In this document: positions 1 to 52,492 of the stretch, in pieces | Layout of the letters: each line of letters starts with the position of its first letter | Position numbering within the stretch: the first letter of the stretch is position 1 | Origin: a virus | Taxonomy: Duplodnaviria > Caudoviricetes | Length of the DNA: 52,492 bases | IMG/VR virus record: IMGVR_UViG_3300042922_000373 | Coordinates: 1 to 52,492 of that record | Reading direction: 5' to 3' (one strand) | Made by a program: the position numbers and the translations under genes | The notes under the pieces: generated by a model | What the model saw: the letters and a program-made list of their open reading frames with translations, nothing else | The model's database searches: none | What the model was told of the DNA's origin: nothing

Positions 1-47
1 CCTTCGCCAGCGCTCGTGCGTGGTTCTGGATGTTCTTGTCGCGGCGC

Positions 48-242
48 TTAGCCAATGTACGTTCCTTTTCTGCCCTTGGGGAGCTTGAATGTTGCGTCGG
101 GGTGCTCGATCATGATGGCGATCAAGCGGTACTGCCACTCAGTGAGGGTGAGGCCGAGCTCTTCCTGTGCGAACACACAGATGGACTCAGCTTTCTCCTC
201 AGATTCTTTTGATACGTTAAGCGGTGGGAGACTGGATGCCAT
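48..242 (-). CDS. hypothetical protein
   Basis: ORF 48..299; ATG at 242 follows a purine-rich stretch and overlaps the helicase 3' end. Confidence 0.5.
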
Positions 243-1647
243 CGCGCTCTTCCCTTCGTTGTTCGGCGGTCTTCTTCTGTTCTTCGGTGAACGGGCCACC
301 AGGGCAGAACCATGGCCCCATTCCGTCGTCCCACTCGTGCGGGTCGTGCTTATCCAGGTCGATACAGATCTCCTGGAAGAGGAGCTTGGTGTTGGTCACC
401 TTCTCCTTAGGAATCTCAAACCCCATCGCGAACTTGGACTTGCCTTCGTTAAACGTTCGCTTTTGAGCCAGAGATTTAGCGATTGCTTGGTCGATCGCAG
501 AGTCACTCCGTAGAAGGTAGTACCAGAGATCAGTGTACGGGGTGTCGAGGCGGTCAATACGCCCTTGCGCCTGCTCGAAGATCTTGAACGAATACGTCTG
601 CGAGTAGAAGAGCTCCGTATCAGTGGTAATACAGTTCCAGCCTTCGGCCCCAGCCGTATACTGCACCAGATATACCCACCGGTCACCCTGTGGTACTGCT
701 TCGTGCTTGTGTCCATTCCACTCCCTTACCTCGATGTCTAGCGTGGATGCGATCGTCCGCAACATGTCCAACTCGTAGTTGAAGTTGTAGAAGACGATCA
801 GCTTCGGGTGCTCCTCGAGGGTCTTGAGGACTTGGCCCAGACGGCTGGTATCGCTGTTGACGATCTTCCGCATTACTATGAAGAGCTCACCCACGTCTCG
901 AAGGGGACGGTCCTCGTACACGTGCCATCGCTTCTTAACCGCGAGATCAAAGAGCTCAGTGTCGTGCGCGACGATGACGTTCTTGAGGTGACGGGTGGTG
1001 TGTCGGTTGTACGGCATCTCGACAAGGACTTGATGTCGAAGCCGCTTGAGGTGGTGCTCCTCCATGTAGTGCGAGACCTTGGGGAACTTGGTGTAGTTGC
1101 TGTACGCCACATGACGCCGCTTGAACTCGGTGATGTTCTTATAGAAGCCGTGAGCGATGAATACGGGTGCGTAATCCAACCACACGTCCCCGGGTGTCGC
1201 GCTGAGCAAGATCCACTCGTTGTTCTCTGCGATCTTGTGGAAGGCCTTAACCCAAGCGCCTGAGCCCACAAGACGTTGCTCATCGAATATGAAGAAGGCA
1301 TTCTCAATGGCAGCATAGTTGCCAATATTGTTCCACGAATCGACTGTAACGCGAATTCCTCCTGCTGAGAGAGCCGGGTCCCCGAATAGGCCAAATGGTG
1401 CAGCCTCTCCAAGCCAATCGAGATCGTCACGTTTCTTTGCCGTTGTGATGACGTATAGATCTCTAGGGCTCTCGACAGGCCCCCAATCGCCTCGACCATT
1501 AATCGGAACTTTTGCTCCGCAGACTTCAAGGAAGAAGTAAGCGAGGGCAGCGCGAGTCTTACCCGATCCAACTCCGCCTCTGAGTACACAGCCATTATGC
1601 ATCTCTCCTAGTGCTTTAAGTTGATGCGGTCCTAGTTCAACTGCCAC
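217..1647 (-). CDS. SF2 (SNF2/DEAD-like) DNA helicase
   Basis: GGVGSGKT Walker A, FIFDEQ Walker B, LSATP motif [11 protein letters not shown] motif VI. Confidence 0.9.
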
Positions 1648-1757
1648 GTGATCCTATTCTCCAATGTGCTCTAGGCATAAGCTGGGGACAGCCGGTGCAG
1701 TAGAACAGAACCACTGACGACAGTACTTGCTTGACCTTCCATTTGTGCGTGTGGCCG

Positions 1758-2120
1758 CTAGCGGCGAATCGCTTTCTTGATCGTGAGATTGGCGACGGTG
1801 CAGTCGCTCTGGTCTCCGTTGAGGAAATCGACCCCAACCCCAGGCTTCCAATTGAGGAAGAAGACTGATGCGACGAGCAGGTGCACGAACACGTCATATC
1901 GCTTTCCTTTCCGATAGAGGTAGACACGGTGGAAACCATCGGAATCCACACGGACTCGGAGGTCTTTCCCGCTCTTGACGTTTACTACTCGGCCGTAATT
2001 GCTGACAGCGTAGGTCCCGAGACCGTCGATGCCTTGCCAGTACTCGTCCATCACCGGCGGCTCTTCCGGGGGATTGGACATGTTGAGGGTGATGAATGAG
2101 ATGTGGCTTGGTTTGGCCAA
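1758..2120 (-). CDS. NUMOD4-HNH homing-endonuclease-like protein, degenerate active site
   Basis: WQGI..Y.VSNYGRV (NUMOD4); VHLLVA..F...VDFLNGD..D..VANL (HNH-like, catalytic His position is F). Confidence 0.75.
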   Translation of the reverse strand: MAKPSHISFITLNMSNPPEEPPVMDEYWQGIDGLGTYAVSNYGRVVNVKSGKDLRVRVDSDGFHRVYLYRKGKRYDVFVHLLVASVFFLNWKPGVGVDFLNGDQSDCTVANLTIKKAIRR

Positions 2121-2124
2121 AGTA

Positions 2125-2607
2125 CTACTCCTCTATGAACTCAAATGAATAGCCCATGTGGGATCTGCGTTCGCCACGCAGCACACGGTAGATACTGCTG
2201 TAATCCCCTCCGATATAGCGTGCCAAGTCCCTGACAGACTTGAACACTTGACCGGTCTGCTTGATGCGGACGGGCTTACCCCACGGTTCTTGCCGATCTC
2301 GGCGTATTGGTCGGTGGTCGTGAAGCCGTACCGACACATTAGTCACTCTGTTATCAGTTTGATCACCATTCACATTCTTAACAACAGCCCCATCTCGATA
2401 ATGGGGGTTGAAAGCTTGGGCTACAAGCCTGCGGATATAGAACTGTCGTACTCGGCCCCGGTGAGAAAGGGCGACTCGGAGATGTCCCTCGCTATTTGGA
2501 CTGGCTGCCAACTTCTTGCCGGTCTTGCGGTTAAGGACTTCCCCGTAATTACTCACAACGTAGTTCGGGTAGTCAGCAACTTCTACCCAGACTTCATCAA
2601 TGTCCAA
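2125..2607 (-). CDS. NUMOD4-HNH-NUMOD1 protein, degenerate active site
   Basis: WVEV.DYPNYVVSNYGEV; RRLVAQAF...VKNVNGDQTDNRVTN; C-terminal FKSVRDLARYIG...IYRVL HTH. Confidence 0.75.
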   Translation of the reverse strand: MDIDEVWVEVADYPNYVVSNYGEVLNRKTGKKLAASPNSEGHLRVALSHRGRVRQFYIRRLVAQAFNPHYRDGAVVKNVNGDQTDNRVTNVSVRLHDHRPIRRDRQEPWGKPVRIKQTGQVFKSVRDLARYIGGDYSSIYRVLRGERRSHMGYSFEFIEE

Positions 2608-2639
2608 CGATTTGCTCCAGGCGCTCTATTCAGTTGTGG

Positions 2640-3011
2640 TCAGTTGTACTTGATACCATCGGGCGACTCCGGAGGCCAATCGGGAATGAAGGGTTCGATG
2701 TAGAGAGTCTCTGGGATACTGTCGCCCCGCAACACGTGCTGCTCTCGATCTTCGAATGTCTTGATCTCGTCGCGCTCGAAGACATTGCGGACCTGCTTGA
2801 TCTCGAGATAGCCCTTGCGACTGTCGGCGATCACATCCCCTTGATCATCGTAACGAGGGCCGTCAGCATCGTAACAGTTCGCATGTTGGTACTGCGTGTC
2901 GCTGAGGAGCGGTTCGAAGCCGTCGCCTTCGCGGATGTCCCCCATGATGTAGTTCTTGACGACACGTTGCCCTTTCTTGACTTCGCGCCGGCAGTTGGTA
3001 CAAATGTCCAT
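2640..3011 (-). CDS. hypothetical protein with CxxC...HxxC motif
   Basis: ICTNC...YQHANC; purine-rich RBS upstream. Confidence 0.65.
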   Translation of the reverse strand: MDICTNCRREVKKGQRVVKNYIMGDIREGDGFEPLLSDTQYQHANCYDADGPRYDDQGDVIADSRKGYLEIKQVRNVFERDEIKTFEDREQHVLRGDSIPETLYIEPFIPDWPPESPDGIKYN

Positions 3012-3196
3012 TCTTCTTCTTTCTTGACGGGGATGTAGTTGAGGAGGTTGCGCAAATCCGATGTGCGCCCAGGCCCCAACTGAATAACAACAGCGCCATG
3101 TTGCATCTCTGCAGCACCGCCCTGCGGATCGATGACCATGCGCAGTCGCTCGCCATCGGTCTGGGCATAGAACCCATTGGAGGAGGTGAAGCTCAC
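2831..3196 (-). CDS. hypothetical protein
   Basis: GTGA start/stop overlap with the upstream gene; its 3' part overlaps the next gene by ~180 nt. Confidence 0.5.
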   Translation of the reverse strand: MSFTSSNGFYAQTDGERLRMVIDPQGGAAEMQHGAVVIQLGPGRTSDLRNLLNYIPVKKEEEWTFVPTAGAKSRKGNVSSRTTSWGTSAKATASNRSSATRSTNMRTVTMLTALVTMIKGM

Positions 3197-3423
3197 TTAA
3201 TCCCTCCGCTAACAGACACCACGATGATCATGAGCGCCATGTACCCCAGTGCCCACCATCCGGCCGCACTCATGTTGCCCGAGGCCCACGCAGTGAGAAC
3301 ACCGCCTACGATGCTCATGATGATGATCACCGACGCTGCCAGAAGCAGGAACTTCATCGGACTCATGACGAGGATGCTGTCCTCGAGCCGGTCATACCAC
3401 GTAGATATCTTCTTCAATACCAC
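3193..3423 (-). CDS. small membrane protein (2 TM)
   Basis: TTGAAAGGAG RBS, GTG at 3423; two hydrophobic stretches. Confidence 0.7.
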   Translation of the reverse strand: MVLKKISTWYDRLEDSILVMSPMKFLLLAASVIIIMSIVGGVLTAWASGNMSAAGWWALGYMALMIIVVSVSGGIK

Positions 3424-3443
3424 GGTTTCTCCTTTCAAGAGAG

Positions 3444-3514
3444 TGGAGGGGTCGCACCAACCCGGATGTCAAAGCGACTCGATTCATCCGTTTATGAGTA
3501 GTCAATACGACCCC
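3444..3514 (-). ncRNA. CCA-terminated stem-loop RNA (acceptor-stem mimic candidate)
   Basis: 15-bp stem GGGGTCGTATTGACT/GGTTGGTGCGACCCC with G-U wobbles, followed by TCCA; inner stem CGGATG/CATCCG. Confidence 0.5.
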
Positions 3515-3516
3515 AG

Positions 3517-3605
3517 TATCTCTAGTGGGATTTGAACCCACGACCTGCCCGCCTCGCTGCCCCAATGAGGACCATGGCTGCTCTGCCAAACTGAGCTATA
3601 GAGAT
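3517..3605 (-). tRNA. tRNA-like RNA with an expanded anticodon arm (pseudo-tRNA, possible CAT anticodon)
   Basis: Acceptor stem ATCTCTA/TAGAGAT, TA-GCTC-AGTTTGGCA-GAGC D arm, AGGTC variable loop, GTGGG-TTCAAAT-CCCAC T arm; anticodon region is 32 nt instead of 17; no encoded CCA. Confidence 0.7.
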
Positions 3606-3840
3606 GGCCAGCCAGGTAAGAGTCCCTCCCAATTACCTGACGAACGGGAGGACCGGAGTATAGTTGCCAGATCTGTTCACCCCCCGGCTACTAAGATAAG
3701 GCATATCACTCCGGCCGTCCCGGGTTTCCATATGGCGTCCTTACTACTACCCGGCTTAGTTGTCCGGGCCAATCGAGTTAGGTCGCCTAATTAGCGCTTA
3801 CATGATTCCTCCAAGTTCGCAGGCTAAATCTCTGACGTTT

Positions 3841-3893
3841 AAAAGAATGAGAATACGGGGTGAAGTCAAGTGTAAGACCTTAACTCCACCCCG
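3841..3893 (-). terminator. strong hairpin, possible intrinsic terminator or RNA domain
   Basis: CGGGGTGGAGTTAAG/CTTGACTTCACCCCG 15-bp stem followed by TATTCTCATTCTTTT. Confidence 0.55.
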
Positions 3894-4038
3894 CCGGATC
3901 TCTCGTTACCCCCGTCGGGATAAGCTGAATCCTACTAGCTCTTCCAACCAATAACCGGATCAGGGCCTAGTCGGAATCGTTGTCTTTGACACAGGGGCTT
4001 TGGATCTTGTCTATTTCAACAAGTGCATATGTCGCTAA

Positions 4039-4142
4039 CATCACGTAATGGTGTTTACTGGTGTGTTGTCTTTAAACGGCTCACGATTTCCGTCCCATTA
4101 CCGCTCTGAGCTTAAGATGCTGTTTAGCCTCGCTCAGACGAG
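4039..4142 (-). ncRNA. pistol self-cleaving ribozyme
   Basis: P1 CTCG/CGAG; pseudoknot TCTGAG/CTCAGA; TAAACAG linker; P2 CATC/GATG; TTAAG; GCG; P3 GTAATGG/CCATTAC; G^T cleavage site at 4044/4043. Confidence 0.9.
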
Positions 4143-4145
4143 TTG

Positions 4146-4394
4146 TTACTTGGTCTTGAAGACGGCCTTGAAGCCTTCCTCGGACCAGGCCGTGACACCG
4201 GACGGCTCCACCACGACCCAGTCACCCTTGCGGAGACGAGTCGAGGAACTGTCAGTGCTCACGGAGACCCAGTTCCCACCGTTGCGAGCGTTCTCGCCGG
4301 CGTCCTTGACGAACTGGACTACGGCCGCTCCGTTGGATCCGTCGAACTGGATCGCGGTTGCGGCGACGGGCTTGCGAGTGACCTGGATCGTCAT
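4146..4394 (-). CDS. hypothetical protein, 'KP..A.Q...GDW...F' paralog family
   Basis: RKPVAATAIQFDGSN...KGDWVV...EGFKAVF; ATGA coupling with the upstream gene. Confidence 0.75.
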   Translation of the reverse strand: MTIQVTRKPVAATAIQFDGSNGAAVVQFVKDAGENARNGGNWVSVSTDSSSTRLRKGDWVVVEPSGVTAWSEEGFKAVFKTK

Positions 4395-4744
4395 GCTGCC
4401 ACGTACTCCGCTGCGAATGCCTCCGCCTTGACCCGGACGAACTCCGCGCCTGCCTTCTCGCGGTGATCTTCGCCGGCTGCGAAGTCGATCTTGAGGATGG
4501 TGTCGCCGACGGTGGCCACTCGCCAGTCGCGCTTGCCCCAGTTCTCGCCGTAGTTGCGCTGGAGCAGACGGACACGAGCCGGCCGAGTGCGCTCCTGGAA
4601 GATGCGGACCCCGTGACCGTTGGCCGCTCCGCCATGCCGGTTGATCCAGGCGACGATCTCTTCGACGTTGTCCTCGGTGACGGTGATCGCTCGGACGATC
4701 TTGTGGCTGCCCTTGTCGCGGACTGCCTTGGTACGAATTGCCAT
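4391..4744 (-). CDS. hypothetical protein, same paralog family
   Basis: RAITVTEDNVEEIVAW...VGDTILK...EAFAAEY; AGGAG RBS. Confidence 0.75.
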   Translation of the reverse strand: MAIRTKAVRDKGSHKIVRAITVTEDNVEEIVAWINRHGGAANGHGVRIFQERTRPARVRLLQRNYGENWGKRDWRVATVGDTILKIDFAAGEDHREKAGAEFVRVKAEAFAAEYVAA

Positions 4745-4756
4745 ACTTTCTCCTTG

Positions 4757-5191
4757 TTAGATGGGTGCGACTTCTCGGAAGAGAATGCCGCCGTTGAGTA
4801 GCTCCGTGATTGCGTCGCTAACCTGGTCCGGAGCGAACCCCTGGGTAGCAAGAATGTCCCGAACTTTGTAGAGCGTGTTCTCCGTGTGGTACTCCGGAGT
4901 CGGCAGAACCTGGTACTTCTCGTTCCACTCCTCCACAGATATCACCATGACGCCGCCCTGACCCATGACGATCATCGGCGGAATGTCATCCGGAGAGACA
5001 GTGAACCGAGCGAGTCGAGTCGCTTGGTCCTCGGTTGCTCGGGTGAACGTGTACTCGGTGAACCCACGCATGTAGTTTGTCGTCTGGGTCACCTCAGTGG
5101 CACCCATCCACGCCGAGATACTGATCAGGTTGTTGGGATCGAAAACCCGTGCCTGGAAGGGATCCGGCTTGAGTATTGCGTTGAGCGTCAT
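4757..5191 (-). CDS. hypothetical protein, same paralog family (diverged)
   Basis: LKPDPFQARVFDPNNLISISAW...EEWNEKY; AGGAG RBS. Confidence 0.7.
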   Translation of the reverse strand: MTLNAILKPDPFQARVFDPNNLISISAWMGATEVTQTTNYMRGFTEYTFTRATEDQATRLARFTVSPDDIPPMIVMGQGGVMVISVEEWNEKYQVLPTPEYHTENTLYKVRDILATQGFAPDQVSDAITELLNGGILFREVAPI

Positions 5192-5200
5192 GCTTTCTCC

Positions 5201-5821
5201 TTATCTGTCGTAGACGGGCTGGATCTCACTGGCCATGCGAGCACGCTGTTCGGCCTTGAGGGCGTCTCCGTTGGGACCGTGGACAGTCTGCTCGGAGCGC
5301 TTGGTCGTAACCTGCTCTCCTCGCTTGATGTCCTCGACGTTCCAGTACGTCACGCCGGCGTCAGTCGACATGAAGCGGCTGTCCCGACGGTTCTGCCAGA
5401 TGGAGTTCTTGCCGTCCCACAGTTCCGGGGCGTGTTTCTGCCACTCCGAGGGGTCGTCGGTGATCGGCGTGAGCGTCTGGTGCGAGAGAAGCTTGTTGAC
5501 GAGCTCTCTCGTATACAGTGCCGAGCTTCCCGAGTGACCCATGGAAGCGAAGATGGTGATGATCTCGAGGATCTTGTTGTTGAAATCCGGGTGGATCTCG
5601 TTGTTGTCGCCGCCCAGTCGGGCGAGCTCCGCTTTGGCATGACGGAACAGGTTGCTGTCCGGCTCCGGGGGCTCCAGGCCAGCAAGCGTAGCCTGCTCAT
5701 CGCGGATCTGCTTGTTGGTGAAGGCGCTGCATTCGCAGGTGCTCATAACACACTGGCCTGCACCGTCGTGGGCATGGTTCCGACTCATGTGACCGCAATC
5801 ACAATATGGGTTGTTAGCCAT
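5201..5821 (-). CDS. hypothetical protein with N-terminal Cys/His motif
   Basis: CDCGH...H...C...CEC; MGHSGSSA...LTPITDDPSEW...WQNRR; GAGGA RBS. Confidence 0.75.
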   Translation of the reverse strand: MANNPYCDCGHMSRNHAHDGAGQCVMSTCECSAFTNKQIRDEQATLAGLEPPEPDSNLFRHAKAELARLGGDNNEIHPDFNNKILEIITIFASMGHSGSSALYTRELVNKLLSHQTLTPITDDPSEWQKHAPELWDGKNSIWQNRRDSRFMSTDAGVTYWNVEDIKRGEQVTTKRSEQTVHGPNGDALKAEQRARMASEIQPVYDR

Positions 5822-6038
5822 CTACTACTTCCTCGTATTTCTTGATGAACTTCTCGTTGCGCATGGGGTAGAACCGACCGCCGGCCTTGATGACCCACCA
5901 GTTGTATCCAGCGTTGATGAACCTGCTGTAGGTCCCCTCGAAGATGATGAGCATCTCGGAGTGGATGACTTTCGCGATGCCAGGCTGTCCCTCACACCAA
6001 GCAGCTACCTGCTCGAAGTTGGTTAGCTTGATCTGCAT
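5814..6038 (-). CDS. hypothetical protein, same paralog family (start uncertain)
   Basis: EAMQIKLTNFEQVAAW...WVIKAGGRFYPMRNEKFIKKYEEV; family similarity extends upstream of the ATG at 6038. Confidence 0.65.
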   Translation of the reverse strand: MQIKLTNFEQVAAWCEGQPGIAKVIHSEMLIIFEGTYSRFINAGYNWWVIKAGGRFYPMRNEKFIKKYEEVVDG

Positions 6039-6051
6039 CGCCTCGATCGGG

Positions 6052-6390
6052 TCAGTCGCCCTCGGTCGGAACCGGGTCGGTCCACTCTGAGGCGTCTGCG
6101 ACTGTCTCGGGCTGGGGGATGAGGTCGGGGGCATAAAGGCTGTTGTACTCCATTTCGTGCATGAGGGCGATGACCCCGCCGTCCCAGACGAGGTAGTCAC
6201 CAACGATCAGTTCCGCGATGAGAGTCTCGTCGACCTCGAGCTTGACGACGTCACCGGTGGGGGCCATGAGCAAGACACCCGTGACCTGAGGGATGTACTG
6301 ACGCATCCAGACGACAACGGCCTTGGCACTCTCGACGTTGTTGGTGAACTGAATCGCCTGCGGGGGAAGGGACACTTCTTGTTCGGTCAT
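6052..6390 (-). CDS. hypothetical protein, same paralog family
   Basis: QAIQFTNN..AVVVW...VGDYLVW...EYNSLY; GGAG RBS. Confidence 0.75.
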   Translation of the reverse strand: MTEQEVSLPPQAIQFTNNVESAKAVVVWMRQYIPQVTGVLLMAPTGDVVKLEVDETLIAELIVGDYLVWDGGVIALMHEMEYNSLYAPDLIPQPETVADASEWTDPVPTEGD

Positions 6391-6451
6391 TTTTCTCCAG
6401 AGGGAAGGGTGGGGGCAACCATGTCAGCTACCCCCACCGGTGTTGTGATGA

Positions 6452-6985
6452 TCAGGCGATGCGCGTGGTCCCGGCGAGCGGGATGTGTGCGTAGTCCTGC
6501 TCCAGGTCGTCCTCCTGGATGGTGATGTACACCTTCTTGAGGTAGGCCGCGAAGCCCTGGTTCCCGCCGAAGTCGTAGTACGACGCGTTGATGATCAGGT
6601 CGATCTTGACGATGTCGGACTGGTCCACGATGAACGCGGTGTCCCGGCTGAGCAGCGTCCGGACCTCGCCCGTCACCAGCTGGATCTGGGGCGCCTTGGA
6701 CTCGTACTCGAAGTTGACCTTGACGTCGAGGAACGGACGGGGGACGAAGTTCTCGACCTCCTCGACCGACGCTTCACGCCACGGCTTGGTCTCCTTGACG
6801 TTCCAGCCGGCGTCGGCCATGTCACGAGCGACGTCCTCGGGAAGCATGAGTCGGAACCCACGGCTGCTCTCGCCTGCCGGCTTGAAGCGCGTCGCACGAC
6901 CCTCGAAGTTGATGTACTGGAGCTCGGCGTTGCGGACGGTGACGTCGGCGGGGGTGTCGGGCTGGTTGGGGTTACGGGGTGCCAT
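6452..6985 (-). CDS. putative ssDNA-binding protein
   Basis: NFEG...F.L......GWNVK...DLIIN...AYLKK pattern, beta-rich with acidic C-terminal segment, in the replication module; AGGAG RBS. Confidence 0.5.
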   Translation of the reverse strand: MAPRNPNQPDTPADVTVRNAELQYINFEGRATRFKPAGESSRGFRLMLPEDVARDMADAGWNVKETKPWREASVEEVENFVPRPFLDVKVNFEYESKAPQIQLVTGEVRTLLSRDTAFIVDQSDIVKIDLIINASYYDFGGNQGFAAYLKKVYITIQEDDLEQDYAHIPLAGTTRIA

Positions 6986-7358
6986 CAGTTTTCTCCTTGT
7001 TGTTGATGTAGTTCCGCATGTCTGCGGCGAATACCTTTGCGGCATCCAGGTTGGGATCGGGCGTCATTTGGAACCCGATCGAGTGGTCGTTGATGATGTG
7101 AAAGCCCATCGCTTCGAACACGTCGCGGTCGATCCTCATCGAGATCCCGCCCTTGTTGTCTATGATGGTGCTCTCACCGATCTGATGCCATTCACCGTCA
7201 CGCATCTGCATGAGCGGTACGACATCCCCGACATTGGTGATTTCCGCACCCTCGGGTATTACGGGGAGGCAGTTCCCTCTAAGGGAACCATCGGCCTGGA
7301 CTACTTCTCCGCAATCCAGGCCGCGGTCCTCTGCTGGTCCGTGATTATGAACCGTCAT
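6972..7358 (-). CDS. hypothetical protein
   Basis: ORF coupled with its neighbours. Confidence 0.65.
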   Translation of the reverse strand: MTVHNHGPAEDRGLDCGEVVQADGSLRGNCLPVIPEGAEITNVGDVVPLMQMRDGEWHQIGESTIIDNKGGISMRIDRDVFEAMGFHIINDHSIGFQMTPDPNLDAAKVFAADMRNYINNKEKTDGTP

Positions 7359-7587
7359 TGCCTTCTTTCTCGAGATCCTCGGTAGAAGAGGCTGGGGCGG
7401 TGATGCCGATACCGGTCAGATCTGCGTGATGCAAGAACTTCCCGATGATGGCACCCTCGTCGGGTCCCAGAACGATCGTTGTCGGTTTGTGGCCCTCGTT
7501 GCTGACCACTCTGGCTTCGCCGACCCCGGGGCCCTCCTTGAGGTACACCGGCACGATCTTCACCGAAACCTGCTTCTTACCATGCAT
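7345..7587 (-). CDS. hypothetical protein
   Basis: AAAGGAG RBS upstream of ATG. Confidence 0.65.
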   Translation of the reverse strand: MHGKKQVSVKIVPVYLKEGPGVGEARVVSNEGHKPTTIVLGPDEGAIIGKFLHHADLTGIGITAPASSTEDLEKEGNDGS

Positions 7588-7602
7588 CTTGTCTCCTTTG
7601 TC

Positions 7603-8046
7603 TTAGGCTTTTGCCTCCTCCGTCTCCTTCGGAGCTTCGATCCGCTGCCGGGTTTCGGCGAAGGGGTCGGACGGGTCATTCTTGAAGTCCACCCAGAGCT
7701 CCGTGACCGGGGCCGAGGGGGTGTACTCGTTGATGAGGTCCTGGCCGAAACTCGGAAGCAGAACGCGCTCCAACACGCGATCCTTCTCCCGGAGCTTCTG
7801 TGCCCTCTTCGTGTAGCGGTGACCACGAGACCGCTCGCGCTGTGCTCTGCGCAAGTGTTCCGTCTCGTAACGGTTTGCGTTGAGTGCGACGCCGATCAGG
7901 TAGTCCTCCCCAGAGCTCTCTGCGATCCGATCCAGAAGGATCGTGCATTCCTCTCGGTAGTTCCGCCACTCGGCGAGGTACTCATCCGACTTCCTGTAGT
8001 GCTCCTCGGCACGAGCCTCGAGCGCGGGGATGTCCAGCTTGTTCAC
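7603..8046 (-). CDS. hypothetical protein
   Basis: GAGGA RBS, GTG start. Confidence 0.65.
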   Translation of the reverse strand: MNKLDIPALEARAEEHYRKSDEYLAEWRNYREECTILLDRIAESSGEDYLIGVALNANRYETEHLRRAQRERSRGHRYTKRAQKLREKDRVLERVLLPSFGQDLINEYTPSAPVTELWVDFKNDPSDPFAETRQRIEAPKETEEAKA

Positions 8047-8075
8047 TTATATAGTTCCTCTTGTTCGGGGATGGA

Positions 8076-11000
8076 TTAACTGGCGAACGCCTCGAAATCA
8101 CCGTACTGGCTGATCTTATCGATGGCCTTATCGACGAGCTTCTGGTAGTAGCTCTTGTCGACGTCTTTCTCCTTGCCGAGCTCCTTGATGGACTCCGACT
8201 CCAACCAATGGTAACCGGTGGTGCCCGTCACAGCAGCGAACTTGCCCGGTCCTGACTCCCGCATGAGGAGTCCACCACCCTTTACCACGGGAGTGAACAG
8301 ACCGGTCTTGCCGACGAACACCTTGGTGTCGTCATTACCCAGTGCCATCGGCGTGTCCTCGACACCCTCGAAGTCGAGCCAGAGGGGTGTGCGAGCACTC
8401 TTTGCCTCACACATATCCTTGAACTGGATCGCCTCCTTTGTGAAGAGCGTCTTCTTGACGAACGGGTGAGCGAACTGTGCCCCCGTTGCCGACCACGTTC
8501 CGATGAGCTTCGGCTTCGTGGCGTGCCAGCCGTACTTCGCGATGTAGACCGCGTCGTTGACCAAACACATCTTCTCGTAGGTGGCCTCGTGCACGAACTT
8601 GTACCCGAATGCGGCACCATATTCCATGACGAACTGGATGATCTCCGGAGATGCGTCCGGGATCTTGATGGAGTCCGTCTTGACATGCACTACCGGGAAT
8701 CCACGCGCCTCAACCTCGTACATCAGGTCGAGCATGAACAGCGCACCGATCTTGGCGACGATGTTGTCGATGTTGCGCGGGTCACGGAAGACATTGTCGA
8801 AGGATGCTGCCGTCAGACCGTAGACGATGTTGATCACGATCTTCAGAGCGTAGGAAAGCGCCTCAGCGATCTCCTCATCCGTCAGGAACTCGGCCAGCTT
8901 GCCGCCAAACATCTTCCGAGCATCGTCGAACCGCTTCTCCTTGATAGCCACACGAGCGGCCTTGAGGGTAGAGAAGTTCTCTGTGTACTCGCCGAACATG
9001 TCCATGATCTCGATCGACGTGGGATGCATCGACTCGATATCCAGCAGGACCACGTTCTCCCACATGCCTGGCTTGGCACGCACGAGTCCGCCTTCACCGA
9101 TTTCCTCGCCGCGGTATCGAGACACCATGGCTTTCTTCTCGGGGTCGTAGGCGTAGGTGTAGCCCTCGAACCTCTCAGAGAGATCCGGGATGTTGAACTG
9201 CGACTGCGGAGCACGGTTCGATCCGAAGATGATCCGAGCCGCGTGCTGCTGGGTACTCGAGTTGACCGAGAGTCCAGACAGTTCCGCAATGATCTGCCGT
9301 GCGATGAAGTCTCCCTTGAGGTGCAGGAAGACCACGTCCGTGGCGTTGGTATCGTCGATGCAGTACTCGACGACCTTCGCCCAGAGCTCCTTCGGAACCG
9401 GCTGGTCCCAGGGAAGTCCCAGTTCGTTGTGCTTGATCTCGAGCTCGATCTCCCACTTCTTCAGCGTCTGCTTCTTAGACGCGAAGTCGAAGATATCCGT
9501 GTACGAGAGGTTGTAGGCCTCACGGAACTTGGCATTGGGCGAGTTGTTGATCAGGGCCTGGCTGAGCTTGTAGAGCTCCTCGATCGTCCATCCGAGAGCG
9601 GCGGCGTAGATGATGTGGTTGTCGTAGCCACGGTTGTTGAAGCCGATGAGCTTGAGCGACAGAAGTGCTTCCACCTCTTGCGCCGACGGGTTGACCATCG
9701 CCGTCACCTGCTCCGACCCACTGTACTTCCAGCAGATCACGAACAGGTTGGGGAAGACCTCCACATCGAAAATAACCGGCTTCTCCTCATCGGGGAGGTT
9801 CGGCCGACCTTCTTCGTCACGGTCTTCGCTCTTGAACTTCATCGTCTGCATCAAGATGAGACACGCGTCCTTCTGGTGCGTGCTCTTCAGTGCAAACTGC
9901 ATGACCTTACCGCGCATATCCGTTACGTCATACTCGACACCCGAGTTGTAGGCCTCGAGGAGAACGTGGTGGATGAAGTCCATGTTCGGCTTGGTTGCGT
10001 CGTGCACTTCCTTACGCAGTGCTTTGGCGATGGTCCGGCGAAGGCTCTGCTCCGTGACTACTATGTTTGGATCGATCACTGTCTTCTCTTTGAGCTTCAG
10101 GCCACTGCTGATTGTGGCGACGGGTGTGTTGTTACAGCGGGAAAGTCTCCTTCTAAGGCTAGTGTCACCGGTGTAGACTTTAACCTCGACTCCAACATCA
10201 TGGAGACGGCTAAGCTCTTCAACGGCTCCGTCATAATTGTAATGGAGATGCACCCCATTACCGCTTTTACTGTACTCCGCGTAGGTTGGGGGCCAGTTTG
10301 CCGCGGCCTGTAGGGAACGCTCCAGGGATTTGTTTCCATCGTCATCCGTAATGTCAAAGTCAATGACGATGTGATTCGCCGGGACCTTGACGTAGTGCTC
10401 CTTCGCAGTGTCCAAGTCGGACAACACGGTGCTGACGACTTGATCGGGGCGGGGAGTGAACTCCTTACCCGTCACACGGTCGGTTCTTGGCGCAGACGAC
10501 CAGTACTTATTGGGCTGGCTCTCACCCAGCTTGTTGATCCTGGAATACTGCGCCGGAGCGGATGCGAACAGCTTGTCGAAGAGCGATTCCGTTTCGGTGA
10601 GCTCGAGAGTGAATCCGCCGGCGTTGACCTGCGTCACATTCTCGGGCACTGGCTTCTTGTACTTCGTCGCGTTGAAACCCGAGTACCAGTTACGGACTCT
10701 GGCGTCATTGACGACTGCTCGCTCCTCCCAGTTATCGAAGTAGTTCTTCAGTTCTTCACGGAACTTGTGGTAGGGCATGTCCCACTTGGTGCGGGTGAAG
10801 TCCAGCCACTCCTTCCAAAGCTCCCAAGCCTGCTTCAGGGTTGCCCCGTCCTGCTGCTCGAAAATATCGAAGTGGTACTCCACGTAGTTGAAGAACACGT
10901 CGGTCTGCATCATCATGTCGATGGGGACGTAGCTGTTGTAGTAGTCCTTCCCCATCTCCTGGAAGACCTGCAGACAGTGATGTGCGAGAGCTCCCAACTC

Positions 11001-11942
11001 GAAGCGGACCTGCTTGACCAGCTTCTCGTACTTACGGGCGGTGTGGAGATTACCCGTGGGTCGCACATCGAGAATACGTCGAACCAGACCCGACTTGGCA
11101 TCGGTGATACGAACCGGCTTGTTCGTACCTACGAAGGTCATAGCCACGGGCCTGATCTCGTACTGGCTCTTATGCTTCTCGTTGATGATGATCTTGTCGT
11201 GGGAGATCAGCTTGTTCAGCTTGCTGTTGTCGACGACCTTGCTCAGGTCACCATCCTGATCGATGGCAACGAGGCTGTTGTCCTTGAACTTAGCCAACGC
11301 GAACTGGTTGTTAGCGCTGACGATGTCCGCCACCTCGAAGGTCGTTGTGTAACCCTCGAAGAGGTCCTCGATAATATCGAGAATCGTCGACTTTCCCTCA
11401 CCAGGCTTACCGAAGAACACTAGGCCCTTGTGGATATACCTGGACTCGCCGGAGATGATCGCGCCGATTGCCCATTCGAACTTCGCCCGCTCCTCCGGGG
11501 AATACAGCAGGTCCACGAGTTCTTCGTAGGCGCTGATGTCCCCCGGAGCGAGAGAATATGGAAGCCGGTGAGTGGCCCGGTCCTCCTTCTTGACTTCCGT
11601 GTTGGCGAACACAACCTTTTGATCGAGATCCTCGGGTGTGTCAGGAAGTGTGGTGCAGAAGAGACGGAACTGCTGCCAGGTATTGCTACCGAAGCTACGC
11701 AGATACCGCCGGTTTACTTCTACGGCGAGGGTTTGCAACTGGTAGTCACGAATATCCTTGTCGATCAGTCGAGCTACGTCGAGCTCATTCGTCGACCACA
11801 GACCCTTCGCTTCGTCCCAAACTGCGTAGAACTTCCCTCCTCGGATCATCAGATCCTTTGATGTGTCGACCTGGTAGTCGGGGAATACGTCTAGTACGCC
11901 CTTCCTATGGCCTTCCTTCTCGCGAATCTGATAGAAATCCAC
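8076..11942 (-). CDS. helicase-primase-DNA polymerase fusion (D5-like SF3 helicase + AEP primase + 3'-5' exonuclease + family B-like polymerase)
   Basis: GKPGEGKST Walker A; IVIDFD and SKSGNGVHLHY (AEP); IFDVEV and GFNNRGYD (exonuclease); LLDIESMHP, KIVINIVYG, VKTDS (polymerase motifs); GGAGGGAGG RBS. Confidence 0.85.
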   Translation of the reverse strand: MDFYQIREKEGHRKGVLDVFPDYQVDTSKDLMIRGGKFYAVWDEAKGLWSTNELDVARLIDKDIRDYQLQTLAVEVNRRYLRSFGSNTWQQFRLFCTTLPDTPEDLDQKVVFANTEVKKEDRATHRLPYSLAPGDISAYEELVDLLYSPEERAKFEWAIGAIISGESRYIHKGLVFFGKPGEGKSTILDIIEDLFEGYTTTFEVADIVSANNQFALAKFKDNSLVAIDQDGDLSKVVDNSKLNKLISHDKIIINEKHKSQYEIRPVAMTFVGTNKPVRITDAKSGLVRRILDVRPTGNLHTARKYEKLVKQVRFELGALAHHCLQVFQEMGKDYYNSYVPIDMMMQTDVFFNYVEYHFDIFEQQDGATLKQAWELWKEWLDFTRTKWDMPYHKFREELKNYFDNWEERAVVNDARVRNWYSGFNATKYKKPVPENVTQVNAGGFTLELTETESLFDKLFASAPAQYSRINKLGESQPNKYWSSAPRTDRVTGKEFTPRPDQVVSTVLSDLDTAKEHYVKVPANHIVIDFDITDDDGNKSLERSLQAAANWPPTYAEYSKSGNGVHLHYNYDGAVEELSRLHDVGVEVKVYTGDTSLRRRLSRCNNTPVATISSGLKLKEKTVIDPNIVVTEQSLRRTIAKALRKEVHDATKPNMDFIHHVLLEAYNSGVEYDVTDMRGKVMQFALKSTHQKDACLILMQTMKFKSEDRDEEGRPNLPDEEKPVIFDVEVFPNLFVICWKYSGSEQVTAMVNPSAQEVEALLSLKLIGFNNRGYDNHIIYAAALGWTIEELYKLSQALINNSPNAKFREAYNLSYTDIFDFASKKQTLKKWEIELEIKHNELGLPWDQPVPKELWAKVVEYCIDDTNATDVVFLHLKGDFIARQIIAELSGLSVNSSTQQHAARIIFGSNRAPQSQFNIPDLSERFEGYTYAYDPEKKAMVSRYRGEEIGEGGLVRAKPGMWENVVLLDIESMHPTSIEIMDMFGEYTENFSTLKAARVAIKEKRFDDARKMFGGKLAEFLTDEEIAEALSYALKIVINIVYGLTAASFDNVFRDPRNIDNIVAKIGALFMLDLMYEVEARGFPVVHVKTDSIKIPDASPEIIQFVMEYGAAFGYKFVHEATYEKMCLVNDAVYIAKYGWHATKPKLIGTWSATGAQFAHPFVKKTLFTKEAIQFKDMCEAKSARTPLWLDFEGVEDTPMALGNDDTKVFVGKTGLFTPVVKGGGLLMRESGPGKFAAVTGTTGYHWLESESIKELGKEKDVDKSYYQKLVDKAIDKISQYGDFEAFAS

Positions 11943-11963
11943 TTAACCTCCCTCCTCGGGGTG

Positions 11964-12521
11964 TTACACTCTTGGGCCATTGTTGACACGCAGTCCCTCG
12001 AGCAAATATGCCTCTTTCTGATACCAAATCTCAACACGACGCTGGTCACGATCTGCATCCCGCAAGGGGAACAGACCACCAACACCGTCTGGACCGTACG
12101 CCCGATCAAGGACCCGTTCAATTACATCGTCGATATCGTCCGCGATTGTGGCGTTGTACACGTTGTCTGAGTAACGCTGTAGCTCCAGATTCTCCATGAG
12201 TTTCCAGAACCAGTCACCCGTCTCACCGTATGACTCGAACGCTAGGTGCGCTGACAGCGCGATAAGCATCTCGAGGAGGGAGCAATCCAGATCCATCCAC
12301 CCGGGATCGATTCCTTCATGCCCCCACCTCTCGACGAACTCATCGCGCAGGCAGATCCCGTCTTCGGCTCGGTTGACGTCACGACGGACGACCACCCGGA
12401 ACCTCTTGACGTACAACTGCCTTGCTAGCGACCAATAGTTACGACGGCGGTTCTTCTGATTGACCGAACCTATGAGGCTGTACAACCACTCGAAGTACCG
12501 GTCGTCAGCCGTACCGTCCAT
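11964..12521 (-). CDS. hypothetical protein
   Basis: YFEWL...D.NRAEDG..LR..F...LEMLIAL...GGLFPL...EIWYQ; AAGGAGG RBS. Confidence 0.75.
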   Translation of the reverse strand: MDGTADDRYFEWLYSLIGSVNQKNRRRNYWSLARQLYVKRFRVVVRRDVNRAEDGICLRDEFVERWGHEGIDPGWMDLDCSLLEMLIALSAHLAFESYGETGDWFWKLMENLELQRYSDNVYNATIADDIDDVIERVLDRAYGPDGVGGLFPLRDADRDQRRVEIWYQKEAYLLEGLRVNNGPRV

Positions 12522-13387
12522 TAACCCTCCTTGTTTGCCTTACGCTTGACGCGCCGCTGGCGCTCGAATCCATCATCTTCGTCGGGGTCCAGGTTCAGAC
12601 CACGGGATGCTGCGTACCCCTCCTCGATCCGAATGACCTCGAAGGCGAGTCCCAGCTTCTCGTTGCGGATGTAGACGATGTCCTCATCCTCGGACAGGTG
12701 CCCGAATCGCAGGTTCTCGAGCGTTCCGATGAGCTCCTCCGGGTGGAGAACGATCTCTTCCTTGCTGTTGAGAAGCGTGTTGTCACCGACGAACCACTTG
12801 ATTGTCGGCTGGTCGTACGCGTCGTACGGCTCATCCGGCGCAGCCCACTCGTGGATCGAGACGATGTACGGGCGCTTGGGATCCCGTGGCTCACCGTCCG
12901 GACCTTCCGGGATTGCCTGGTCAAAGAGCGAGTGCTCCTTTACCCGGGACTTCTTGCTGGTCTTCGCCTCGACGTGGATATCCACCGCGGTCTCGAGATC
13001 GACACCCTCATCCTCGGCGACACCGATGATGTGCTGTGCTCCCTCGTATCCCTGGTCGGCGATCCGCTTGGCGAGCTTACGGAGCTCCGCCTGACGTTCC
13101 TGCTCGGGCTTGTTGAACTCCGGGTTGAACTCGTCGAAGTCCTCACCCTCGTAGTCGTTGTTCGCCTGCAGATCGGTTTCGTCGATGTTGACCAGGTTCT
13201 CGGGGTCGGCGAGTTCGCCTTCCTTACGGACGATGCGGTAGTGCTCCTTGACGGAAGCCACCTGTTCGTCCGCGATTGCCTGCCAGTTCTTGCTCACCAC
13301 ACTCCGCGTGATGAAGAAGGTGACGACACTACCCACTAGTGCGCCACCCCCGAATGCTGCAAGCAGCTTCGGATCGATAAGGTTCAT
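12521..13387 (-). CDS. hypothetical protein with N-terminal membrane anchor
   Basis: AAAGGAG RBS; hydrophobic N-terminus; VYIRNEKL..FEV C-terminal domain. Confidence 0.75.
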   Translation of the reverse strand: MNLIDPKLLAAFGGGALVGSVVTFFITRSVVSKNWQAIADEQVASVKEHYRIVRKEGELADPENLVNIDETDLQANNDYEGEDFDEFNPEFNKPEQERQAELRKLAKRIADQGYEGAQHIIGVAEDEGVDLETAVDIHVEAKTSKKSRVKEHSLFDQAIPEGPDGEPRDPKRPYIVSIHEWAAPDEPYDAYDQPTIKWFVGDNTLLNSKEEIVLHPEELIGTLENLRFGHLSEDEDIVYIRNEKLGLAFEVIRIEEGYAASRGLNLDPDEDDGFERQRRVKRKANKEG

Positions 13388-13400
13388 CTGTTTCTCCTTT

Positions 13401-13655
13401 TTAGGACCGCGCCATTTCCTTGGGCGCGAACATGTTGTGCCATTTGAGTAGTTCGTTGTTCGGCCGAATCGAAGGCCATACCTCTGAGAATGCCCGAGCG
13501 TTGGCTTGCGCGTCCGGACGATTCAAGAGATATTCTCGTACCCGCTCCCGGGGGGTGCCCAGATCATCCGCTATGAACGATGTGGTCACCCCCTCAGAGA
13601 CAAGGAATTCGATGCGATCGATCTGTTCCTCAGTGAACTTGTGCGGCCTTCTCAC
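13401..13655 (-). CDS. helix-turn-helix DNA-binding protein
   Basis: FTEEQIDRI..LVSEGVTTSFIADDLGTPRERVREYL. Confidence 0.65.
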   Translation of the reverse strand: MRRPHKFTEEQIDRIEFLVSEGVTTSFIADDLGTPRERVREYLLNRPDAQANARAFSEVWPSIRPNNELLKWHNMFAPKEMARS

Positions 13656-13900
13656 GACCGCTGAGCACGCCGGTTCGTGCGCTTCGGGTTGGGCGACACG
13701 CGACCCTTGGGGCCCTCCGAGAGCGTCTCCCGAAGAGCCTTCAGGCCCTCGTTGTCCTTGAGTGGACGATCCGTCAGGTGCTCCGGACGCTTGCCGTAGA
13801 CCATCTTCTTCGAAGAGGAGACGGGTACGTCAGTCGTGATCGGAGCCGGCGTCAGTCGCTTGACGCTTGCTGCTACCTGGCTGGGGGATGGAGCGTTCAC
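13652..13900 (-). CDS. hypothetical protein
   Basis: ORF with GTGA coupling to the downstream gene. Confidence 0.55.
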   Translation of the reverse strand: MNAPSPSQVAASVKRLTPAPITTDVPVSSSKKMVYGKRPEHLTDRPLKDNEGLKALRETLSEGPKGRVSPNPKRTNRRAQRS

Positions 13901-13959
13901 TTTCTGTCTGCTTTCTCTTGGTGTTCTTGATCTTGTGGACGATCTTGCGCTGGCGGCTC

Positions 13960-14910
13960 TTAGCTGTCACCCTTGGTGATCCCCTCGAAGGAGGTCTGTC
14001 GCTGGCCGATACCGATGAAGTCCTGGATGAACCCATCGATGTTGAAGTCGAGGATGACGTGCGGCTCGTAGCCGTTGACGAAATCCCGTGCCGCGGGGCT
14101 CTCCAGGTCGAAGATGCCGAAGTCGACGTAGTCGTCTCCACCCGCACCGAGAACCCAGCCGGTCACAGCGCCATCCGGCGTCTCCGGGAGTCCCAGAGCG
14201 TCATAGACGTCGTTCAGTACGAGCCACCCCTTCGAGTGGAGGCGCTCCGTGGCGAACTTCTGCTGACCGAGCAGGAACGTCAGGTTGCCCTCACGCCAGT
14301 GCTTGTTGAAGTTCACGTTGCTCTCGTCGAAGATCTTCGCGTACTTCGAGTAGCGGTTCGGGTCGGACTTCTTGATGACCCGCTCCTCCCCCGTCTCGAA
14401 GTCGATGACCGTCTCCTCACGCAGACCGAGACGGTAGTCCCGATCCTTGTCAGCACCCTGGTCGTCGATGACGTTCTGGCGGTAGTTGTCGTACTGCGAC
14501 TTGATGACGTTGTACGCCGCGACAGCAGCCACGTTCCGCTTCTTGAGCGTCCAGGACGCACCCACGAGGCAGGCCAGCGAAGTGCCGAGCACCAGTCCAC
14601 CGGGGACGTAGAGCTTGAACACATCGACAGCGCGCTTGGTGTAGATGCGCGTCAGGTCGATCTTGTACTGCTCCTCGCTGTACTCCCCGAGCTTCTTGAG
14701 CTCCTTGGCGGCGTCGATCTCCTCCTCGTGCTTGTCGAGAACGGGCTCGAGCTTGAGCGTTGCACGGGCGATCATCACCGCAGCCGTGATCACGCCGGCG
14801 ACACCCACGACCGTGAGCACCTCCGGACTGTACTTCTTGCCCAGGAGGAGTGCCCTCCCGAACTTCTGACCTGCCACGAGCTTCGCGGCGTCCAGGTTGA
14901 ACAGAGTCAT
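13960..14910 (-). CDS. DUF6353-like membrane-anchored protein
   Basis: KKYSPEVLTVVGVAGVITAAVM..RATLK...LNDVYDALG...G...GW...LDFNIDG. Confidence 0.7.
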   Translation of the reverse strand: MTLFNLDAAKLVAGQKFGRALLLGKKYSPEVLTVVGVAGVITAAVMIARATLKLEPVLDKHEEEIDAAKELKKLGEYSEEQYKIDLTRIYTKRAVDVFKLYVPGGLVLGTSLACLVGASWTLKKRNVAAVAAYNVIKSQYDNYRQNVIDDQGADKDRDYRLGLREETVIDFETGEERVIKKSDPNRYSKYAKIFDESNVNFNKHWREGNLTFLLGQQKFATERLHSKGWLVLNDVYDALGLPETPDGAVTGWVLGAGGDDYVDFGIFDLESPAARDFVNGYEPHVILDFNIDGFIQDFIGIGQRQTSFEGITKGDS

Positions 14911-14913
14911 TTC

Positions 14914-15117
14914 TTAGTTCTCCTTGTTGATGCGATACACACAACGCATGGGGAATCCGTGGAACGGACCCTTGATCGTCTCTACTACTGTGTGGGTATC
15001 AGGGTTGATGTCTTTATGACAGCCTGCGCATTGTTGCATCGGCTTGGTGTTCTTCTCGAGGATCTTGTCGACCCGTTCGCGCCTTTGTTCTTGGGTCTCA
15101 CCCTCGATCCAGGCCAC
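14914..15117 (-). CDS. small CxxC...HGxPxxC zinc-finger-like protein
   Basis: CAGC...FHGFPMRC; AAGGAG RBS. Confidence 0.6.
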   Translation of the reverse strand: MAWIEGETQEQRRERVDKILEKNTKPMQQCAGCHKDINPDTHTVVETIKGPFHGFPMRCVYRINKEN

Positions 15118-15386
15118 TAGCGCTCCTTGATTCCTCGTTTGATGTCACGCGGAAATATCTCGAGGTGGTAACCCGCGAGATCCACAGCGACAGGAGGCAA
15201 GCCCTCGATCGCGATGGTGACCGTACGAGACTTGGCGACGTAACGGTACGACACCAGCTTTCCGACATACTTGAGAAGCGTGTCGGTCTTGATCGTGCCG
15301 TCACCCTTCTTCTCGAAGATCTGAACGGTCAGCACCTCGCCGATGTTATCCGGCTTGAGCATCAGTTGTGCGTTGTCGTCGGTCAT
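15117..15386 (-). CDS. hypothetical protein
   Basis: coupled ORF. Confidence 0.65.
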   Translation of the reverse strand: MTDDNAQLMLKPDNIGEVLTVQIFEKKGDGTIKTDTLLKYVGKLVSYRYVAKSRTVTIAIEGLPPVAVDLAGYHLEIFPRDIKRGIKER

Positions 15387-15610
15387 CCTTCCAGCTTCCT
15401 CCAGACGAAATAAGTGGACTTGCGGCGGTCGTCGTGCTTGATCTCGAACACACGGTCCGGATTCTCGCTGATGACCTTGTTGAGGATCGTCTGCAGTTCC
15501 GTGAATCCGTCGCTCGACATTGCATCGATATCGGAGTCTTTCAACTCCCGTGAACCACTGGGGTTGTCCCGAAGCTCCTGAGACAACCCCGCGTACAGCT
15601 TCTTCCCCAT
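15383..15610 (-). CDS. hypothetical protein
   Basis: AGGAG RBS. Confidence 0.65.
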   Translation of the reverse strand: MGKKLYAGLSQELRDNPSGSRELKDSDIDAMSSDGFTELQTILNKVISENPDRVFEIKHDDRRKSTYFVWRKLEG

Positions 15611-15618
15611 GATTTCTC

Positions 15619-16314
15619 CTAGTCGAGTCGAATGGTGGGCGGAAGATCCAGCAGGTACTGGTCGGAACGAAGGCGCTTCACCTCAGCGTCGCGCAGATCG
15701 TTCCAGCCCCAGCTACGACCCACGTAGTCACGGCCGTCGACGTCCGCTCCTACCATGTCGTACAGATCGGCAACGGTCACGTCACCGTACTCAGCGATGT
15801 GCTCCCGCAGAGCGTCGAGAGCTTCCTCGGCATCGCCACGGGTCTCGAGGATGACGTCCTCATACCCACGACTGCTCCGAGCCCGATCGCGAACCGTTCG
15901 ACGGTCATCACGGTCGTCATCGAAGTTCCGCCCTGAGTAGCGGTTCCTGTAGTTCGTCCGGTTGTTGACTCCGGAGAACGAGGACCCACCACTGTTGCGT
16001 CGCGCACCCTTCGACGGACCACTGCTGGTGCCGAAGATCGCGCGCTCGATGATCTCCTTGCCGGCGTCGACGATGAGGTCCTTGACTGTCGGCAGAATCA
16101 CGTCGAACAGGACGTACTCGCCCACCGTCTGTGCATCGTCGCCCTTGAAGGACTGCGCGATACGACGACCGAGAGGCACCCGTGTGGACACCTCACCCTT
16201 GATCACCTTCTTGGCTCGAGGCCGCTCGGGTTCCGCAGGCTGTCGACGAGCCGCGTCCTTCTGAGCGTGGCTGTTGCTGGGGTACCGCTTCTCGACTGGG
16301 TTTTCTTCGGGCAT
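15619..16314 (-). CDS. hypothetical protein
   Basis: YPSNSH...DVILP..KD...ETRGDAEE.L...YG.VTVADLYDMVG...GW..L; GAGGAG RBS. Confidence 0.75.
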   Translation of the reverse strand: MPEENPVEKRYPSNSHAQKDAARRQPAEPERPRAKKVIKGEVSTRVPLGRRIAQSFKGDDAQTVGEYVLFDVILPTVKDLIVDAGKEIIERAIFGTSSGPSKGARRNSGGSSFSGVNNRTNYRNRYSGRNFDDDRDDRRTVRDRARSSRGYEDVILETRGDAEEALDALREHIAEYGDVTVADLYDMVGADVDGRDYVGRSWGWNDLRDAEVKRLRSDQYLLDLPPTIRLD

Positions 16315-16451
16315 TACTCCTCTACTCCGAGCTTCTTGAGCTCTGCTGTGTGGTGTGCGACATCATCCCAGAAGCCCAACTGCTTGGCCATGGCCTTCAG
16401 CTGCTTCAGACGGATGATCTCGAAGGTGTTGTCGGTTGCGGTGTCAGCCAT
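16314..16451 (-). CDS. small hypothetical protein (45 aa, not in the ORF track)
   Basis: GGAG RBS; MADTATDNTFEIIRLKQLKAMAKQLGFW...; fills the gap with TAATG coupling. Confidence 0.6.
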   Translation of the reverse strand: MADTATDNTFEIIRLKQLKAMAKQLGFWDDVAHHTAELKKLGVEE

Positions 16452-16773
16452 TGGACTCCGCGGGCTCCTCGGTGGGCTCCTTCTCAGGCGTGCCCTTGTC
16501 CTCGGCCTCTGCTTCGGCCTCGATGCGCTCGATCTCTTCCTTCAGCTGCTTGCTGCTCGTGAAGATCTCATCGATGGCCTTCTCCGAGTAGTCCGAGGTG
16601 AACTGCCCGACGGCCCCCGAAAGGAAAACACCCGCGGTGCGGATGAAGACCCTCTGGATGAGCTTGGTGTTGTAGGGAGTGGTCGCGACGACGATGTTCC
16701 CCACGATCATGCCAGCACCGATGCCCGAAACGAATCCGGCGACGGCCTTGGTGATCTCGATCTTCTTACCCAT
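16444..16773 (-). CDS. membrane protein
   Basis: TCTTGAAAGGAG RBS; two hydrophobic Gly-rich segments. Confidence 0.7.
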   Translation of the reverse strand: MGKKIEITKAVAGFVSGIGAGMIVGNIVVATTPYNTKLIQRVFIRTAGVFLSGAVGQFTSDYSEKAIDEIFTSSKQLKEEIERIEAEAEAEDKGTPEKEPTEEPAESNG

Positions 16774-16818
16774 TGCATTCTCCTTTCAAGAGAAATATGA
16801 AAGCCTCGGTGAGGCCTT

Positions 16819-16845
16819 CTGTTATACCACGTGTGTTTACTGCGA
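16819..16845 (-). promoter_or_regulatory. 27-bp conserved promoter-like motif
   Basis: TCGCAGTAAACACACGTGGTATAACAG. Confidence 0.7.
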
Positions 16846-16892
16846 GACCGGGCCGGTAATGCATCCCCATCCACTACCGACCCGGCCGTCTG

Positions 16893-17657
16893 TCATCCCT
16901 GGCGAAGGTCGCGTCGGGACTCGAACGCCGGCGAAGCGATGGTCGCCTCGTCGTCACGCTCGATGATCTGAGGAGCGGTCTCCTCGTTGATGGTGACCTG
17001 GGGCTGAGCCTCGGTCGCCTGCTGGCTCGCCTTGAACGCCTGGAACGCTGCCCAATCGGGGTCGTCCTGGATCATGGGGGCGAGCGGATCTGCGGCTCCT
17101 ACCACAGCGATCACCTGTCCCTTCTCGACCTCGGTGCCGGCGGGGAGTGTGACGTCAGCGTGCAGAGGCTGGGGAACCTCCTGCTTGGCAGCTGCCGCGA
17201 TCTCACGAGCCGACTTCTGGTAGTCCTGGGGCTGACGCACGTTCGACGGTGCTTCTGCCGGCAGGTTGTCGGTCGTCTCCTTGAGCTTGTCCACCTTGAA
17301 GTCGATGACCTTGTTGATGAAGTCCGCGACACCCTGCTCGCCCTCACCGAGAAGCTCGAGGAAGAGCTCGGAGTAGGCGTCCGACGCGAGGAAGTCCGTG
17401 GTCTCCTCCGGCTCCTTCGTGAACTTGCCCGAGGGGAGACGCACACCGTACGCGTAGTGGATGATGCGCTTGAAGACGGGGATGATCGCCCGCGGGTTGG
17501 TCGACTCAGCGAGGCGCTCGAGGTCCTCCATGAGGTTGATCTCCAGCGCTTCCGCCTGGTTGAGGTTGAAGTAGAAGTCCTCGGTGCGGGTGACGGTGGT
17601 TGCGTCGCCGTTGCCGTCGAAGACGACCTTCTTGAACGTGATGGTCTTCTTGATCAT
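16893..17657 (-). CDS. hypothetical protein
   Basis: MIKKTITF...DFYFNL..AE...AYGVR...F.K...F..SDAYSELF; low-complexity C-terminus. Confidence 0.75.
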   Translation of the reverse strand: MIKKTITFKKVVFDGNGDATTVTRTEDFYFNLNQAEALEINLMEDLERLAESTNPRAIIPVFKRIIHYAYGVRLPSGKFTKEPEETTDFLASDAYSELFLELLGEGEQGVADFINKVIDFKVDKLKETTDNLPAEAPSNVRQPQDYQKSAREIAAAAKQEVPQPLHADVTLPAGTEVEKGQVIAVVGAADPLAPMIQDDPDWAAFQAFKASQQATEAQPQVTINEETAPQIIERDDEATIASPAFESRRDLRQG

Positions 17658-17672
17658 TGTGTTGTGTGTTCC

Positions 17673-17990
17673 TTACTCGGATGCGAGGTGATGGGCGGTC
17701 GTGAATTCGCTGTTGAACAGCAGGTGGTTGGCGTTCTTCTGGTAAATATCGACATAGGTCTCTGCGCGGTCACCGTTGTAGGTCACCTCGAAGTAGAAAC
17801 CAGACACTACGTCAGTGCTGACCAGCGCCTTCCAGTTCTGAAGGGTCTTGCAGAACCAGACGACGTAGAAGTCCTCAGCCGACACGGTTCCCTCGAAACC
17901 GAACGGCGGGTCTACTTCAATCGTGGAGAGCTCTCGGTTGGCGACCATAGCCGCTGCCTCAAGAGCCTTCTTCTGGAAGTTTTCGGGCAT
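17673..17990 (-). CDS. DUF6275-like protein
   Basis: YVVWFCKTLQNWKALVST...YFEVTYNGD..ETYVDIYQK. Confidence 0.7.
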   Translation of the reverse strand: MPENFQKKALEAAAMVANRELSTIEVDPPFGFEGTVSAEDFYVVWFCKTLQNWKALVSTDVVSGFYFEVTYNGDRAETYVDIYQKNANHLLFNSEFTTAHHLASE

Positions 17991-18003
17991 CTTTTCTCCT
18001 TAG

Positions 18004-18043
18004 AAAAAAGCAGAAGCCAATGTGGTTAGCATTGACTTCGCTT
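18004..18043 (-). terminator. intrinsic terminator with CTAACCA loop
   Basis: GAAGTCAATG-CTAACCA-CATTGGCTTC then GCTTTTTT. Confidence 0.7.
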
Positions 18044-18057
18044 CACTGCGACTTGGG

Positions 18058-18306
18058 TCAGTCGGTGACTGCGGGGGTCTCGTCGAGGGTGGCGTCCGGG
18101 AGCTCCGTGAGCACGTAGATCTCGCGGTCCTCGTCGTCGTTCTGGCGTGCGGCTGCGGCGATGGCAACGACGGTGATGATACCGAGCGCTGCTCCGCCCC
18201 AGACGAGCACCTTCTTGGCGACGGGGCCGAGCGAGAACTTCTTCGTGCTCTTGGGGGTCTCCTCGGTCGTGGTGGTGTCCTCGACGGGGGTGTCCTGAGC
18301 GGTCAT
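18058..18306 (-). CDS. small single-TM membrane protein
   Basis: TTGAAAGGAA RBS after the motif at 18336; VLVWGGAALGIITVVAIAAAA. Confidence 0.7.
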   Translation of the reverse strand: MTAQDTPVEDTTTTEETPKSTKKFSLGPVAKKVLVWGGAALGIITVVAIAAAARQNDDEDREIYVLTELPDATLDETPAVTD

Positions 18307-18335
18307 GATAGTTCCTTTCAAGTGGTGACAGTGGG

Positions 18336-18362
18336 TCATTATAGGCCCTGTATTTCTCGCGA
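18336..18362 (-). promoter_or_regulatory. 27-bp conserved promoter-like motif
   Basis: TCGCGAGAAATACAGGGCCTATAATGA. Confidence 0.8.
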
Positions 18363-18680
18363 GTCCTCGATGGCCGCGATTTGCTGGTTGTGCCGTGCGA
18401 TCTCCTCGGGACTACGATTTGCAAGCATGCGGTCGTATTCCTCGAGTTCTTCCGGGGTCTTGAGGCGGACCCTGGACATGTGATGGGCGGAATATGAGTT
18501 GGTCGCCTCGTCGAATTGGTGAATCACGTCACCCTTTTCGTACACGGCGAAACGAAGCCAATCCGCAAGGGATAGCCCCGTCTTTTCCCACTCTTCTCGA
18601 AGGAATGCCTCTTCCTTATTCACCAACTCTTGCTGGAACTCTCGCTGCTCTCTGAGAAGCTGCTCGACGTCGTAGGCCAA
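18339..18680 (-). CDS. hypothetical protein
   Basis: AAGGAG RBS, TTG start; its stop codon lies inside the promoter motif. Confidence 0.65.
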   Translation of the reverse strand: MAYDVEQLLREQREFQQELVNKEEAFLREEWEKTGLSLADWLRFAVYEKGDVIHQFDEATNSYSAHHMSRVRLKTPEELEEYDRMLANRSPEEIARHNQQIAAIEDSREIQGL

Positions 18681-18897
18681 TCTCAGTCTCCTTATACAGC
18701 ATGAACATGGACGTGACGAACTCGGATGAGTTGCCTTTGGCTTGGGTGAGGGCTCCCAGAGTCGCAGTGACGAAGACCGTCAGCTGTTCGTCCGAGAGCC
18801 CCTCGACCTCAATGCCGTGCTTCTTGAGTACCCGAGTCAGATCCCCCTCGAAAGTGGAATCATCGCCCTCCCAGGTATCGAATAACGCATCAGCCAC
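18616..18897 (-). CDS. hypothetical protein
   Basis: GTG start overlapping the end of the upstream small ORF. Confidence 0.55.
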   Translation of the reverse strand: MADALFDTWEGDDSTFEGDLTRVLKKHGIEVEGLSDEQLTVFVTATLGALTQAKGNSSEFVTSMFMLYKETEIGLRRRAASQRAARVPARVGE

Positions 18898-19030
18898 CTG
18901 GTGCACATTCAGCGTGGTAGACGTTCCCGGCGTGTAGCGCGACGTTATTGCCTCGGATTTCTCTCTGGCAGGTCTTGTCGTCGCACTCCATGTACTTCTC
19001 GCCGGAATCGCGGTCGTAGGTGACGCCCAT
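18890..19030 (-). CDS. small Cys/His zinc-finger-like protein (46 aa, not in the ORF track)
   Basis: MGVTYDRDSGEKYMECDDKTCQREI...YHAECAPGG; TGATG coupling. Confidence 0.55.
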   Translation of the reverse strand: MGVTYDRDSGEKYMECDDKTCQREIRGNNVALHAGNVYHAECAPGG

Positions 19031-19167
19031 CAGCGCTTTCCACCGCGCTTGGCCTTGCGCCGCTTAGCCACGGCCTTCTTGTGTCGAACCTCCTGTCGGG
19101 CCGCGAGATCCTTCTCACGACGCTCTCGTACTGCACGGAGGTATGACCACCCCGGAACTGGGATCAT
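19030..19167 (-). CDS. small basic protein (45 aa, not in the ORF track)
   Basis: AAGGA RBS; MIPVPGWSYLRAVRERREKDLAARQEVRHKKAVAKRRKAKRGGKR. Confidence 0.55.
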   Translation of the reverse strand: MIPVPGWSYLRAVRERREKDLAARQEVRHKKAVAKRRKAKRGGKR

Positions 19168-19454
19168 GTGTTCTTGTCCTTCTCGAATGGATAGCACGCA
19201 TAAGGATATCCGTGGTACACGAACACGGCGTCCTTATAGCGTTTGGGGATGAGTTGCTCGTAAGGTTCGATCTCCAACCCACATGCCGAGCAATATATGG
19301 GTATCAGCGCGATCGGGTAATCAGCGAAAGGAGTAGTAATCCTGTTTCGGAGGCTTCTGAAACGTAACCCCCATGACAGGACTCGCATCCCTCGCTGACG
19401 TGTAGAAGTAGGACACGTCGAGCTTGTGGTCGAGGTTCCAACCGAAGTCGTCAC
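19164..19454 (-). CDS. small CxxC...HGxPxxC protein (true start unclear, probably near 19320)
   Basis: CSAC...YHGYPYAC resembles ORF 14914..15117. Confidence 0.45.
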   Translation of the reverse strand: MTTSVGTSTTSSTCPTSTRQRGMRVLSWGLRFRSLRNRITTPFADYPIALIPIYCSACGLEIEPYEQLIPKRYKDAVFVYHGYPYACYPFEKDKNT

Positions 19455-20118
19455 CCATCGGCACGTTCCCCAGCCCGATCATGTCGTAGAACATGTTCAG
19501 GGAGGCGTAGTTGTTGTTGTTGATCTCGGCGTTGATCGCGTTGACGGCGGCGTCGACGATGTTCTGGTTGCCCCAGAAATATCGGTCTGTCCAGACATCG
19601 AGGCACTCGACCATCTTCTCGTCGAGACGCCGGGAGTCCGAGAGGAGATTGCGGTCATCCATCGGGTCGCGGTTTGCAACACGATCGCGGATGATCTCCT
19701 CTTCGATCTTGGCGTACTTCGAGTCACCCTGAAGCTCCCGAGTCTTGTCCCGCCACTCCGTCAAAGCCCTGTCGGAGAGGGTGTAAAGGCTCAGTAGAGC
19801 CGCCTTCTGCTTTGTGTTGATCGATTGTGCAGAGATGACACAGCCGATAGTGACCAAGCCGGCAGACAGGGGTGGTACGAAATGCAGCCAAGTCAGCTGG
19901 ACCTTCTCTTTGGCGGTGAGCGGAGTGCCCGGGTCGTTCGGATCGTTGACGTACCGCCGCTCCTCCTCGGCAAGGATGTCGTCATGGGCTCGGATTGCTG
20001 CCCTGGCCGACAGGATCCCGGTGAAGACCACCCCAGCCACCCCAGCGGCCGTGAGGATAGCCGACGAATTCTGAACGATCTTCTGGCTCAGAGTGGACGT
20101 GATGCTAGCGAATGTCAT
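19321..20118 (-). CDS. DUF6353-like protein (paralog of 13960..14910)
   Basis: NSSAILTAAGVAGVVFTGILSARA...ASLNMFYDMIGL...GDDFGWN. Confidence 0.7.
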   Translation of the reverse strand: MTFASITSTLSQKIVQNSSAILTAAGVAGVVFTGILSARAAIRAHDDILAEEERRYVNDPNDPGTPLTAKEKVQLTWLHFVPPLSAGLVTIGCVISAQSINTKQKAALLSLYTLSDRALTEWRDKTRELQGDSKYAKIEEEIIRDRVANRDPMDDRNLLSDSRRLDEKMVECLDVWTDRYFWGNQNIVDAAVNAINAEINNNNYASLNMFYDMIGLGNVPMGDDFGWNLDHKLDVSYFYTSARDASPVMGVTFQKPPKQDYYSFR

Positions 20119-20305
20119 CTTCTTCTTCCTTGTACTTGCGGAGGTATGCGTTGGTCAGGAGGATCAGGAAGAGGATAACGAACATCGCCCCCACAATAAT
20201 CCACCCGAAGGTATTGACGTTGACGTTGGCCTCAAGCCATCCGGCACCGAAAATAAGAACCCCGAGGACCACGAAGGTTCCGAGCCACCAGACGAGTGTC
20301 TTCAC
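20105..20305 (-). CDS. small membrane protein (2 TM)
   Basis: AAGGAGAGG RBS; two hydrophobic helices. Confidence 0.7.
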   Translation of the reverse strand: MKTLVWWLGTFVVLGVLIFGAGWLEANVNVNTFGWIIVGAMFVILFLILLTNAYLRKYKEEEDDIR

Positions 20306-20577
20306 GACAGCCTCTCCTTCAAGATGTTGTTCGTGTCGACAAACGTCGAGCCGGATACGTTGAGGGACTTGAGGGTGATCTCTTTCCCCGTGTCTTTCTG
20401 CACCAGCTTATGGTAGAAGAGCACATAACCCTCGTTCTCGACCAAGTGGCGAACCGCCGCCTTCTTGGTGACGAGTTCCGGACCGGAGAGATCCGTGAAG
20501 TCAAGGACGACGTGATCATCGTTGTCCTTGACCAGCGTGCGGAGCTCTTCGATGGCGACCTCGAACTTCGTAGCCAT
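20302..20577 (-). CDS. hypothetical protein
   Basis: ATG coupled (TGATG) to the upstream small ORF; MATKFEVAIEEL... Confidence 0.6.
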   Translation of the reverse strand: MATKFEVAIEELRTLVKDNDDHVVLDFTDLSGPELVTKKAAVRHLVENEGYVLFYHKLVQKDTGKEITLKSLNVSGSTFVDTNNILKERLS

Positions 20578-20708
20578 CAGTACGCCCACGCCATCGTCAT
20601 CTGGTAGCGATAGTTCCGGCGCTCCGAGAAAAGCGGGGAACCCTGCTTGGGCGGGAATCCGAAGTAGTAGGCAGCCTTCTTTGCTGCTCGGATCATCTTG
20701 TTCTTCAT
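20577..20708 (-). CDS. small hypothetical protein (43 aa, not in the ORF track)
   Basis: TCTTGAAAGGAG RBS; MKNKMIRAAKKAAYYFGFPPKQ... Confidence 0.6.
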   Translation of the reverse strand: MKNKMIRAAKKAAYYFGFPPKQGSPLFSERRNYRYQMTMAWAY

Positions 20709-20726
20709 GATGTTCTCCTTTCAAGA

Positions 20727-20827
20727 AAACAAAATTAGAAGGGCAAGTAGCGGTGCTACGTTGCGTCCAGTGGGGCTGCCACTCCGCGAGATGCGGGATG
20801 GACATCTATCTCTAGATCTCTTCTAAT
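20727..20827 (-). ncRNA. candidate multi-hairpin small RNA
   Basis: Outer stem ATTAGAAG/CTTCTAAT encloses ATCTA-GAGA-TAGAT, CCGC/GCGG, AGTGG/CCACT, GTCCA/TGGAC and GTAGC/GCTAC; ends in TTTTGTTTT. Confidence 0.55.
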
Positions 20828-20849
20828 ATAGGGTATGTAAAACTCGCGA
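20823..20849 (-). promoter_or_regulatory. 27-bp conserved promoter-like motif
   Basis: TCGCGAGTTTTACATACCCTATATTAG. Confidence 0.7.
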
Positions 20850-20851
20850 GG

Positions 20852-21169
20852 TCAGCTTCCGTACCGCTCAAGGCTGTATACCTGGACCGCCGCGACAAGA
20901 GCCTTGGCCATGGGATCACCGTCAGCTGCTTGGTTGACGATGTTGGTCCAGCGAATGCTTACGTGTCGGCGATCTGCCGCGAGACTCTCGATCCGGTCCT
21001 CGAGTGTGAAGGCCTCGACGTCGCGGTCGCTGGCCTGCACCCCACGAATATAGGCCGAACGAATGCCTTGCTCGATCATCGTGTCGACCGTACTGTCGTT
21101 CTTCGGGTAGTCACTGTAGGCCTTACGAACGACCTTGACCAGGTTCTCGACTATCTTCTTGTTGAGCAT
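20852..21169 (-). CDS. hypothetical protein
   Basis: AAAGGAG RBS. Confidence 0.7.
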   Translation of the reverse strand: MLNKKIVENLVKVVRKAYSDYPKNDSTVDTMIEQGIRSAYIRGVQASDRDVEAFTLEDRIESLAADRRHVSIRWTNIVNQAADGDPMAKALVAAVQVYSLERYGS

Positions 21170-21318
21170 CAGTTCTCCTTTATTCGGTCTCGCCAGTAGC
21201 GAATTGCGGTGTATACCTTCGAGGGGCTGTAGCCTGTCTTGATGGCTATCTGTCCACCAGTCAAGCCTCGCCTCTTAAGCTCGAAGATATTGAGTACATA
21301 GGCTGGAGGTGTCTCCAA
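21169..21318 (-). CDS. small HTH protein (49 aa, not in the ORF track)
   Basis: TTG start; IFELKRRGLTGGQIAIKTGYSPSKVYTAI; TGATG coupling. Confidence 0.5.
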   Translation of the reverse strand: METPPAYVLNIFELKRRGLTGGQIAIKTGYSPSKVYTAIRYWRDRIKEN

Positions 21319-21331
21319 TGGGCCTGTTTGC

Positions 21332-21523
21332 TTATTGGGCACTTGCGTTGGCGGTCCTTCTCGAGTCGTGTCCTTGCGGGAACGGGATGTTGCGGCGCCA
21401 GATAGCGGCTTCGTCGTAGAAGCCAGACACGGGTCGACCGATCACTGCGATGTCCCGGGGCTTGCGTCCACGACGACACGGCTGGTCGCCAACAGCACCA
21501 CAGGTGGGGCATGGCACTTTCAT
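21332..21523 (-). CDS. small zinc-finger protein
   Basis: TTGAAAGGAG RBS; VPCPTCGAVGDQPC...H. Confidence 0.65.
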   Translation of the reverse strand: MKVPCPTCGAVGDQPCRRGRKPRDIAVIGRPVSGFYDEAAIWRRNIPFPQGHDSRRTANASAQ

Positions 21524-21535
21524 GAGTCTCCTTTC

Positions 21536-21563
21536 AAAAATGGAAACCCGTGTTAGGGGTTCC
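21536..21563 (-). terminator. intrinsic terminator with CTAACAC loop
   Basis: GGAACCC-CTAACAC-GGGTTTCCATTTTT. Confidence 0.7.
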
Positions 21564-21577
21564 CACTTGACTAGTTG

Positions 21578-21691
21578 TTACTTGCGTCGCATTTCGCGTA
21601 CGAAGATTCCGATGAGCCAGAGTCCACTGGTGAGTGCCGTGAGAAGACAGTCTCCAATGAAACTCCAGAATCCATACTTTCCTCCGAACAT
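21578..21691 (-). CDS. micro membrane protein (37 aa, not in the ORF track)
   Basis: GAAAGGAA RBS; MFGGKYGFWSFIGDCLLTALTSGLWLIGIFVREMRRK. Confidence 0.7.
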   Translation of the reverse strand: MFGGKYGFWSFIGDCLLTALTSGLWLIGIFVREMRRK

Positions 21692-21717
21692 GAATGTTCC
21701 TTTCGTAAGTGGGGTGG

Positions 21718-21744
21718 TCATTATACCCCCTGTGAAAGTCGCGA
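21718..21744 (-). promoter_or_regulatory. 27-bp conserved promoter-like motif
   Basis: TCGCGACTTTCACAGGGGGTATAATGA. Confidence 0.8.
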
Positions 21745-21745
21745 C

Positions 21746-21777
21746 AAAATAAGAACCCGTGTTAGGGGTTCCTATTT
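21746..21777 (-). terminator. intrinsic terminator, exact 32-bp repeat of 22090..22121
   Basis: AAATAGGAACCC-CTAACAC-GGGTTCTTATTTT. Confidence 0.75.
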
Positions 21778-21784
21778 GAGTTGG

Positions 21785-22012
21785 TCACTCGTTGGGGTTG
21801 ATGAGCTTGTCAGCAGCGACTTCTCCAGCCACATTGGCGACGACGGCGAACACGATGACGGTGGGGATCGCGATGGCCAGCGTGATGAAGGTGGTCCGAA
21901 TCATTTCGGATACACGATCGAGCACGGGCTTCGCGGCCTCCTCCAAATCGGGGAGTTCGACGTTGACGTTGACGGTGTGGTTGAGGTCGATCGGCTTCTT
22001 GAACAGAGGCAT
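21785..22012 (-). CDS. small single-TM membrane protein
   Basis: TAAAGGAG RBS; TFITLAIAIPTVIVFAVVANV. Confidence 0.7.
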   Translation of the reverse strand: MPLFKKPIDLNHTVNVNVELPDLEEAAKPVLDRVSEMIRTTFITLAIAIPTVIVFAVVANVAGEVAADKLINPNE

Positions 22013-22040
22013 GATTTCTCCTTTAGTAGGGTGGTTGATC

Positions 22041-22067
22041 TCATTAAAGCCCATGTAAACTGCGCGA
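22041..22067 (-). promoter_or_regulatory. 27-bp conserved promoter-like motif
   Basis: TCGCGCAGTTTACATGGGCTTTAATGA. Confidence 0.75.
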
Positions 22068-22089
22068 CACCAAAACGATAGCCCATGCG

Positions 22090-22121
22090 AAAATAAGAAC
22101 CCGTGTTAGGGGTTCCTATTT
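22090..22121 (-). terminator. intrinsic terminator, exact 32-bp repeat of 21746..21777
   Basis: same sequence as 21746..21777. Confidence 0.75.
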
Positions 22122-22127
22122 TTGATG

Positions 22128-22391
22128 TCACTCGGTGGGGGTGGTTTCCTTGATGACGATCGTGTTGGCTTCCTTGGCTGCCTTGCGGTTCGCGCGGTGG
22201 GTCTTCACCTTGTCGGTGACTGCGCCCGCAACGACGATCAGGCCCATCGTTCCGAGTCCCACTGCGAGTGGGGCCAGGGTGGCGATGACGGCACTGACGA
22301 TCTGCTGCGGGACAGTCGCGGGTTCGGTGTAGTAGACGGTGATGTTCGCGTCGCACTCGGCGGCTTCGTTGCTGTCCATGAGTTCGTTCAT
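22128..22391 (-). CDS. small membrane protein
   Basis: AAGGAG RBS; hydrophobic central segment. Confidence 0.7.
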   Translation of the reverse strand: MNELMDSNEAAECDANITVYYTEPATVPQQIVSAVIATLAPLAVGLGTMGLIVVAGAVTDKVKTHRANRKAAKEANTIVIKETTPTE

Positions 22392-22418
22392 TTTAGTGTT
22401 CTCCTTAATAGAGGGTGG

Positions 22419-22445
22419 TCATTATACCCCCTGTAAAACTCGCGA
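22419..22445 (-). promoter_or_regulatory. 27-bp conserved promoter-like motif
   Basis: TCGCGAGTTTTACAGGGGGTATAATGA. Confidence 0.8.
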
Positions 22446-22455
22446 ATACATGGCC

Positions 22456-22480
22456 AAAAGATAAGCCTCCGTAGAGGCTC
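22456..22480 (-). terminator. intrinsic terminator with UACG tetraloop
   Basis: GAGCCTC-TACG-GAGGCTT ATCTTTT. Confidence 0.65.
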
Positions 22481-22486
22481 ACCTTG

Positions 22487-22639
22487 TTACTCCTGGGGAG
22501 CCTTGTCGTTCAGTTCTGCCTTGAGCGCCTCCCGCTCGGTCTTGATGGCGTCGCGCTTGGCTGCAACGTGGTTGCGGAGCTTCTGCGCGCCGTCCTTCAG
22601 GGACTTGCGGGCGACGAGGTCGAGGGCGAAAACAGACAT
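22487..22639 (-). CDS. small helical protein (50 aa, not in the ORF track)
   Basis: GAAAGGAA RBS; MSVFALDLVARKSLKDGAQKLRNHVAAKRDAIKTEREALKAELNDKAPQE. Confidence 0.7.
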   Translation of the reverse strand: MSVFALDLVARKSLKDGAQKLRNHVAAKRDAIKTEREALKAELNDKAPQE

Positions 22640-22660
22640 GGTTTTTCCTTTCGTAGGTGG

Positions 22661-22687
22661 TCATTATACCCCCTGTAAATCCTGCGA
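22661..22687 (-). promoter_or_regulatory. 27-bp conserved promoter-like motif
   Basis: TCGCAGGATTTACAGGGGGTATAATGA. Confidence 0.8.
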
Positions 22688-22709
22688 AAACGAAAGGCTC
22701 CGTAGAGCC
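22687..22709 (-). terminator. intrinsic terminator with UACG tetraloop
   Basis: GGCTC-TACG-GAGCC TTTCGTTTT. Confidence 0.65.
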
Positions 22710-22721
22710 GATCGCTTGCCT

Positions 22722-22823
22722 TTACTTCACGATGGCAGAGATGATGGTGTAAGCGTTCCAGATCCAGAGCGATGCTGCGAGTGCAGTACCGGTCCAGAAG
22801 ATGTAACGTTCGGTGATGTTCAT
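22722..22823 (-). CDS. micro membrane protein (33 aa, not in the ORF track)
   Basis: TAAAGGAG RBS; MNITERYIFWTGTALAASLWIWNAYTIISAIVK. Confidence 0.7.
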   Translation of the reverse strand: MNITERYIFWTGTALAASLWIWNAYTIISAIVK

Positions 22824-22846
22824 TTCGTTCTCCTTTAGTAGGGTGG

Positions 22847-22873
22847 TCATTATACCCCGTGTGATTTCTGCGA
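22847..22873 (-). promoter_or_regulatory. 27-bp conserved promoter-like motif
   Basis: TCGCAGAAATCACACGGGGTATAATGA. Confidence 0.8.
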
Positions 22874-22968
22874 AAAAAATAGGGGTTGTGAAACCAGCTT
22901 GATGGATGGTCCATCATGCCGATACCATTCCTGCTTGCGCGGTTCTGGTACCGGTTTCTTCGGTTTCA
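22873..22968 (-). ncRNA. candidate three-way-junction small RNA
   Basis: TGAAACC/GGTTTCA outer stem, CCGGTACCA/TGGTATCGG and TGATGG/CCATCA inner stems; ends in T7; no RBS-led ORF. Confidence 0.5.
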
Positions 22969-22992
22969 TTATAGGGCCCGTAGAATCTGCGA
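22966..22992 (-). promoter_or_regulatory. 27-bp conserved promoter-like motif
   Basis: TCGCAGATTCTACGGGCCCTATAATGA. Confidence 0.75.
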
Positions 22993-23001
22993 TTGGTTTT
23001 T

Positions 23002-23029
23002 GGAGAAATACCCCCCGGGCAATTTTTGG
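23002..23029. repeat. second copy of the cos-proximal AAAAATT-NN-CCGGGGGG motif
   Basis: CCAAAAATTGCCCGGGGGGTATTTCTCC (minus strand), compared with 47691..47720. Confidence 0.65.
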
Positions 23030-23089
23030 AAAAACAAAACACAAGCACGAACCGCGTGTAAGAGTTGGTGTTCTCCTACACGCGGTTCG
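23030..23089 (-). terminator. intrinsic terminator
   Basis: CGAACCGCGTGTA/TACACGCGGTTCG stem followed by a T-rich tract. Confidence 0.7.
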
Positions 23090-23113
23090 CGTTGAGTTGT
23101 CGTGAGTGGTTGG

Positions 23114-23413
23114 TTACTTCAGCAGTTTCCCGCCGAACAACGTCACAGCTTTCGACGTGAAGATCGCAGGGCCTTTGATCTCCAGGATGCCCATGGTCAG
23201 GATGCCGGCTACGTTTCCGATCGCGGGGATCCAGGCTTTGATGCCGGTGCGTTCCTTAGCATTGATTGCTTCGATTTCGCACAGCTTCTTGTACTGGTCC
23301 AGGCGAGCGTCGTATTCGGCGTCACTGGGGTCGAGGGCATGGAGAACTTCCAGCAGGTCGTTCTTCACATCTTGGTGTGTCGTGTGCTCGGTGGGCTTAA
23401 CAAGCTTCAGCAT
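23114..23413 (-). CDS. hypothetical protein
   Basis: TCTTGAAAGGAG RBS; hydrophobic C-terminus. Confidence 0.7.
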   Translation of the reverse strand: MLKLVKPTEHTTHQDVKNDLLEVLHALDPSDAEYDARLDQYKKLCEIEAINAKERTGIKAWIPAIGNVAGILTMGILEIKGPAIFTSKAVTLFGGKLLK

Positions 23414-23436
23414 ACGTTCTCCTTTCAAGAGTTATC

Positions 23437-23463
23437 TCATTATACCGTATGTGAAACCCGCGA
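23437..23463 (-). promoter_or_regulatory. 27-bp conserved promoter-like motif
   Basis: TCGCGGGTTTCACATACGGTATAATGA. Confidence 0.8.
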
Positions 23464-23465
23464 AG

Positions 23466-23912
23466 TTAGATCCCGGACAGACCGATGTTCTTCACTCGCA
23501 GTAGGACCTCGCTCTGGTTAGCGATCTCGCTGAGCTCCTTGTCGAGCGCCACGGTGAGAAGCCCGTCCTGCTCGTCGCCGGTACCCAGGATGAGATTGCC
23601 AGCATAGCGATCAGCATCCGCCTCAGCCTTCTCGATGGCATCCAGTTGCGCGACCACCGTCTGAACATTCGTCGCCCGCTTCTTGTTGACCTTGATGACG
23701 GTACCGAAGAGGATACCGATGATGCCGAGCGTCCCCACGATCTGCTCGCTGAAGGGCCAGCCCCACAGGATCGCGAGTCCCGCGTATGCCACGCCGATCG
23801 CCGGGAGGACGATCTCGACGTTGTTACGAAGGAACTCGTAGGTGGAATCGCTGATGAACGGCGTCTTGACCTCCGCGAGGTCCTTGCGCAGCAGTTCTTT
23901 GCTTTCAGTCAT
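23466..23912 (-). CDS. holin (Dp-1 holin-like)
   Basis: ISDSTYEFL....EIVLPAIGVAYAGLAILWGWP..EQIVGT; 2 TM; last gene of the tail module. Confidence 0.7.
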   Translation of the reverse strand: MTESKELLRKDLAEVKTPFISDSTYEFLRNNVEIVLPAIGVAYAGLAILWGWPFSEQIVGTLGIIGILFGTVIKVNKKRATNVQTVVAQLDAIEKAEADADRYAGNLILGTGDEQDGLLTVALDKELSEIANQSEVLLRVKNIGLSGI

Positions 23913-23937
23913 AACAGTTTACTCCTATTTTGAAGGT

Positions 23938-24690
23938 TTAGTTGGCCGGCTTCCAAACGCCGCCACTGAACACGTACGGACGTCCCATCCTCCACGCACC
24001 AGCGTTGAAGACATAGGGAACAGCGGTCTTCCAAGCACCGCCAGTGAAAACCCTGGCTCCAGCCAGAGTACGGACCGAGATAGCCGACGCTGCGCCCCAG
24101 CCATTGGCGTTGTGGGACTGGATGTAGACGTGGTACTCGGTGTAGGGCTTGAGAACGGGGCCGGCGATACCATCCTGAGGATCGGTGTAACCAGCAGGGC
24201 CATTATCAGTCCAGATGATGGGGTTTGAGCCGCTCGGGGTGATCTCATACCAAGTGGCACGGTCCTGATCGATGCTCGCACCGCCGTTACTTCCTCGGTT
24301 GTAGGAGATGCCTAGGCGGGTGGCAGTAGCCAGCGTGAGGGACAGGTTAGTCGGGGCAGAGGGCACCGTAGAGCGGTTGATGCGCTGCCAGAACTCGGTC
24401 GGCCCACCGAAACCCTCGGTACCGGTGTAGTCGATCTTAAACGCGATGTCCTGCGTGGTACCAATGTTGTACGAGGCTACGTGTCGCCACTCTCGGTTGG
24501 AGTAGTTGGCGACTCTACCGGCCCAGTTAGTACCGCCAACCCACGCGCCGATATACCGATCCCACCGAAAGCCCGGCGACCCAACGAAGGTTGCCGAGAG
24601 GCCTGCCTGGATGTGAAACTCCACACTAAGGCCCTGGTCTCGGATGAGCATGATACCGCCGTTACCGGTACCCTTTGTGTAGTCAGTCAT
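23938..24690 (-). CDS. minor tail protein with a fibronectin type III-like domain
   Basis: TVPSAPT...NGGASID...LKPYTEYHVYIQSHNANGWG; C-terminal GAW repeats. Confidence 0.7.
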   Translation of the reverse strand: MTDYTKGTGNGGIMLIRDQGLSVEFHIQAGLSATFVGSPGFRWDRYIGAWVGGTNWAGRVANYSNREWRHVASYNIGTTQDIAFKIDYTGTEGFGGPTEFWQRINRSTVPSAPTNLSLTLATATRLGISYNRGSNGGASIDQDRATWYEITPSGSNPIIWTDNGPAGYTDPQDGIAGPVLKPYTEYHVYIQSHNANGWGAASAISVRTLAGARVFTGGAWKTAVPYVFNAGAWRMGRPYVFSGGVWKPAN

Positions 24691-24699
24691 TCACACCCC

Positions 24700-24903
24700 C
24701 TAGATCTTGAAGAAGATCTCACCGTTGGTTCGTCCCGAAGTGCCCGGCACGGTCGTACCGTACTGAGAACGCTTCGCGATGAGATCTCGAGTGACGTTGA
24801 TCTCGTCACCACCGTACTTGACCTTGTGCTGCGTCGGGTCGATCACTGGCATGCCCGCAGCAGCGGCAGCAACACCAGCATTGCTGTAATCAGGTTCAGC
24901 CAT
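24700..24903 (-). CDS. small tail-associated protein
   Basis: TTGAAAGGAG RBS; position in the tail module. Confidence 0.6.
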   Translation of the reverse strand: MAEPDYSNAGVAAAAAGMPVIDPTQHKVKYGGDEINVTRDLIAKRSQYGTTVPGTSGRTNGEIFFKI

Positions 24904-24973
24904 GACTGTCTCCTTTCAAAGAATGTGGACTCAGCCAGGGGACCCCCGTATCTTGGAGGCCCCCCAGCGAGTA

Positions 24974-27121
24974 TTAGAGAAGTGTCGTCCGGAAGATGGT
25001 CCAAACGGTAGCTTCGCCGTCGAGAACATAACCAGAGTAGTAACAATCCAGCTGGTTTGCAGCCCCAGGGACAATCGTCGCACGAGCAAGAGCCGTGTGC
25101 GCGTATCCACCAGAAGTGCCAACACGAGGAATCGCTACCGTAGTACCTCTCGTGAATTCGAGGCCGTCGTCAGACGACATCATATACAGATCACCCTGTG
25201 AACCAGCGACGTCAACCACCGTGTCGTTGAGAATACCGACGTACTTAGCGCCGATCTTACGCACCTGGATACGCCACGCATCGCGGCCAACCGGGAGCTC
25301 AAGTGGAATCTCAACGGGAGTAGCCCACGTCAATGGTGTGGGGATAGGCCCACCGCTACGGGTGCGCATGATCTTATTCGGCGAACCGGCAGTGTCGACC
25401 GCGTACATCGTCCAGGCGCCGTCTTCGTAGATGAAGGACGGTGAGGCGAACCGCTTCGATCCGTCGGTCTGCCAGATGATCTGCTTGGCACTCCACGTGA
25501 CGCCGTCCGAAGACGTCGACATGTAGATAACCTCAGGCTGAACGTCGGCCACAGTGTAGCGACGCCAGAACAGATACATCGTGCTTCCCGCGTACACCAT
25601 ATCCACGCCCGAGTTGTACGACGTAACACCGGGGGCGTCGTCGATCGGGTTCGTAAGGCCAACCGGGACCTCCCAGAGGAAGCCGTCATGGCTGGCAACG
25701 ATGTTCGGATCCGAGTGCGTGTCGGAGGCGTTCGGATAGGGCGTGTGCGCCATCCAATAGCGGTAACCGTTCCAATCGTTGCCGGCACCGAAGTCGATGA
25801 GCGACGGATGGGCGGTTTCGCCGCCTTCTCCAGCTTCGGACAGGTGCGTCGGGACGGTGATCTTGACCCCTACAGCTGCTGTGTACAGCGCGGGATCCTT
25901 GTCGGTAGGCGGTTCCTCCGTCTCATCTGGCGGTCCCTCGACGACGGCAGTACCGTTCGGCGGAAGGTTGTACCAGGTGATATCGGGATCGACGTCGTAC
26001 CAATCGTCGTTCGGCGGGTATGCGTACCAAGAATATGGCGCAATGTACGACTCAAGAGCGAGTGTCGGGTAGGACTTCTCACCCTCGGCGTCGTCACTGA
26101 AGATCTGCTCGATGACACGCATGTTGTTACTAGAACCACGTCTGCGCATCTCGACGATGTCGCCGAGCCAGTAGTCGACCTGGTAGATATAGCCCGTTTC
26201 CGGGATCGATCCGTCCAGAGCCATCATCCGGCGATGCTTAGCAAGCTCCTCATTTCCGATCTTGGTCATGAGTTGCTCTTTGTTCTCGTCGTCCTCCTTG
26301 ATATTGGCTTTGACGAGGAGCACCCGGCGTTCGAATCCAGCAGCCTCGTGGGCCGTCGTGTCGCCGTAGACGGTAACCATGCCGAAATCGGAAGTGACCA
26401 CCGCCACGTTCTTGAAGTTCGCAGACGAGGTGAATTCGGACACATTGGACAGGTTCTCGAGCTCCGGGCTGAACACCACGGGAGTCCGATCGACCTGAGC
26501 AGCAGTACGGTTACTGCCACTGAAGATGTTGAAGTGGAGATTATGAGTCTCCGGGTTCAGAAGGAACGCAAACCCAAGACCATACTGCGCACAGAACTTC
26601 GTGAGGAACTCGTAGACCGACTGAATATCCTCCTCGATCGTGATGTTCGTGGCGGGTTCAGCGTTGGTCTGAGTCGGCAGCAGCGACATCGAGGTGCTGA
26701 TATCGGGGATTTTGTCCCCCGCGTCAAGCTTTCCGTCGATGCAGATGGTCTTGAATACGAGCCTGGCAATCGCTGCCGGGAGGCCTGTGAGTTCCCAACG
26801 GTCGTTTCCATTGAGATGCACAGGCCCCGCCGACATCACGCGATCTTCGAGGACAGCCTCCAAGGACCGGCCCGACACCTTAAGCATCTGCCGGCCCTCA
26901 GAGTCTTCCGAATCCTCTAGGGTCTCCACCACCATCACTCGTAGAGAGCCATTCTGGATGACCCATTTGCCCTCTACAAATATGGACCGGTTGAGGTCCG
27001 TGGGCTGGATAACCACTTCGAACTCACCCATCTCGGTGAGGCGCTCGTTCCAAACGAACGACTCGAACCGGTCAACGATGTGCTCGCGACGACGGAGATC
27101 GTCAAGAACGTAAATATCCAT
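24974..27121 (-). CDS. minor tail/baseplate hub protein (ReqiPepy6 gp37-like) with a C-terminal Asp-box beta-propeller
   Basis: N-terminal D.FESFVW.ER....GEFE...GRSLE..L..R and DYWLGDIV; C-terminal SHDGFLW, SSDGVTW, SDDGLEF. Confidence 0.75.
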   Translation of the reverse strand: MDIYVLDDLRRREHIVDRFESFVWNERLTEMGEFEVVIQPTDLNRSIFVEGKWVIQNGSLRVMVVETLEDSEDSEGRQMLKVSGRSLEAVLEDRVMSAGPVHLNGNDRWELTGLPAAIARLVFKTICIDGKLDAGDKIPDISTSMSLLPTQTNAEPATNITIEEDIQSVYEFLTKFCAQYGLGFAFLLNPETHNLHFNIFSGSNRTAAQVDRTPVVFSPELENLSNVSEFTSSANFKNVAVVTSDFGMVTVYGDTTAHEAAGFERRVLLVKANIKEDDENKEQLMTKIGNEELAKHRRMMALDGSIPETGYIYQVDYWLGDIVEMRRRGSSNNMRVIEQIFSDDAEGEKSYPTLALESYIAPYSWYAYPPNDDWYDVDPDITWYNLPPNGTAVVEGPPDETEEPPTDKDPALYTAAVGVKITVPTHLSEAGEGGETAHPSLIDFGAGNDWNGYRYWMAHTPYPNASDTHSDPNIVASHDGFLWEVPVGLTNPIDDAPGVTSYNSGVDMVYAGSTMYLFWRRYTVADVQPEVIYMSTSSDGVTWSAKQIIWQTDGSKRFASPSFIYEDGAWTMYAVDTAGSPNKIMRTRSGGPIPTPLTWATPVEIPLELPVGRDAWRIQVRKIGAKYVGILNDTVVDVAGSQGDLYMMSSDDGLEFTRGTTVAIPRVGTSGGYAHTALARATIVPGAANQLDCYYSGYVLDGEATVWTIFRTTLL

Positions 27122-27954
27122 CAGATCCCTCCGTACTTAGATGCGTACTCGATGATGTACGACTGCGCGCTCCCCGCCGCGACAACTCGAATGCGATTTA
27201 GGCCCGGGAGGAGGACGGGATAGTAAGCATACGGTGAGATGCCGTACAGAACCGAGAAACGACTCGATCCTCGATTGACCCATGCGCCCTTTGCCCCCGA
27301 GATCGTGCTGATCTCAAGAACGTCTCCGTTGAGGAGAGGCGCGTCAAAGTCCATCGTCTGTACTATCCCATCGTTACCCCGAACTCGAAGCTGAAGACCA
27401 CTGTTGTGATCCCGAGTCAGCGACATGAGGAACTTGAACCCCGTGTCCACCGTGCCTGAGTACAGCGGCTCGATGAAGTTCGTAGTTGTCGTGTCCACCG
27501 TGGTAGTGCCGATGAGGTATTGCGATTCGATGTACCGGAAGTCCGGGTCGAAGCAGTAGATGCCGATTGTGGCTTCAGGTTCTTGAACATCGCGGGGGGA
27601 ATCGAACGTCTCGACCTCCCCATCGACATTCACCACGAGACCGTTACGCATGTAGAAGCGAACCTCCACCTGCATCCCGGTCATAAAGAACCCATACAGC
27701 TGATTGCGGAGCGAGTCCACTGTTCGGCTGCTGTAGTTAGGTGCGAAGCCCAGCTTGATTCCAAGGTCCCTCGACTCCCGCCGACTGGACTGACGTTTTG
27801 TGCCAGCCAGCCGGGGGAACGAGGTTGTGACGATGTTCGACTTTGTTGGGTCGAGACCCGTCACCTTCTTGATGAGGAGACCATTGGTAGGCTGGTACAT
27901 CGTGAGGGTCAGCTTCGTTCCGTAGACCGTACGGATCTCAATCTTTTCGATCAT
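27121..27954 (-). CDS. distal tail (Dit-like) minor tail protein
   Basis: directly follows the tape measure gene; GLDP...C.DP.F...LLPGLNRI. Confidence 0.75.
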   Translation of the reverse strand: MIEKIEIRTVYGTKLTLTMYQPTNGLLIKKVTGLDPTKSNIVTTSFPRLAGTKRQSSRRESRDLGIKLGFAPNYSSRTVDSLRNQLYGFFMTGMQVEVRFYMRNGLVVNVDGEVETFDSPRDVQEPEATIGIYCFDPDFRYIESQYLIGTTTVDTTTTNFIEPLYSGTVDTGFKFLMSLTRDHNSGLQLRVRGNDGIVQTMDFDAPLLNGDVLEISTISGAKGAWVNRGSSRFSVLYGISPYAYYPVLLPGLNRIRVVAAGSAQSYIIEYASKYGGI

Positions 27955-30900
27955 GGTTTCTTAGCCAACTCCTCCTTAGCACGGGCGATCTGGTTGCGAG
28001 TCGAGCGGTTGAGCTCGGACGCCGAGAGCGCCTTGGGGGACGTGTTGTTCTGGATGAATGTCACCTGAGTGACGCGCTCCTGGAGATCCATCGGCTCATC
28101 ATCGTCATCATCGTCGGGTTCGATTGTTGCCTGCGCGGACTGCGCGAGCGCGAAGTTGTTGTCCAGGCGCAGCTTGGGCGCACCGAACATCGAGCCGAGA
28201 GTGCTAGCTCCCTGCTTGACTCCCGAGAGGTCGAGCACCGGACGGATAGTCGGTGCAACCTCCATGTCTCCCGTAATCGCATTCGCGACATTCGAGAGGG
28301 ACTTCTTCATCTGTTTGATGGAAGCCTCGGCGACGTACTTCGACGCGTTGGTAACTGTCTTCACGTTCCTGATCTGACCGTCAGCCAGACCCTGGTCCAT
28401 GAAGTCACCCACCTTGAAGTATTCACGTGAGGGAGAATGCACGCCAAGCGCAGCCTTAGAAGACGCGAGCGCCTGCAGAGCTACGGAGCGAGCAGCGGCC
28501 GAAACCAGATAACTCCCATTTTGAATACCATTGCGCATTCCTTGCGTAACAGCTGTACCGATCTGATAGCCAGCGTTGCCCGCCGGACCGACCTGATTCT
28601 GAACCTCGCGCACCAAGTTCTGACCAGCAGCACGCCCCATCGCAGTGGACGAAGCGGCCATGATCGGGACATAGGACGAGAAACCGACTACCATCTGGGC
28701 CGTACTCTGAAGAACCGTGGTAGACATCGTCTTGAATGACGTCGACACGAGTGTTGTAGACATCACAACCGGCGGCACCATAGCCGTGACAGCCGTCGAG
28801 AGGGTCTTCACCCCCGTGGCAGCAGTCGTAGCGGTGGTGTTCAGAGAGGTGAACGAGGAGGACGTAGCGTTGAGCCCGGAGGCCGCGGCAGATCCACTCG
28901 TTCCGACCTTTTGGATGTTGGTCCCCAGCTTACCCATGGTGGTGCCGAGCTCTTGCGTCTCTCCGGCCTTTGCGTTAGCCTTATCGATGGCCTTCATGAT
29001 CATGGCGAACGCCACAGTCACGAGACCGCCGAGCGGAACGAGCATCATGAGGGCGAGCCCCGTAAGGAGCGCACCAGCACCGAGCACGGCCAGACCCGCA
29101 CCCAGCACCAGCACCGCAGCGCCTAGAGCCAGGAAGGTCGGGGTGAGCATCAGCATCGCAGGGATGTGCTCCGTCAGTTTGGACATAGACTTGATCACTG
29201 CAGCCAGAGCTACAGCACCGATGAGTCCAACCGCGCCAACAAGAGCCAAACCAGCGCCCAGAGCAATGAGTCCGATGCCAAGAACCAGAATTCCCGCACC
29301 AGCAACCAGCGCACCAGCACCGAAGGCGATCAAGCCAACACCGAGAGCCAGCATCGCCGGAACTGCAGCAACCACCTTCGTAGCCGTATCCGCGAAGACC
29401 AGCAGTCCACCCGATACCGACATGAGAGCCGGGCCAAGCATCATGATAGCCAACGAGAATATGAGCACCGCACCAGACATCAGCACGAGTCCCACACCCA
29501 CCAGAGCAATTGCGGCAGCAAGCATCAGCATCTGCGGCATCACAGGCGTCAGCAGGAGTGCTGCCAAACCAATGATCGCAAACGCAGCGGCCATACCAAC
29601 CAGACCCTGGATAAGGTTGCCCAGAGGCATCGAACCCAGAATCAGAATTGCGCCGGACAGAATAAGCAGAGCACCGGCCACAACGATCATGGCACCGGCA
29701 CCGGTGATGGCCCCAGTCATCGCATTTGCAGCAACGACCAGGATTGCGAGAACCGCCGCCACGGCAATAAGCCCTTGGATGAGCGTAGCCATGTCTAGCG
29801 AGCCCAGAGCAGTGATCGGGATGACCAGCTGACCCACAGCCGCAGCCATAGCCATCAGGCCGACTGCCGCGATAGCCATCTTGGGGCCCAGCGCGGACAG
29901 GGCCTGTGCAGCAATCACGAGGATCGCCAGCACAATACCAATAGCCGCAATTCCCTGGATGAGGAACGGCATCGGGAGCAGACCCAGAGCGGTGAGTGGG
30001 AGCACGAGCATGTTGAGCGCCGCAGCCATGGCCATCAGGCCGACTGCCGACATCACCATCTGTGAGGCGAACTTGCTGATCAACACAGCTGCCCCGACTA
30101 GCGCGGCGAGCGTGATTGCTACAGCGATTCCACCCTGGATCAGGACATCGATCGGCATGTTACCGAATATGGCTACTGCGCCAGCCAGAGCCGTGATCGC
30201 GCCGGCCATTACGACCATTGCAAACGCCGACTTGAGGATAGCGCCCTCAAACTTCTCCATGATCTTTGCCGCGCCGACCAGAAGACCCATCGCCACTGTA
30301 ATGCCGATAAGCCCCTTGATGATGGTCTCGGGTGCCATCGAGCCGATCATACCCATAGCCACAGCCATGAGGATGATTGCGCCAGCCATGATGCCCAATG
30401 CGATAGCTGCCTTGATGAGCGCAGATGCGTTGAGGTTGTTCTTGATGGAGTCGCCGATGCTGGTGAAGCTGCCCTTAAGCGTGTCCGACCAGCTGCTCAT
30501 CTCGTTGCTCTTCGACATGATGCGCTCGACCACCACGAGGATGCCGAGGATCGCACCAGCGATGATTCCGAGAGTGATTGCTGCCTGCTGCATCTGACCG
30601 GGGTCGATCATCGACAGAACAAGAAGGCTCAGAGCGAGAATGCCGATGGCACCCGCGATCTTAAGAAGCGCTTCTGCCTTCAGGTCCATCGCCATGCCCT
30701 TGAGCACGCCAGTGAGACCCTCAAGCGCACCGGAGATACCATCCCCAATACTTCCTGCTGCGTCGAAGATGCTCGTGATGGACTTGAATGCGTTGCGCAC
30801 AGCCAAGACCACACCCACAAGCAGACCCGTGTTAAGAGCCGCGAGAACCGTGTCGAAGTCCGCGCCCTCGAAGAGCTCTGCGAAACCACCACCGAGCTCC

Positions 30901-32750
30901 GAGAACAGCTGACCGATAACCTGACCGACCTTCTTGAAGAAGCCCATCACTGCCTGAACGACCGCCAGAACACCACTCCAGTTCTTGGCGATACGATCGC
31001 CTACCGGACTGAACCTGGTCTCGAGGAAGTCGATGACGTTGGCGTACTTCTCCTTCAGATCTTCGCCGAGTTTCACCAGCGGCTTCATCGCGTTGGACCA
31101 CATGTCGCTGAACTTTGACGGATCGCCGTTCAGAAGCTCGTTGAGAGCCGTGCCCGCGAGCGAAAGTGCCTCGAGGACAGGTCCGACGATCTCCTTACGC
31201 ATAGCGATGAAACCGTCCACCATACCCGAGATGCTCAGGTCTACGCCTTTAACGCCGCCCATGAGGTTGGCAAGAAAGGTGATGAACGGAGTGGCGAGAC
31301 CGACGATCCCCTGAATGAACTGGAAACCAACCTTGATGTTGTCGAAGAATATCCGCAGTGCCCCGCCGGCAAGATCCGTGAAGAACTTGAGTCCGGTGAA
31401 GAGGAACTTGAAGGTGTTGTAGAGGTTCTTTGACCCCTGTTCTCCGATCTTCAGTCCAGCGGTGAAGTCCCGCAGGGCGAACGAGATCTTGGCCAGCGTG
31501 GTACCCCACGAAGGCGGGAAGACGTCCCGGAATGCTTGTCCGATCGGTGTGACGATCTGCATAACAGCGTCAAACGCGTTTCGAATGGCATCGATCATCG
31601 CCGTACGACCGCCGAGATCCTTCCAGATCTGCAGCTGGGCGTTACGCGCGTCGGTGGACGCCGAGATGATGGCGCCTACACGATCGCTGACCTCAGTGAA
31701 GAGAACCTTGGCCTCTTCGAAGTCACCCAGAATGATCTGCCAAGACTGTGCCCACCCAGAACTGACCGACTCCTTGAGAGAGCCCATAAGCTGGGAGAAC
31801 GTCTTGATCTTCGTGGCAGCATCGCTGGCATTGGTACCCAGCTTGATGATCTCGTCGGCCTGCTGCTCGGTATAGCCCATGCTGATGATCTGTTCTTTGG
31901 TGAGGTCACCAGTGAACTTGGCCAGGGTGTCGGTAAGCACCGCGGAGGTGATCCATCCGTCCTGGAGTGAGTCACGGAACGAGCCGTTCTTCGCGATGAT
32001 GTCATCAACGGCGATACCGTGGTTGCGAGCGGTCTCCTTGAGGGCGTCCTGGAAGACCTGACCACCCATGCCGGCGTTGACCACTGAGTTCCAGTCCATC
32101 AGGGAGACCTTTCCAGCGGAAAGTGCCTGTGAAAGCTGGTACATCGCGGTCGAAGCCTGCTGCGAGTTGGAACCCGACATGGCTGCGAGGTTTGCGATAC
32201 CCTTGATGGCTGCGGTCGACGTATCGAGGTCGACACCGGCTGCCGTGAAGGTACCGATGTTCTTCGCCATCTCGGAGAAGTTGTAGATCGTGTCGTCAGC
32301 GTACTTGTTGAGCGTCAGAAGCGCAGCGTTGACCTGGTCGATCGTCGTGCCCTTAGAGGCCGTGTTCGACAGAATGGTCTGGACTGCGTTGATCTGGGTC
32401 TCGTACTCGCCGAAGCCTTCCTTGGCGCTGGCGATGAGGTTTGTACCCAGGCTCTTCGCCGCGTTGATGGCGAAGTTGGTTACTGCCCCACCGAGGCTGA
32501 GAAGGATACCGGTGACAACAACACTCATACCCGAGAACCGGGACTGAATGGTGTCAGCGGCGAGTGCCAGACGCTCGAGTGAGATCTTGCTGGCCGCATC
32601 GGCGATGCTCTGCAGACCCCGTGTGGCGCCGTCGAGCTTAAGACCTTTTTCGAGGTCACCAAGCTGCTTGATGGTGTCCGATGAGGCCTTGGAGAACTGC
32701 GCGTTATCGAACTTCATAGAGACGACGCGCTCGTCAATGCTTGTGCTCAT
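27951..32750 (-). CDS. tape measure protein
   Basis: ~1600 aa, Ala/Gly/Leu-rich; IDERVVSMKFDN; LNKYADDTIYNFSEM; MYQLSQALSAGKV; GVHSPSR; GGAGG RBS before ATG 32750. Confidence 0.95.
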   Translation of the reverse strand: MSTSIDERVVSMKFDNAQFSKASSDTIKQLGDLEKGLKLDGATRGLQSIADAASKISLERLALAADTIQSRFSGMSVVVTGILLSLGGAVTNFAINAAKSLGTNLIASAKEGFGEYETQINAVQTILSNTASKGTTIDQVNAALLTLNKYADDTIYNFSEMAKNIGTFTAAGVDLDTSTAAIKGIANLAAMSGSNSQQASTAMYQLSQALSAGKVSLMDWNSVVNAGMGGQVFQDALKETARNHGIAVDDIIAKNGSFRDSLQDGWITSAVLTDTLAKFTGDLTKEQIISMGYTEQQADEIIKLGTNASDAATKIKTFSQLMGSLKESVSSGWAQSWQIILGDFEEAKVLFTEVSDRVGAIISASTDARNAQLQIWKDLGGRTAMIDAIRNAFDAVMQIVTPIGQAFRDVFPPSWGTTLAKISFALRDFTAGLKIGEQGSKNLYNTFKFLFTGLKFFTDLAGGALRIFFDNIKVGFQFIQGIVGLATPFITFLANLMGGVKGVDLSISGMVDGFIAMRKEIVGPVLEALSLAGTALNELLNGDPSKFSDMWSNAMKPLVKLGEDLKEKYANVIDFLETRFSPVGDRIAKNWSGVLAVVQAVMGFFKKVGQVIGQLFSELGGGFAELFEGADFDTVLAALNTGLLVGVVLAVRNAFKSITSIFDAAGSIGDGISGALEGLTGVLKGMAMDLKAEALLKIAGAIGILALSLLVLSMIDPGQMQQAAITLGIIAGAILGILVVVERIMSKSNEMSSWSDTLKGSFTSIGDSIKNNLNASALIKAAIALGIMAGAIILMAVAMGMIGSMAPETIIKGLIGITVAMGLLVGAAKIMEKFEGAILKSAFAMVVMAGAITALAGAVAIFGNMPIDVLIQGGIAVAITLAALVGAAVLISKFASQMVMSAVGLMAMAAALNMLVLPLTALGLLPMPFLIQGIAAIGIVLAILVIAAQALSALGPKMAIAAVGLMAMAAAVGQLVIPITALGSLDMATLIQGLIAVAAVLAILVVAANAMTGAITGAGAMIVVAGALLILSGAILILGSMPLGNLIQGLVGMAAAFAIIGLAALLLTPVMPQMLMLAAAIALVGVGLVLMSGAVLIFSLAIMMLGPALMSVSGGLLVFADTATKVVAAVPAMLALGVGLIAFGAGALVAGAGILVLGIGLIALGAGLALVGAVGLIGAVALAAVIKSMSKLTEHIPAMLMLTPTFLALGAAVLVLGAGLAVLGAGALLTGLALMMLVPLGGLVTVAFAMIMKAIDKANAKAGETQELGTTMGKLGTNIQKVGTSGSAAASGLNATSSSFTSLNTTATTAATGVKTLSTAVTAMVPPVVMSTTLVSTSFKTMSTTVLQSTAQMVVGFSSYVPIMAASSTAMGRAAGQNLVREVQNQVGPAGNAGYQIGTAVTQGMRNGIQNGSYLVSAAARSVALQALASSKAALGVHSPSREYFKVGDFMDQGLADGQIRNVKTVTNASKYVAEASIKQMKKSLSNVANAITGDMEVAPTIRPVLDLSGVKQGASTLGSMFGAPKLRLDNNFALAQSAQATIEPDDDDDDEPMDLQERVTQVTFIQNNTSPKALSASELNRSTRNQIARAKEELAKKP

Positions 32751-33127
32751 GCAGATTTCACCGCCTTCCATACGTCGTCTGCGATACGATCGAATACCGG
32801 CTGAATGGCCGGGTTAATAAAGTCTCTACCACTGACCCAACCGCCGGTGCCTGTGCCGTGGCCATACTGAAGGCCGATCACGACAAGGAATCCATTCTCG
32901 ACGTCATTGTTGGTCCAGTGAATTGACCACGACGTCTTGGAGCGTTGAACTTCATAGCCCCAAGACGCCGCAGCCAATCCGGAGTCGGACGGTGTCGCGC
33001 TCGCTAGCGCAGTAACTCCCTGCTTTCCATACTTGTCAAGTGCTCGGAAGATTTCCCCTGAGGACATCTTCATGAGTGACTTTTTGGTTCTGCGGAAGTC
33101 GCCGCTGCTGCTGAACGTGATACGCAT
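32747..33127 (-). CDS. HK97 gp10-like tail completion protein
   Basis: ATPSDSG..A.SW...LQYGHGT..GG.V.GRDFINPA. Confidence 0.7.
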   Translation of the reverse strand: MRITFSSSGDFRRTKKSLMKMSSGEIFRALDKYGKQGVTALASATPSDSGLAAASWGYEVQRSKTSWSIHWTNNDVENGFLVVIGLQYGHGTGTGGWVSGRDFINPAIQPVFDRIADDVWKAVKSA

Positions 33128-33146
33128 AGCTGACTCCTATTTTGAA

Positions 33147-33389
33147 CTAGATGGCGTCGAGATCTCCTCGAGGCCACAGCTGTCCTTCAGTTGGTGGGTG
33201 ATAGCTGGCGTCGATTGTGCCGACTGGCGCGAATGAAGTGATGGTTCCGAGATACGGCGCATCCGACGCCTGCGGGACAGACGTAAAGTCGCCATACGCA
33301 ACCATCAAAGTTACGGGGGCATAGTCCGTAACCTCTTCCAGCGTTGGAGGCGACTCTTCTACTGAAGTCAGATCTCCGTAATCAGCCAT
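33147..33389 (-). CDS. hypothetical virion-associated protein
   Basis: ORF in the tail module; internal YGD(L/F)TSV repeat. Confidence 0.55.
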   Translation of the reverse strand: MADYGDLTSVEESPPTLEEVTDYAPVTLMVAYGDFTSVPQASDAPYLGTITSFAPVGTIDASYHPPTEGQLWPRGDLDAI

Positions 33390-33391
33390 AC

Positions 33392-34342
33392 TTACACGTT
33401 TTCCATCATGATCGACCAGCCACTGGCGGCCTGCATCATGGTGCAGGTGACGCCGTCGACTTTAGCTGTGTCACCCCGAATGATACCAGTGGTAGGCGCG
33501 AGCCACACACCGATCAGATCGCCATAAGCAGCGCCCATAGCATTCGGATCCTGGGGTCGAATACGCAAACGGGCAGCCTTGTACCCACCAGGACCGACCG
33601 TAGAGCCCGAGGGGAAATTCGGCCAGCCAGCGGCTATCGGTAGGGCTCTTGACTGCGCATGCAGTTTGGCCGTGTTGTTGAGACCGGCATCGTAGTAGGG
33701 AGGGCAACGGGTCAGTCCGAAGGCCTGTGATCCGTAGTACGCTGTGCCATCCTGGTTAGCGGCGACCCCGCCGTTGAACGTCCCCGCCAGAAGTGGATAG
33801 AGCTTAGCTCCAGCCATTACTGCGTACTCCGGAGTCGGCGTATACAGACCTGCGTAGTACACATCCGTCACGTTGATCGTCGTGCAGAATGCCACTCGTG
33901 ACGGCGTGATGGACGCCCAGTAGCCAAAGGCCGCTGTGGTAAGAGCGAGCCCGAGGCCGTAGGCAATTCGCGGTGCCCAGTTCGTCTCGAGCGCGTGGTT
34001 GGCTGCACCAAACCGAGTGTGGTACACGCTTTCGGTCAGGGGGGCGGAACCAGGCGACGAGAACGGTCCTCGAATGCCCGTGTGAGCCGCTACTGAATAG
34101 TCTTCGAATGCCGAGATGGCGAAGTTGGCAGGGCCGCCTGTGGTCTGATACCCGATGTCGCAGTACCATTTGTACCCCAGAGGGTTACCGGCAGCCAACA
34201 TCTCGTAGACCTTGTGAGTGTTTGCTCCAATGATAACTGTGTCGACGAGTGTGAAACCGACCTCGAGCATCTTGGTGTGGAGAGCAGCGGCAAGAACCGC
34301 GCCCGGATTCAGGTCATTGACTGACCCAGAGATAAAAGCCAT
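33392..34342 (-). CDS. putative minor tail/fibre protein
   Basis: AAGGAG RBS; Gly/Ala/Thr/Tyr-rich. Confidence 0.6.
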   Translation of the reverse strand: MAFISGSVNDLNPGAVLAAALHTKMLEVGFTLVDTVIIGANTHKVYEMLAAGNPLGYKWYCDIGYQTTGGPANFAISAFEDYSVAAHTGIRGPFSSPGSAPLTESVYHTRFGAANHALETNWAPRIAYGLGLALTTAAFGYWASITPSRVAFCTTINVTDVYYAGLYTPTPEYAVMAGAKLYPLLAGTFNGGVAANQDGTAYYGSQAFGLTRCPPYYDAGLNNTAKLHAQSRALPIAAGWPNFPSGSTVGPGGYKAARLRIRPQDPNAMGAAYGDLIGVWLAPTTGIIRGDTAKVDGVTCTMMQAASGWSIMMENV

Positions 34343-34351
34343 AGCTTCTCC

Positions 34352-34810
34352 TTAGTCCAGTTGTCGTGAGACAATTGTGGCTGTGATGATCGCCGGTACG
34401 GTATCCACATTGTCTAGTGCGTAGTAGATGTGATCTTCGCCCGGGAGCGTAGCTCCGATTACCTGCGGTGAAAGTGGGAACAAGGCCGAATCGGTCGACA
34501 CAATGTCTAGAATCAACCCATGCGCCCCTTGAGGGTCGGTACCGGGAGTACGCATGAGGTCGGCGGCTCGTTTGTCTCCACTTACGTAAAGTCGTAGCCG
34601 CGCCTTGGCATGGGACATTGTCACCGAAATGAGTTGAAACTCCGAACCGATGATCATTGTTCCAAGATGGCGTGTTCCAGCCGAGATGGCCGAGGATGCC
34701 ATCACGACAGTCGTTGTTCGCTGAACTCGAAGCTCTTCTCGAAGTCTAGCGAGCACTGGGCCGGGCAAGTTGAATCCCTCATCAACGGCTACGGCTCTGT
34801 TAAATGGCAT
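34352..34810 (-). CDS. hypothetical virion-associated protein
   Basis: GGAGGAGG RBS; TAATG coupling. Confidence 0.6.
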   Translation of the reverse strand: MPFNRAVAVDEGFNLPGPVLARLREELRVQRTTTVVMASSAISAGTRHLGTMIIGSEFQLISVTMSHAKARLRLYVSGDKRAADLMRTPGTDPQGAHGLILDIVSTDSALFPLSPQVIGATLPGEDHIYYALDNVDTVPAIITATIVSRQLD

Positions 34811-35619
34811 TAAGCATCCTCCTCCAAGGTATAAAGACCAGCTGACTCTTCGCTGAGACGCGAATCGGCTGGAATATCGAACACGCCAGGTGTAACCGTC
34901 GGCGATAGGTCTGAAATCAACGAAAGATGCATCGGCCAGAGACCAGTAGTATCCGCCACCTCAAGCTCTAGGGCATTAGCATCCATGAAGTCTAGCCAAT
35001 CGGCGGGCAGGAATATCATGGGCTCACGCCCCTCGATGCCGTAGAGATAGTCTTCCACGATTCGTAGGGTGTCTGAATTCACTTTACGGGAATCCATAAC
35101 GAGATGGGCTGTTGGACGGTAACCGTCAAGCGGTGGCGGTGTCGTCGTGATGTCCCACGAAAAAGGCGCCAACTCGACGTTCGCATTCACTGTCTTGAAC
35201 GTTTTCGCTGACGGGGTGGCCAGACAGTTGAACAACATGTGGATCTTGTAGGCAAAATCGGTACCATGTGTGTCATTCCCGATCAGCGTGCGGTAAGTGA
35301 GATGGAATACCTCACGTTGCTGCTGACCGAGGAACAACCCGGAGGCGTGGTGCTCGTAATAGCCGTCGTACCGAGAGAACTCGTCGGGGTACATGAAGGC
35401 TTCGATCTTACCGGCGAACTCCTCAGGCATCATGTAGTCCAAATACTTCTGGCCGTCGTAGTAGTGCGGTGTGGGTTTCTGACCTGAACTGGTCTGGTCG
35501 ACGCTGGTCAAGCCATTCCAAGGGACCCCGGGAACACCGGAGGCCGGGTAAAGAACCCCACGATCGAGGCCGACCTCGAAGATCCGCTCGCCTGGGGCAT
35601 TCCATGTGACTCGGGTCAT
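34810..35619 (-). CDS. major tail protein paralog
   Basis: MTR..W...GE..FEVG.D.G.LY...PWNGL...EEF.G.IEAFMYPD.F, aligns with 36206..37084. Confidence 0.8.
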   Translation of the reverse strand: MTRVTWNAPGERIFEVGLDRGVLYPASGVPGVPWNGLTSVDQTSSGQKPTPHYYDGQKYLDYMMPEEFAGKIEAFMYPDEFSRYDGYYEHHASGLFLGQQQREVFHLTYRTLIGNDTHGTDFAYKIHMLFNCLATPSAKTFKTVNANVELAPFSWDITTTPPPLDGYRPTAHLVMDSRKVNSDTLRIVEDYLYGIEGREPMIFLPADWLDFMDANALELEVADTTGLWPMHLSLISDLSPTVTPGVFDIPADSRLSEESAGLYTLEEDA

Positions 35620-35627
35620 AGCCCCTC

Positions 35628-36179
35628 CTATCCGGAACTGTTCATTTGGGCTCGACGCTGAGCGTTAAGAGCACGCTGCTGAGCCATGGCGTCCTGACGA
35701 CCGACCTTCTTCTTCGGCGCGTTCTTCTGACTGATGACTTTCAGCTGGGTGAATAGACGGTTCAGATGCCAGTGTTGAAACTCCATCGGAACATTCATCT
35801 GGATCATCCAGTTAAAGAGAACTTCGGCGGTGACTATCTCACGACTGTTGCGCTGCGTCTGTCCTGGGATTTCTCGGAACCAGGTGGCAGTCTGCTTGGA
35901 GTCGATGTAGTCGTTAATCACCTTGAAAAGCTCTGTGTCGATACGCTCGAAGACATCCCGAGGGACGTTTGGTGTCAGACACATTGCTTGGAAGTAACCG
36001 ATGACTTCATCGGTGGACTTCTGGTCTTTCACGAGGAAGGGTTTCCCGAAGGATGCCTCCCATTTTGAAAGGGAGGACAGGGAATGCTCCAACTCGAGCT
36101 CGACAGCAGGCAGATCCGTAAAGGTACTGGTAGCTGGATCGAACGCGTCGACAGCCGGAACTGTGATTGTGATGGGCAT
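35628..36179 (-). CDS. tail assembly chaperone
   Basis: LEHSLSSLSKWE...KPFL...TAE.L..WM...WHLNRL; follows the major tail gene; GAAAGGAGG RBS. Confidence 0.65.
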   Translation of the reverse strand: MPITITVPAVDAFDPATSTFTDLPAVELELEHSLSSLSKWEASFGKPFLVKDQKSTDEVIGYFQAMCLTPNVPRDVFERIDTELFKVINDYIDSKQTATWFREIPGQTQRNSREIVTAEVLFNWMIQMNVPMEFQHWHLNRLFTQLKVISQKNAPKKKVGRQDAMAQQRALNAQRRAQMNSSG

Positions 36180-36205
36180 TCCCTGTCCTCCTTTCAGTGT
36201 GAGAC

Positions 36206-37084
36206 TTACGCCTCGTTGGGGTCGAACACCCACTCGTCGACGACGGGCTGGGCGAACTGGTAGCCGTTGGCCGGACGAGCCCGGACCATGACAGCCTCGG
36301 TGATCGGAGCCGACGGACCAGCGACGACGTCCTCGCCATCGATGGAGTAGACCACACCGACGGTGCCGGGGATCGTGATCACATCGGTGGCGGTGCTGAA
36401 CGTCGGGACACCGGGGGTGACCTCGCTGGACGTGCCGGCGAAGATCGAGTACACCTCGGCGGGGAGCGGGAGGCGCGGGTCCTCCGACTCGGTGCCGTAG
36501 AGGATGTTCTCCAGTTCGGCCAGCTTGGCGCTGTCGACCTTGGTCGAGTCGAACGTCAGCGTCGCGGTCGGCTTCAGACCGGGAACCTCGACCGGGACGG
36601 TCGTGAGCTCCCAGGACATCGTGCCGGCCTCGGGCGAGTCGTTGATCGTCTCGAAGGTCTTCTCCGACGGAGCCGCGTCGGCGCCGTACACGAGGTGGAT
36701 CTTGTAGCCGAAGTCGGTGCCCAGCGTGTCGTTGCCCTTGAGGGTGCGGTACGACAGGCCGAAGGAACGACGCGACTGCTGTCCGACGGTCACACCGGGG
36801 AAGATCTCCTTCTCACCGTTGCACTCTGCGAACGAGTCCGGGTACATGAAGGCTTCGATGGTTCCACCGAACTCCTCCGCCGACTTGATGTTCGCGTAGA
36901 CCGTGTTGTCCGCGTACTGCTTGTTCGCCTCGGCGCCCGAAGGCGTCTCGTTGATGGAGACGAGACCGTTCCACGGCTCGCCCTGGTCGTACTGGCCCTG
37001 GAGGTTCGGGAGGTAGAGCATGCCGTGGTCGACACCAACCTCGAACTCCTTCTCACCTACCTGGTCCCACTTTGCTCGAGTCAT
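36206..37084 (-). CDS. major tail protein
   Basis: WDQVGEKEFEVGVDHG.LY...YADN..Y....SAEEFGGTIEAF...GYKIHLVY...TINDSPEA; C-terminal Ig-like domain. Confidence 0.85.
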   Translation of the reverse strand: MTRAKWDQVGEKEFEVGVDHGMLYLPNLQGQYDQGEPWNGLVSINETPSGAEANKQYADNTVYANIKSAEEFGGTIEAFMYPDSFAECNGEKEIFPGVTVGQQSRRSFGLSYRTLKGNDTLGTDFGYKIHLVYGADAAPSEKTFETINDSPEAGTMSWELTTVPVEVPGLKPTATLTFDSTKVDSAKLAELENILYGTESEDPRLPLPAEVYSIFAGTSSEVTPGVPTFSTATDVITIPGTVGVVYSIDGEDVVAGPSAPITEAVMVRARPANGYQFAQPVVDEWVFDPNEA

Positions 37085-37096
37085 TGTATACTCCTC

Positions 37097-37402
37097 CTAG
37101 AAGTAAATTTCGAAGACTTGATGATTGAGTTGGTCGCCCCCGAAAGCACGATCGAATCTGCATTTCGGAAGCGAGTCGACAGCCTTAAAGATGGGGCTGT
37201 CGGGATCCTCATCCATGACCGTCAACAGATACCCGCTCTCCATGAGATACGGATTGTTGTTGGCATGGCGTTTGAACGTATCGCTCTTCTCGTATACGAT
37301 GCAAGGATACTCCATGATCTCCGTCCCCGGAGCCTGAAAGTAAACCTTCTTAACTCCCGGAATCGCCTTGAGGAGCGCTTGGAGTTGGAGCCTTGTTCCC
37401 AT
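37097..37402 (-). CDS. tail terminator protein
   Basis: VYFQAP....MEYPCIVY...ANN.PY...D.DPDS...D.LNH; GGGAGG RBS. Confidence 0.7.
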   Translation of the reverse strand: MGTRLQLQALLKAIPGVKKVYFQAPGTEIMEYPCIVYEKSDTFKRHANNNPYLMESGYLLTVMDEDPDSPIFKAVDSLPKCRFDRAFGGDQLNHQVFEIYF

Positions 37403-37730
37403 TGTATACACCTCCCAAACGCAAGAGGAGACGGGGTGCATCCGGAACTTCCTCGACAGAGTCGACAGTCCAGTACACCCCGTTCCACTTTACGTACAGA
37501 ATGGCGAAGAAGTTTTCGCTCAAATAGGGATCCGCGATGATGCTGATCGCCCTACTTACCGATAGATCGGGATTGACCTTGGATCCATCGTCCAAGCGGA
37601 GTGTGGAGCGCTGTACATCACCGAAATATTGCTTCTCAGTGATGACTTTCTTCCACACTCCGCTATCGGCAGGCGTCTCTACATCGTGGCCGTATCCGAC
37701 CGGTCCGTAGAACTTCTTGTTACCTGCCAT
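37350..37730 (-). CDS. head-to-tail stopper
   Basis: KFYG.VGY...GVW...ISIIADPY...I.YV.W.G..W.V...PRL.L.LGGVYNG. Confidence 0.65.
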   Translation of the reverse strand: MAGNKKFYGPVGYGHDVETPADSGVWKKVITEKQYFGDVQRSTLRLDDGSKVNPDLSVSRAISIIADPYLSENFFAILYVKWNGVYWTVDSVEEVPDAPRLLLRLGGVYNGNKAPTPSAPQGDSGS

Positions 37731-37744
37731 GAAGACGAATCAGG

Positions 37745-39895
37745 TCAGACCGTGAAGACCCACGCGGTCGTGGTGTTCGACGCGAGGTAGTAGCCGGGCT
37801 CTGCGTGAGCCGTGACCTCGGTCGGGCCATCGATGACGACGTCACCGGTCGCCTCGACACCGTCGACACGGTACTCCACGCCGGTCGAAACCGGGATGGT
37901 GATCGTGTCAGTCGCGCCGTCGAAGGACGGAGCCTGCGCCGTGGCCAGGGTACCCTGGTTGCGGGTGAGCACGAGCGCCGACTTCGGACGCGTGAGCGCA
38001 CCGGAGAGGCGGGTCTCCAGGAGGTACTTGTTCTGGTTGAAGTCCAGATCGAAGTCCTCGAAGAAGTTGAGCTCGCCGCCCTTGTTCGTGCCGAGCGAGT
38101 AGTCGATCAGGTTGACGACGATGCCCAGGACGGTCGGAGCCGCCTCGAGGACCTCGACAGCCACGATCTCCTTGACGCGGAGCTTGTCAGCCAGCTGACG
38201 CTCGGTGTCGTAGAGGAAGCGGCCCATCTTGTCCTTGAGCAGGAGCACGTCGGAGATGATCGCGTCGGTCGTGTACAGGGTCGGGGAGCCCGAGCCACGG
38301 TACTGCGAACGGAGACGGATCCACTCCTCCACGATGGTGTCCGGAGCGACGTTGGCGGGGAGCTCCTTCTTGACCACGTACAGGGCGTGGTCGTTGAGGA
38401 TGGAGCGGATGCCGATGCCGTCGATCTGACCCGCAGGGTCCTTGATCTTGTCGGTGTCACCCGTGGCCGGACGGCCGTCGCCGATGAGGATCGCGCGAGC
38501 GAGTTCCTCGTTGAGCATGAAGCGGATCTCCCACTTGATCCACGCGATGACGTCGAAGTCCGTGATGTCGATGATGTCATCGCGGTCGAGACGCTGCTTC
38601 TTGTAGATCGTGGTGGGGGACGTGGTGCGCTGCAGCAGCTGCAGGACCTCGTCCTTCTTCTCGTTGCCCTTGATGTAACCCTTGGCACGAGCCTCGTCGG
38701 CGGTGAGGTCGGCGACGATCGACTTGACCTTGGCCCACGGCTGACGCTTGACGGCGTCGAGGACCTTGGGGACCCACTCCGCCTGGCGAGCCAGCAGCTG
38801 GGGGCTGGAGTCGAGGTTCCGAGCTTCGGGGAAGAGGAGCTCGATGTTGTCGATGCCGTACGTGCCGGCGTGCTTGAGGATGGCGCCCTCGAGATCCTTC
38901 ATCTCGAATGCGTCTTCCATGATCTTCCGCATCCCGTCGTGCGAGATGAACGGCTTGGTTGCGACGGCGGTGCCGCCCTTGTTGGCTGCGTCTTCGAACG
39001 CGTTGTGATCGGTCACGTTGGAACCTCCAATGTTGTCGTGTGCGATGGATTCGTCGGTGCTGGTCGAGTCCGCATCGGCGGAATCGTCAGTGGTGTCACC
39101 GTCGGAGTTGGTGTCTTCGGCGTCGACAGTGGCGTCGGCGTCGGTGTCGGTCTCGTCGGCGTCCGCATCAGCGGAGTCCGCGTTGGTGTCGTCGGAGTCA
39201 GCGTCGGCATCGGCATCGGTGATGGACGAGTGCTCAACCGAGTCCTCGTCGTCCGTAGCAGCCTTACCCGCTTCCTTGCCCGCGATGAACGACTCGTTCA
39301 CCATGTGGGCGATGATGGCCTGATCCTTCGGGTCCAGACGATTGAAGCGGTCTTCGACCGTCTCGTCGCTGTCCGAATCGGCATCGGCATCCTCGTCCGC
39401 ATCGGTGCCGTCGTGAACGATGAACTCACCCGGGAACCGGATGAAGGCCTCGTCCATTTCGGTGACCGAATCGTCACTGTGACGGATGTAAACCTGCTCG
39501 ATCTCAGCGCCGTTGTTGGCACCACCGATCACGAGGCTGACTTCCTTCATGTCACCGTGGAAGATCTGGTTGCTGGTCCCCCGCTTGTCGAGCTCGTTTG
39601 CCCAGACAGACAGCATGCTGATGTCGCCGTTCTCCAGCTGCATCTTGGCTGCCTTGGCCTTGGTCGTCTGGTTGAAGAAACCATGGACGTAAGGCCCCTG
39701 AGCTCGGTGCTCGATGATGACGTGCCCAAGGACCTGTTCGGCGTCCTTGTGGTTGTGCATCCACACCAGGGGGATCTTCTTCTTGTCCTGATGTTCGAAT
39801 GCGCCGTGCTGGATGGTGTTACCGTCCAGACACACTACGCCATACTTGCTGGCCCAGCCGCTGAAATCAGGAGTTCGCGAATTGTCGTCTCCCAT
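37745..39895 (-). CDS. prohead protease-scaffold-major capsid protein fusion
   Basis: N-terminal DFSGWA...IPLVW.H.H..LG...LSVWA...EVSLV..GAN (HK97-type protease); acidic linker; HK97-fold capsid (LNEELARAILIGDG, DFDLDFNQ.KYLLETR). Confidence 0.9.
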   Translation of the reverse strand: MGDDNSRTPDFSGWASKYGVVCLDGNTIQHGAFEHQDKKKIPLVWMHNHKDAEQVLGHVIIEHRAQGPYVHGFFNQTTKAKAAKMQLENGDISMLSVWANELDKRGTSNQIFHGDMKEVSLVIGGANNGAEIEQVYIRHSDDSVTEMDEAFIRFPGEFIVHDGTDADEDADADSDSDETVEDRFNRLDPKDQAIIAHMVNESFIAGKEAGKAATDDEDSVEHSSITDADADADSDDTNADSADADADETDTDADATVDAEDTNSDGDTTDDSADADSTSTDESIAHDNIGGSNVTDHNAFEDAANKGGTAVATKPFISHDGMRKIMEDAFEMKDLEGAILKHAGTYGIDNIELLFPEARNLDSSPQLLARQAEWVPKVLDAVKRQPWAKVKSIVADLTADEARAKGYIKGNEKKDEVLQLLQRTTSPTTIYKKQRLDRDDIIDITDFDVIAWIKWEIRFMLNEELARAILIGDGRPATGDTDKIKDPAGQIDGIGIRSILNDHALYVVKKELPANVAPDTIVEEWIRLRSQYRGSGSPTLYTTDAIISDVLLLKDKMGRFLYDTERQLADKLRVKEIVAVEVLEAAPTVLGIVVNLIDYSLGTNKGGELNFFEDFDLDFNQNKYLLETRLSGALTRPKSALVLTRNQGTLATAQAPSFDGATDTITIPVSTGVEYRVDGVEATGDVVIDGPTEVTAHAEPGYYLASNTTTAWVFTV

Positions 39896-39912
39896 TTTGA
39901 AGCTCTCCTTCC

Positions 39913-40485
39913 TCATTTAACTTGGGAGCGAATCTTTTCATACTCGCTCTGGCTTTCGGTCTCGAACTTCTCGTCGATCTTCTGTCGAGTCTCAACGGAT
40001 TTGGTTCGAGTGTTCTTCAGGTCGCCACGTAGTTCCTCGGCAACCTTCCGCATCGCCGTTCTCACGGTATCGATAGCGAAGGCTACTTGCTTACGGCGCT
40101 GTGCTTCGAGAAGTGCGCGTCGACGAGGTGTGGCATTGGGCGGAATAGGAATTGCTTCCTGGAGTTCCGCTAGTCGGTTCCGGAGTTTCTCCTCGAGCTT
40201 GGCTTGAGCTTCTGCCGCTTTCGCACGGAGGTTCTCCAGAGTCTTGTCCGTGGTGGACTTCTCAGACTCCAGTTCCTTCTTGCGGGCTTCGCTCATGTTG
40301 CCCCGAGTGACCTGCCAGACCTCCTTCTGCTCGTCAGACATGTCCGACGTCGGTTGCTTCCCCTTGAGCTCACGTGTCCGGAGATAGTACTGGCGACGCT
40401 TTTCAGGGTCGTAGTACTGGGATGCGTAGTGCGCTAGGAATTCACCGAAGTGTTCCAGAAGGTCTTCGTCATTCGGCTGGGGCAT
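39913..40485 (-). CDS. putative head/internal protein with FLAHY tag
   Basis: between portal and capsid; LLEHFGEFLAHYASQYYDP.K..YY.RTRELKG; coiled coil. Confidence 0.7.
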   Translation of the reverse strand: MPQPNDEDLLEHFGEFLAHYASQYYDPEKRRQYYLRTRELKGKQPTSDMSDEQKEVWQVTRGNMSEARKKELESEKSTTDKTLENLRAKAAEAQAKLEEKLRNRLAELQEAIPIPPNATPRRRALLEAQRRKQVAFAIDTVRTAMRKVAEELRGDLKNTRTKSVETRQKIDEKFETESQSEYEKIRSQVK

Positions 40486-41827
40486 CGCTCTCACCCGTCC
40501 CAACTTCGGCCAGGATCTTGTCGAAGCTGGACTCCATGTTGGTGAGGAATTCGTCTACGACACCTTCTGCGGCACTCGCGTCAACGGGCGCAGCAGGAGC
40601 CGACGGATCAGCACCAGGTACCGGAGCAGGAATGTTCGAGTTGAGCAGCTTGTCGGCCTTCGGATCGCTCGACGGAGCCCAGCCAATGATGGCACGCATC
40701 TCATTGCGAGTTGCGATCTCATTGCGCGTGAGCTTGTCTGCGAGTTCAGGGAACGAACTGAGCGGCACGTACTTGAACGGGTCCCGGAAGAACTTGATCG
40801 ACTGTCCCTGAGAACGAGCCGTCTTTGTGAGGAACGACCGAATCATGGCTTCGACGACGGCAACCAGGATAGGCGCGATGGTGCGGTTGTGGTAGTTGAG
40901 CATCTGCTGCTCGTCTGCCGTACCATCGAAGACCGCCTGCGTGAGACCCAGCTGCGCGAAGAGCATGTTGGTCAGATACTCGATCTGCGCCATCATGTTG
41001 TTCTCTGCGGGCCGGTTCAGCTGTGTGATCTTCTCCTCGATACCGATGTAGCCGATACCGTACTTGGAGTCCTTCATCTGATTCTCGAGAGTCCGACGGC
41101 GGTCCTCGGCGTAGTCCTTACGCGTTTGTGACTTGACCGTATACGGCATCTGGATGATCAGATCGAGTTTGCCCGAACTAGACTGCTCGTCGATCGCGTC
41201 GAGAATGTTCAGCTTGTGAACGAGTCTCTGAAGCGTGGAGTTGCGACTGTTCATGATCGGATAGAGTGGGTTCTCCACAATACCGACAGCCTTCTTGTCG
41301 AACCAGAGTTCGTCGCGAAGTTGCTTTTCATGGTTCCAGACATTGACCTTCACGTGTTCCGACTTCCACTCCACGATTCGTCCAACACGCATGGTGCGGA
41401 CATCGAAGCCGGAGAATTCGGGATCGGTGGTTGTGTCAATCGGGCAGATCGCAATCACGCCTTCATCACACAGGGTCAGAGCGATGTCCTGACGGAACTG
41501 AGTCGCAGCTTGGTCGATGTTCGCTTCTACGGTCAGGCAGTCGTTGAGCAGACTCTTCCTCGTCGAGAGGAAATTGTCATTGCCGTCCACCATCACGTGT
41601 CGGATGGGCGTTGCTGCCACATCGATCGCGATTCGGGTGTAGATCGACGCAATCATCGACTTATCGGTTCCGTAGCTCAGCCGAGTTCGGTCGGGACGGG
41701 CACTGCCACTACCAGCACTGATCGACGGACCAGTGGGCTGATAGCTATCTCGTGTCGTCTCGTCCTTGGCGCGGAAAGCGTTCCACGCATGTGCTATTGA
41801 TTCACCTGCGCGGTCCAAAAAACCCAT
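40469..41827 (-). CDS. portal protein
   Basis: HAWNAF...IYTRIAIDVA...EANIDQ...ENPLY.IMN..NSTLQRL...KLDLIIQ...LTRNEI; follows terminase. Confidence 0.9.
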   Translation of the reverse strand: MGFLDRAGESIAHAWNAFRAKDETTRDSYQPTGPSISAGSGSARPDRTRLSYGTDKSMIASIYTRIAIDVAATPIRHVMVDGNDNFLSTRKSLLNDCLTVEANIDQAATQFRQDIALTLCDEGVIAICPIDTTTDPEFSGFDVRTMRVGRIVEWKSEHVKVNVWNHEKQLRDELWFDKKAVGIVENPLYPIMNSRNSTLQRLVHKLNILDAIDEQSSSGKLDLIIQMPYTVKSQTRKDYAEDRRRTLENQMKDSKYGIGYIGIEEKITQLNRPAENNMMAQIEYLTNMLFAQLGLTQAVFDGTADEQQMLNYHNRTIAPILVAVVEAMIRSFLTKTARSQGQSIKFFRDPFKYVPLSSFPELADKLTRNEIATRNEMRAIIGWAPSSDPKADKLLNSNIPAPVPGADPSAPAAPVDASAAEGVVDEFLTNMESSFDKILAEVGTGESDAPAE

Positions 41828-41854
41828 ATGTCACCTCCTTCCTAGTCATGACGC

Positions 41855-43591
41855 CTACTCAAAGGAGTCCTTGTGGGCTTTCCACGCGACATATGCGTCA
41901 AGCATAGCCGCGACATTGTCGATTTTGTCTTCTCGACGCTTCTTGTCGAGTTTGCGGTTACCGTTGTTGTCCTCGAGGATGATACAGTTACCCATCGCGA
42001 ACTGCATGAGCTTCTGATTGAATATGAGCATGCGCTCTTCGCTCAGTTTCTTTAGCTCACCCAGCGGAACGGACTCGGTGCGAGCGCCCTGAGGGACCTT
42101 CTCGACACCCCACTCACCATTCTCCTTCTCCCACCGCTCAACGAACTCTTTAGCACCCCAAGGGTCGTAGCCAAAGGCTTCAACCTCGAACTGCTTCTCG
42201 TCGATATAGTCGGAGATGTCTTCATAGACCTGCATCATGTCTAGGACGGTTCCGCCCATGACTTGCAGTGTGCCTTCGTCGATGAATTCCTGGTACTTCG
42301 CTCGCGGAGCTCCCTTGAGCTTGTGCAACGTCAATTCCGTGATGTAACTCCGAGTCACGACCGCAAAGCCGCCTCGAGGTGTCGGGAATATGAACGTGAA
42401 CGCACAGAAGTCGTCACCTTGCGAGAGGTCGGCACCCATAGCACACCGGGACTGCCAGACGCGAGGCATGTTCTTGTGCGGGATCGTTTCCTCGTAGGTG
42501 AAGAAGAATGTGTATCCTTCAACGGGAAGACCGAAACGCTTTGCCTTGATATCGTTCGCAGTGGCCGGGTTGGCCAACATTCGCTCGACATCTCGGTGAT
42601 ACGTGTCCCAAGGAACCGTCAATCCGAGGTTAGGCTGAGCTTTCGGCCACATCTCGGGTTCGTCGATCTCTTTAGCGTCGTCAAGCTTGTAGTGCCAGAT
42701 CGAAACGTGGGGCGCGTACTGTTCTCCGCGAAGAATTTGCGAGAGCTCCATCTTGATGGTGTCGCCGGCGCCATTTCGCACGGTTCCCTCGGAGCTAATC
42801 GCGACGATCAGGTATTCCTTACCGTCCTTATCGGCTCCCTGCTCGAGCGCACCAACCACATCCTCGCGGATATCACCTGACAACCATTCGTCGACAGTAG
42901 CGACCTTCGGACGAGATCCCTGAATCTTGTCGATTGACATGGGGCGGATTTCGAGCAGGGAGCCCGTCAAGAAGTTCTGAACGCCCTTCTTGGTACTCGC
43001 CAAGTTGGTCCGCTGCGCACGATTAGACGTAGCACGGATGGACCCCTCGGTGAGAAACTCGAACACCGGACCGCGATGTCGGTTGATCGCCGTCTGAATC
43101 GGCAGCATCACTTCTTCGGCCTGCTTCATGGTAGGCGCGGTGGTGATCTGCTGCGTCGTGTCGGTGTTGATGACCAGGAAGAAGGCCTGGATGAATGATG
43201 CGTACATCGACTTGGCCGCACCACGAGCAACAATCAGATATTGCTTAAGCGTGAGTCGACGGCGGACCTTCTTCTGAACCATACGACCGAGCTTCGGATC
43301 GAACTCCGGACGAACGTCGAAGTACCACCACCCGAAGATCTGCTCGGCCCACAGTTTGAATGTCGGCAGCAACTCAACGTCGCCACCATCCGTGAGGGTG
43401 AGCTCTGCCTCGCAGAACGCAATGAAGCCCTCGACGGCTTTGTTGTCGTAGAAGTAGTAAGGGTCGGCGATGAGACCATCAATACGGTTCATCTCCATCT
43501 CAATTTCCCGACTGATCGGAATGCGGCCGTCCCAGACATCTTTCCGGAACTGCTCGTAGTAAATCGGCGTAGCCGTATTGGAGAGTGCCAT
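41855..43591 (-). CDS. terminase large subunit
   Basis: LIVARGAAKS Walker A, TVDEW Walker B, GADLSQGDD, GYDPW, KIDNVAA nuclease motifs. Confidence 0.95.
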   Translation of the reverse strand: MALSNTATPIYYEQFRKDVWDGRIPISREIEMEMNRIDGLIADPYYFYDNKAVEGFIAFCEAELTLTDGGDVELLPTFKLWAEQIFGWWYFDVRPEFDPKLGRMVQKKVRRRLTLKQYLIVARGAAKSMYASFIQAFFLVINTDTTQQITTAPTMKQAEEVMLPIQTAINRHRGPVFEFLTEGSIRATSNRAQRTNLASTKKGVQNFLTGSLLEIRPMSIDKIQGSRPKVATVDEWLSGDIREDVVGALEQGADKDGKEYLIVAISSEGTVRNGAGDTIKMELSQILRGEQYAPHVSIWHYKLDDAKEIDEPEMWPKAQPNLGLTVPWDTYHRDVERMLANPATANDIKAKRFGLPVEGYTFFFTYEETIPHKNMPRVWQSRCAMGADLSQGDDFCAFTFIFPTPRGGFAVVTRSYITELTLHKLKGAPRAKYQEFIDEGTLQVMGGTVLDMMQVYEDISDYIDEKQFEVEAFGYDPWGAKEFVERWEKENGEWGVEKVPQGARTESVPLGELKKLSEERMLIFNQKLMQFAMGNCIILEDNNGNRKLDKKRREDKIDNVAAMLDAYVAWKAHKDSFE

Positions 43592-43795
43592 CGCCGACCC
43601 TTTCATCTACTCAGTTGTAGCCCAGCATTGCCGCAAGGCTATCGTCAACTACCTCAGCGGGCGGTGGTCCCGCCGTAACGCAGTTGGCGCATGGCCGTAC
43701 CGTACAGCTGCACGAACGCATGCTTCCCCCTTTTTGGTTTTCCCCACTGATGAGCCGCAGTGGTTGGACGGCAGATTAGGTCACCAACTTTCAGG

Positions 43796-44440
43796 TTAGG
43801 ACTTCTTCTCCTCAGACTTCTCAGCTGTCGCCTTCTTGGCATTGGCAGCGATGTCTTTGGCATTCGGAACGCCGGCCTTCTGCAGAACTGCTCCGATCGC
43901 GACACCAGTGTACTCGGTGACGTAGGCCTGAGCATTCTTCTTGAGGGCTTCGACGAGAATCTTCTTGGTCTCCGACTTGAACGTGGGCGTCTTCGGGGAA
44001 ACCAAGTTGGTGTACCTCTGCTCGAGCTCGAGACGCTTGATCACCGCGTTGAGTTCGTCGTTGGTCATCTCCTTGGCCGATGGCGGCTTCGGTTTGACGG
44101 GCTTCGGCTCCCGAGCGGGCTTGGGTCCTGCCCCACCCTTCGGTGCCGCGTCACCATCGGACTGACCGGGGTGATTCCCGGCGGTCTTGGCCTTGTCGAC
44201 GGAGACGGAGCCATCGCTGTTGCGGCGACGACCCCATTTCATCCCCATCACACCGTAGTGCGCGAGGAATTTGTCGGCGTCCTCGTAGAACTGGTCGCTC
44301 GGCTCGTCCGGAACGTTGAGTCCCATGTGGGCCAGGAACTCCTCGGCCGTCATGCTGTGCACGATGGTTTCCTGGATGTCCTGGATCGGGCGATCGACAA
44401 CGCCGAACTGGGCGAGGTCTGCGAAACTGATTGCGGTCAT
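43796..44440 (-). CDS. HYG-motif putative internal virion protein
   Basis: GGGAGGAGG RBS; FLAHMG and FLAHYGVMGMKWGRRR; MTNDEL...IKRLELEQRY. Confidence 0.75.
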   Translation of the reverse strand: MTAISFADLAQFGVVDRPIQDIQETIVHSMTAEEFLAHMGLNVPDEPSDQFYEDADKFLAHYGVMGMKWGRRRNSDGSVSVDKAKTAGNHPGQSDGDAAPKGGAGPKPAREPKPVKPKPPSAKEMTNDELNAVIKRLELEQRYTNLVSPKTPTFKSETKKILVEALKKNAQAYVTEYTGVAIGAVLQKAGVPNAKDIAANAKKATAEKSEEKKS

Positions 44441-44510
44441 ACTACCTCCTCCCATTATGAGATTGGTGTTACTTACTGAGTCTGTAGTGGCTAAAGTGGC
44501 AGAAGTGACT

Positions 44511-44891
44511 TTAACCAAGAGTGGGCGTAGAAGCTGCGGGCTGCCTGCTGTGGTCGCTAGCTTCCATCAGTCGCCAGGCGTCTTCCTTCAGCTTCTCTTG
44601 AGCAGCTGTGAGCCCGAACGAGTTGGAAGGAGGATCAAACTCCAGCTTCACGTAGCGTGCCACGTATGACTTAACGAGAAGAATGTTCTCGATCGAGCCG
44701 ATGAAGTCTGACCACTTCGGCTCTTTGTCTTCGATGCTGAACGCTGGCGTCGGCCCTACACCATACTGATGCAGCGTAGAGAAAGCCGAGTTGATCGCCA
44801 TGACGATGTCCTCATCAAAGGACGGGTCTTCCGGTCCGATACCACGGACTTTCTTGATCGAGTCAAGAATGCTCGCGTCGTTTACTGGCAT
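44511..44891 (-). CDS. head-to-tail adaptor-like protein
   Basis: SILDSIKK..G....FDEDI..AINSAFS.L.Q.GVGP...VK.YV...VKL.FDPP. Confidence 0.6.
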   Translation of the reverse strand: MPVNDASILDSIKKVRGIGPEDPSFDEDIVMAINSAFSTLHQYGVGPTPAFSIEDKEPKWSDFIGSIENILLVKSYVARYVKLEFDPPSNSFGLTAAQEKLKEDAWRLMEASDHSRQPAASTPTLG

Positions 44892-44909
44892 TTGATCCTC
44901 CTTCCTGTG

Positions 44910-45320
44910 TTACCACGGTCGTGTGTCGCCGGGCCTGCGTTCCACGAGACTCGGGAGACGGAGACGCGACTTGTCGCCATAGTGAATGGCATTGTGGGTT
45001 TCATGACTGACACTGATCAGCAGATCAGGATCGAGAATCTCGGGGTTGTGGTTCTCGACGTCCTCCATCGTGATCGGATTCATGTGATGAACCGAGATCT
45101 GATCGAAGATGTCGTAGCCTTCCACTCCAAGATCCAAACCACCATCGCGATCGATGACGTCACGTCGAACGTTACGCCACTCTCGGGATGCGTAGAACTG
45201 CTGATTGAGAAAGCGCTCTGACCCAAAGGTGTACCGTCCAACGACACTCTTGAGTGACAAGTACTCGAAGCGTTCGAGGAAGGAATCGAGTCTGCGAAGT
45301 TCAGTATACGTCTTCATCAT
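44910..45320 (-). CDS. HNH endonuclease (packaging-associated)
   Basis: FY.S.EW..VR..VI.RD...VHHMNP...THNAIHYG; next to terminase genes. Confidence 0.8.
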   Translation of the reverse strand: MMKTYTELRRLDSFLERFEYLSLKSVVGRYTFGSERFLNQQFYASREWRNVRRDVIDRDGGLDLGVEGYDIFDQISVHHMNPITMEDVENHNPEILDPDLLISVSHETHNAIHYGDKSRLRLPSLVERRPGDTRPW

Positions 45321-45624
45321 CCTCATCTTCCACCTCTTGTCCGCTATAACGGCGGAACGCACGTAGCACCGTATCAAGCTTTTCGTTAGATTGGGATGCG
45401 GCCTCCAATTGGGCGATCTTTGCGTCCTTTTCTCGCACTTCGGCACGCAAGCGATCACGCTCAAGTCTTGCTCGGCTCAGACCTTCCTTGGCATACAGCG
45501 TAACGATAGGTGCCGGAGCGGAACCTTCTCGTAGCTGACGCTCGGCGTAGTCCATAGCCAAGGCGATCATCTCTTCCTCCCGAGCTTCGGCAGTTCGGGC
45601 TGACGACTTGCGGGGTCTGCCCAA
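45301..45624 (-). CDS. putative terminase small subunit
   Basis: small helical protein upstream of HNH/terminase; AAGGAGG RBS; function inferred from position only. Confidence 0.45.
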   Translation of the reverse strand: MGRPRKSSARTAEAREEEMIALAMDYAERQLREGSAPAPIVTLYAKEGLSRARLERDRLRAEVREKDAKIAQLEAASQSNEKLDTVLRAFRRYSGQEVEDEDDEDVY

Positions 45625-45645
45625 AGATGATCACCTCCTTACGGA

Positions 45646-45981
45646 TCATTCTACTGTTTGCGGGACTGGGTTACCTGGAACACGATCGGGGATCTTCTCG
45701 AGCCGAGGCCGGTCGGGGATGACGCCCTTGAGACCGTTCTCGATCAGCAGAAGGCGGAGCTCGCTAACGTATTCGTCCAGTCGACGACGGTTGCGGCTCT
45801 CGGCCTCGGCTCGAGTAAATTCGTAATCTCTCTCACTGACAAGATCACGCTTACGCACTGATTCCTTAGCGGATACACCAGAGCGGAGTTTCAGTATGCC
45901 CGACACTATTTCTCGAATAAACCCACCGAGTCCTGCCGACCCCAAAATAGCGATGGCGAGGGCTGCGGGGTTGTCGAGCAT
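45646..45981 (-). CDS. membrane protein (holin/antiholin-like)
   Basis: N-terminal TM followed by coiled coil; downstream of endolysin. Confidence 0.6.
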   Translation of the reverse strand: MLDNPAALAIAILGSAGLGGFIREIVSGILKLRSGVSAKESVRKRDLVSERDYEFTRAEAESRNRRRLDEYVSELRLLLIENGLKGVIPDRPRLEKIPDRVPGNPVPQTVE

Positions 45982-45985
45982 GTAA

Positions 45986-46471
45986 TCACCCCCTAGGTGG
46001 CACGTTTGGAATGCGTCGCTGGAAAGCGTCCTCGATGCGGGATCTCCAGTCACGGCGCGTCGGATCGGATCCGAATAGCTGCAACTCGAGATAGCGTCGA
46101 GCAACCCCCAAACCAGCAACAAACACGAGACATGTCGCGACTGCTGCTGTAATTGACGAAAATGCGGTTACTCCGATGATGACGAAGTACATGATGATGC
46201 CGATGAATGCTGCTACATCGGCGGCGGGTTCGATGATCCAGATGGTGGTGATGCGACCGATAAGCCCCATCAGTCCCCCAACCAAGAGGAACGTAGCCCA
46301 CCAACCTATCATCCACTCGAATCCATTGAGCTCTTTCGTCACCGTGTCGGGCGTGAAGAACAGGGCAAAGATTCCGCCGACAAACACTACCAGATAGCAG
46401 ATGATGTCGATGAGGCGGATCAGGATTTCGATTACTCGGCGCTTGCGGTCTCCTACAGGATGTCTGTCCAT
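45986..46471 (-). CDS. 4-TM membrane protein (holin-like)
   Basis: four hydrophobic helices; first gene after endolysin. Confidence 0.65.
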   Translation of the reverse strand: MDRHPVGDRKRRVIEILIRLIDIICYLVVFVGGIFALFFTPDTVTKELNGFEWMIGWWATFLLVGGLMGLIGRITTIWIIEPAADVAAFIGIIMYFVIIGVTAFSSITAAVATCLVFVAGLGVARRYLELQLFGSDPTRRDWRSRIEDAFQRRIPNVPPRG

Positions 46472-46487
46472 TAGTTTATCTCCCGTT

Positions 46488-46624
46488 GACCCACGGGGTT
46501 CCCAGCGGGGCCCTCAGTTCTCTTCGCTCGACTCGCTGGGGACGAGGAGCTATCTTGAAAGGAGCAGGGGCGATGAATCCCTGAATTATGAGAACTGAGG
46601 ACCCGGCAGGGAACCCCGTGGATC
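46488..46624 (-). ncRNA. long hairpin RNA with an anti-RBS loop
   Basis: ~31-bp interrupted stem with G-U wobbles on the minus strand; loop contains CTCCTTTCAAGA. Confidence 0.55.
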
Positions 46625-46640
46625 GTCGTGGAACTCTGGG

Positions 46641-47630
46641 TTAGAGTGCCTTGTAGTTGGCAGCTTCGGCGCGAGCGGCTGCGGCCTTCATGTTGGGGCC
46701 CCAGTTGTCGTCGTTGTCGGCGTAGCCCCACTTGGAACGAAGCCAGGCAGCGAGCGACCCGCCGTAGTTCTGGTTGAGGAAGGCCTGAAGACCCGCCGCA
46801 GAACCGGCACCCCACCGGTTGTCCATCCAGGTCGACTGCGACATGCCACGACCGTAGCCGTAGAGGTGCGCGACCTTCTGGAGACCGTTGACGTACTGGA
46901 GATCGGCGAGGTCGTTGACCGTGGCCTTGTGGTAGGACGGGTTCGGCTTCGGCGTGGTCTGTGCGACCCACTCGTTGTAGCGGTTCGTGTGACCAGCCTG
47001 CGTGCCGGCACCCCAGTCGCCATCGATGAGTCCGCTGTACCACCCGCGACCCTGAAGGTACGTCTGGTAGCGCTTGATGGCGGCGATCGTTGCCGGGCCG
47101 AGGAGTCCATCGACGATGAGCTTCTCACCCTGAGCGGCGTTGAGGAAGTTCTGCTCGTTCGCGACGTTCTGGTCGAAGACGAAGTTGTCGTTGTCGTCCC
47201 CGATGTACGCCTCGTGGTTCAGCGTGTTGTGCGTACCGAACGTGTGAGCGTGAGTCGGGAACAGCGTCTGGTGCACGTGAGCACCGACACCCCATTCCTT
47301 GCCCCAGGCAGACGCACCGGTGTATGCGACGAGGTCGCCACGCTTGACCTTCTGGCCAGAGTTGACCAGGATCTTGGAGAGGTGGATCGACGAGGCCATC
47401 TGACCGTCGTTGAGCGCGATCGAGAGTCGGCGACCCTCTGCTCCGGCGGTCGTGTGGTCGACGAGCGTGACCGTACCGTCCTCGACGGCGTAGAGCGAGG
47501 TGCCGTAGGCGACCCCGTAGTCCACAGCCGGCTCAGTCGACGGCGGGTTGCGTCGCTTGTGATCTTCGAAGGAAGAACTGATGAAGCTTGACTTGGTTGG
47601 GCGAAGGTATCCGCCCTTTACGTCTGCCAT
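46641..47630 (-). CDS. endolysin (M23 peptidase + peptidoglycan-binding domains)
   Basis: AVDY..A.GT.LYAVEDG.V...HLS...V..GQKVKRG......GAS...GAHVH; VDGLLGPATI, IDGDWGAGT. Confidence 0.85.
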   Translation of the reverse strand: MADVKGGYLRPTKSSFISSSFEDHKRRNPPSTEPAVDYGVAYGTSLYAVEDGTVTLVDHTTAGAEGRRLSIALNDGQMASSIHLSKILVNSGQKVKRGDLVAYTGASAWGKEWGVGAHVHQTLFPTHAHTFGTHNTLNHEAYIGDDNDNFVFDQNVANEQNFLNAAQGEKLIVDGLLGPATIAAIKRYQTYLQGRGWYSGLIDGDWGAGTQAGHTNRYNEWVAQTTPKPNPSYHKATVNDLADLQYVNGLQKVAHLYGYGRGMSQSTWMDNRWGAGSAAGLQAFLNQNYGGSLAAWLRSKWGYADNDDNWGPNMKAAAARAEAANYKAL

Positions 47631-47690
47631 TTGGTTCCTTTCATAGGAGTTCAGAAGACTTTTGCCGAGGGGAAAACCGACTTGCTCTGT

Positions 47691-47720
47691 GGAAAATATC
47701 CCCCCGGAGAATTTTTTAGG
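47691..47720. repeat. cos-proximal AAAAATT-NN-CCGGGGGG motif
   Basis: CCTAAAAAATTCTCCGGGGGGATATTTTCC (minus strand). Confidence 0.65.
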
Positions 47721-47729
47721 AGGGCGGCG
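47721..47729 (-). other. probable cos site (9-nt 3' overhang CGCCGCCCT)
   Basis: in a non-coding gap flanked by G/C tracts; matches the CGCCG-type 9-nt overhangs recalled for related actinophage clusters; HNH-terminase module nearby. Confidence 0.7.
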
Positions 47730-47773
47730 ATACGGGGTGGGGGCCTATATTTCGAGACCCCCTCCCCACCCCC

Positions 47774-48037
47774 TTATGCAGACCCCAAGAGGCCTTGCAC
47801 AGTGGTTTCGTCGACCTTCAAGTAGATGCCGGCTTCATCGAATTCCAGAATTTCATCAATTCCTTGTTCGATCGCTTGCATCTGATCAGCTTCAGACAAT
47901 TCATCAGAAGACTTGACCACTCGTGCCAGGTAGGCAGTGGTGTGGTAGCCCTTGCTCTCGTCGTACTGAAACCATTCATCGAACCTTGTGAAAGGATCGT
48001 AAGGATTGTCCGCTGTGGTGAGCATGTGCCCTGCCAT
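47774..48037 (-). CDS. hypothetical protein
   Basis: MLTT.DNPYDPF..FDEW..YD...GY.T..YLAR; directly after the RNAP-like gene. Confidence 0.7.
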   Translation of the reverse strand: MAGHMLTTADNPYDPFTRFDEWFQYDESKGYHTTAYLARVVKSSDELSEADQMQAIEQGIDEILEFDEAGIYLKVDETTVQGLLGSA

Positions 48038-48064
48038 GGTAGCTGTACCCCGTGTCCTTTCTAC

Positions 48065-50890
48065 TTAGCCGTTGACATAGTCGTGGAGGGTACTGGTAGG
48101 TACGCCCAGCATGGCTGCCACATCAGCGTAGTCATAGCCCCTAGCTAGGAGGGACTTGGCTCGCGTTACCTTGGCGGGGGCGATGGCCTTGACCTCGCGT
48201 GGTGTGGCCAGCTGCTTGACCTGATCCAGGTCGGCGTTGTCCAAGATGCTCTTCAGCATGTTGTTAGTAACAGCGCCTGCCTGTACAGCACTCCATTCCT
48301 TATCAGTGATCTGAATGGCCGGCTTCTTGGCTCCCATGCGGGCACGGGCTTCATTCAGGGCGGCGGACTTAATCTTCTTGATGCCGTCCTTATCCAGATC
48401 CGGGTTTGCTTCGATCCTGGCCTTAACCAGGGTACCTGCTAGAATCTGGGCCTGCCGTTCACGAGGGGCGTTTCTCTGCGCGAGATCCAGCTTCTCAGCG
48501 AGACTCTTAACTTCAGGCGCATAGGCCTTGGCTGCAGAGGGGTTCCTCTTGATGGAGGGGGTCTCAATTGTCGACTTGCGAGCAGAGTCCCCTAGTGCCT
48601 TGAGCTTGTTGGCGTGATCTGCATAGACGTGCTCCATGAGAGTACCGCCATCACGAGACAGCAGTTCACGGGCGTCATTGGCTTCGAACATCTTGGTGGA
48701 CTTACCCTGTGACCAAGGCTTGTCTACAACTTCGCCATTCTTCTTGGTGATCTGCTCACCAGTGTACTCCCAGACGCGCTTCCCTGTAGCAGGGTCAATA
48801 CGCATCTTGCGGTCTGCAGGACGGGCCTCAGACTTAGCACGAGAAATGAGAGTTGCGGCACCACGAGTAGCGCCACCCTGATAGGTCTTCTTGAGCTCCG
48901 CAATACCGTTCTGTTTCGCAGACGTACGGAAATCAAGCGAATGCTTTTCAGCATCGATGACAACCATGGAATGACGCACTGCACGAGCGAGCTCCGAATT
49001 CGGCGCACCCTGAATGGTCATGTCTGTGATCAGATTGGAGATGTCACCCATCTTCAGCTGCTTAGCCTGCTTGTTAGGCGACTTGGGCTTGCCGGTTTTG
49101 GGGTCGATCGGGAAAACGGGCTTTCCGAGTTTGGCGTCCCACGTTCCACCGTCGATGGTCTTCATTCCGTCAAAAGGCGGATGTGCCCTCTGAGGATCGA
49201 ATCCCTTGAGCCCTTGCAGAGGAGGTGCAGACTTCACACGACCCTTGCCAGATTCAGGATTCGGAATGACCAGAACCGTGTCACCATCGAAGTCGGCACC
49301 TGAAAGGCGACCGGCAACATTGGCGTTGATTCCAACAGCGTCCTTTGCCTGTTTGATGAGGCGGTTCGCTTCACGGTTACGGTTGTTCACAACGAGTTCG
49401 GGAATCTCGAACGTACCACCATGCGGATGACGAATCAGAACGACTCGCTCACCGTTGTTGTAGTTCGGGGCGTAGATCTCGTTGTCCTTCAGACTGTTAA
49501 TCGGAAGGATGACATGGTTTGCAGTTCTCGGCAGACCAGCGGCCTTCAAGTGGTTTGCAGCGGAATCGATGCCATCAGCGTACGACTCCAGGAGCTTCTT
49601 CTTGATAACCGGGTTTGTCAGGGAGTTGATCTCGTCGAGTTCGGCCTTTTTGCGATCGTACGCAAGCGACAGCTGCTCGCGGGCCAGATCGGGCGACTGC
49701 TTTGACAGGAACTGAGACGAAAGCGACTTGGACCACTTGGACCAGCCACCTTCTTCACCAGAATAGGAGATGTCGTTTCCGTCATCATCCTTCTTCACAG
49801 ATCCGACGATGTTAAGCGGCGACTGATGCTGCTTTCCGTCTTTTCCGGGATAGTTGATCTGGCGAACGATCGATCCGAACGGAAGCTCGGTGTCTTCACC
49901 GGTATTCGCGTCCTTCTTGATCGGCTTCATAGCCTTGAGCTTGTCGCCCGTGTTCGTCTTGTTCGTGTTGAAGATCATGTCATAGCCGTCCGGCACATCG
50001 TCCGAATACATGGCCATGCCCTTGAGGTAGTGATCGTTTCCGACCTTGATACGCACCTGGGCGTACCGTGAGCTACCGAGGGACAGATCGTCGACTCCAC
50101 GACGAAGCTCGATGACACCGTCCTTCTGATCTCCGCCATCTTCCGCATAACGGACAGCCACTCGAGAGGGCTTTACCGCAACGGGAGGCTTGACGTCGAG
50201 ATAGGTACGGCCACCGTCTTCGCTGTAGGTCGCGATCGACTTGATCTTCTCAGGGTGGTTGATGACATCGGGGAACCGCGTTCCAGGAGGGGCGAGCACC
50301 TTGGTGGTGGTGTTCTTTCCCGTTCCCAGCTGGTTGACAGGCACATAGAAGACTTCGTAGCCCTCGTCCTTGAGCATGGCAACCGACACAGCGAGCTTTT
50401 CAGGGCTCACACCGAGGTGGTTACCCGTTCCCTTACCGATGTCGAGGAATCCGCCGGACTTCTCCATGTTGTCCTTCAGAGTTCCCGCGGTTGCCAACAG
50501 AATGGCTTCCTTGGTGTCCTCGGAGGGCTTCAGGAGTGCACGGATGGACGACTCGTTGCGACCCATGATCTCACCGATGGCGACGTTCGAGTTTCCGGCG
50601 TCCTTGAGTCGGACAGCGCGGGCTCGGTCTTCAGCATCGATGCGGGCCTTGGCGATCGTCTTTGCATTGCGGAGATCCGTAGTCGTGAACTTGACCTCGT
50701 CGGTCGAGAAAGCGCGTGCGATCTCAACAGGCGAGAAGCCCTTGTCTTCGAGGTCCTTGATGTGGGCGAGCATGTCCTTACCGCGCTGGTAGGGAGTCTC
50801 ACCCGAACCCCAAGGATAGCGTCCCGACTTGCGGAGGACGCCATAGTGAGCGAGAAACTCATCGTGGTCCACATCACTGTCGAAAATCAC
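48065..50890 (-). CDS. single-chain two-barrel (double-psi beta-barrel) RNA polymerase, YonO/QDE-1-like, with N- and C-terminal HTH
   Basis: QVRI...YLKGM; VLIRHPH; LSGADFDGD catalytic motif; MGDISN; SMVVIDAEKH; HTHs SNVAIGEIMGRNESSIRALL and YADVAAMLGVPTSTL. Confidence 0.8.
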   Translation of the reverse strand: MIFDSDVDHDEFLAHYGVLRKSGRYPWGSGETPYQRGKDMLAHIKDLEDKGFSPVEIARAFSTDEVKFTTTDLRNAKTIAKARIDAEDRARAVRLKDAGNSNVAIGEIMGRNESSIRALLKPSEDTKEAILLATAGTLKDNMEKSGGFLDIGKGTGNHLGVSPEKLAVSVAMLKDEGYEVFYVPVNQLGTGKNTTTKVLAPPGTRFPDVINHPEKIKSIATYSEDGGRTYLDVKPPVAVKPSRVAVRYAEDGGDQKDGVIELRRGVDDLSLGSSRYAQVRIKVGNDHYLKGMAMYSDDVPDGYDMIFNTNKTNTGDKLKAMKPIKKDANTGEDTELPFGSIVRQINYPGKDGKQHQSPLNIVGSVKKDDDGNDISYSGEEGGWSKWSKSLSSQFLSKQSPDLAREQLSLAYDRKKAELDEINSLTNPVIKKKLLESYADGIDSAANHLKAAGLPRTANHVILPINSLKDNEIYAPNYNNGERVVLIRHPHGGTFEIPELVVNNRNREANRLIKQAKDAVGINANVAGRLSGADFDGDTVLVIPNPESGKGRVKSAPPLQGLKGFDPQRAHPPFDGMKTIDGGTWDAKLGKPVFPIDPKTGKPKSPNKQAKQLKMGDISNLITDMTIQGAPNSELARAVRHSMVVIDAEKHSLDFRTSAKQNGIAELKKTYQGGATRGAATLISRAKSEARPADRKMRIDPATGKRVWEYTGEQITKKNGEVVDKPWSQGKSTKMFEANDARELLSRDGGTLMEHVYADHANKLKALGDSARKSTIETPSIKRNPSAAKAYAPEVKSLAEKLDLAQRNAPRERQAQILAGTLVKARIEANPDLDKDGIKKIKSAALNEARARMGAKKPAIQITDKEWSAVQAGAVTNNMLKSILDNADLDQVKQLATPREVKAIAPAKVTRAKSLLARGYDYADVAAMLGVPTSTLHDYVNG

Positions 50891-51480
50891 AGGGCATCCT
50901 CCAATCGGACCTGGTCGTAGATGGCGTCGGCGTTGATGGTCTTTTCCATGATCTCTTCGATCCGCCGGGGGTCAGGAATGAATTCCTTGTACGGTTCGTC
51001 GTTCTGGTAGATGCGCAGAACGATCAACATGTCGTACGGACTCTTCTTGTACTCGAGGCAGAAGTACGCAGCGTAAACTTCAAGCTGCGTGAATGCCGTA
51101 CGAGTGGTCCCGGTCTTCAAGTCGTGAATGCGAAGCACCCACAGCTTTTCACCGGTCTCCTGGATGACCTCTTCACGGTAACCGATGCAATCGGCCGTTC
51201 CAAAGGCATTGTAGGTGACGAAGAGGACGACTTCGGGACTCATGCGGAATCCAATGCCGTCGTTGACGTAACAGTTGAAGGACGAACGGTTCTTCGGTCG
51301 CTTCATACCCAGGACGATGTCCCGAGCAGCGAGGTCGTGCAGGTCAGTCCCACGCTGAGCCTGGAGGTTGTTGCGCATGGAAAGACGGAGCTTGTTGTTG
51401 TCATAGCCCAGCCAGTGGTGCTTCGACGCACTAAGCGGCGCGTGCCTTCCTTGCACTTCTGAATGTCTGTTGAATTGCAT
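50887..51480 (-). CDS. PD-(D/E)XK exonuclease (Cas4/DUF2800-like)
   Basis: HAPLSAS; RGTDLH; E..L....AFGTAD; IHDLKTG; QLEVYA. Confidence 0.75.
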   Translation of the reverse strand: MQFNRHSEVQGRHAPLSASKHHWLGYDNNKLRLSMRNNLQAQRGTDLHDLAARDIVLGMKRPKNRSSFNCYVNDGIGFRMSPEVVLFVTYNAFGTADCIGYREEVIQETGEKLWVLRIHDLKTGTTRTAFTQLEVYAAYFCLEYKKSPYDMLIVLRIYQNDEPYKEFIPDPRRIEEIMEKTINADAIYDQVRLEDAL

Positions 51481-51769
51481 CTAGAATCGCTTCCTTGTTC
51501 TCGGGGTAAATGAAAGCGCCAAACGACATGTCATCACACTTGTCGATGTAGTAGTCCTGGTTCGGTTGGTGGTCCGAGTTCCAGGCTGCTTTGACTTCCA
51601 GCATTACCCATTTGTTCTTGTACAACACGATGAGATCTGGGATCCCCGTCCGAAGCTGCGCATCGTTCTTCAAAATGATGCACTCTGGATAGAGGGCCTC
51701 AAGTTCCTTGATGAGCTCAGCTTGGAATGCGGATTCCAGCTTTTGCTCACGTTTGGTAACATTGGGCAT
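51431..51769 (-). CDS. VRR-NUC domain nuclease (Holliday junction resolvase-like)
   Basis: LESAFQ..L...GIPDLIVL....W.MLEVK.......PNQ. Confidence 0.8.
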   Translation of the reverse strand: MPNVTKREQKLESAFQAELIKELEALYPECIILKNDAQLRTGIPDLIVLYKNKWVMLEVKAAWNSDHQPNQDYYIDKCDDMSFGAFIYPENKEAILDAIQQTFRSARKARAA

Positions 51770-51827
51770 CAGATCAAGACTCCTGTAACAAAAACATAAC
51801 CGAGGTGGTAGGCATATCCTACTCCTT

Positions 51828-51854
51828 TCATTATAACCCATGTATCGAATGCGT
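51828..51854 (-). promoter_or_regulatory. 27-bp conserved promoter-like motif upstream of the nuclease-nuclease-RNAP operon
   Basis: ACGCATTCGATACATGGGTTATAATGA. Confidence 0.7.
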
Positions 51855-51893
51855 GGGCAAATGAAAAAACGGTGTTTTGGGCCTCGGTCAGAC

Positions 51894-51933
51894 AAAAAGT
51901 GAAAGCCCGTGTGGTTAGCACGAGCACTCACTT
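51894..51933 (-). terminator. intrinsic terminator with CTAACCA loop
   Basis: AAGTGA..GCTCGTG-CTAACCA-CACGGGC..TCACTTTTT. Confidence 0.7.
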
Positions 51934-51938
51934 ATCAG

Positions 51939-52094
51939 CTACAGCTGGCGGTGTACTGTGGGCCAGTAGTGCGGGATCGAGTTGATGAGGATCTGACGGA
52001 CGTGCTCCTCGGCACTCTCCGGGGTGTGGAAAGCTCCGGGAACGGCGTCCAGGTCAACCTCAACAACGAGAGTCACGCGCTGTCCATTAGGCAT
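51939..52094 (-). CDS. small hypothetical protein (51 aa, not in the ORF track)
   Basis: GAAAGGAAG RBS after the motif at 52116; MPNGQRVTLVVEVDLDAVPGAFHTPES... Confidence 0.7.
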   Translation of the reverse strand: MPNGQRVTLVVEVDLDAVPGAFHTPESAEEHVRQILINSIPHYWPTVHRQL

Positions 52095-52115
52095 GGTACT
52101 TCCTTTCGTAGGTGG

Positions 52116-52142
52116 TCATTATAGGCCTTGTAGACCCCGCGA
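52116..52142 (-). promoter_or_regulatory. 27-bp conserved promoter-like motif
   Basis: TCGCGGGGTCTACAAGGCCTATAATGA. Confidence 0.8.
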
Positions 52143-52149
52143 ACGGCTC

Positions 52150-52492
52150 GTGGCCAAATGTGGCGGTTTTTGGACAAGTAGTTTGTTTTGTAGAGAGATT
52201 AGTTTAGCTCTTAAATTTACCTACAAACTTGGCCACTTGGCCACGGGGGATCCTCAACTTCGGCAAATGTCCACACATACCCCCGTTTTGGGGCGTTTTG
52301 AGCCTACTTTAGTCACATTAGTCACACTTTTAACAGTTTTCACACACGCTCCCGTGGCCAAGTACGTACCCAAAGGTGGCCATTTGCCCACTTATTTGGG
52401 TTTTTTGTGGGCGTTACTGTCATAAAAGTGCAGTTTTTATGGCAGAAAGTGCCCACAATTTTTCGGACAACTTGGCCACTTGGCCACATGTG
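52150..52492. repeat. AT-rich region with TGGCCA/GTGGC/GCCCAC repeats (candidate replication origin)
   Basis: AACTTGGCCACTTGGCCAC twice (~52226 and ~52469), further GTGGCCA copies, T-tracts, TTAGTCACA tandem; no credible ORF. Confidence 0.55.

Follow-up and report, generated by a model that had tools for sequence, protein, structure and literature searches.

A probable structured non-coding RNA between a pistol ribozyme and a tRNA-like gene in a phage genome

The minus strand of positions 4043–3606 probably encodes a real structured non-coding RNA that belongs to no described family and is part of a leftward operon. The RNA is 438 nt long, lies directly between a predicted pistol ribozyme and a tRNA-like gene, and contains hairpins in which natural sequence variants have changed while the pairing has been kept. 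The window, which is the whole stretch of DNA analysed, is an IMG/VR record of 52,492 bases with an estimated completeness of 87%. So far it is an orphan, known from a single phage lineage, and its general importance is unproven.

The RNA island and its boundaries

The primase and polymerase genes are the only parts of the window with nucleotide matches among 50,697 phage records, being 72–77% identical to those of Microbacterium, Streptomyces, Gordonia, Curtobacterium and Arthrobacter phages. On the basis of these matches the window is taken to be an uncultured phage of an actinobacterium. It is a soil phage that resembles the actinobacteriophages. All large ORFs of the contig are on the minus strand, therefore transcription across 3606–4043 goes from high to low coordinates.

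The ribozyme, the 438-nt RNA, the tRNA-like gene and a hairpin ending in CCA adjoin one another and thus form an island of about 700 nt of RNA genes (4143–3444) between tightly packed protein genes. The pistol begins 3 nt past the stop codon of an 82-aa gene. A homologue of Tad3, an inhibitor of Thoeris, is encoded approximately 1.1 kb upstream of the ribozyme (5201–5821; Pfam E 3.7e-31) and two NUMOD4/HNH homing-type endonucleases are encoded downstream of the island (Pfam/PHROGs). Because of these neighbours the surroundings look like an accessory region of the genome. The phage promoter motif is present in 8 copies in the window, none of which is near the island. There are exactly two copies of the sequence AAAGACAAC in the 52 kb of the window, both in the RNA island and 86 nt apart, and one of them is within the insert of pistol stem P3. 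The features of the island are listed in Table 1.

Table 1. Features of the RNA island, with coordinates in the window and the basis of each assignment
Feature	Coordinates	Strand	Basis or description
Pistol self-cleaving ribozyme, full	4038..4143	-	Rfam RF02679 and sequence reading
Pistol P1	4142-4139/4132-4129	-	CUCG/CGAG
Pistol pseudoknot	4138-4133 with 4110-4105	-	loop UCUGAG complementary to CUCAGA
Pistol P2	4120-4116 with 4042-4038	-	GCAUC/GAUGU
Pistol P3	4101-4095 with 4051-4045	-	GUAAUGG/CCAUUAC around a 43-nt insert
Predicted pistol cleavage site, between G4044 and U4043	4043..4044	-	family architecture
Structured non-coding RNA, 438 nt (probable)	3606..4043	-	fold z-scores, compensatory variants, no Rfam family
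Hairpin H1, CUUGU/ACAAG	4006..4023	-	5-bp stem, 8-nt loop; pair probability 0.99
Hairpin HA	3942..3976	-	10-bp stem, 3 G-U pairs, apical mini-hairpin
Hairpin HB, UUAUCCC-GACG-GGGGUAA	3906..3923	-	7-bp stem, GACG loop
Hairpin HC	3856..3893	-	15–16 bp, 8-nt loop, U-rich tail; pair probability 1.00
Hairpin HD	3805..3848	-	U-rich strand paired with UUGGAGGAAU; minimum-free-energy fold only
Extended hairpin H5	3731..3788	-	tip CCCGG/CCGGG at 3768-3750
Long stem H6	3645..3722	-	15 pairs, 3722-3708 with 3659-3645, one C-C mismatch; branched interior
Hairpin H7, CAGGUAA/UUACCUG	3613..3639	-	7 bp, 13-nt loop
tRNA-like gene	3517..3605	-	Rfam tRNA model 49.2 bits; ARAGORN
Hairpin ending in CCA	3444..3516	-	located in sequence; last RNA element before the ribosome-binding site of the next gene

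The Rfam match to the pistol family (RF02679) covers 4143–4096 and scores 39.2 bits, above the gathering score of 34.5, with 0 nt placed in P3 by the Rfam alignment. The long P3 and the downstream strand of P2 were read from the sequence beyond this alignment, following the architecture given in the available passages of Harris 2015 (PMC4604425). In the ribozyme of the window, the loop of the P1 hairpin pairs with the P2–P3 junction as a pseudoknot and, on this reading, P2 and P3 are joined by the two nucleotides GU (4044–4043). A strictly two-nucleotide P2–P3 junction holds the cleavage site of the pistol class, according to the same passages (Harris 2015, PMC4604425), and the cut is predicted between G4044 and U4043 because of this family architecture. 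Such a cut would give the downstream RNA its 5' end, carrying a 5'-OH.

The tRNA-like gene has canonical arms, and its anticodon region is 26 nt where the Rfam model has 11. It is called by ARAGORN as a 90 nt tRNA-Arg(CCU). Its 5' end, between 3606 and 3605, would be an RNase P site that fixes the 3' end of the RNA. With a pistol cut between 4044 and 4043 and a tRNA-like gene starting at 3605, the unit is therefore 438 nt, 4043–3606. This region may yield two RNAs rather than one if the hairpin at 3856–3893 terminates transcription.

These boundaries agree with the preliminary description, in which dense RNA structure starting at 4038 had been placed between a ribozyme and a tRNA-like RNA: the Rfam matches are a pistol at 4143–4096 and a tRNA at 3605–3517, and the position 4038 corresponds to the pistol P2 strand at 4042–4038. 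The region had also been described as free of credible ORFs. Only four frames inside it reach 30 aa: two on the plus strand, which is the non-coding strand, with 89 and 64 aa, and two on the minus strand, with 32 and 31 aa. Neither of the plus-strand frames, which are the longest, has a Pfam or PHROGs match, and no credible ORF with homologues is present in the region.

Folding and natural variation

The minus strand of 3606–4095 folds at -176.5 kcal/mol (z -3.73), with none of 100 dinucleotide shuffles as good, while the plus strand has a z of -1.73 and 2 of 100 shuffles as good. For the minus strand of the RNA itself, 4043–3606, the z against dinucleotide shuffles is -4.37, compared with a mean z of -1.55 (sd 1.80) for 20 further stretches of 438 nt on the same strand of the genome. 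As one of these 20 scores lower than the RNA, the region is by thermodynamics in the tail of the genome, yet not unique.

All seven of the stems listed previously are found on the minus strand at their given positions. Taken over eight local helices and one 5-bp long-range helix, the minus strand has 67 Watson-Crick pairs, 11 G-U pairs and 1 mismatch, and the same helix positions on the plus strand have 67 Watson-Crick pairs, 0 G-U pairs and 12 mismatches. The earlier statement that several pairs are G-U on the minus strand only is borne out by this count, which is biased since the helices were chosen on that strand; the fold energy against dinucleotide shuffles is the unbiased measure. The asymmetry of the fold energies and the pattern of G-U pairs are the reasons for taking the minus strand as the RNA strand.

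The same observations bear on whether the region acts as DNA, the inverted repeats belonging to a replication origin, an array of protein-binding sites or a similar element. The G+C content of 0.47–0.51, against 0.60–0.67 in the upstream genes, the replication genes 4 kb away, and the confinement of both copies of AAAGACAAC to this part of the 52 kb would fit such an element. On the other strand, however, the 11 G-U pairs become A-C mismatches, and the fold-energy signal is strand-specific. One of the AAAGACAAC copies is inside pistol stem P3, and the region is placed between a ribozyme and a tRNA-like gene. A DNA-level element is therefore very improbable.

Within the fold, the strands of HA are UUCCGACUAG/UUGGUUGGAA, with 3976–3967 paired to 3951–3942, and H6 is the inverted repeat I1. 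The loop of H7 could pair alternatively with the 3' strand of H6, to which it is complementary; the alternative hairpin folds at -13.0 kcal/mol. HB has a thermodynamic pair probability of 0.06 and its support is comparative, not energetic.

Eight public sequencing runs contain part of the stretch, of which four were aligned at 80% likeness (X2, X3, X4 and X5). The variants are three sequences rebuilt from difference tables. X3, X4 and X5 cover the stretch in part, with X3 lacking cover over, for example, 3767–3873 and 4018–4089, and the X3 alignment has indels around 3942–3954.

In X2, a DNA run from soil, a single contig of 5783 nt spans 3302–4500 and differs by 13 substitutions and the insertion of one base. 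Nine substitutions are within 3864–3954 and none are in the 355 coding bases of 4146–4500. Six of those within 3864–3954, namely 3864 A>G, 3865 G>A, 3866 T>A, 3883 A>T, 3884 C>T and 3885 T>C, alter both sides of three consecutive HC pairs, 3864-3885, 3865-3884 and 3866-3883, all of which remain Watson-Crick.

The X3 run has a 151-nt contig on 3874–4017 that is approximately 85% identical, with 19 substitutions and 7 gap positions. On the RNA strand, the HB pair 3918-3911 is changed on both sides, from C-G to U-A, and the HB pair 3920-3909 is U-A instead of U-G in both X2 and X3. When rebuilt by program, positions 3930–3985 of X3 fold into the same HA hairpin as the reference sequence, except that C-G pairs take the place of U-A at its base. 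Four one-sided changes, at 3909, 3954, 3679 and 3647, toggle between G-U and Watson-Crick pairing. The change at 3647, in X4, turns a C-G pair of H6 into U-G, and that at 3679, in X3, turns U-G into C-G in an inner H6 pair of the minimum-free-energy fold. None of the substitutions in the variants breaks a helix of the preliminary description. H1 has no variation in the variant contigs, H5 is unchanged across 3731–3766, the portion covered by an X3 contig, and the single variant datum for HD is an additional U behind 3840 in X2.

The long-range pairs 3909-3997, 3911-3995 and 3939-3979 of the minimum-free-energy fold were rejected, as they are broken by the natural variants. The HB hairpin is preferred over these pairs; it is read from the sequence and was adopted partly because the variants fit it.

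Judged from these sequences, the compensatory changes in the three named hairpins, HA, HB and HC, show selection on pairing. Together with the difference in z between the strands (-3.73 and -1.73), this upholds the earlier proposal that RNA structure on the minus strand is under selection. It also weighs upon the alternative that the region has no function and is leftover spacer, its hairpins having arisen by chance or as hitch-hiking palindromes. A functionless spacer is favoured by the absence of conservation beyond close strains, which makes the RNA an orphan, and by the better folding of one control window in 20. Three adjacent pairs changed on both sides, another such pair in a second hairpin and a third hairpin that has been re-paired are not expected without selection, and a lack of function is accordingly given very little probability.

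A second X3 contig, covering 3616–3766 at the same depth as the first, has 1 difference in 151 nt. The RNA is in two parts: a 5' half (H1, HA, HB and HC) that evolves fast with its hairpins kept, and a 3' half (H5, H6 and H7; 3616–3766) that is almost invariant. Provided that the two X3 contigs belong to a single phage, the 3' domain has been nearly frozen, and the 5' hairpin domain has varied rapidly with its pairing kept.

The only run from an RNA library is X4, a soil metatranscriptome, which has one 151-nt contig at a depth of 2, on 3565–3715. This consists of the 3' domain of the RNA and the 5' part of the tRNA-like gene, and reads across the proposed RNase P site. It is a hint of expression, although it could be DNA carry-over.

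A passive, cis-acting RNA would account for part of these data. On this reading, transcription of the upstream operon would end at HC as an intrinsic terminator, with the pistol trimming the 3' end of that operon, and the rest would serve the tRNA-like gene as a long structured leader or consist of spacer hairpins protecting the neighbouring RNAs from nucleases. HC is a G+C-rich hairpin of 16 bp followed by UAUUCUCAUUCUUUU and passes a consensus terminator scan, the compensation in its stem would be expected of a terminator also, and the U added in X2 extends the U-run. In addition, no homologues were found and the relatives of the phage are without the element, as might be the case for passive RNA. 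The U-tract is interrupted (UAUUCUCAUUCUUUU), however, and the scan gives 1 site where 0.9 are expected in shuffles. Termination at HC leaves the paired changes of HA and HB unexplained, as it does the difference between 3616–3766 (150 of 151 identical) and 3874–4017 (~85%). There is no promoter motif after HC, yet the tRNA-like gene and the packed genes downstream of it must be transcribed. The passive reading is rather unlikely, and is the main rival of the explanation proposed here.

Searches for relatives

A structured RNA of this size in a phage might be a very diverged member of a known group, such as GOLLD, ROOL, tmRNA, a group I or II intron, RNase P RNA, a RAGATH or Drum motif, or a decayed tRNA array. 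GOLLD and ROOL are often beside tRNAs in phages, according to the available passages of PMC5737381, and other pistol-bearing phage loci hold tRNA arrays and tmRNA. Against this, a cmscan of 3300–4400 with all 4227 families of Rfam 15, using permissive filters and E<=10, places no family on the RNA, the matches being the pistol, the tRNA and two chance matches outside the RNA; in particular GOLLD, ROOL, OLE, HEARO, raiA, introns, RNase P and riboswitches give no match there. The Rfam scan that had been proposed with the preliminary description thus returned only the two flanking RNAs besides chance matches. No tmRNA was found by ARAGORN in the window or by Rfam in 3300–4400 at E<=10, and these tools do detect tmRNA in three other loci (L023, L026 and L034). 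Neither ARAGORN nor Rfam finds a second tRNA or cloverleaf inside 3606–4043, the only tRNA match being that at 3517–3605. A diverged member of a known group is hence highly unlikely. A resemblance to the conserved regions of RNase P RNA, looked for by eye, was dropped, as there is no Rfam RNase P match.

Homologues were sought at the nucleotide level in several collections. There was none by blastn of 3450–4200 against the 50,697 phage records, and none of the RNA by nhmmer and blastn in 14 loci (L002–L015), 11 of which are viral loci related by their polymerase at 45–49% identity. A polymerase search of metagenome contigs gave 12 further loci at 42–53% identity (L056–L067), and nhmmer found the RNA in 0 of these 12. 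Exact-word scans were negative in viral contigs, with one 20-mer and two 18-mers, and in 185,579 species genomes, with a 20-mer. A covariance model built from the single sequence of 3606–3790 (R1) matched only itself in 637,236 bases from 49 sources. Of the searches of viral contigs with flanking proteins, one gave three weak matches without an Rfam family at the gathering score and another gave none. A pattern of the pistol plus a motif had two matches in species genomes, which were dismissed as chance since neither has a pistol; one (L069) is coding and the other (L070) is an A+T-rich sequence before a gene.

The preliminary description suggested one or more undescribed ncRNA classes. The lack of an Rfam family is in agreement with this, but the term 'class' is not yet justified because no homologue was found beyond strain-level variants.

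The pattern for this pistol subtype is present in 40 stretches of viral contigs. The downstream sequence was inspected in 24 pistol-bearing loci, a set that includes the window and several duplicates. A tRNA is within 1.5 kb downstream of the pistol in 5 of the 24, three of which (L018, L019 and L052) are near-identical. Layouts like the pistol/RNA/tRNA order of the window are found in these three and in L023. Rfam identified tRNAs in 6 of 13 pistol loci and tmRNA matches in 3 of the 13. On these counts, pistols are often located in phage RNA-gene clusters.

Among the 11 polymerase relatives, one has a pistol in the syntenic slot (L005, which is the same contig as L028). This phage, related by polymerase at 49% identity, has in the same genomic slot as the window RNA a pistol followed by approximately 345 nt of non-coding RNA. 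Similar arrangements are present in L038 and L068, the RNAs of the three being 270–350 nt. The pistols of L005 and L038 have, by eye, a long P3 insert like that of the window; the P3 of L068 is short. The L005-type RNAs start with a conserved hairpin that has a AAGGAUAA loop and are closed by a long-range helix. They are a separate small family, without a link to the window RNA by nhmmer or R1, and they lead straight into a protein gene with no tRNA, unlike the window RNA with its tRNA-like gene. The two copies of AAAGACAAC in the window and two of UUAAACGACAA in L005 were considered as a family motif; this was dropped because in each phage one of the copies falls within the P3 insert of the pistol, and elsewhere the RNAs do not align.

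Proposed processing and comparison with known systems

In the proposed explanation, the island would be transcribed by read-through from the upstream genes. The pistol would then cut itself between G4044 and U4043, as its motif predicts, leaving an mRNA with a folded 3' end and a downstream RNA with a 5'-OH. Host RNase P would cut between 3606 and 3605, given the tRNA-like fold that follows, and the two cuts together would free a 438-nt RNA with a 5'-OH. This RNA is presumed to be stable. Speculatively, it may act in trans by binding a factor of the host or the phage, for instance as a decoy or sponge; such a role is favoured because of the frozen 3' domain, the fast-changing and structure-keeping 5' domain, and the anti-defence neighbour.

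The most extended form of this proposal is a new class of large phage ncRNA, self-excised with a pistol at the front and with RNase P, acting on a tRNA-like handle, at the back. Its invariant 3' domain would be the working part, its 5' hairpins would be caught in an arms race, and it would serve in counter-defence, as a decoy or sponge against a host nuclease or sensor, near Tad3. This is put forward tentatively and, taken whole, is doubtful. If true, it would give the pistol class a concrete natural job; the natural roles of pistol and of most other bacterial and phage self-cleaving ribozymes were still open according to the available passages of a 2019 review (PMC6765202). The locus, which is near an anti-defence gene, is a compact unit of a ribozyme, a 438-nt RNA with selected hairpins and a tRNA-like handle. 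Should the proposed excision take place, the locus would provide a defined substrate for studying the role of ribozyme-processed phage RNAs, and the division into an invariant 3' and a fast-changing 5' domain shows where mutation should start.

The available passages of PMC5737381 describe GOLLD and ROOL as large multi-helix RNAs of phages and prophages that are typically located by tRNA genes, are possibly co-transcribed with them and have no known function. The window RNA is likewise large, multi-helix, phage-borne and beside a tRNA-like gene. ROOL RNAs average 581 nt (PMC5737381), compared with 438 nt here. The window RNA differs from this comparison set in that it is headed by a pistol, has no Rfam match at E<=10 and has no family of homologues.

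Theta (HDV-like) ribozymes are situated directly after phage tRNAs and trim their 3' trailers, as reported in the available passages of PMC10879173, so that the RNA end proposed to be set by the ribozyme is one that host enzymes would otherwise make. Both these and the window pistol are small self-cleaving ribozymes in a phage RNA-gene cluster that are proposed to define the end of an RNA. The theta ribozymes follow the tRNA, on its 3' side, whereas the window pistol is upstream and would set the 5' end of a long RNA that is not a tRNA. No published pistol heading an ncRNA–tRNA cassette was found among the papers listed by the searches, although the many unnamed motifs in the supplements of Weinberg 2015 and 2017 could include a match. 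Large phage RNAs located next to tRNAs, and small ribozymes that define an RNA end in a phage RNA cluster, are kinds already known from the passages cited. What is new is an RNA that matches nothing described, its 438-nt size, its evolution at two speeds and its atypical tRNA-like handle.

Pairing and recurring words within the RNA island

Hairpin H7 has a 13-nt loop, GGGAGGGAC, whose sequence complements GUCCUCCC, the 3' strand of stem H6; both lie within 3613-3659 of the minus strand of the 438-nt structured RNA. On folding energies, H6 and H7 could face competition from an alternative hairpin of -13.0 kcal/mol. This alternative pairing is located shortly before the proposed RNase P site (3606|3605). 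Further 5' in the same RNA, the GGAGGAAUC-AUG-UAA sequence is sequestered in the minimum-free-energy fold by the U-rich strand 3' of hairpin HC, which resembles a terminator.

Exactly two copies of AAAGACAAC are found in the entire window and both are within the RNA island, one of them inside the 43-nt insert in stem P3 of the pistol ribozyme. The GACAAC word is present again in the loop of hairpin H5. In L005, a related phage with a pistol in the same slot, UUAAACGACAA occurs twice (15359-15369 and 15596-15606), and one copy is within the pistol P3 insert, as that insert was read by eye.

Coordinates of features in the window and in the compared viral loci
Feature	Sequence	Position	Strand	Remarks
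AAAGACAAC / GACAAC sites	window	4065-4073, 3979-3987, 3759-3764	(-)	
GGAGGAAUC-AUG-UAA	window	3797-3814	(-)	strong Shine-Dalgarno-like word, start codon, then immediate stop codon
Tad3 homologue	window	5201-5821	(-)	206 aa; Pfam PF25185, E 3.7e-31, residues 56-174
Two neighbouring NUMOD4/HNH homing-type endonuclease genes	window	1758-2120 and 2125-2607	(-)	
tRNA-Thr(GGU)	window	39076-39169	(+)	94 nt; ARAGORN; within 723-aa minus-strand ORF
tRNA array, tmRNA, pistol (in that order)	L023	about 8100-8700	(-)	
tRNA array, tmRNA, pistol (in that order)	L026	about 9520-10120	(+)	
Pistol-linked RNA	L028 = L005	8009-8285 = 15401-15677		one contig
Pistol-linked RNA	L038	7575-7930		
Pistol-linked RNA	L068	about 770-300	(-)	

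Genes near the island and features elsewhere in the window

The Tad3 family is an inhibitor of Type I Thoeris, and the matching gene is approximately 1.1 kb upstream of the ribozyme. The RNA island may therefore belong to an anti-defence region. The NUMOD4/HNH endonuclease pair is approximately 0.8 kb downstream of the island.

Away from the island, a 438-nt control segment of the minus strand (~32855-33292) folded much more stably than its shuffles, with a z of -6.96 (15 shuffles), which is below that of the 438-nt RNA itself. This segment separates the 1606-aa gene from the large gene that follows. The tRNA-Thr(GGU) was not reported by Rfam at the gathering score and is therefore probably a false call.

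Pistol ribozymes of other phages

Many different contigs of soil run X3, a public sequencing run, match only the pistol core (window 4094-4145) before continuing into unrelated sequence, with a summed depth of up to 74. Judging from these contigs, the pistol subtype of the window is common among the phages of that sample.

A 191-nt block in the non-coding stretch 3' of the pistol is common to L023 and L026, with 90.6% identity between the two. At the gathering score, Rfam assigns this block to no family. The RNA of L038 has no family match in an Rfam search at E<=10. In the pistol-linked RNA of L028/L005, L038 and L068, a conserved hairpin with a AAGGAUAA loop is found immediately 3' of the pistol cut site. 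Two of these phages have CGGUG/CACCG as the stem; the other has CUGUG/CACAG. A long-range helix, in which both partners of one pair are changed, closes the 270-350-nt RNA of L028 and L038, which leads into a protein gene. The pistol-linked RNA of L028/L005, L038 and L068 is a family separate from the RNA of the window.

What the first reader, a model, noticed from the sequence alone, without database searches (positions are those of the whole stretch)
4039..4142. Pistol self-cleaving ribozyme 3 nt after a stop codon, heading a non-coding RNA cluster
Seen: CTCG-TCTGAG-CGAG-GC-TAAACAG-CATC-TTAAG-CTCAGA-GCG-GTAATGG-(43 nt)-CCATTAC-GT-GATG. This has every element of the pistol consensus: P1, 6-bp pseudoknot, UAAAYAG, P2, UUAAG, GCG, P3 and the G^U site. 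P3 carries a long insert. Cleavage between 4044 and 4043 would separate the upstream mRNA from ~600 nt of structured RNA, leaving a 5'-OH end. Biological roles of pistol ribozymes are largely unknown; this context suggests processing of a phage ncRNA operon.
Basis: partly seen in the sequence, partly recalled or inferred. Interest (0 to 1): 0.88.

Follow-up and report, generated by a model that had tools for sequence, protein, structure and literature searches.

The report
Pistol ribozyme with enlarged P3 stem
A genuine copy of the known self-cutting "pistol" RNA sits three bases after a gene in this soil actinophage, just before about 700 bases of non-coding, folded RNA; it is an ordinary kind of element, but two culturable Microbacterium phages carry related copies.

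Summary
Rfam's Pistol model (RF02679) hits window 4143..4096 (-) at 39.2 bits, above its gathering score of 34.5. The model skips stem P3. Such a closure arose in 6 of 20,000 shuffles.

Pistols with equally long P3 inserts (60, 65 and 111 nt) lie at the same genomic place, upstream of the HNH-helicase block, in an uncultured relative (L002) and in the isolated Microbacterium phages Camille and Count. Their pseudoknots differ by compensatory changes.

The context reading is only partly supported. About 720 nt downstream really lack an ORF and look like structured RNA. They hold a hairpin with three compensatory pairs in a strain variant, a tRNA-like RNA and a 71-nt hairpin.

- Start within 10 nt of a stop codon: 55 of 153 pistols.
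- P3 of 40 nt or more: 44 of 136.
- Same-strand tRNA within 600 nt downstream: 10 of 137.

Most likely this is a transcript-punctuating ribozyme. This scan has reported phage pistols on other DNA before. It is a new member of a known kind; cleavage itself is untested.

The parts
4146..4394 (-). Upstream 82-aa ORF; its stop codon TAA is at 4148-4146, 3 nt before P1
   Evidence: ORF list. PHROG matches phrog_419 (4.4e-07) and phrog_1810 (3.1e-06), both of unknown function.
4039..4142 (-). Complete pistol ribozyme, from P1 to the 3' strand of P2
   Evidence: RF02679 39.2 bits against a gathering score of 34.5 over 4143-4096. Long closure read and tested (6 of 20,000 shuffles).
4129..4142 (-). P1 hairpin (CUCG / CGAG); its loop UCUGAG (4138-4133) is the 5' strand of the pseudoknot
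   Evidence: P1 and pseudoknot pairs covary across 38 viral pistol cores (the rows were pre-selected for pairing).
4102..4126 (-). Core: UAAACAG, P2 5' strand CAUC, UUAAG, pseudoknot 3' strand CUCAGA (4110-4105), GCG (4104-4102)
   Evidence: Every conserved (upper-case) unpaired core position of the Rfam consensus in this stretch is matched; the conserved C of P2 reads U here and keeps its pair. Mapping GCG to G40-C41-G42 and the AG of UUAAG to A32-G33 is my own inference from the residue names in PMC10946891 (passages).
4045..4101 (-). P3: a 7-bp stem (4101-4095 with 4051-4045) around a 43-nt insert (4094-4052), which holds a small hairpin and an A-rich strand with AAAGACAAC at 4073-4065
   Evidence: P3 forms in both the MFE and centroid folds; motif.
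4043..4044 (-). Predicted scissile G4044 / U4043 junction
   Evidence: The two-nucleotide junction between P3 and P2. Harris 2015 says its length is strictly conserved (passages). GU is the junction in 100 of 136 parsed viral pistols. Cleavage was not tested.
3606..4038 (-). ORF-free structured RNA released downstream of the cut (not assigned to any family)
   Evidence: No Rfam match at E up to 10. Fold z -4.03 with 0 of 100 shuffles as good. GC 0.44 at 3925-4149, against 0.63-0.67 in the coding DNA upstream.
3855..3894 (-). 16-pair hairpin followed by a U-rich tail (terminator-like)
   Evidence: Three adjacent pairs (3885/3864, 3884/3865, 3883/3866) are changed on both sides and stay paired in the strain variant of run X2.
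3516..3605 (-). tRNA-like RNA (ARAGORN calls it tRNA-Arg CCU) with 26 nt where the model expects an 11-nt anticodon stem end and loop
   Evidence: RF00005 49.2 bits, ARAGORN, fold.
3444..3514 (-). 71-nt long hairpin ending in unpaired UCCA
   Evidence: Fold -31.9 kcal/mol, z -4.22, 0 of 200 shuffles as good. First noted in e1-6301096.
3193..3438 (-). Next ORF. The likely start is GTG 3423-3421, with GGAG 5 nt upstream
   Evidence: no PHROG match.

Best explanation
This is a working pistol self-cleaving ribozyme of the known class, in a lineage-specific form with an enlarged P3. All genes of the window that I examined lie on the minus strand, so the ribozyme would be transcribed within a long minus-strand transcript.

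Once P1, the pseudoknot, P3 and P2 have formed, the 2'-OH of G4044 attacks its own phosphate. That leaves two products:
1. The upstream mRNA (the 82-aa gene and those before it), ending in about 100 nt of folded ribozyme with a 2',3'-cyclic phosphate.
2. Everything downstream, starting at U4043 with a 5'-OH.

Here the downstream product is about 620 nt of non-coding RNA: an unassigned structured RNA with a terminator-like hairpin, a tRNA-like RNA and a 71-nt hairpin. The next gene follows.

The effect is to uncouple the fate of the upstream message from what follows. This is the same transcript-punctuating role proposed for ribozymes between phage genes.

Shown: sequence and structure membership, covariation, related copies at the same genomic place in other phages, and the non-coding, structured nature of the downstream stretch.

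Inferred: cleavage itself, the ends it leaves, and every consequence for RNA stability or processing.
For: **Membership**
- RF02679 scores above its gathering score (39.2 against 34.5), and all core elements are present.
- The long P3 plus GU plus P2 closure arises in only 6 of 20,000 shuffles.

**Related copies**
- Pistols above the cut-off lie in the same place, upstream of the HNH-helicase block, in L002 (36.5 bits), Camille (36.2 bits) and Count (45.9 bits).
- Each has a long P3 (60-, 65- and 111-nt inserts) closed just before a GU and a P2 complement.
- For L002 and Camille such closures arose in 80 and 206 of 20,000 shuffles.
- The four pseudoknots are UCUGAG/CUCAGA (window and Count), ACUAGG/CCUAGU (L002) and GUAGGG/CCCUAC (Camille). 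All form 6 of 6 pairs. L002 differs from the window by changes on both sides at 3 pairs.

**Conservation in a strain variant**
- The near-identical strain in run X2 has 13 substitutions and 1 insertion over 3302-4600.
- None falls in a paired or conserved position of the ribozyme. The only nearby changes are linker 4128, 4145, and 4146, which turns TAA into TAG.

**Family-wide support**
- Of 199 distinct cores fetched with patterns that ignore the pseudoknot, 166 form 6 of 6 pseudoknot pairs, against 26.5 with shuffled partners.
- A stop codon lies within 10 nt of P1 in 55 of 153 pistols, against 23 of 765 random positions.

**Literature**
- Perreault 2011 proposes that ribozymes flanking prophage genes cut long transcripts into shorter mRNAs (PMC3088659, passages).
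- Harris 2015 says pistols frequently lie near phage genes (PMC4604425, passages).
Against: - No cleavage assay or end-mapping exists for this RNA.
- The only RNA-library signal is one 151-nt contig of a soil metatranscriptome, over 3565-3715. It does not touch the ribozyme and could be DNA carry-over.
- P2 is short (4-5 bp here, 3 bp in L002, 3 of 4 in Camille and Count), so some of these copies may be slow.
- The MFE fold of the 104 nt is no better than shuffles (z -1.41).
- Most relatives lack a pistol: 10 of 11 polymerase-related viral loci, and the whole records of DizzyRudy, Damascus, Nightmare, Qui and the contigs of L003 and L006. The element is therefore dispensable for this kind of phage.
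Confidence: 0.72

Rival explanations
1. Dedicated maker of ncRNA 5' ends. The pistol is here specifically to launch a small-RNA and tRNA-like operon. The cut at U4043 and the terminator-like hairpin at 3894-3855 would define a discrete RNA of about 190-200 nt with a 5'-OH end. The same primary transcript, or read-through of it, would feed the tRNA-like RNA and the 71-nt hairpin to host RNase P and RNase Z.
For: - About 720 nt without an ORF in a tightly packed genome.
- Downstream fold z -4.03.
- A hairpin with three compensatory pairs followed by a U-rich tail.
- No sigma-70-like promoter found on the minus strand between 5000 and 3000.
- tRNA-like elements accompany the pistol in three of the four related phages: 440 nt downstream here, 60 nt upstream in Camille, and inside P3 in Count.
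- In the survey, same-strand tRNAs lie within 600 nt downstream of 10 of 137 pistols, against upstream of 3 of 148.
- Theta ribozymes give a precedent for ribozymes that trim phage tRNA transcripts (PMC10879173, passages).
Against: - The downstream RNA is not conserved with the pistol. L002, Camille and Count share a different post-cleavage leader, and L002 and Camille run on into a protein gene.
- 10 against 3 is a small difference, and 4 of the 10 look like one lineage (L050, L057, L058, L161).
- The MFE pairs of the 5' domain are not kept in the diverged contig of run X3.
- The promoter scan covers only one consensus type.
Confidence: 0.2
2. A decayed or inactive copy. The sequence descends from a pistol, but with its 43-nt P3 insert and short P2 it no longer cleaves at a useful rate. 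It would persist as a structured 3' UTR or a spacer.
For: - The score is only 4.7 bits above the cut-off.
- The distribution among relatives is sporadic.
- The 2019 review says that many computationally predicted ribozyme-like RNAs did not cleave when tested (PMC6765202, passages; also PMC8782182).
Against: - All conserved unpaired core positions are intact, and every helix is perfectly paired.
- The strain variant has no change in them, although 10 of its 14 changes fall in the nearby 3840-3954 stretch.
- P3 is where natural pistols vary most: it is 40 nt or longer in 44 of 136.
- Four related phages keep the GU and the P2 complement after very different inserts.
Confidence: 0.06
3. A chance match to the Pistol model.
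For: The whole-window E-value is only 0.00094.
Against: - Features the model did not score (7-bp P3, GU, perfect P2) arise in 6 of 20,000 shuffles.
- Related phages carry compensatory pseudoknots in the same genomic place.
Confidence: 0.02

Closest known systems
Pistol self-cleaving ribozyme class (Rfam RF02679; Weinberg et al. 2015, recalled and cited in Harris et al. 2015, PMC4604425, passages read)
   Same: P1, a 6-bp pseudoknot between the P1 loop and the P2-P3 linker, the UAAA-rich linker, UUAAG, GCG, P3, a two-nucleotide GU junction and P2. It lies near phage genes, as Harris 2015 describes.
   Different: - P3 carries a 43-nt insert; Rfam's consensus P3 has 21 positions and its alignment skips the stem.
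- The host range is actinophage. The polymerase is 56-57% identical to those of Microbacterium phages, whereas Harris 2015 names Firmicutes and environmental DNA as the main sources.
- Long P3 inserts are common among viral pistols in my survey (44 of 136), so this is variation within the class.
Hammerhead ribozymes flanking genes or short gene blocks in prophages (Perreault et al. 2011, PMC3088659, passages read)
   Same: A small self-cleaving ribozyme between genes of one long phage transcript, proposed to cut it into shorter units. Activity on about 2-kb polycistronic transcripts was shown in vitro for three hammerhead arrangements.
   Different: A different ribozyme class. There is a single copy here, not an array, although other viral contigs in my survey hold up to four pistols (L026). 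What follows is non-coding RNA rather than a gene.
Theta (minimal HDV-like) ribozymes next to phage tRNA genes (PMC10879173, passages read)
   Same: A phage-encoded self-cleaving ribozyme on the same transcript as tRNA-type RNAs, with a proposed role in maturing them without host nucleases.
   Different: Theta ribozymes abut the tRNA 3' end and cut there. This pistol lies 440 nt upstream of the tRNA-like RNA and cannot define either of its ends. The class, hosts (gut Bacteroidota and Bacillota phages) and geometry all differ.

Membership tests
Pistol ribozyme (RF02679) | Covariance-model score at or above the curated gathering score (34.5 bits) | tested here: met
   39.2 bits, window 4143-4096 (-), model positions 1-68.
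Pistol ribozyme (RF02679) | Short P1 hairpin whose loop forms a 6-bp pseudoknot with the linker between P2 and P3 | tested here: met
   - P1 forms 4 of 4 pairs and the pseudoknot 6 of 6.
- Relatives L002 and Camille keep 6 of 6 with different sequences.
- Family-wide, 166 of 199 pseudoknot-blind cores form 6 of 6.
Pistol ribozyme (RF02679) | Highly conserved unpaired nucleotides of the core: the AAA of the linker, UUAAG (A32 and G33 named in PMC10946891) and GCG (G40, C41, G42 named there) | tested here: met
   All are present at 4126-4120, 4115-4111 and 4104-4102. Which window bases correspond to G40, G33 and A32 is my own mapping and was not checked against a structure.
Pistol ribozyme (RF02679) | P3 hairpin directly after GCG | tested here: met
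   A 7-bp stem with a 43-nt insert. It forms in the MFE and centroid folds. The Rfam alignment itself skipped P3.
Pistol ribozyme (RF02679) | Two-nucleotide junction (usually GU) between P3 and the 3' strand of P2; junction length strictly conserved (Harris 2015) | tested here: met
   G4044-U4043 followed by GAUG, which pairs with CAUC. Joint chance is 6 of 20,000 shuffles.
Pistol ribozyme (RF02679) | Mg-dependent self-cleavage at the junction, giving 2',3'-cyclic phosphate and 5'-OH ends | not testable with these tools
   No assay was possible, and the laid runs were contigs only, which cannot show RNA ends.
tRNA (RF00005), for the neighbour at 3605-3516 | Cloverleaf with a 5-bp anticodon stem and a 7-nt loop | tested here: not met
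   The acceptor, D and T arms match (49.2 bits), but 26 nt stand where the model has 11. The fold gives no standard anticodon arm. I call it tRNA-like, not a tRNA.

The most novel reading that the evidence does not exclude
In this group of actinophages, P3 of the pistol may be a socket for accessory RNA modules. The inserts would then be functional cargo rather than spacers: a hairpin plus an A-rich strand here and in L002, a 65-nt two-hairpin insert in Camille, and a 111-nt tRNA-like domain in Count.

Self-cleavage would then put a defined, structured (in Count tRNA-like) 3' end with a cyclic phosphate on the upstream RNA. The pistol, the tRNA-like RNAs and the NCCA-ended hairpin would together form an exchangeable set of processing signals that shapes a phage ncRNA operon.

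For this window, that includes a small RNA of about 190-200 nt with a 5'-OH end, bounded by the ribozyme cut and the hairpin at 3894-3855.
Probability: 0.18. Interest if true: 0.65.

Novelty: new member of a known kind. Interest (0 to 1): 0.38.

Why it matters
The biological role of pistol ribozymes is still open. The 2021 cyPhyRNA-seq paper says only a few self-cleaving ribozymes have been linked to a function (PMC8782182, passages).

This copy adds little in kind. It does lead to related copies in two isolated, lytic Microbacterium phages, Camille and Count. The genome paper on those phages (PMC7302621) never uses the word ribozyme (0 occurrences). No paper in the searched library holds both 'pistol ribozyme' and 'actinobacteriophage'. 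The two papers that hold 'pistol ribozyme' and 'Actinobacteria' are versions of the Rfam 15 description (listing only).

Those phages offer a culturable system to test three things: what cutting right after a stop codon does to a phage message, whether large P3 inserts (including a tRNA-like domain) matter, and how ribozymes and tRNA-like signals share the work of processing.

There is also a practical point. Rfam's model mis-parses all four long-P3 copies, so cleavage sites taken from its alignments would be wrong for this subgroup.

Tried and rejected
- **DNA similarity.** blastn (distant mode) of 3400-4500 against the phage collection found nothing.
- **Repeated motif.** AAAGACAAC occurs exactly twice in the window, both times here (4073-4065 inside P3, and 3987-3979). 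With up to 1 mismatch there are 13 matches against 9.34 expected, and 19 of 100 shuffles reach 13. A 9-mer repeat within 700 nt is about what chance gives (my estimate). Related motifs in other loci look random, except for an 18-mer repeated twice in L002, once inside its P3. I considered a boxA-like antitermination signal, from recall only. I did not test it and do not claim it.
- **MFE fold of the ribozyme.** Not significant (z -1.41).
- **MFE pairs of the 5' part of the downstream RNA.** The diverged contig of run X3 does not keep them, so I propose no structure there beyond the 3894-3855 hairpin.
- **Run coverage.** RNA run X4 covers only 3565-3715, and the lack of cover elsewhere says nothing. 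Runs X3 and X5-X7 hold small shares, and I draw no habitat conclusion from them.
- **Relatives of the 82-aa protein.** Three partial hits of no use.
- **Metagenome scan with the polymerase.** 12 loci. My regex found no further convincing pistol in them. That regex, with a looser gap, also missed the known L002 copy through a wrong register. It reported 5-of-6 matches in L006 and L287 that I regard as spurious. These 12 loci were not run through Rfam.
- **Weak tmRNA_permuted match in Camille.** 18 bits against a gathering score of 47, E 0.14. It overlaps the pistol's P1 and I rejected it.
- **Other gene functions.** Pfam on ten further window proteins showed no RNA-repair or RNA-ligase gene.
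- **Faulty or limited steps.** One fold (L021) used wrong coordinates and is disregarded. The 100% pairing is partly by construction, because I had selected rows with full P1 and pseudoknot pairing. One search is the unbiased count.
- **Supplements.** Supplementary files of the papers were not opened. The alignments behind Harris 2015 and Weinberg 2015 may already contain long-P3 or actinophage examples.

Full report
**1. What is there**

The elements are:
- P1: CUCG/CGAG.
- P1 loop UCUGAG, complementary in all six positions to CUCAGA at 4110-4105.
- UAAACAG.
- P2 5' strand CAUC.
- UUAAG and GCG.
- A 7-bp P3 (GUAAUGG/CCAUUAC) around 43 nt.
- G4044-U4043.
- GAUG, which pairs perfectly with CAUC.

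Rfam's Pistol model hits 4143-4096 at 39.2 bits. Its gathering score is 34.5. The E-value is 0.00094 for the window and 1.8e-05 for a 1-kb search. It is the only Pistol match in this 52,492-bp virus record, which is estimated to be 87% complete.

**2. Which parse is right**

The model's alignment jumps over P3 (0 nt). It uses the first bases of the P3 stem, GUAAUG, as junction plus P2, with one mispair. That would put the cut at 4101/4100 and leave no P3 at all.

I kept the P3 5' strand fixed and shuffled the following 243 nt. A P3 of at least 7 bp, followed by GU and a 4-bp complement of P2, appeared in 6 of 20,000 shuffles. P3 also forms in the MFE and centroid folds of 4101-4045. I therefore accept 4044/4043 as the predicted site.

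**3. Relatives**

The phage is an actinophage. Its primase/polymerase is 56-57% identical to those of Microbacterium phages DizzyRudy, Damascus and Camille, and about 55% identical to those of Arthrobacter phages. Every gene I examined lies on the minus strand.

| Source | Pistol score (bits) | Pseudoknot | P3 stem | P3 insert | After P3 |
|---|---|---|---|---|---|
| Window | 39.2 | UCUGAG/CUCAGA | 7 bp | 43 nt | GU, GAUG |
| L002 (uncultured) | 36.5 | ACUAGG/CCUAGU | 8 bp | 60 nt | GU, AAG |
| Camille | 36.2 | GUAGGG/CCCUAC | 6 bp | 65 nt | GU, GAGC |
| Count | 45.9 | UCUGAG/CUCAGA | 14 bp, perfect | 111 nt | GU, GAGC |

- L002 is the only one of 11 polymerase-related viral loci with a Pistol match above the cut-off. 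Its P1 starts directly after a TAG stop. Three of its pseudoknot pairs differ from the window's on both sides.
- In Count, P1 overlaps the end of the NrdH-like gene. The P3 region folds with z -4.09.
- In all four genomes the pistol lies between the polymerase and the helicase gene. In the window, Camille and Count, HNH endonuclease genes stand just before the helicase.
- No Pistol match at E up to 1 was found in DizzyRudy, Damascus, Nightmare, Qui or the contigs of L003 and L006.
- Rfam's alignments mis-handle P3 in the three copies whose alignments I saw. P3 is skipped in the window and mispaired in Camille and Count. L002's 48-nt hit cannot hold its P3 either.

**4. Count's P3 cargo**

Count's P3 insert is homologous to an element that in Camille lies 60 nt upstream of the pistol. 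That element has a T-arm-like hairpin and a closing stem. The sequences after the cut are also homologous between the two phages. So in this lineage the P3 loop accepts large structured RNAs.

**5. A near-identical strain**

Contigs of a soil run (X2) carry the same locus with 13 substitutions and one insertion over 3302-4600.
- None touches a paired or conserved base of the ribozyme. Linker base 4128 changes, and the stop becomes TAG.
- Ten of the 14 changes fall in 3840-3954.
- Six of those are three adjacent pairs of the 3894-3855 hairpin, each changed on both sides and still paired.

This supports selection on that hairpin as a structure. It is weaker, indirect support for constraint on the ribozyme.

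**6. What follows the cut**

- Between 4145 and the likely GTG start at 3423, no minus-strand ORF exceeds 36 aa.
- GC drops to 0.44 around the ribozyme.
- No Rfam family matches 3606-4038 at E up to 10.
- The 438 nt from the cut to the tRNA-like RNA fold with z -4.03.
- The 16-pair hairpin at 3894-3855 is followed by a U-rich tail and was flagged as terminator-like.
- The tRNA-like RNA (3605-3516) scores 49.2 bits but has 26 nt in place of the 11-nt end of the anticodon arm.
- The 71-nt hairpin ending in UCCA is very stable (z -4.22).
- One 151-nt contig of a soil metatranscriptome covers 3565-3715. This is a weak hint of RNA, nothing more.

**7. How special is the setting?**

I fetched viral contigs with two core patterns that ignore the pseudoknot.
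- Of 199 distinct cores, 166 form all six pseudoknot pairs, against 26.5 with shuffled partners. These are real pistols.
- Using 163 distinct pistols with full pairing, my parser closed 136.
  - P3 (stem plus loop) has a median of 24 nt but is 40 nt or more in 44 of 136. Under stricter rules it is 12 of 40.
  - The junction is GU in 100 of 136.
- A stop codon closing an open frame of at least 60 codons lies within 10 nt of P1 in 55 of 153, against 23 of 765 random positions.
- A same-strand tRNA lies within 600 nt downstream in 10 of 137 and upstream in 3 of 148. Four of the ten look like one lineage.

So 'right after a stop codon' and 'long P3' are ordinary for phage pistols. 'Followed by tRNA-type RNA' is an uncommon but recurring setting.

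**8. Mechanism**

The chemistry is that of the class. G40 acts as general base and a hydrated Mg ion on G33 acts as general acid. The cut falls between G53 and U54 and leaves 2',3'-cyclic phosphate and 5'-OH ends (PMC10946891, passages; PMC6765202, passages).

Because the site is at the 3' edge of the ribozyme, almost the whole fold stays on the upstream RNA, including the P3 insert. The downstream RNA keeps only UGAUG of it.

I infer that the cut uncouples the two halves of the transcript. The upstream message gains a compact structured end. The downstream RNA gains a 5'-OH end. From general knowledge, not a call, a 5'-OH end is a poor substrate for nucleases that depend on a 5' monophosphate.

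A ribosome terminating 3 nt before P1 would cover P1. Translation of the 82-aa gene and folding of the ribozyme may therefore interfere with each other. This is speculation.

**9. Comparison and novelty**

The element is a member of the pistol class. All sequence and structure criteria are met; activity is untested.

Ribozymes between phage genes, and the idea that they cut long transcripts, are in print (PMC3088659). Ribozymes tied to phage tRNAs are known for the theta class (PMC10879173).

This scan has already reported pistols after stop codons on other DNA, including in Streptomyces phages beside half-tRNA look-alikes (unchecked notes).

What may be new, within the limits of my searches:
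- Pistols in isolated Microbacterium phages.
- The long-P3 subgroup that Rfam mis-parses.
- A tRNA-like domain inside P3 in Count.

I could not open supplements, where earlier alignments may list such cases.

**10. Verdict**

It is a new member of a known kind, of moderate to low interest. The main value is the link to culturable phages.

Noticed in passing
L295 2706-2844 (Microbacterium phage Count, MH153801.1 about 58205-58343): Count's pistol has a perfect 14-bp P3 enclosing a 111-nt insert with a T-arm-like hairpin (fold z -4.09). The insert is homologous to an element that in Camille lies upstream of the pistol. The annotated 46-aa gene 88 overlaps the 3' strand of P3 and the RNA after the cut, so it may be a mis-call.
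   Followed up: partly
L042 15503-15576 and L043 15126-15199 (phages DizzyRudy and Camille; Damascus is 99% identical to DizzyRudy): A nearly identical element of about 75 nt starts right at the stop codon of the gene before the non-coding gap. It can be drawn as a hairpin whose loop (CUCC) pairs with GGAG inside a second stem, which is a pistol-like topology without the pistol core. It has no Rfam match, and its MFE fold is not significant.
   Followed up: partly
window 3855-3894 (-): A 16-pair hairpin with a U-rich tail. In a strain variant (run X2, and a minor contig of X1) three adjacent pairs are changed on both sides and stay paired.
   Followed up: yes
window 3516-3605 (-): A tRNA-like RNA with good acceptor, D and T arms, but 26 nt where 11 are expected in the anticodon arm. 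ARAGORN calls it tRNA-Arg(CCU), and no CCA is encoded.
   Followed up: partly
window 3444-3514 (-): A 71-nt hairpin ending in unpaired UCCA, 2 nt behind the tRNA-like RNA. It is very stable (z -4.22).
   Followed up: partly
window 4065-4073 and 3979-3987 (-); L002 15353-15370 and 15590-15607: An A-rich motif occurs once inside P3 and once downstream, both in the window (AAAGACAAC) and in L002 (an 18-mer with one mismatch). Alone it is not beyond chance, but it recurs in two related loci.
   Followed up: partly
L023, L103, L195 (long closures parsed); L038, L039 (read by eye): Several unrelated phage pistols carry 64-170-nt P3 inserts that share sequence blocks (for example CUAG near the start and UACAGUCUGU further in). 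This suggests a second, conserved kind of P3 cargo.
   Followed up: no
L026 200-2830; L085; L025; L028; L032: Some viral contigs hold two to four pistols in a row, each shortly before a ribosome site and start codon.
   Followed up: no
window 39076-39169 (+): ARAGORN reports a 94-nt tRNA-Thr(GGU) inside a GTC/GGC-rich repetitive stretch opposite a minus-strand ORF. Rfam's tRNA model does not report it at its gathering score, so it is probably false.
   Followed up: partly
L295 2985-3100 (phage Count): A further 72-nt element has a perfect 7-bp acceptor-like stem and a T-arm-like hairpin, read by eye. It is not reported by Rfam at E up to 1, and ARAGORN was not run on it.
   Followed up: no
window 13960-14910 and 19321-20118 (-): Two paralogous DUF6353 proteins (E 5.9e-58 and 5.7e-61).
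   Followed up: no

What the first reader, a model, noticed from the sequence alone, without database searches (positions are those of the whole stretch)
16819..52142. Twelve copies of a 27-bp motif WCGCR-N5-YACR-N5-TATAATGA: candidate promoter of the phage RNAP
Seen on the minus strand at 16819, 18336, 20823, 21718, 22041, 22419, 22661, 22847, 22966, 23437, 51828 and 52116. Spacing is invariant and every copy is oriented with the genes. None was seen in the structural operon. It contains TATAAT but has TCGC rather than TTGACA upstream, plus a fixed internal AC. One copy precedes the operon encoding the RNAP, which would allow positive feedback. In two non-coding cassettes (20823, 22966) the closing RNA stem starts inside the last bases of the motif. 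This hints that the start site lies within TATAATG rather than ~7 nt downstream as for a sigma-70 -10 box (inference).
Basis: partly seen in the sequence, partly recalled or inferred. Interest (0 to 1): 0.82.

Follow-up and report, generated by a model that had tools for sequence, protein, structure and literature searches.

The report
Promoter set of phage's own polymerase
Twelve copies of one 27-base signal sit in front of the early, replication and polymerase genes of this soil phage, and comparison with related phages suggests that the phage's own single-chain RNA polymerase reads it, starting at the end of TATAAT.

Summary
There are exactly 12 copies, all on the minus strand and at the stated coordinates. 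None lies in the lysis and structural block.

The reading is supported by comparison, not by experiment.
- The window encodes a 941-aa two-barrel RNA polymerase with a DFDGD loop, helix-turn-helix ends and a QDE-1/P23-45-like fold.
- The same fixed-spacing signal recurs, on one strand, in phages of Microbacterium, Arthrobacter, Streptomyces, Rhodococcus and Gordonia, with variants in Lactococcus and Faecalibacterium phages. All encode this enzyme.
- 25 of 25 near-complete viral contigs with the exact motif encode it.
- Three results place the start at the end of TATAAT, not about 7 nt downstream:
  - RNA leader-trailer helices begin at -2 to +2.
  - In 19 of 271 cassettes the ribosome-binding site starts within +1 to +7.
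  - Positions +1 to +4 are almost always purines.
- The Faecalibacterium variant has CTTTAT, which lacks the A that a sigma-70 -10 box needs.

No start site was mapped, and which polymerase acts is inferred. My literature searches found no description of this promoter. Earlier agents of this scan reached the same reading on other genomes.

The parts
52116..52142 (-). Motif copy 1, TCGCGGGGTCTACAAGGCCTATAATGA. Hexamer 52123-52118. ATG at 52094, 23 nt after the hexamer, opening a 51-codon gene.
   Evidence: 28.2 bits
51828..51854 (-). Motif copy 2, a weaker variant beginning ACGCA. Hexamer 51835-51830. A 60-nt leader (GAAAGGAGTAGGAT..., with a hairpin and T-rich tract) runs to ATG 51769. It heads the VRR-Nuc-like / exonuclease / polymerase operon.
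   Evidence: 25.8 bits. The leader start is shared with Microbacterium phage Count.
23437..23463 (-). Motif copy 3. Hexamer 23444-23439. ATG at 23413.
   Evidence: 31.9 bits
22966..22992 (-). Motif copy 4, which drives non-coding cassette 1.
   Evidence: 32.9 bits
22874..22969 (-). Non-coding RNA cassette 1, about 95 nt. It is a three-way junction. The closing stem UGAAACC/GGUUUCA starts at the last T of the hexamer, and the cassette ends in a T-run directly before the next motif.
   Evidence: -33.4 kcal/mol, z = -5.0, 0 of 200 shuffles fold as well. No Rfam match.
22847..22873 (-). Motif copy 5. ATG at 22823.
   Evidence: 31.2 bits
22661..22687 (-). Motif copy 6. ATG at 22639. A hairpin at 22709-22696 with a T-run lies just upstream.
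   Evidence: 32.3 bits
22419..22445 (-). Motif copy 7. ATG at 22391.
   Evidence: 29.6 bits
22041..22067 (-). Motif copy 8, with hexamer TTTAAT (no A at hexamer position 2). ATG at 22012.
   Evidence: 28.2 bits
21718..21744 (-). Motif copy 9. ATG at 21691. This is the only copy with a -35-like hexamer at sigma-70 spacing (TTGTCG, 16 nt).
   Evidence: 22.3 bits
20823..20849 (-). Motif copy 10, with hexamer TATATT. It drives non-coding cassette 2.
   Evidence: 25.0 bits
20726..20827 (-). Non-coding RNA cassette 2, about 100 nt. It is a four-way junction. The closing stem AUUAGAAG/CUUCUAAU starts inside the hexamer, and a U-run follows. The next gene starts at ATG 20709, not at 20805.
   Evidence: -41.9 kcal/mol, z = -3.9. 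Partial sequence likeness to cassettes in phages Count, Circum and P092.
18336..18362 (-). Motif copy 11, the best-scoring copy. ATG at 18306.
   Evidence: 34.6 bits
16819..16845 (-). Motif copy 12, the weakest copy, with hexamer TATAAC. A 47-nt leader with a hairpin (16819-16799) and a T-rich tract runs to ATG 16773. It heads about 16.8 kb of co-oriented replication-region genes.
   Evidence: 18.8 bits
48065..50890 (-). 941-aa single-chain two-barrel RNA polymerase, the candidate reader of the motif. It has a GADFDGD loop (D533-D537), an N-terminal HTH_23 (residues 85-121) and C-terminal helix-turn-helix-like helices.
   Evidence: PHROG 4291, E = 0; QDE-1, E = 1.2e-8; P32 gp64, E = 7.3e-6
50887..51480 (-). 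197-aa exonuclease in the polymerase operon. Relatives annotate the homologue as a Cas4-family exonuclease.
   Evidence: phrog_3953, E = 9.6e-60
51431..51769 (-). 112-aa VRR-Nuc-like protein, the first gene of the polymerase operon.
   Evidence: PF08774, E = 0.0014, below the Pfam cut-off; same gene position as in relatives

Best explanation
The 27-bp element is the promoter of this phage's own single-chain two-barrel RNA polymerase, the 941-aa product of 48065-50890(-), PHROG 4291, the Lactococcus phage 1706 orf75 family.

The promoter has three blocks about one helical turn apart, so they lie on one face of the DNA: TCGCR, YACA and TATAAT. Two steps of the mechanism are inferred and not shown. 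First, the enzyme's own helix-turn-helix modules would read the two upstream blocks in duplex DNA. Second, TATAAT would be the stretch that melts.

Synthesis starts at the end of the hexamer, between its fifth base (A or G) and the G that follows it. It does not start about 7 nt downstream. The first transcribed bases are purines (G-A-R-A).

Each strong copy drives a very short unit: one small gene, or one structured RNA. The unit ends at a hairpin plus U-run. In the RNA cassettes, that hairpin is the helix formed between the first and last bases of the transcript.

The two weakest copies (51854 and 16845) head long operons, which encode the polymerase and the replication-region genes. Their leaders carry a hairpin and a T-rich tract.

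The lysis and structural genes have no copy. They may be reached by read-through from the polymerase operon once the genome ends are joined. That step is pure inference.
For: It behaves as a promoter in the window.
- There are 12 copies, all co-oriented with the genes.
- The ATG lies 23-31 nt after the hexamer in 8 of 12 copies.
- Hairpins with T-runs lie upstream of several copies.

The polymerase is real.
- It matches PHROG 4291 at E = 0.
- It carries GADFDGD, which is invariant in 20 of 20 aligned family members.
- Its AlphaFold model has mean pLDDT 76.7. The model matches QDE-1 (E = 1.2e-8), the P23-45-type gp64/gp62 polymerases (about 1e-5) and RDR2.
- Pfam finds HTH_23 at residues 85-121.

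The motif travels with the polymerase.
- Of 48 IMG/VR contigs carrying the exact motif, 42 encode the enzyme. All 25 that are at least 90% complete do. The 6 without it are 41-66% complete.
- Five named actinophages from five host genera have 8-16 forward copies and 0 reverse copies. The reversed-pattern control gave 0-1.
- Lactococcus phages P092 and P1046 keep TTTACA-N5-TATART with a changed first block.
- Faecalibacterium phage FP_oengus has 13 forward and 0 reverse copies of RCGCG-N5-NNCA-N5-CTTTAT-GR.
- In most of these genomes a copy precedes the nuclease-polymerase operon.

The start site does not fit sigma-70.
- 98 unique cassettes have a T-run 30-165 nt downstream, and 76 of them have a terminal helix. 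In 40 of those 76 the helix begins at -2 to +2 from the hexamer end. In none does it begin at +3 to +7.
- A leader pairs with its own trailer better than with other trailers: 5.03 against 3.86 +/- 0.11, with 0 of 5000 permutations reaching the observed value.
- Helices of at least 6 bp are found in 38 of 98 cassettes when anchored at +1 to +3, in 14 of 98 at +7 to +9, and in 4 of 98 at -12 to -10.
- In 19 of 271 unique coding cassettes the Shine-Dalgarno core begins within +1 to +7, for example TATAAT-AGGAGG-N7-ATG.
- In 390 unique instances, +1 is G in 356 and A in 33, +2 is A in 345 and G in 41, and +3 and +4 are purines in about 354.
- Only 1 of the 12 window copies has a -35-like hexamer.
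- Two window copies (TTTAAT, TATAAC) and the whole FP_oengus set (CTTTAT) lack the A at hexamer position 2 or the T at position 6. From my own knowledge, sigma-70 needs both.

There is a hint on where the first polymerase comes from. The depositors of phage 1706 annotated orf75 as a 'structural protein', and the ReqiPepy6 gp106 note repeats this.
Against: - No transcription start was mapped, and no enzyme was tested. Which polymerase acts is inferred from co-occurrence. That co-occurrence is not phylogenetically independent, because all these phages form one lineage.
- The hexamer is identical to the sigma-70 -10 consensus in 9 of 12 window copies and in most relatives, so host holoenzyme could also bind there.
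- YonO is the only relative with assayed function that I read about. It transcribes late genes from a single start, not early genes (PMC5467207, passages).
- The polymerase gene sits behind a copy of its own promoter, so the first enzyme must be injected or made by the host. The only support for injection is a GenBank product label. I could not read the paper behind it.
- The sequence profile of the family gives no significant polymerase match in the PDB (beta-prime, E = 1.7). Only the predicted fold does, and with low TM-scores (about 0.3).
Confidence: 0.74

Rival explanations
1. These are ordinary host promoters. Host sigma-A holoenzyme uses TATAAT as a -10 box without a -35 box and starts about 7 nt downstream. 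The TCGCR and YACA blocks are binding sites for a phage or host transcription factor.
For: - 9 of 12 window copies have a perfect TATAAT.
- From my own knowledge, many actinobacterial promoters lack a -35 box.
- One copy has TTGTCG at 16 nt spacing.
- Early phage genes are usually read by the host enzyme, and YonO reads late genes.
Against: - Leader-trailer helices begin at -2 to +2 and never at +3 to +7. They are specific to each cassette.
- Shine-Dalgarno cores lie within +1 to +7 in 19 of 271 cassettes.
- Positions +1 to +4 are fixed purines.
- FP_oengus uses CTTTAT at the same spacing.
- The same upstream blocks are kept across hosts from Actinobacteria to Firmicutes.
- In 185,579 species' genomes the motif occurs mostly as singletons in unrelated phyla. 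Multi-copy hits lie on contigs of about 3-44 kb, mostly in metagenome-assembled genomes (MAGs).
Confidence: 0.1
2. The promoters are used by both enzymes. At entry, host holoenzyme uses the TATAAT of these same elements, or at least of the copy before the polymerase operon, to make the first polymerase. The phage enzyme then takes over from the same elements at its own start site.
For: - It solves the question of the first polymerase without a virion enzyme.
- It would explain why most lineages keep an exact sigma-70 -10 consensus, although the FP_oengus set shows the phage enzyme does not need it.
- The sigma-70 scan found no canonical -35/-10 promoter on the gene strand anywhere in 43000-52492.
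Against: - The 1706 orf75 label 'structural protein' points to an injected enzyme.
- FP_oengus lacks a usable -10 box even in the copy before its polymerase operon, where the hexamer is TTTTAT at 27683.
- No data show two start sites.
Confidence: 0.13
3. The element is not a promoter. It is a repeated operator, an RNA-processing signal or a recombination site that happens to lie in intergenic regions.
For: The three blocks spaced about 10 bp apart would also suit a DNA-binding protein that reads one face of the helix.
Against: - Orientation is strictly one-way: 6-15 forward against 0-1 reverse copies in nine genomes.
- The distance to ribosome-binding sites is fixed, with the start codon most often 24 nt after the hexamer.
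- The element sits directly after terminators and directly before tRNA-like and small-RNA genes that have no other promoter.
Confidence: 0.03

Closest known systems
Promoters of T7/T3/SP6-type single-subunit phage RNA polymerases (from my own knowledge, not from a call)
   Same: - A conserved phage-specific element of about 25 bp that ends at the start site.
- A TATA stretch directly before +1.
- A purine-rich initially transcribed sequence.
- Many co-oriented copies, and hairpin-U terminators.
- No sigma factor, if this reading is right.
   Different: - The enzyme here is a two-barrel polymerase related to cellular RNA polymerases and QDE-1, not a Pol I-like enzyme.
- The element is three blocks separated by two unconserved 5-nt spacers, not one continuous block.
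- The enzyme carries helix-turn-helix modules.
Promoters of the two-barrel polymerases of Thermus phage P23-45: gp96 (virion, AT-rich motif) and gp64 (non-virion, GC-rich motif). bioRxiv 10.1101/2022.12.01.518664, passages read.
   Same: - A phage-encoded single-chain two-barrel polymerase with its own motif.
- The motif is present only in relatives that carry the enzyme.
- My model matches the gp64-type structures 8f72 and 8f5m at about 1e-5, and gp96 (8h2m) at 0.013.
   Different: - There the starts were mapped by ONT-cappable-seq and occupancy by ChIP-seq. Here nothing is mapped.
- The motifs are described there only as AT-rich and GC-rich.
- The enzyme here has terminal helix-turn-helix domains and is not fused to the tape measure protein.
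YonO of Bacillus prophage SPbeta (PMC5467207, passages read)
   Same: A single-chain polymerase of about 100 kDa with a DxDGD loop, shown there to be a processive DNA-dependent RNA polymerase. It is phage-encoded.
   Different: [quoted passage not shown]
- Its promoter was left undetermined.
- Here the motif marks early and middle units and is absent from the late block.
Lactococcus phage 1706 orf75 / actinophage 'HTH DNA-binding domain protein' family (PHROG 4291). Koert et al., bioRxiv 10.1101/842583, passages read.
   Same: This is the same protein family. That paper predicted polymerase activity from the DxDGD motif and noted helix-turn-helix domains at both ends. The same phage lineage spans Actinobacteria and Firmicutes.
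   Different: That text does not contain the word 'promoter' (0 occurrences). The motif, its geometry and its cassettes are not described there.
Sigma-70/sigma-A -10 element
   Same: The hexamer sequence TATAAT.
   Different: - The inferred start is 0-2 nt from the hexamer end, not 6-8 nt.
- There is no -35 box in 11 of 12 copies.
- The positions essential for sigma-70 are not kept in FP_oengus or in 2 window copies.

Membership tests
Sigma-70/sigma-A promoter | A -10 hexamer TANNNT with A at position 2 and T at position 6 | tested here: inconclusive
   10 of 12 window copies fit. TTTAAT (22041) and TATAAC (16819) do not. The homologous set in FP_oengus is CTTTAT in 10 of 13 copies, and none of the 13 has A at position 2.
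Sigma-70/sigma-A promoter | A -35 hexamer 16-18 nt upstream, or an extended -10 TGn | tested here: not met
   Only 1 of 12 copies has a hexamer matching TTGACA at 4 of 6 positions (21747-21720). None has TG before the hexamer.
Sigma-70/sigma-A promoter | Transcription start 6-8 nt after the hexamer | tested here: not met
   This test is indirect. Helix starts fall at -2 to +2 in 40 of 76 cassettes and at +3 to +7 in none. Shine-Dalgarno cores lie within +1 to +7 in 19 of 271 cassettes. No start was mapped.
Two-barrel (double-psi beta-barrel) RNA polymerases, YonO/QDE-1/P23-45 type | A DxDGD metal-binding loop | tested here: met
   GADFDGD is present. D533, F534, D535, G536 and D537 are invariant in 20 of 20 sequences.
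Two-barrel (double-psi beta-barrel) RNA polymerases, YonO/QDE-1/P23-45 type | Fold similar to solved two-barrel polymerases | tested here: met
   Foldseek matches QDE-1 (7y7p_A, E = 1.2e-8, probability 1.00), P32 gp64 (8f72, 7.3e-6), P74 gp62 (8f5m, 1.2e-5) and RDR2 (1e-4). TM-scores are only about 0.2-0.3. The model has mean pLDDT 76.7.
Two-barrel (double-psi beta-barrel) RNA polymerases, YonO/QDE-1/P23-45 type | DNA-dependent RNA synthesis | not testable with these tools
   Needs purified protein.
Phage-polymerase-specific promoter (works like T7 class promoters) | A conserved element ending at the start site, multi-copy, co-oriented, and absent from host genomes | tested here: met
   Searches show copy number and strand. 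Searches show the start position indirectly.
Phage-polymerase-specific promoter (works like T7 class promoters) | Recognised and used by the phage enzyme alone | not testable with these tools
   There is only co-occurrence: 25 of 25 near-complete contigs and 9 of 9 genomes examined.
T7-like (Pol I-type) RNA polymerase system | A right-hand single-subunit polymerase homologous to T7 gp1 | tested here: not met
   The enzyme has the two-barrel fold. Pfam found no T7-type polymerase domain in the large ORFs I scanned.

The most novel reading that the evidence does not exclude
This siphovirus lineage runs a transcription system that needs no sigma factor. A two-barrel polymerase, possibly delivered in the virion, finds duplex promoters through its own helix-turn-helix modules. 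It melts TATAAT and starts at the end of it.

The polymerase produces leaderless small RNAs and tRNA-like molecules. In these, the helix between the 5' and 3' ends also serves as the terminator stem.

The weak promoter copy before the polymerase operon may also be the late promoter. It would reach the lysis and structural genes only after the cohesive ends are joined. That would make genome circularisation the early-to-late switch.
Probability: 0.3. Interest if true: 0.85.

Novelty: new variant of a known kind. Interest (0 to 1): 0.72.

Why it matters
Promoters that belong to a phage's own RNA polymerase are a known kind of element, as in T7, N4 and P23-45. For this widespread family of single-chain relatives of cellular RNA polymerase, no promoter is in print as far as my searches show. 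The promoter of YonO, the founding member, was explicitly left open.

The family occurs in at least 250 sequenced phages of Arthrobacter, Gordonia, Streptomyces, Microbacterium, Rhodococcus, Lactococcus and Faecalibacterium.

A defined 25-bp element with a predicted start site makes several questions directly testable.
- Can a minimal two-barrel polymerase recognise promoters without a sigma factor?
- What do its fused helix-turn-helix modules do?
- How does it terminate?

It would also give a compact, orthogonal expression system for Gram-positive hosts, and a marker for annotating early transcription units in hundreds of phage genomes.

Tried and rejected
**RNA evidence.** Thirteen runs on record as RNA held 5-9% of the sampled words of 20300-23600. 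I laid four soil metatranscriptome runs from four studies, all kept as contigs.
- Seven contigs, with no differing letters from the window, lie at 21795-22025, 22141-22413 and 22484-22648. Each lies inside one unit downstream of a motif copy.
- The tool warns that contigs cannot show starts, ends or strand, and that DNA can be present in an RNA library. I therefore draw nothing from the uncovered parts or from the contig ends.
- For the record, the contig ends lie 7-17 nt below the first base after the hexamer. That cannot separate a start at +1 from one at +7.
- I did not lay the DNA holders.

**Consensus fold of cassette 2 with its three look-alikes.** MAFFT could not align them, and the result had 0 predicted pairs. 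I dropped this.

**ARAGORN boundaries of promoter-adjacent tRNA-like genes.** Leaders were 0, 4, 4, 4 and 8 nt in 5 of 30 calls. The acceptor stems continue into the leader and trailer, so these boundaries are unreliable and I did not use them as evidence.

**Rfam.** There was no match for the window's two RNA cassettes at E <= 1. There was none for a second RNA family seen in relatives at E <= 0.1.

**PDB search with the sequence profile.** It gave no significant polymerase match. Only the predicted fold did.

**Nearest DNA relatives.** No phage record covers more than 2% of 16500-24400, so no close cultured relative is at hand.

**A first, weaker complementarity test.** Own leader-trailer pairs gave 5.45 Watson-Crick matches of 8, against 4.75 for other pairs. 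I replaced it with the permutation test.

**Supplementary files.** The supplements of Koert et al. and of the P23-45 paper may hold motif data that I could not see.

**Paper not held.** The paper on Rhodococcus phage ReqiPepy6 was not held. I did not look up the paper on Lactococcus phage 1706 by id, and a word search for 'phage 1706', Lactococcus and promoter found no paper. The virion-protein hint therefore rests on GenBank labels alone.

Full report
**1. The observation**

With up to three mismatches it gives 12 matches, against a shuffle mean of 0.48. All 12 are on the minus strand, at the listed coordinates.

I trained a weight matrix on 365 instances taken only from other phages. It recovers exactly these 12 sites at 18.8-34.6 bits. 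Nothing else in the window scores above 8 bits on either strand, and ten shuffles reached at most 2.7 bits.

No copy lies between 23463 and 51828. That stretch holds the polymerase, lysis, packaging, head and tail genes: TerL, portal, tape measure protein and Sipho_Gp37, and the endolysin and HNH endonuclease.

The window is a linear IMG/VR virus record, estimated 87% complete.

**2. Anatomy in the window**

Eight copies are followed by a ribosome-binding site and an ATG 23-31 nt after the hexamer. Each of these heads a small gene. Their leaders are alike, of the form GACCACC..TAC.AAAGGAG.

Several copies sit directly after a hairpin and T-run. Examples are the hairpins at 22709-22696 and 51925-51905.

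Two copies drive non-coding cassettes.
- The first cassette (22972-22874) folds at -33.4 kcal/mol with z = -5.0.
- The second cassette (20829-20700) folds at -41.9 kcal/mol with z = -3.9.

In both, the outermost helix starts in the last bases of the motif and ends just before a U-run. The gene after the second cassette starts at ATG 20709, not at the first in-frame ATG at 20805.

The two weakest copies differ from the rest. They are 51854-51828 (25.8 bits) and 16845-16819 (18.8 bits). Their leaders are 60 and 47 nt long and carry a hairpin and a T-rich tract. They head long operons.
- The first heads the operon of a VRR-Nuc-like gene (weak Pfam hit), an exonuclease and the polymerase.
- The second heads about 16.8 kb of replication-region genes.

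**3. The polymerase**

The 941-aa product of 48065-50890(-) matches PHROG 4291, labelled 'RNA-dependent RNA polymerase', at E = 0. It contains GADFDGD and an HTH_23 domain at residues 85-121.

In an alignment with 19 homologues from viral contigs, the DFDGD residues are invariant.

An AlphaFold model built on that alignment has mean pLDDT 76.7. Foldseek gives these matches:

| Match | E-value |
|---|---|
| QDE-1 (7y7p_A) | 1.2e-8 |
| P32 gp64 (8f72), a P23-45-type non-virion polymerase | 7.3e-6 |
| P74 gp62 (8f5m), same type | 1.2e-5 |
| Plant RDR2 | about 1e-4 |
| P23-45 gp96 (8h2m) | 0.013 |
| crAss-like phage polymerase (6vr4) | 0.032 |

TM-scores are low, at about 0.2-0.3. The sequence profile alone finds no significant polymerase in the PDB.

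Koert et al. (bioRxiv 10.1101/842583, passages read) had already proposed polymerase activity for this protein and noted helix-turn-helix domains at both ends.

**4. The motif travels with the enzyme**

tblastn finds the protein in 250 phage records, all below 60% identity. The hosts are Arthrobacter, Gordonia, Streptomyces, Lactococcus, Curtobacterium, Microbacterium, Rhodococcus and Faecalibacterium.

Five named phages have the same motif with the same spacing: Count, Circum, Hoshi, ReqiPepy6 and Duffington. They have 8-16 forward copies and none on the reverse strand, and the reversed-pattern control gave 0-1. In each, the cluster of copies starts just after the tail genes. In four of the five (Count, Circum, ReqiPepy6 and Duffington) a degenerate copy also precedes the nuclease-polymerase operon; none was found there in Hoshi.

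Lactococcus phages keep TTTACA-N5-TATAAT (P092) or TTTACA-N5-TATAGT (P1046). Their first block is changed, to TTTTA and TCACA respectively.

Faecalibacterium phage FP_oengus has 13 forward copies of RCGCG-AAAAA-NNCA-N5-CTTTAT-GR at the same spacing. One of them lies before its polymerase operon. The stricter family pattern gives 13 forward and 0 reverse copies.

I tested 48 of those contigs. Of these, 42 encode the polymerase, including all 25 that are at least 90% complete. The 6 without it are 41-66% complete.

In one genome from each of 185,579 bacterial and archaeal species, the listed hits are mostly single copies in unrelated phyla. Multi-copy hits lie on contigs of about 3-44 kb, mostly in metagenome-assembled genomes (MAGs).

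**5. Where transcription starts**

This is the point that separates a private promoter from a host promoter. A sigma-70-type enzyme starts 6-8 nt after its -10 hexamer (my own knowledge). Four results argue against that here.

(a) Helix positions. Among 377 unique cassettes from nine genomes and 114 loci, 98 have a T-run 30-165 nt downstream. I folded these with the whole motif included.
- 76 of the 98 have a helix whose 3' arm abuts the T-run.
- In 40 of the 76, the 5' arm begins at -2 to +2 relative to the hexamer end. The peaks are at +1 (15 cassettes), +2 (10) and -2 (9).
- In none does it begin at +3 to +7.
- Most of the rest are hairpins that start well inside the transcript, from +8 onward (32 of the 36); four start upstream of -3.

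(b) Specificity. On all 98 cassettes, with no pre-selection, a leader pairs better with its own trailer than with permuted trailers.
- The mean longest helix is 5.03 against 3.86 +/- 0.11, and 0 of 5000 permutations reached the observed value.
- Helices of at least 6 bp occur in 38 of 98 cassettes when anchored at +1 to +3, in 14 of 98 at +7 to +9, and in 4 of 98 at -12 to -10.

(c) Ribosome-binding sites. In 19 of 271 unique coding cassettes, the Shine-Dalgarno core begins within +1 to +7. An example is TATAAT-AGGAGG-N7-ATG. A start at +7 would leave these mRNAs without a ribosome-binding site. Two of the 19 may be RNA cassettes that my script misread as coding.

(d) Conserved purines. In 390 unique instances, the four bases after the hexamer were not part of the search pattern. 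They are nonetheless nearly always purines.
- Position +1 is G in 356 and A in 33.
- Position +2 is A in 345 and G in 41.
- Positions +3 and +4 are purines in about 354.
- The fifth hexamer base varies only between A (363) and G (27). That suits an initiating purine.

Three further points fit the same conclusion.
- Only 1 of the 12 window copies has a -35-like hexamer.
- Two window copies have TTTAAT or TATAAC.
- The FP_oengus set has CTTTAT and so lacks the A at hexamer position 2.

**6. Mechanism, and what is inferred**

Shown by the sequence:
- a tripartite element with fixed spacing on one strand;
- short promoter-to-terminator cassettes;
- co-occurrence with the polymerase;
- a start-site geometry that does not fit sigma-70.

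Inferred:
- Its helix-turn-helix modules contact TCGCR and YACA. These blocks lie about 10 bp apart, on one face of the helix.
- TATAAT is the stretch that melts.
- Hairpin-U signals terminate this enzyme.

Open: where the first polymerase comes from. The depositors of phage 1706 labelled the homologue orf75 'structural protein', and the ReqiPepy6 record repeats the label. This hints at an injected enzyme. I could not read the paper behind the label.

Also open: how the late genes are read. They carry no copy of the motif. The sigma-70 scan of 43000-52492, which covers the start of the late block but not its structural genes, found no canonical host promoter on the gene strand. The last promoter upstream of them is the copy before the polymerase operon.

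**7. Evidence that cuts the other way**

- The hexamer equals the host -10 consensus in most lineages.
- YonO, the characterised relative, reads late genes from one start, and its promoter is unknown (PMC5467207, passages).
- The co-occurrence is within one phage lineage, so it is not a set of independent events.
- No start site is mapped. The RNA-library contigs I laid cannot show one (see Tried and rejected).

**8. Comparison with what is known, and novelty**

The element works like T7-class promoters, but the enzyme is unrelated to T7 RNA polymerase. The closest documented case is Thermus phage P23-45. There, two two-barrel polymerases each have their own motif, which was mapped experimentally.

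My searches found no description of this family's promoter. The word 'promoter' is absent from Koert et al. and from the survey of 46 Arthrobacter phages.

Earlier agents of this scan reached the same reading on other genomes. I treat those notes as leads, not as support. All the tests above were run here.

**9. Verdict**

This is a new variant of a known kind of element. My confidence in the main reading is 0.74, and I score interest at 0.72.

Noticed in passing
window 4096-4143 (-): Rfam match above the gathering score to the Pistol ribozyme (RF02679): 39.2 bits against a cut-off of 34.5, E = 9.4e-4.
   Followed up: no
window 3516-3605 (-) and 39076-39169 (+): A tRNA-Arg(CCT) that is unusually long at 90 nt, called by both ARAGORN and Rfam. 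ARAGORN also calls a tRNA-Thr(GGT) on the opposite strand, inside the 723-aa ORF. That one is probably false.
   Followed up: no
window 52149-52487: An array of at least 7 copies of GTGGCCAAGT-like sites in both orientations, some at an 8-nt period. It lies just upstream of the first promoter copy, at the contig end. It could be a replication origin or a regulator-binding array.
   Followed up: partly
window 51769-51829 and 16773-16820 (-): The leaders of the two long-operon promoters each carry a hairpin followed by a T-rich tract, which looks like an attenuator. The start of the first leader (GAAAGGAGTAGGAT) is identical in Microbacterium phage Count.
   Followed up: partly
related loci: ReqiPepy6 near 41.3 kb; L010 near 1441; L020 near 2138; L045 near 1349; L071 near 3229: A structured RNA of about 110 nt recurs directly after promoter copies in relatives. 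Its shared core is ..GACACGAA.GUGUAGG..CCUACC... It has no Rfam match at E <= 0.1. I did not see it in the window.
   Followed up: partly
related loci: ReqiPepy6 41206-41280; L045 4504-4574; L059 573-650; L064 1408-1477; L087 3413-3487: tRNA or tRNA-like genes start 0-8 nt after the hexamer. Several have odd anticodons (AAT, ATT, TTA, or undetermined). Their acceptor stems are extended by leader-trailer pairing and end in a T-run.
   Followed up: partly
window 50776-50890 (-), polymerase residues 1-38; and 43796-44518 (-): The polymerase N-terminus carries a nearly invariant motif, HYG..R.SGRYPWGSG. A short stretch of it resembles the 240-aa ORF upstream of TerL (in-window BLAST, E = 0.033). 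In relatives it resembles small ORFs elsewhere in the genome. It may be a shared virion-targeting or interaction tag.
   Followed up: partly
window 21795-22025, 22141-22413, 22484-22648: Contigs with no differing letters from the window occur in soil metatranscriptome libraries of four studies, over three small early genes. DNA carry-over is not excluded.
   Followed up: partly
window 47631-47773 (-): A G-rich inverted repeat (GGGGGTGGGG...CCCCCACCCC) lies in the 143-nt gap between the small gene after the polymerase and the endolysin. In relatives the genome ends lie at this position. It is a likely cos region.
   Followed up: no

What the first reader, a model, noticed from the sequence alone, without database searches (positions are those of the whole stretch)
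46488..46624. Late-region hairpin RNA whose loop is complementary to the extended RBS of four genes
A 137-nt element between the endolysin and the next gene folds into a ~31-bp stem, with two G-U pairs that favour the minus strand. Its loop contains CTCCTTTCAAGA (46553-46564). This is the exact 12-nt complement of the leader TCTTGAAAGGAG at 3429-3440, 16780-16791, 20715-20726 and 23419-23430, with partial matches near 18313, 21528 and 24910. Inference: a trans-acting anti-Shine-Dalgarno RNA that silences early mRNAs late in infection, or an RNase III-processed regulator of lysis gene expression.
Basis: partly seen in the sequence, partly recalled or inferred. Interest (0 to 1): 0.75.

Follow-up and report, generated by a model that had tools for sequence, protein, structure and literature searches.

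The report
Conserved phage hairpin RNA with anti-leader loop
A conserved, structured RNA near the left end of a group of soil actinobacteria phages displays the exact complement of a ribosome-binding leader shared by several of the phage's own non-structural genes, so it probably helps switch those genes off, which would explain a class of phage start-codon motifs whose role has been open since 2011.

Summary
Window 46488-46624 is the longest inverted repeat in the window. It folds best on the minus (gene-sense) strand and exposes CUCCUUUCAAGA. That is the complement of the leader UCUUGAAAGGAG found before four genes.

It belongs to a conserved RNA family absent from Rfam. I aligned 16 members, from Microbacterium phages DizzyRudy and Camille, Arthrobacter phage Qui and metagenomic viruses. 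In 29 of 32 stem pairs the pairing is kept through compensatory changes. G-U pairs favour the sense strand, 29 cells against 5. The 11-nt block CUCCUUUCAAG never varies.

Genomes with the element carry 2-12 exact sense-strand leader copies. Seventeen near-complete relatives without it carry none. Of 51 leader sites, 50 lie 2-11 nt before a start codon, so they are start-associated sequences.

An unrelated group, Cluster K1 mycobacteriophages, has the same design. Their one reverse-oriented start-associated sequence is the loop of a conserved hairpin. It lies in the gap where a published RNA-seq study places the start of late transcription.

Best reading (about 0.5): a trans-acting anti-leader RNA made with the left-arm (presumed late) transcript. 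Expression, processing and silencing are not shown. The design is not universal: Cluster EF and several K subclusters lack it. The scan's notes hold no copy on other DNA.

The parts
46481..46632 (-). Whole structured element: a long outer stem (P1 plus P2, about 32 consensus pairs) enclosing a junction with two small hairpins and an unpaired block. The covariance model places it at 46489-46623.
   Evidence: model hit at 117.9 bits, E 1.4e-24. In 29 of 32 pairs the pairing is kept through changes on both sides in at least one of 16 sequences.
46553..46564 (-). Anti-leader block CUCCUUUCAAGA, unpaired. The 11 bases CUCCUUUCAAG (46554-46564) are invariant in all 16 aligned family members.
   Evidence: Opening energy is 0.31 kcal/mol here and at most 2.2 kcal/mol in all 16 members.
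46565..46583 (-). Small hairpin P3: GGG/CCC stem with a 9-nt loop. The loop holds UCAUC, invariant in the 16 main-family members but not in distant ones.
   Evidence: Its role is unexplained.
46523..46552 (-). Variable hairpin P4. Its length and sequence differ between family members.
23419..23430 (-). Leader copy UCUUGAAAGGAG. It lies 8 nt after a TATAAT site and 5 nt before the ATG of a 99-aa ORF (23413-23114).
   Evidence: predicted duplex with the block -19.1 kcal/mol.
20715..20726 (-). Leader copy before a 43-aa ORF (20708-20577).
16780..16791 (-). Leader copy before a 109-aa ORF (16773-16444).
3429..3440 (-). Leader copy before a 76-aa membrane-like ORF (3423-3193, GTG start).
21528..21539 (-). 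One-mismatch leader copy (UUUUGAAAGGAG) before a 63-aa ORF (21523-21332).
   Evidence: -16.5 kcal/mol.
46641..47630 (-). Upstream gene: endolysin with Peptidase_M23 and PG_binding_1 domains. It is the first gene after the cos-proximal motif.
45986..46471 (-). Downstream gene: 161-aa membrane protein (PHROG 35459). Its RBS follows the stem directly.

Best explanation
The element is a conserved non-coding RNA domain carried on the gene-sense transcript of the phage's left arm, which holds the lysis, packaging and structural genes. A stem of about 32 bp holds up a junction. The junction presents the unpaired block CUCCUUUCAAG(A), which is complementary to a start-associated leader. That leader, (C)UCUUGAAAGGAG(AA), combines a maximal Shine-Dalgarno sequence with four or five further bases. 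It heads 4-12 small non-structural genes per genome and often forms the very 5' end of their mRNAs.

My reading is that the block pairs in trans with these leaders over 12-15 bp, about -19 kcal/mol. This would cover the ribosome-binding site and shut off translation of that gene set once left-arm transcription is high. It would probably also expose the mRNAs to decay. The long stem would serve as a stabiliser, an RNase III processing signal that frees the apical domain, or both.

Shown: the structure, its strand, the invariance and accessibility of the block, the complementarity, and the co-occurrence with the leaders.

Inferred: that the RNA accumulates, when it is made, that it is processed, that pairing happens in vivo, and the direction of the effect.
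For: 1. Complementarity beyond chance. There are 6 matches at up to 1 mismatch against 0.28 expected. With only the unpaired 15-nt block as probe, the four exact leaders are the four best duplexes among 13,117 sense-strand windows: -19.1 kcal/mol against a background of -5.5 +/- 2.6.

2. A conserved RNA. There are 16 aligned members from three named phages and 12 viral contigs. In 29 of 32 stem pairs the pairing is kept through changes on both sides in at least one sequence, while CUCCUUUCAAG is invariant at 53% mean column identity. More distant members found with the covariance model keep the block.

3. Strand. On the same 32 pairs, 29 cells are G-U on the sense strand and 5 are A-C, which would be G-U on the other strand. 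The consensus fold gives -61.6 against -54.2 kcal/mol. All 16 distinct model hits in related loci point the same way as the genes.

4. Accessibility. Opening the block costs at most 2.2 kcal/mol in 16 of 16 members.

5. Co-occurrence.
- Every genome tested that has the element has one antisense copy, in the element, plus exact sense copies of the leader. The counts are: window 4, DizzyRudy 3, Camille 5, Qui 12, G001 11 on the gene strand, G002 5, and G003, G016 and G004 2 each.
- Of 19 related records at least 90% complete, the 2 with the 12-mer both have the element. The other 17 have no copy on either strand.
- 5 such relatives gave no model hit over the whole record, while the positive control found the element in 5 of 5.

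6. The targets are translation signals. Of 51 non-element sites, 50 are followed by a start codon 2-11 nt downstream and an ORF of at least 30 codons. 10 of the 51 sit at most 9 nt behind a -10-like site.

7. An independent analogue.
- Adephagia, Anaya and CrimD each have 14 forward SAS copies and one reverse copy.
- That copy is the 10-nt loop of a hairpin on the sense strand.
- The hairpin region is conserved in 131 mycobacteriophage records, with wobble and compensatory changes in the stem.
- It lies in the gene 92-93 gap, where Adephagia late transcription 'appears to initiate' (PMC11373665, passages read).

8. Local constraint. A relative about 98% identical has 39 differences in 1801 nt and none between 46425 and 46736.

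9. A diverged relative. The hairpin of G012 carries a different extension, and one leader in that genome shares the same 15-mer.
Against: - There is no expression evidence. The one RNA library that holds part of the stretch covers only 47244-47562, inside the endolysin gene.
- There is no covariation between loop and leader within the main family, because the block never varies.
- Where the element does vary (G004: GUCC instead of CUCC), the leaders keep GGAG. Pairing there is simply one base shorter.
- In the window itself the pairing is only 12 bp.
- The invariant UCAUC in the P3 loop has no counterpart in the leaders and is unexplained.
- SAS-type leaders exist without any antisense copy. 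Cluster EF has 0 reverse copies at up to 2 mismatches and 0 of the 9-mer core. Pixie (K3) and Unicorn (K6) have none. The ZoeJ (K2) reverse copy is an ordinary leader of a leftward gene. The Kratio (K5) copy lies inside a coding sequence. An anti-leader RNA is therefore not needed for such leaders to exist.
- Relative G007 has a long hairpin at the same place, but I found no leader complementary to its apex.
- A first crude G-U count on single-sequence folds was indecisive, 34 against 44.
Confidence: 0.5

Rival explanations
1. A cis-acting RNA element only. The long stem would be an RNase III processing site, a 5' or 3' stabiliser, or a transcription pause or attenuation signal that separates expression units of the left-arm operon. 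The apical block would be conserved because a host or phage protein or the ribosome binds it. Its match to the leaders would follow from both being built around the Shine-Dalgarno/anti-Shine-Dalgarno pair.
For: The stem has about 32 pairs with a mismatch at a fixed position (column 28/154), as in known RNase III substrates. The position is always between or ahead of left-arm genes. 8 of 16 members have a run of at least 5 T downstream. In L057 the next gene's own RBS carries CTTGAAAGGAG, so pairing in cis is possible there.
Against: The match extends 4-5 bases beyond the Shine-Dalgarno core (UCUU, and often C before and AA after) in both partners. The exact 12-mer is absent from 17 of 19 near-complete relatives, so it is not a generic consequence of strong ribosome-binding sites. 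No T-run abuts the stem: it starts at +7 to +19 in 8 of 16 and is absent in 8 of 16. The simple scan finds no sense-strand terminator for the element. In the other members I read, the downstream RBS is GGAGGTGA or a similar GGAG-type site, complementary to only about 4 bases of the block.
Confidence: 0.17
2. A mimic of the 3' tail of 16S rRNA. The exposed CUCCUUUC would act as a general sponge for Shine-Dalgarno sequences. Alternatively it would be a decoy for a factor that recognises or cuts the anti-Shine-Dalgarno sequence, such as a host abortive-infection ribonuclease. It would not be a specific regulator of the phage's own leaders.
For: The invariant core is an anti-Shine-Dalgarno-like sequence. 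The K-cluster hairpin loop likewise contains CCUCCU. Weak, distant model hits (L107, L125) and L112, which I found by folding the same region, keep CUCCUUUC but change the extension. That such nucleases exist is recalled knowledge and was not tested here.
Against: The extension AAG(AG) is invariant in the main family and matches the leaders exactly. The element and the exact leader co-occur. A generic sponge would not need either feature.
Confidence: 0.12
3. A DNA-level site. TCTTGAAAGGAG would be the operator of a DNA-binding regulator, or the inverted repeat would be a cruciform or packaging signal near cos. The copy in the hairpin would simply be a site in reverse orientation.
For: The element lies about 1.1 kb from the cos-proximal motif and next to the packaging genes. 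10 of 51 leader sites abut promoter-like -10 sites.
Against: 50 of 51 sites keep a fixed distance to a start codon, not to a promoter, and all but one share one orientation. The arms differ completely between phages yet stay complementary, with strand-asymmetric wobble pairs. This fits a single-stranded fold and not a protein site on duplex DNA.
Confidence: 0.08
4. The plus strand (antisense to all genes) is the functional RNA. It would be a small transcript with a perfect translation start: GAAAGGAG, 8-9 nt, then AUG in a hairpin loop. It would act as a mini-ORF or a ribosome decoy.
For: In all 16 main-family members the plus strand has the leader followed by AUGA at Shine-Dalgarno spacing. 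This would explain the invariant UCAUC/GAUGA.
Against: The peptides are not conserved: MNP-stop in the window, 8-22 codons elsewhere, and the window has a 1-nt deletion relative to relatives (my reading). Distant homologs lose the AUG: L100, L104 and L108 have UUAUC and L128 has neither. Wobble pairs favour the other strand 29 to 5. No promoter-like site precedes it on the plus strand.
Confidence: 0.06
5. A miniature inverted-repeat mobile element or other selfish insertion.
For: It has terminal inverted repeats of 35 nt and sits at different places relative to the lysis genes in different phages.
Against: There is one copy per genome in 5 of 5 genomes searched with the model. One pattern scan of 185,579 bacterial and archaeal species genomes found no copy; its single hit is an ordinary gene start. 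The arms diverge by compensatory changes, not as recent copies.
Confidence: 0.01

Closest known systems
Start-associated sequences (SAS) of Cluster K mycobacteriophages and Cluster EF Microbacterium phages (Pope 2011, PMC3203893; Jacobs-Sera 2020, PMC7302621; passages read)
   Same: The leader UCUUGAAAGGAG behaves like a SAS. It is a 12-14-nt motif far better conserved than a ribosome-binding site. It lies 2-11 nt before start codons, has 4-12 copies per genome in one orientation, and is found in the non-structural part.
   Different: The sequence differs from both published consensus motifs. The passages I read on Cluster EL (Camille) describe no such motif. New here is a cognate antisense copy in a conserved hairpin. 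[quoted passage not shown] Papers of 2024 and 2025 still call the role of SAS unknown.
Processed antisense RNAs of phages P1/P7 (c4) and P4 (CI), and P22 sar (recalled from general knowledge; no paper read here)
   Same: These are phage-encoded RNAs whose exposed loops pair with ribosome-binding or leader regions of phage mRNAs. c4 and CI are cut out of a longer operon transcript.
   Different: There is no sequence or structure match: no Rfam family reaches its threshold, the best E-value being 0.38 for an unrelated snoRNA model. Those RNAs control one immunity operon. This one would address a set of 4-12 dispersed genes through a shared leader. Its scaffold is a stem of about 32 bp.
T4 RegB endoribonuclease (recalled)
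   Same: The proposed logic is the same: early phage mRNAs are inactivated at their Shine-Dalgarno sequence when the programme moves on.
   Different: RegB is a protein nuclease that cuts GGAG. Here an RNA would mask an extended Shine-Dalgarno leader.
T7-type RNase III processing hairpins and 5' stabiliser stem-loops (recalled)
   Same: It is a long, nearly perfect intercistronic stem with a fixed internal mismatch inside a polycistronic phage transcript.
   Different: Those sites are not known to carry a conserved apical sequence complementary to other phage mRNAs. Cleavage here is untested.

Membership tests
Start-associated sequence (the leader copies) | A conserved motif of 12 nt or more that overlaps the ribosome-binding site, a few bases before the start codon. 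| tested here: met
   50 of 51 sites in six genomes have a start codon 2-11 nt downstream, mostly 5-6 nt, and an ORF of at least 30 codons.
Start-associated sequence (the leader copies) | Many copies per genome, essentially one orientation, in the non-structural part. | tested here: met
   There are 4-12 exact sense-strand copies clustered away from the structural genes. Each genome has one reverse copy, in the element, and G001 has one further reverse copy.
Start-associated sequence (the leader copies) | Sequence matches the published consensus (GGGATAGGAGCCC or GGGAAAGGACCCC). | tested here: not met
   The motif is different, so this is a new SAS type and not a member of either published set.
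Any described RNA family (Rfam 15) | Covariance-model score at or above the family's gathering threshold. | tested here: not met
   6 matches at E up to 10, all 9.5-16.7 bits against thresholds of 40-83. All are eukaryotic families.
Intrinsic (Rho-independent) terminator | A G+C-rich stem followed within 0-2 nt by a U tract. | tested here: not met
   0 of 16 members. T-runs, where present (8 of 16), begin 7-19 nt after the stem. The window has none.
Loop-mediated antisense RNA against a ribosome-binding site (c4/sar kind) | An exposed single-stranded block complementary to the target's ribosome-binding region. | tested here: met
   The block is unpaired and costs at most 2.2 kcal/mol to open. 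The duplexes are 12 bp at -19.1 kcal/mol and are the four best in the window.
Loop-mediated antisense RNA against a ribosome-binding site (c4/sar kind) | The RNA accumulates and represses the target in trans. | not testable with these tools
   The only RNA library found does not cover the element.
RNase III processing site | A double-stranded stem of about 20 bp or more. | tested here: met
   32 consensus pairs: 19 pairs, a mismatch, then 13 pairs.
RNase III processing site | Cleavage by RNase III. | not testable with these tools
   This needs 5'/3' end mapping in wild-type and rnc-deficient hosts.
Miniature inverted-repeat mobile element | Several similar copies per genome or host, with target-site duplication. 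| tested here: not met
   One strong model hit per genome in 5 of 5. One pattern scan of the bacterial genome collection found no copy.
Plus-strand mini-gene | A conserved start codon and reading frame. | tested here: not met
   Frames and lengths differ between members. The AUG is lost in L100, L104, L108 and L128.

The most novel reading that the evidence does not exclude
Start-associated sequences are the receiving end of an RNA-based timing switch. In at least two unrelated actinophage lineages (the Cluster EL-like group and Cluster K1), the leader of the late or left-arm transcript carries a hairpin whose loop is the antisense of the SAS. One late-made RNA would then mask the ribosome-binding sites of a whole set of early or middle genes. 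This would be a phage-encoded, regulon-wide anti-Shine-Dalgarno RNA. A bolder variant is that the apical domain also imitates the ribosome's own mRNA-reading parts, with an anti-Shine-Dalgarno stretch next to a CAU-bearing stem-loop with a GGG/CCC stem. It would then clamp the Shine-Dalgarno sequence and the start codon together.
Probability: 0.35. Interest if true: 0.85.

Novelty: new variant of a known kind. Interest (0 to 1): 0.72.

Why it matters
Start-associated sequences were described in 2011. Papers of 2024 and 2025 still call their role unknown. In two lineages they now prove to have a conserved, structured antisense partner. That gives a concrete hypothesis that can be tested by mutation: an RNA made with the late transcript masks the leaders of a set of non-structural genes.

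Phage antisense RNAs known so far act on one operon. A single RNA addressing 4-12 dispersed genes through a shared leader would be a new way of ordering a lytic programme.

The element is also a new, well-supported RNA family for Rfam. It is a compact part with a matched partner, a 12-15-nt leader and its masking loop. That pair could be used for gene control in Actinobacteria.

Adephagia and its relatives are used as genetic and therapeutic tools, so understanding their late switch has practical value.

Tried and rejected
1. G-U counts on single-sequence minimum-energy folds, which included extra outer pairs, gave 34 (plus strand) against 44 (minus strand). This was indecisive. I replaced it with counts on the aligned consensus stem.

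2. A duplex scan with a 27-nt probe that included stem bases gave meaningless G+C-rich hits. I repeated it with the 15 unpaired bases.

3. RNAalifold on the reverse-complement alignment chose partly different pairs: 39 pairs, 27 G-U and 20 A-C. Its raw counts are therefore not comparable. I report the same 32 pairs read on both strands.

4. Sequencing runs. The RNA run X5 holds two 151-nt contigs inside the endolysin gene only, so nothing can be said about transcription of the element. Contigs cannot give strand or ends.

5. A second viral pattern without the first 8 bases returned 80 listed loci (86 stretches reported). All but the known members and one new one (L057) are ordinary gene starts.

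6. A host target with the full 20-nt apical sequence. The scan of 185,579 species genomes gave one hit, an ordinary gene start in a MAG. That pattern required the main-family form.

7. Generalisation to other SAS-bearing phages failed for Cluster EF, Pixie and Unicorn, ZoeJ and Kratio.

8. A link to the phage's own RNA polymerase was rejected. The 941-aa polymerase homolog is present in relatives both with and without the element.

9. Terminator and sigma-70 promoter scans around the element gave nothing that explains it.

10. Literature.
- The 12-mer occurs in 24 papers. None of the 20 listed is about a phage, judged from titles and abstracts only.
- Searches for SAS, for actinobacteriophage antisense RNA and for Cluster AM/AU motifs found no description of the hairpin or of an anti-SAS RNA.
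- A preprint on Cluster AU phages reports a 32-bp intergenic repeat read as a recombination boundary. It may overlap the promoter-leader unit; I did not check this.
These are S10 of PMC7302621, and Fig. S3 and the tables of PMC3203893.

11. I did not use structure prediction, complex prediction, the protein atlas or the large protein searches. No protein question needed them.
Full report
WHAT IS THERE

All long ORFs of the window lie on the minus strand, so phage sense is the minus strand. Around 47,700-47,725 the window carries the same end-proximal motif as the first 30 bases of Microbacterium phage DizzyRudy. The record is therefore circularly permuted. The M23/PG-binding endolysin (46641-47630) is the first gene of the left arm.

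The element sits between the endolysin and a 161-aa membrane protein. Behind these come a 107-aa small-terminase-like gene, an HNH endonuclease, a connector protein and the large terminase.

The arms 46488-46522 and 46590-46624 are 35 nt long and 89% complementary. They form the longest inverted repeat of the window. The minus-strand RNA folds at -92 kcal/mol (z -9.6) and the plus strand at -85.1 kcal/mol (z -5.2).

The plus strand at 46553-46564 reads TCTTGAAAGGAG. The sense RNA therefore shows CUCCUUUCAAGA, which is unpaired in the fold. Four exact copies and one copy with a single mismatch of TCTTGAAAGGAG lie on the sense strand. That makes 6 matches against 0.28 expected. Each lies a few bases before the start of a 43-109-aa ORF.

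IT IS A CONSERVED RNA FAMILY

A BLAST search with the 169-nt intergenic stretch found its core in DizzyRudy, Damascus and Camille and, more weakly (E 0.5), in Arthrobacter phages Qui and Paella. In all of them it lies in unannotated gaps near the left genome end. A pattern scan of viral contigs added 11 loci, and a second scan added one more.

Sixteen sequences align with 53% mean column identity. RNAalifold predicts a 32-pair stem. In 29 of those pairs the pairing is kept through changes on both sides in at least one sequence.

The apex is the opposite of the stem. CUCCUUUCAAG is invariant. So is UCAUC in the loop of a small GGG/CCC hairpin just 5' of it. A second apical hairpin varies freely.

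Rfam 15 has nothing like it. A covariance model built from the alignment found further, more distant members among 80 viral loci chosen through the neighbouring small-terminase-like gene. There were 16 distinct places, all in gene orientation.

These distant members keep CUCCUUUCAAG, with some variation:
- L135/L137/L138 have GUCCUUUCAAGAG.
- The weak hits L107 and L125 keep only CUCCUUUC.
- Several lose the UCAUC loop.

One pattern scan of 185,579 bacterial and archaeal species genomes found no copy. Its single hit is an ordinary gene start. Each phage genome searched with the model has one copy.

WHICH STRAND

On the 32 consensus pairs there are 432 Watson-Crick cells. A further 29 are G-U cells on the sense strand, spread over 15 of the 16 sequences. 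Only 5 are A-C cells, which would be G-U on the other strand. Twelve cells are other mismatches.

Read on the sense strand, 17 of 478 cells are non-canonical. Read on the other strand, 41 are. The consensus folding energy is -61.6 against -54.2 kcal/mol.

A first crude count on single folds was indecisive. Related sequences are not independent, so these counts are not a formal test, but they point one way. Orientation relative to the genes is constant. I take the sense-strand RNA as the functional molecule.

THE LEADERS

In five relatives the pattern repeats. There is one antisense copy of the 12-mer, in the element, and many sense copies in the non-structural part. I read 51 such sites, at up to 1 mismatch, in six genomes. 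Of these, 50 are followed by a start codon at 2-11 nt, mostly 5-6, and an ORF of at least 30 codons.

The flanks extend the complementarity to the element to 13-15 nt in most genomes, in the form C-UCUUGAAAGGAG-A(A). In the window it is 12 nt.

Twenty-one of the 51 sites have a -10-like TAYDDTGM within 45 nt upstream. For 10 of them it ends at most 9 nt before the motif. The motif would then be the very 5' end of the mRNA.

These are start-associated sequences in the sense of Pope 2011 and Jacobs-Sera 2020, but of a new sequence type. The passages I read on Cluster EL, to which Camille belongs, do not mention them.

CO-OCCURRENCE

I searched 50 related viral records for the exact 12-mer. Nine hold it:
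- G002, G003, G016 and G004 have leader copies. All four have the element, although G004's own copy carries a one-base variant of the 12-mer.
- G005, G006, G026 and G031 are fragments (25-42% complete) in which the only copy lies in the element itself.
- G018 is a 30% fragment with a single copy that I did not examine.

Of the 19 records at least 90% complete, 2 hold the 12-mer. Both have the element and two leaders. The other 17 have no copy on either strand.

Five element-less relatives gave no model hit over the whole record. The same search found the element in 5 of 5 positive controls.

The phage's 941-aa polymerase homolog is present in both groups. Leader and element therefore go together independently of that enzyme.

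Some element-less relatives carry other long hairpins at the same place. In one, G012, the apex reads differently, and one leader in that genome shares the same 15-mer. In another, G007, I found no matching leader.

ENERGETICS

The block costs at most 2.2 kcal/mol to open in all 16 members. With the 15 unpaired bases as probe, the four exact leaders are the four best duplexes on the window's sense strand. They score -19.1 kcal/mol against a background of -5.5 +/- 2.6.

AN INDEPENDENT PARALLEL

[quoted passage not shown] I confirmed 14 forward copies and 1 reverse copy in each of Adephagia, Anaya and CrimD.

The reverse copy lies in the 432-bp gap between genes 92 and 93. On the sense strand it is the 10-nt loop of a hairpin of about 18 bp.

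The region is conserved in 131 mycobacteriophage records. In an alignment of eight, the loop is unchanged in seven. The stem shows G-C to A-U changes and sense-strand wobble pairs.

[quoted passage not shown] Two unrelated lineages with different SAS sequences thus place an antisense copy of their SAS in a hairpin loop, in the gap where late transcription starts (Adephagia) or near the left genome end ahead of the packaging genes (this family).

WHAT SPEAKS AGAINST IT

- Nothing here shows that the RNA exists or acts. The RNA library found covers only part of the endolysin gene.
- Within the main family the block never varies, so there is no true loop-leader covariation. Where the element differs by one base (G004), the leaders do not follow.
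- SAS-type leaders exist without an antisense partner in Cluster EF and in K2, K3, K5 and K6 representatives.
- The invariant UCAUC loop is unexplained.
- The plus strand looks like a perfect translation start, but distant members lose its AUG and the peptides are not conserved.

HOW IT MOST LIKELY WORKS

The left-arm transcript carries the element. Its long stem protects it or lets RNase III cut it out. The exposed block pairs with the extended Shine-Dalgarno leader of the small non-structural genes and blocks 30S binding. The effect rises with left-arm transcription.

I put this at about 0.5. The rivals are:
- a purely cis-acting processing or stability element (0.17);
- a general anti-Shine-Dalgarno mimic or decoy (0.12);
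- a DNA-level site (0.08);
- a plus-strand transcript (0.06);
- a mobile element (0.01).

NOVELTY

Antisense RNAs that mask ribosome-binding sites are known in phages; P22 sar and P1 c4 are recalled examples. Three things are new here. The RNA family itself is new. It is linked to start-associated sequences. One loop would address a whole set of genes.

The paper searches I ran found no description of the hairpin or of an anti-SAS RNA.

One small supporting point: a relative about 98% identical shows 39 differences over 1801 nt and none between 46425 and 46736. About 3.7 would be expected in the 169-nt gap alone.

Noticed in passing
window 48065-50890 (-): The 941-aa protein matches PHROG 4291, annotated 'RNA-dependent RNA polymerase', over its whole length (E 0, 1206 bits). 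It contains a DFDGD motif. It looks like a single-chain two-barrel RNA polymerase of the YonO/QDE-1 kind; that name is recalled and was not tested. Homologs at 48-57% identity occur in all 10 relatives searched, with or without the hairpin element.
   Followed up: partly
Mycobacterium phage Adephagia JF704105 58,660-58,716 (locus L183 661-717); also Anaya, CrimD and 128 more records: The one reverse-oriented start-associated sequence of Cluster K1 phages is the loop of a conserved hairpin. It lies in the gene 92-93 gap, where late transcription is reported to start. A second conserved hairpin lies about 10 nt upstream.
   Followed up: partly
window 47700-47725: An end-proximal motif (a run of C/G followed by ATATTTT) matches the first 30 bases of DizzyRudy and the ends of Qui, L010 and L012. 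The record is therefore circularly permuted, with cos near 47.72 kb.
   Followed up: partly
window, minus strand, five copies (positions not listed in my output): A second over-represented word, GGTATAATGACCACC (5 copies, one orientation), looks like a promoter class distinct from the leader-associated one.
   Followed up: no
L003 (Qui) 1290-1420; G004:C1:6523-6622: In Qui and in G004 a second long hairpin lies next to the element. It is different in Qui and weakly similar in G004. In Qui both hairpins are followed by the same 20-nt sequence that ends in a T-run.
   Followed up: no
L057, 10-25 nt downstream of the element: In this contig the ribosome-binding site of the next gene (small-terminase-like) itself reads CTTGAAAGGAG. 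The element could therefore also pair in cis there.
   Followed up: no
relatives' leader sites (L090-L097) and the element's inner stem: Many leader-associated promoters read TTATAGTGAGAACC directly before the leader. The inner stem of the element in many members contains GAGAAC(U)G. I could not tell whether this is coincidence or a shared recognition feature.
   Followed up: no
window 46565-46583 (-) and homologs: The small hairpin next to the block has an invariant GGG/CCC stem and a loop with U-CAU. This is reminiscent of an initiator-tRNA anticodon arm; the resemblance is recalled and was not tested. It is lost in distant family members.
   Followed up: no
window 3193-3423, 16444-16773, 20577-20708, 21332-21523, 23114-23413 (-): The leader-bearing genes encode small proteins of 43-109 aa. 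By my reading of the sequences, at least the 76-aa, 109-aa and 99-aa products have hydrophobic, membrane-like stretches. No family search was run on them.
   Followed up: no
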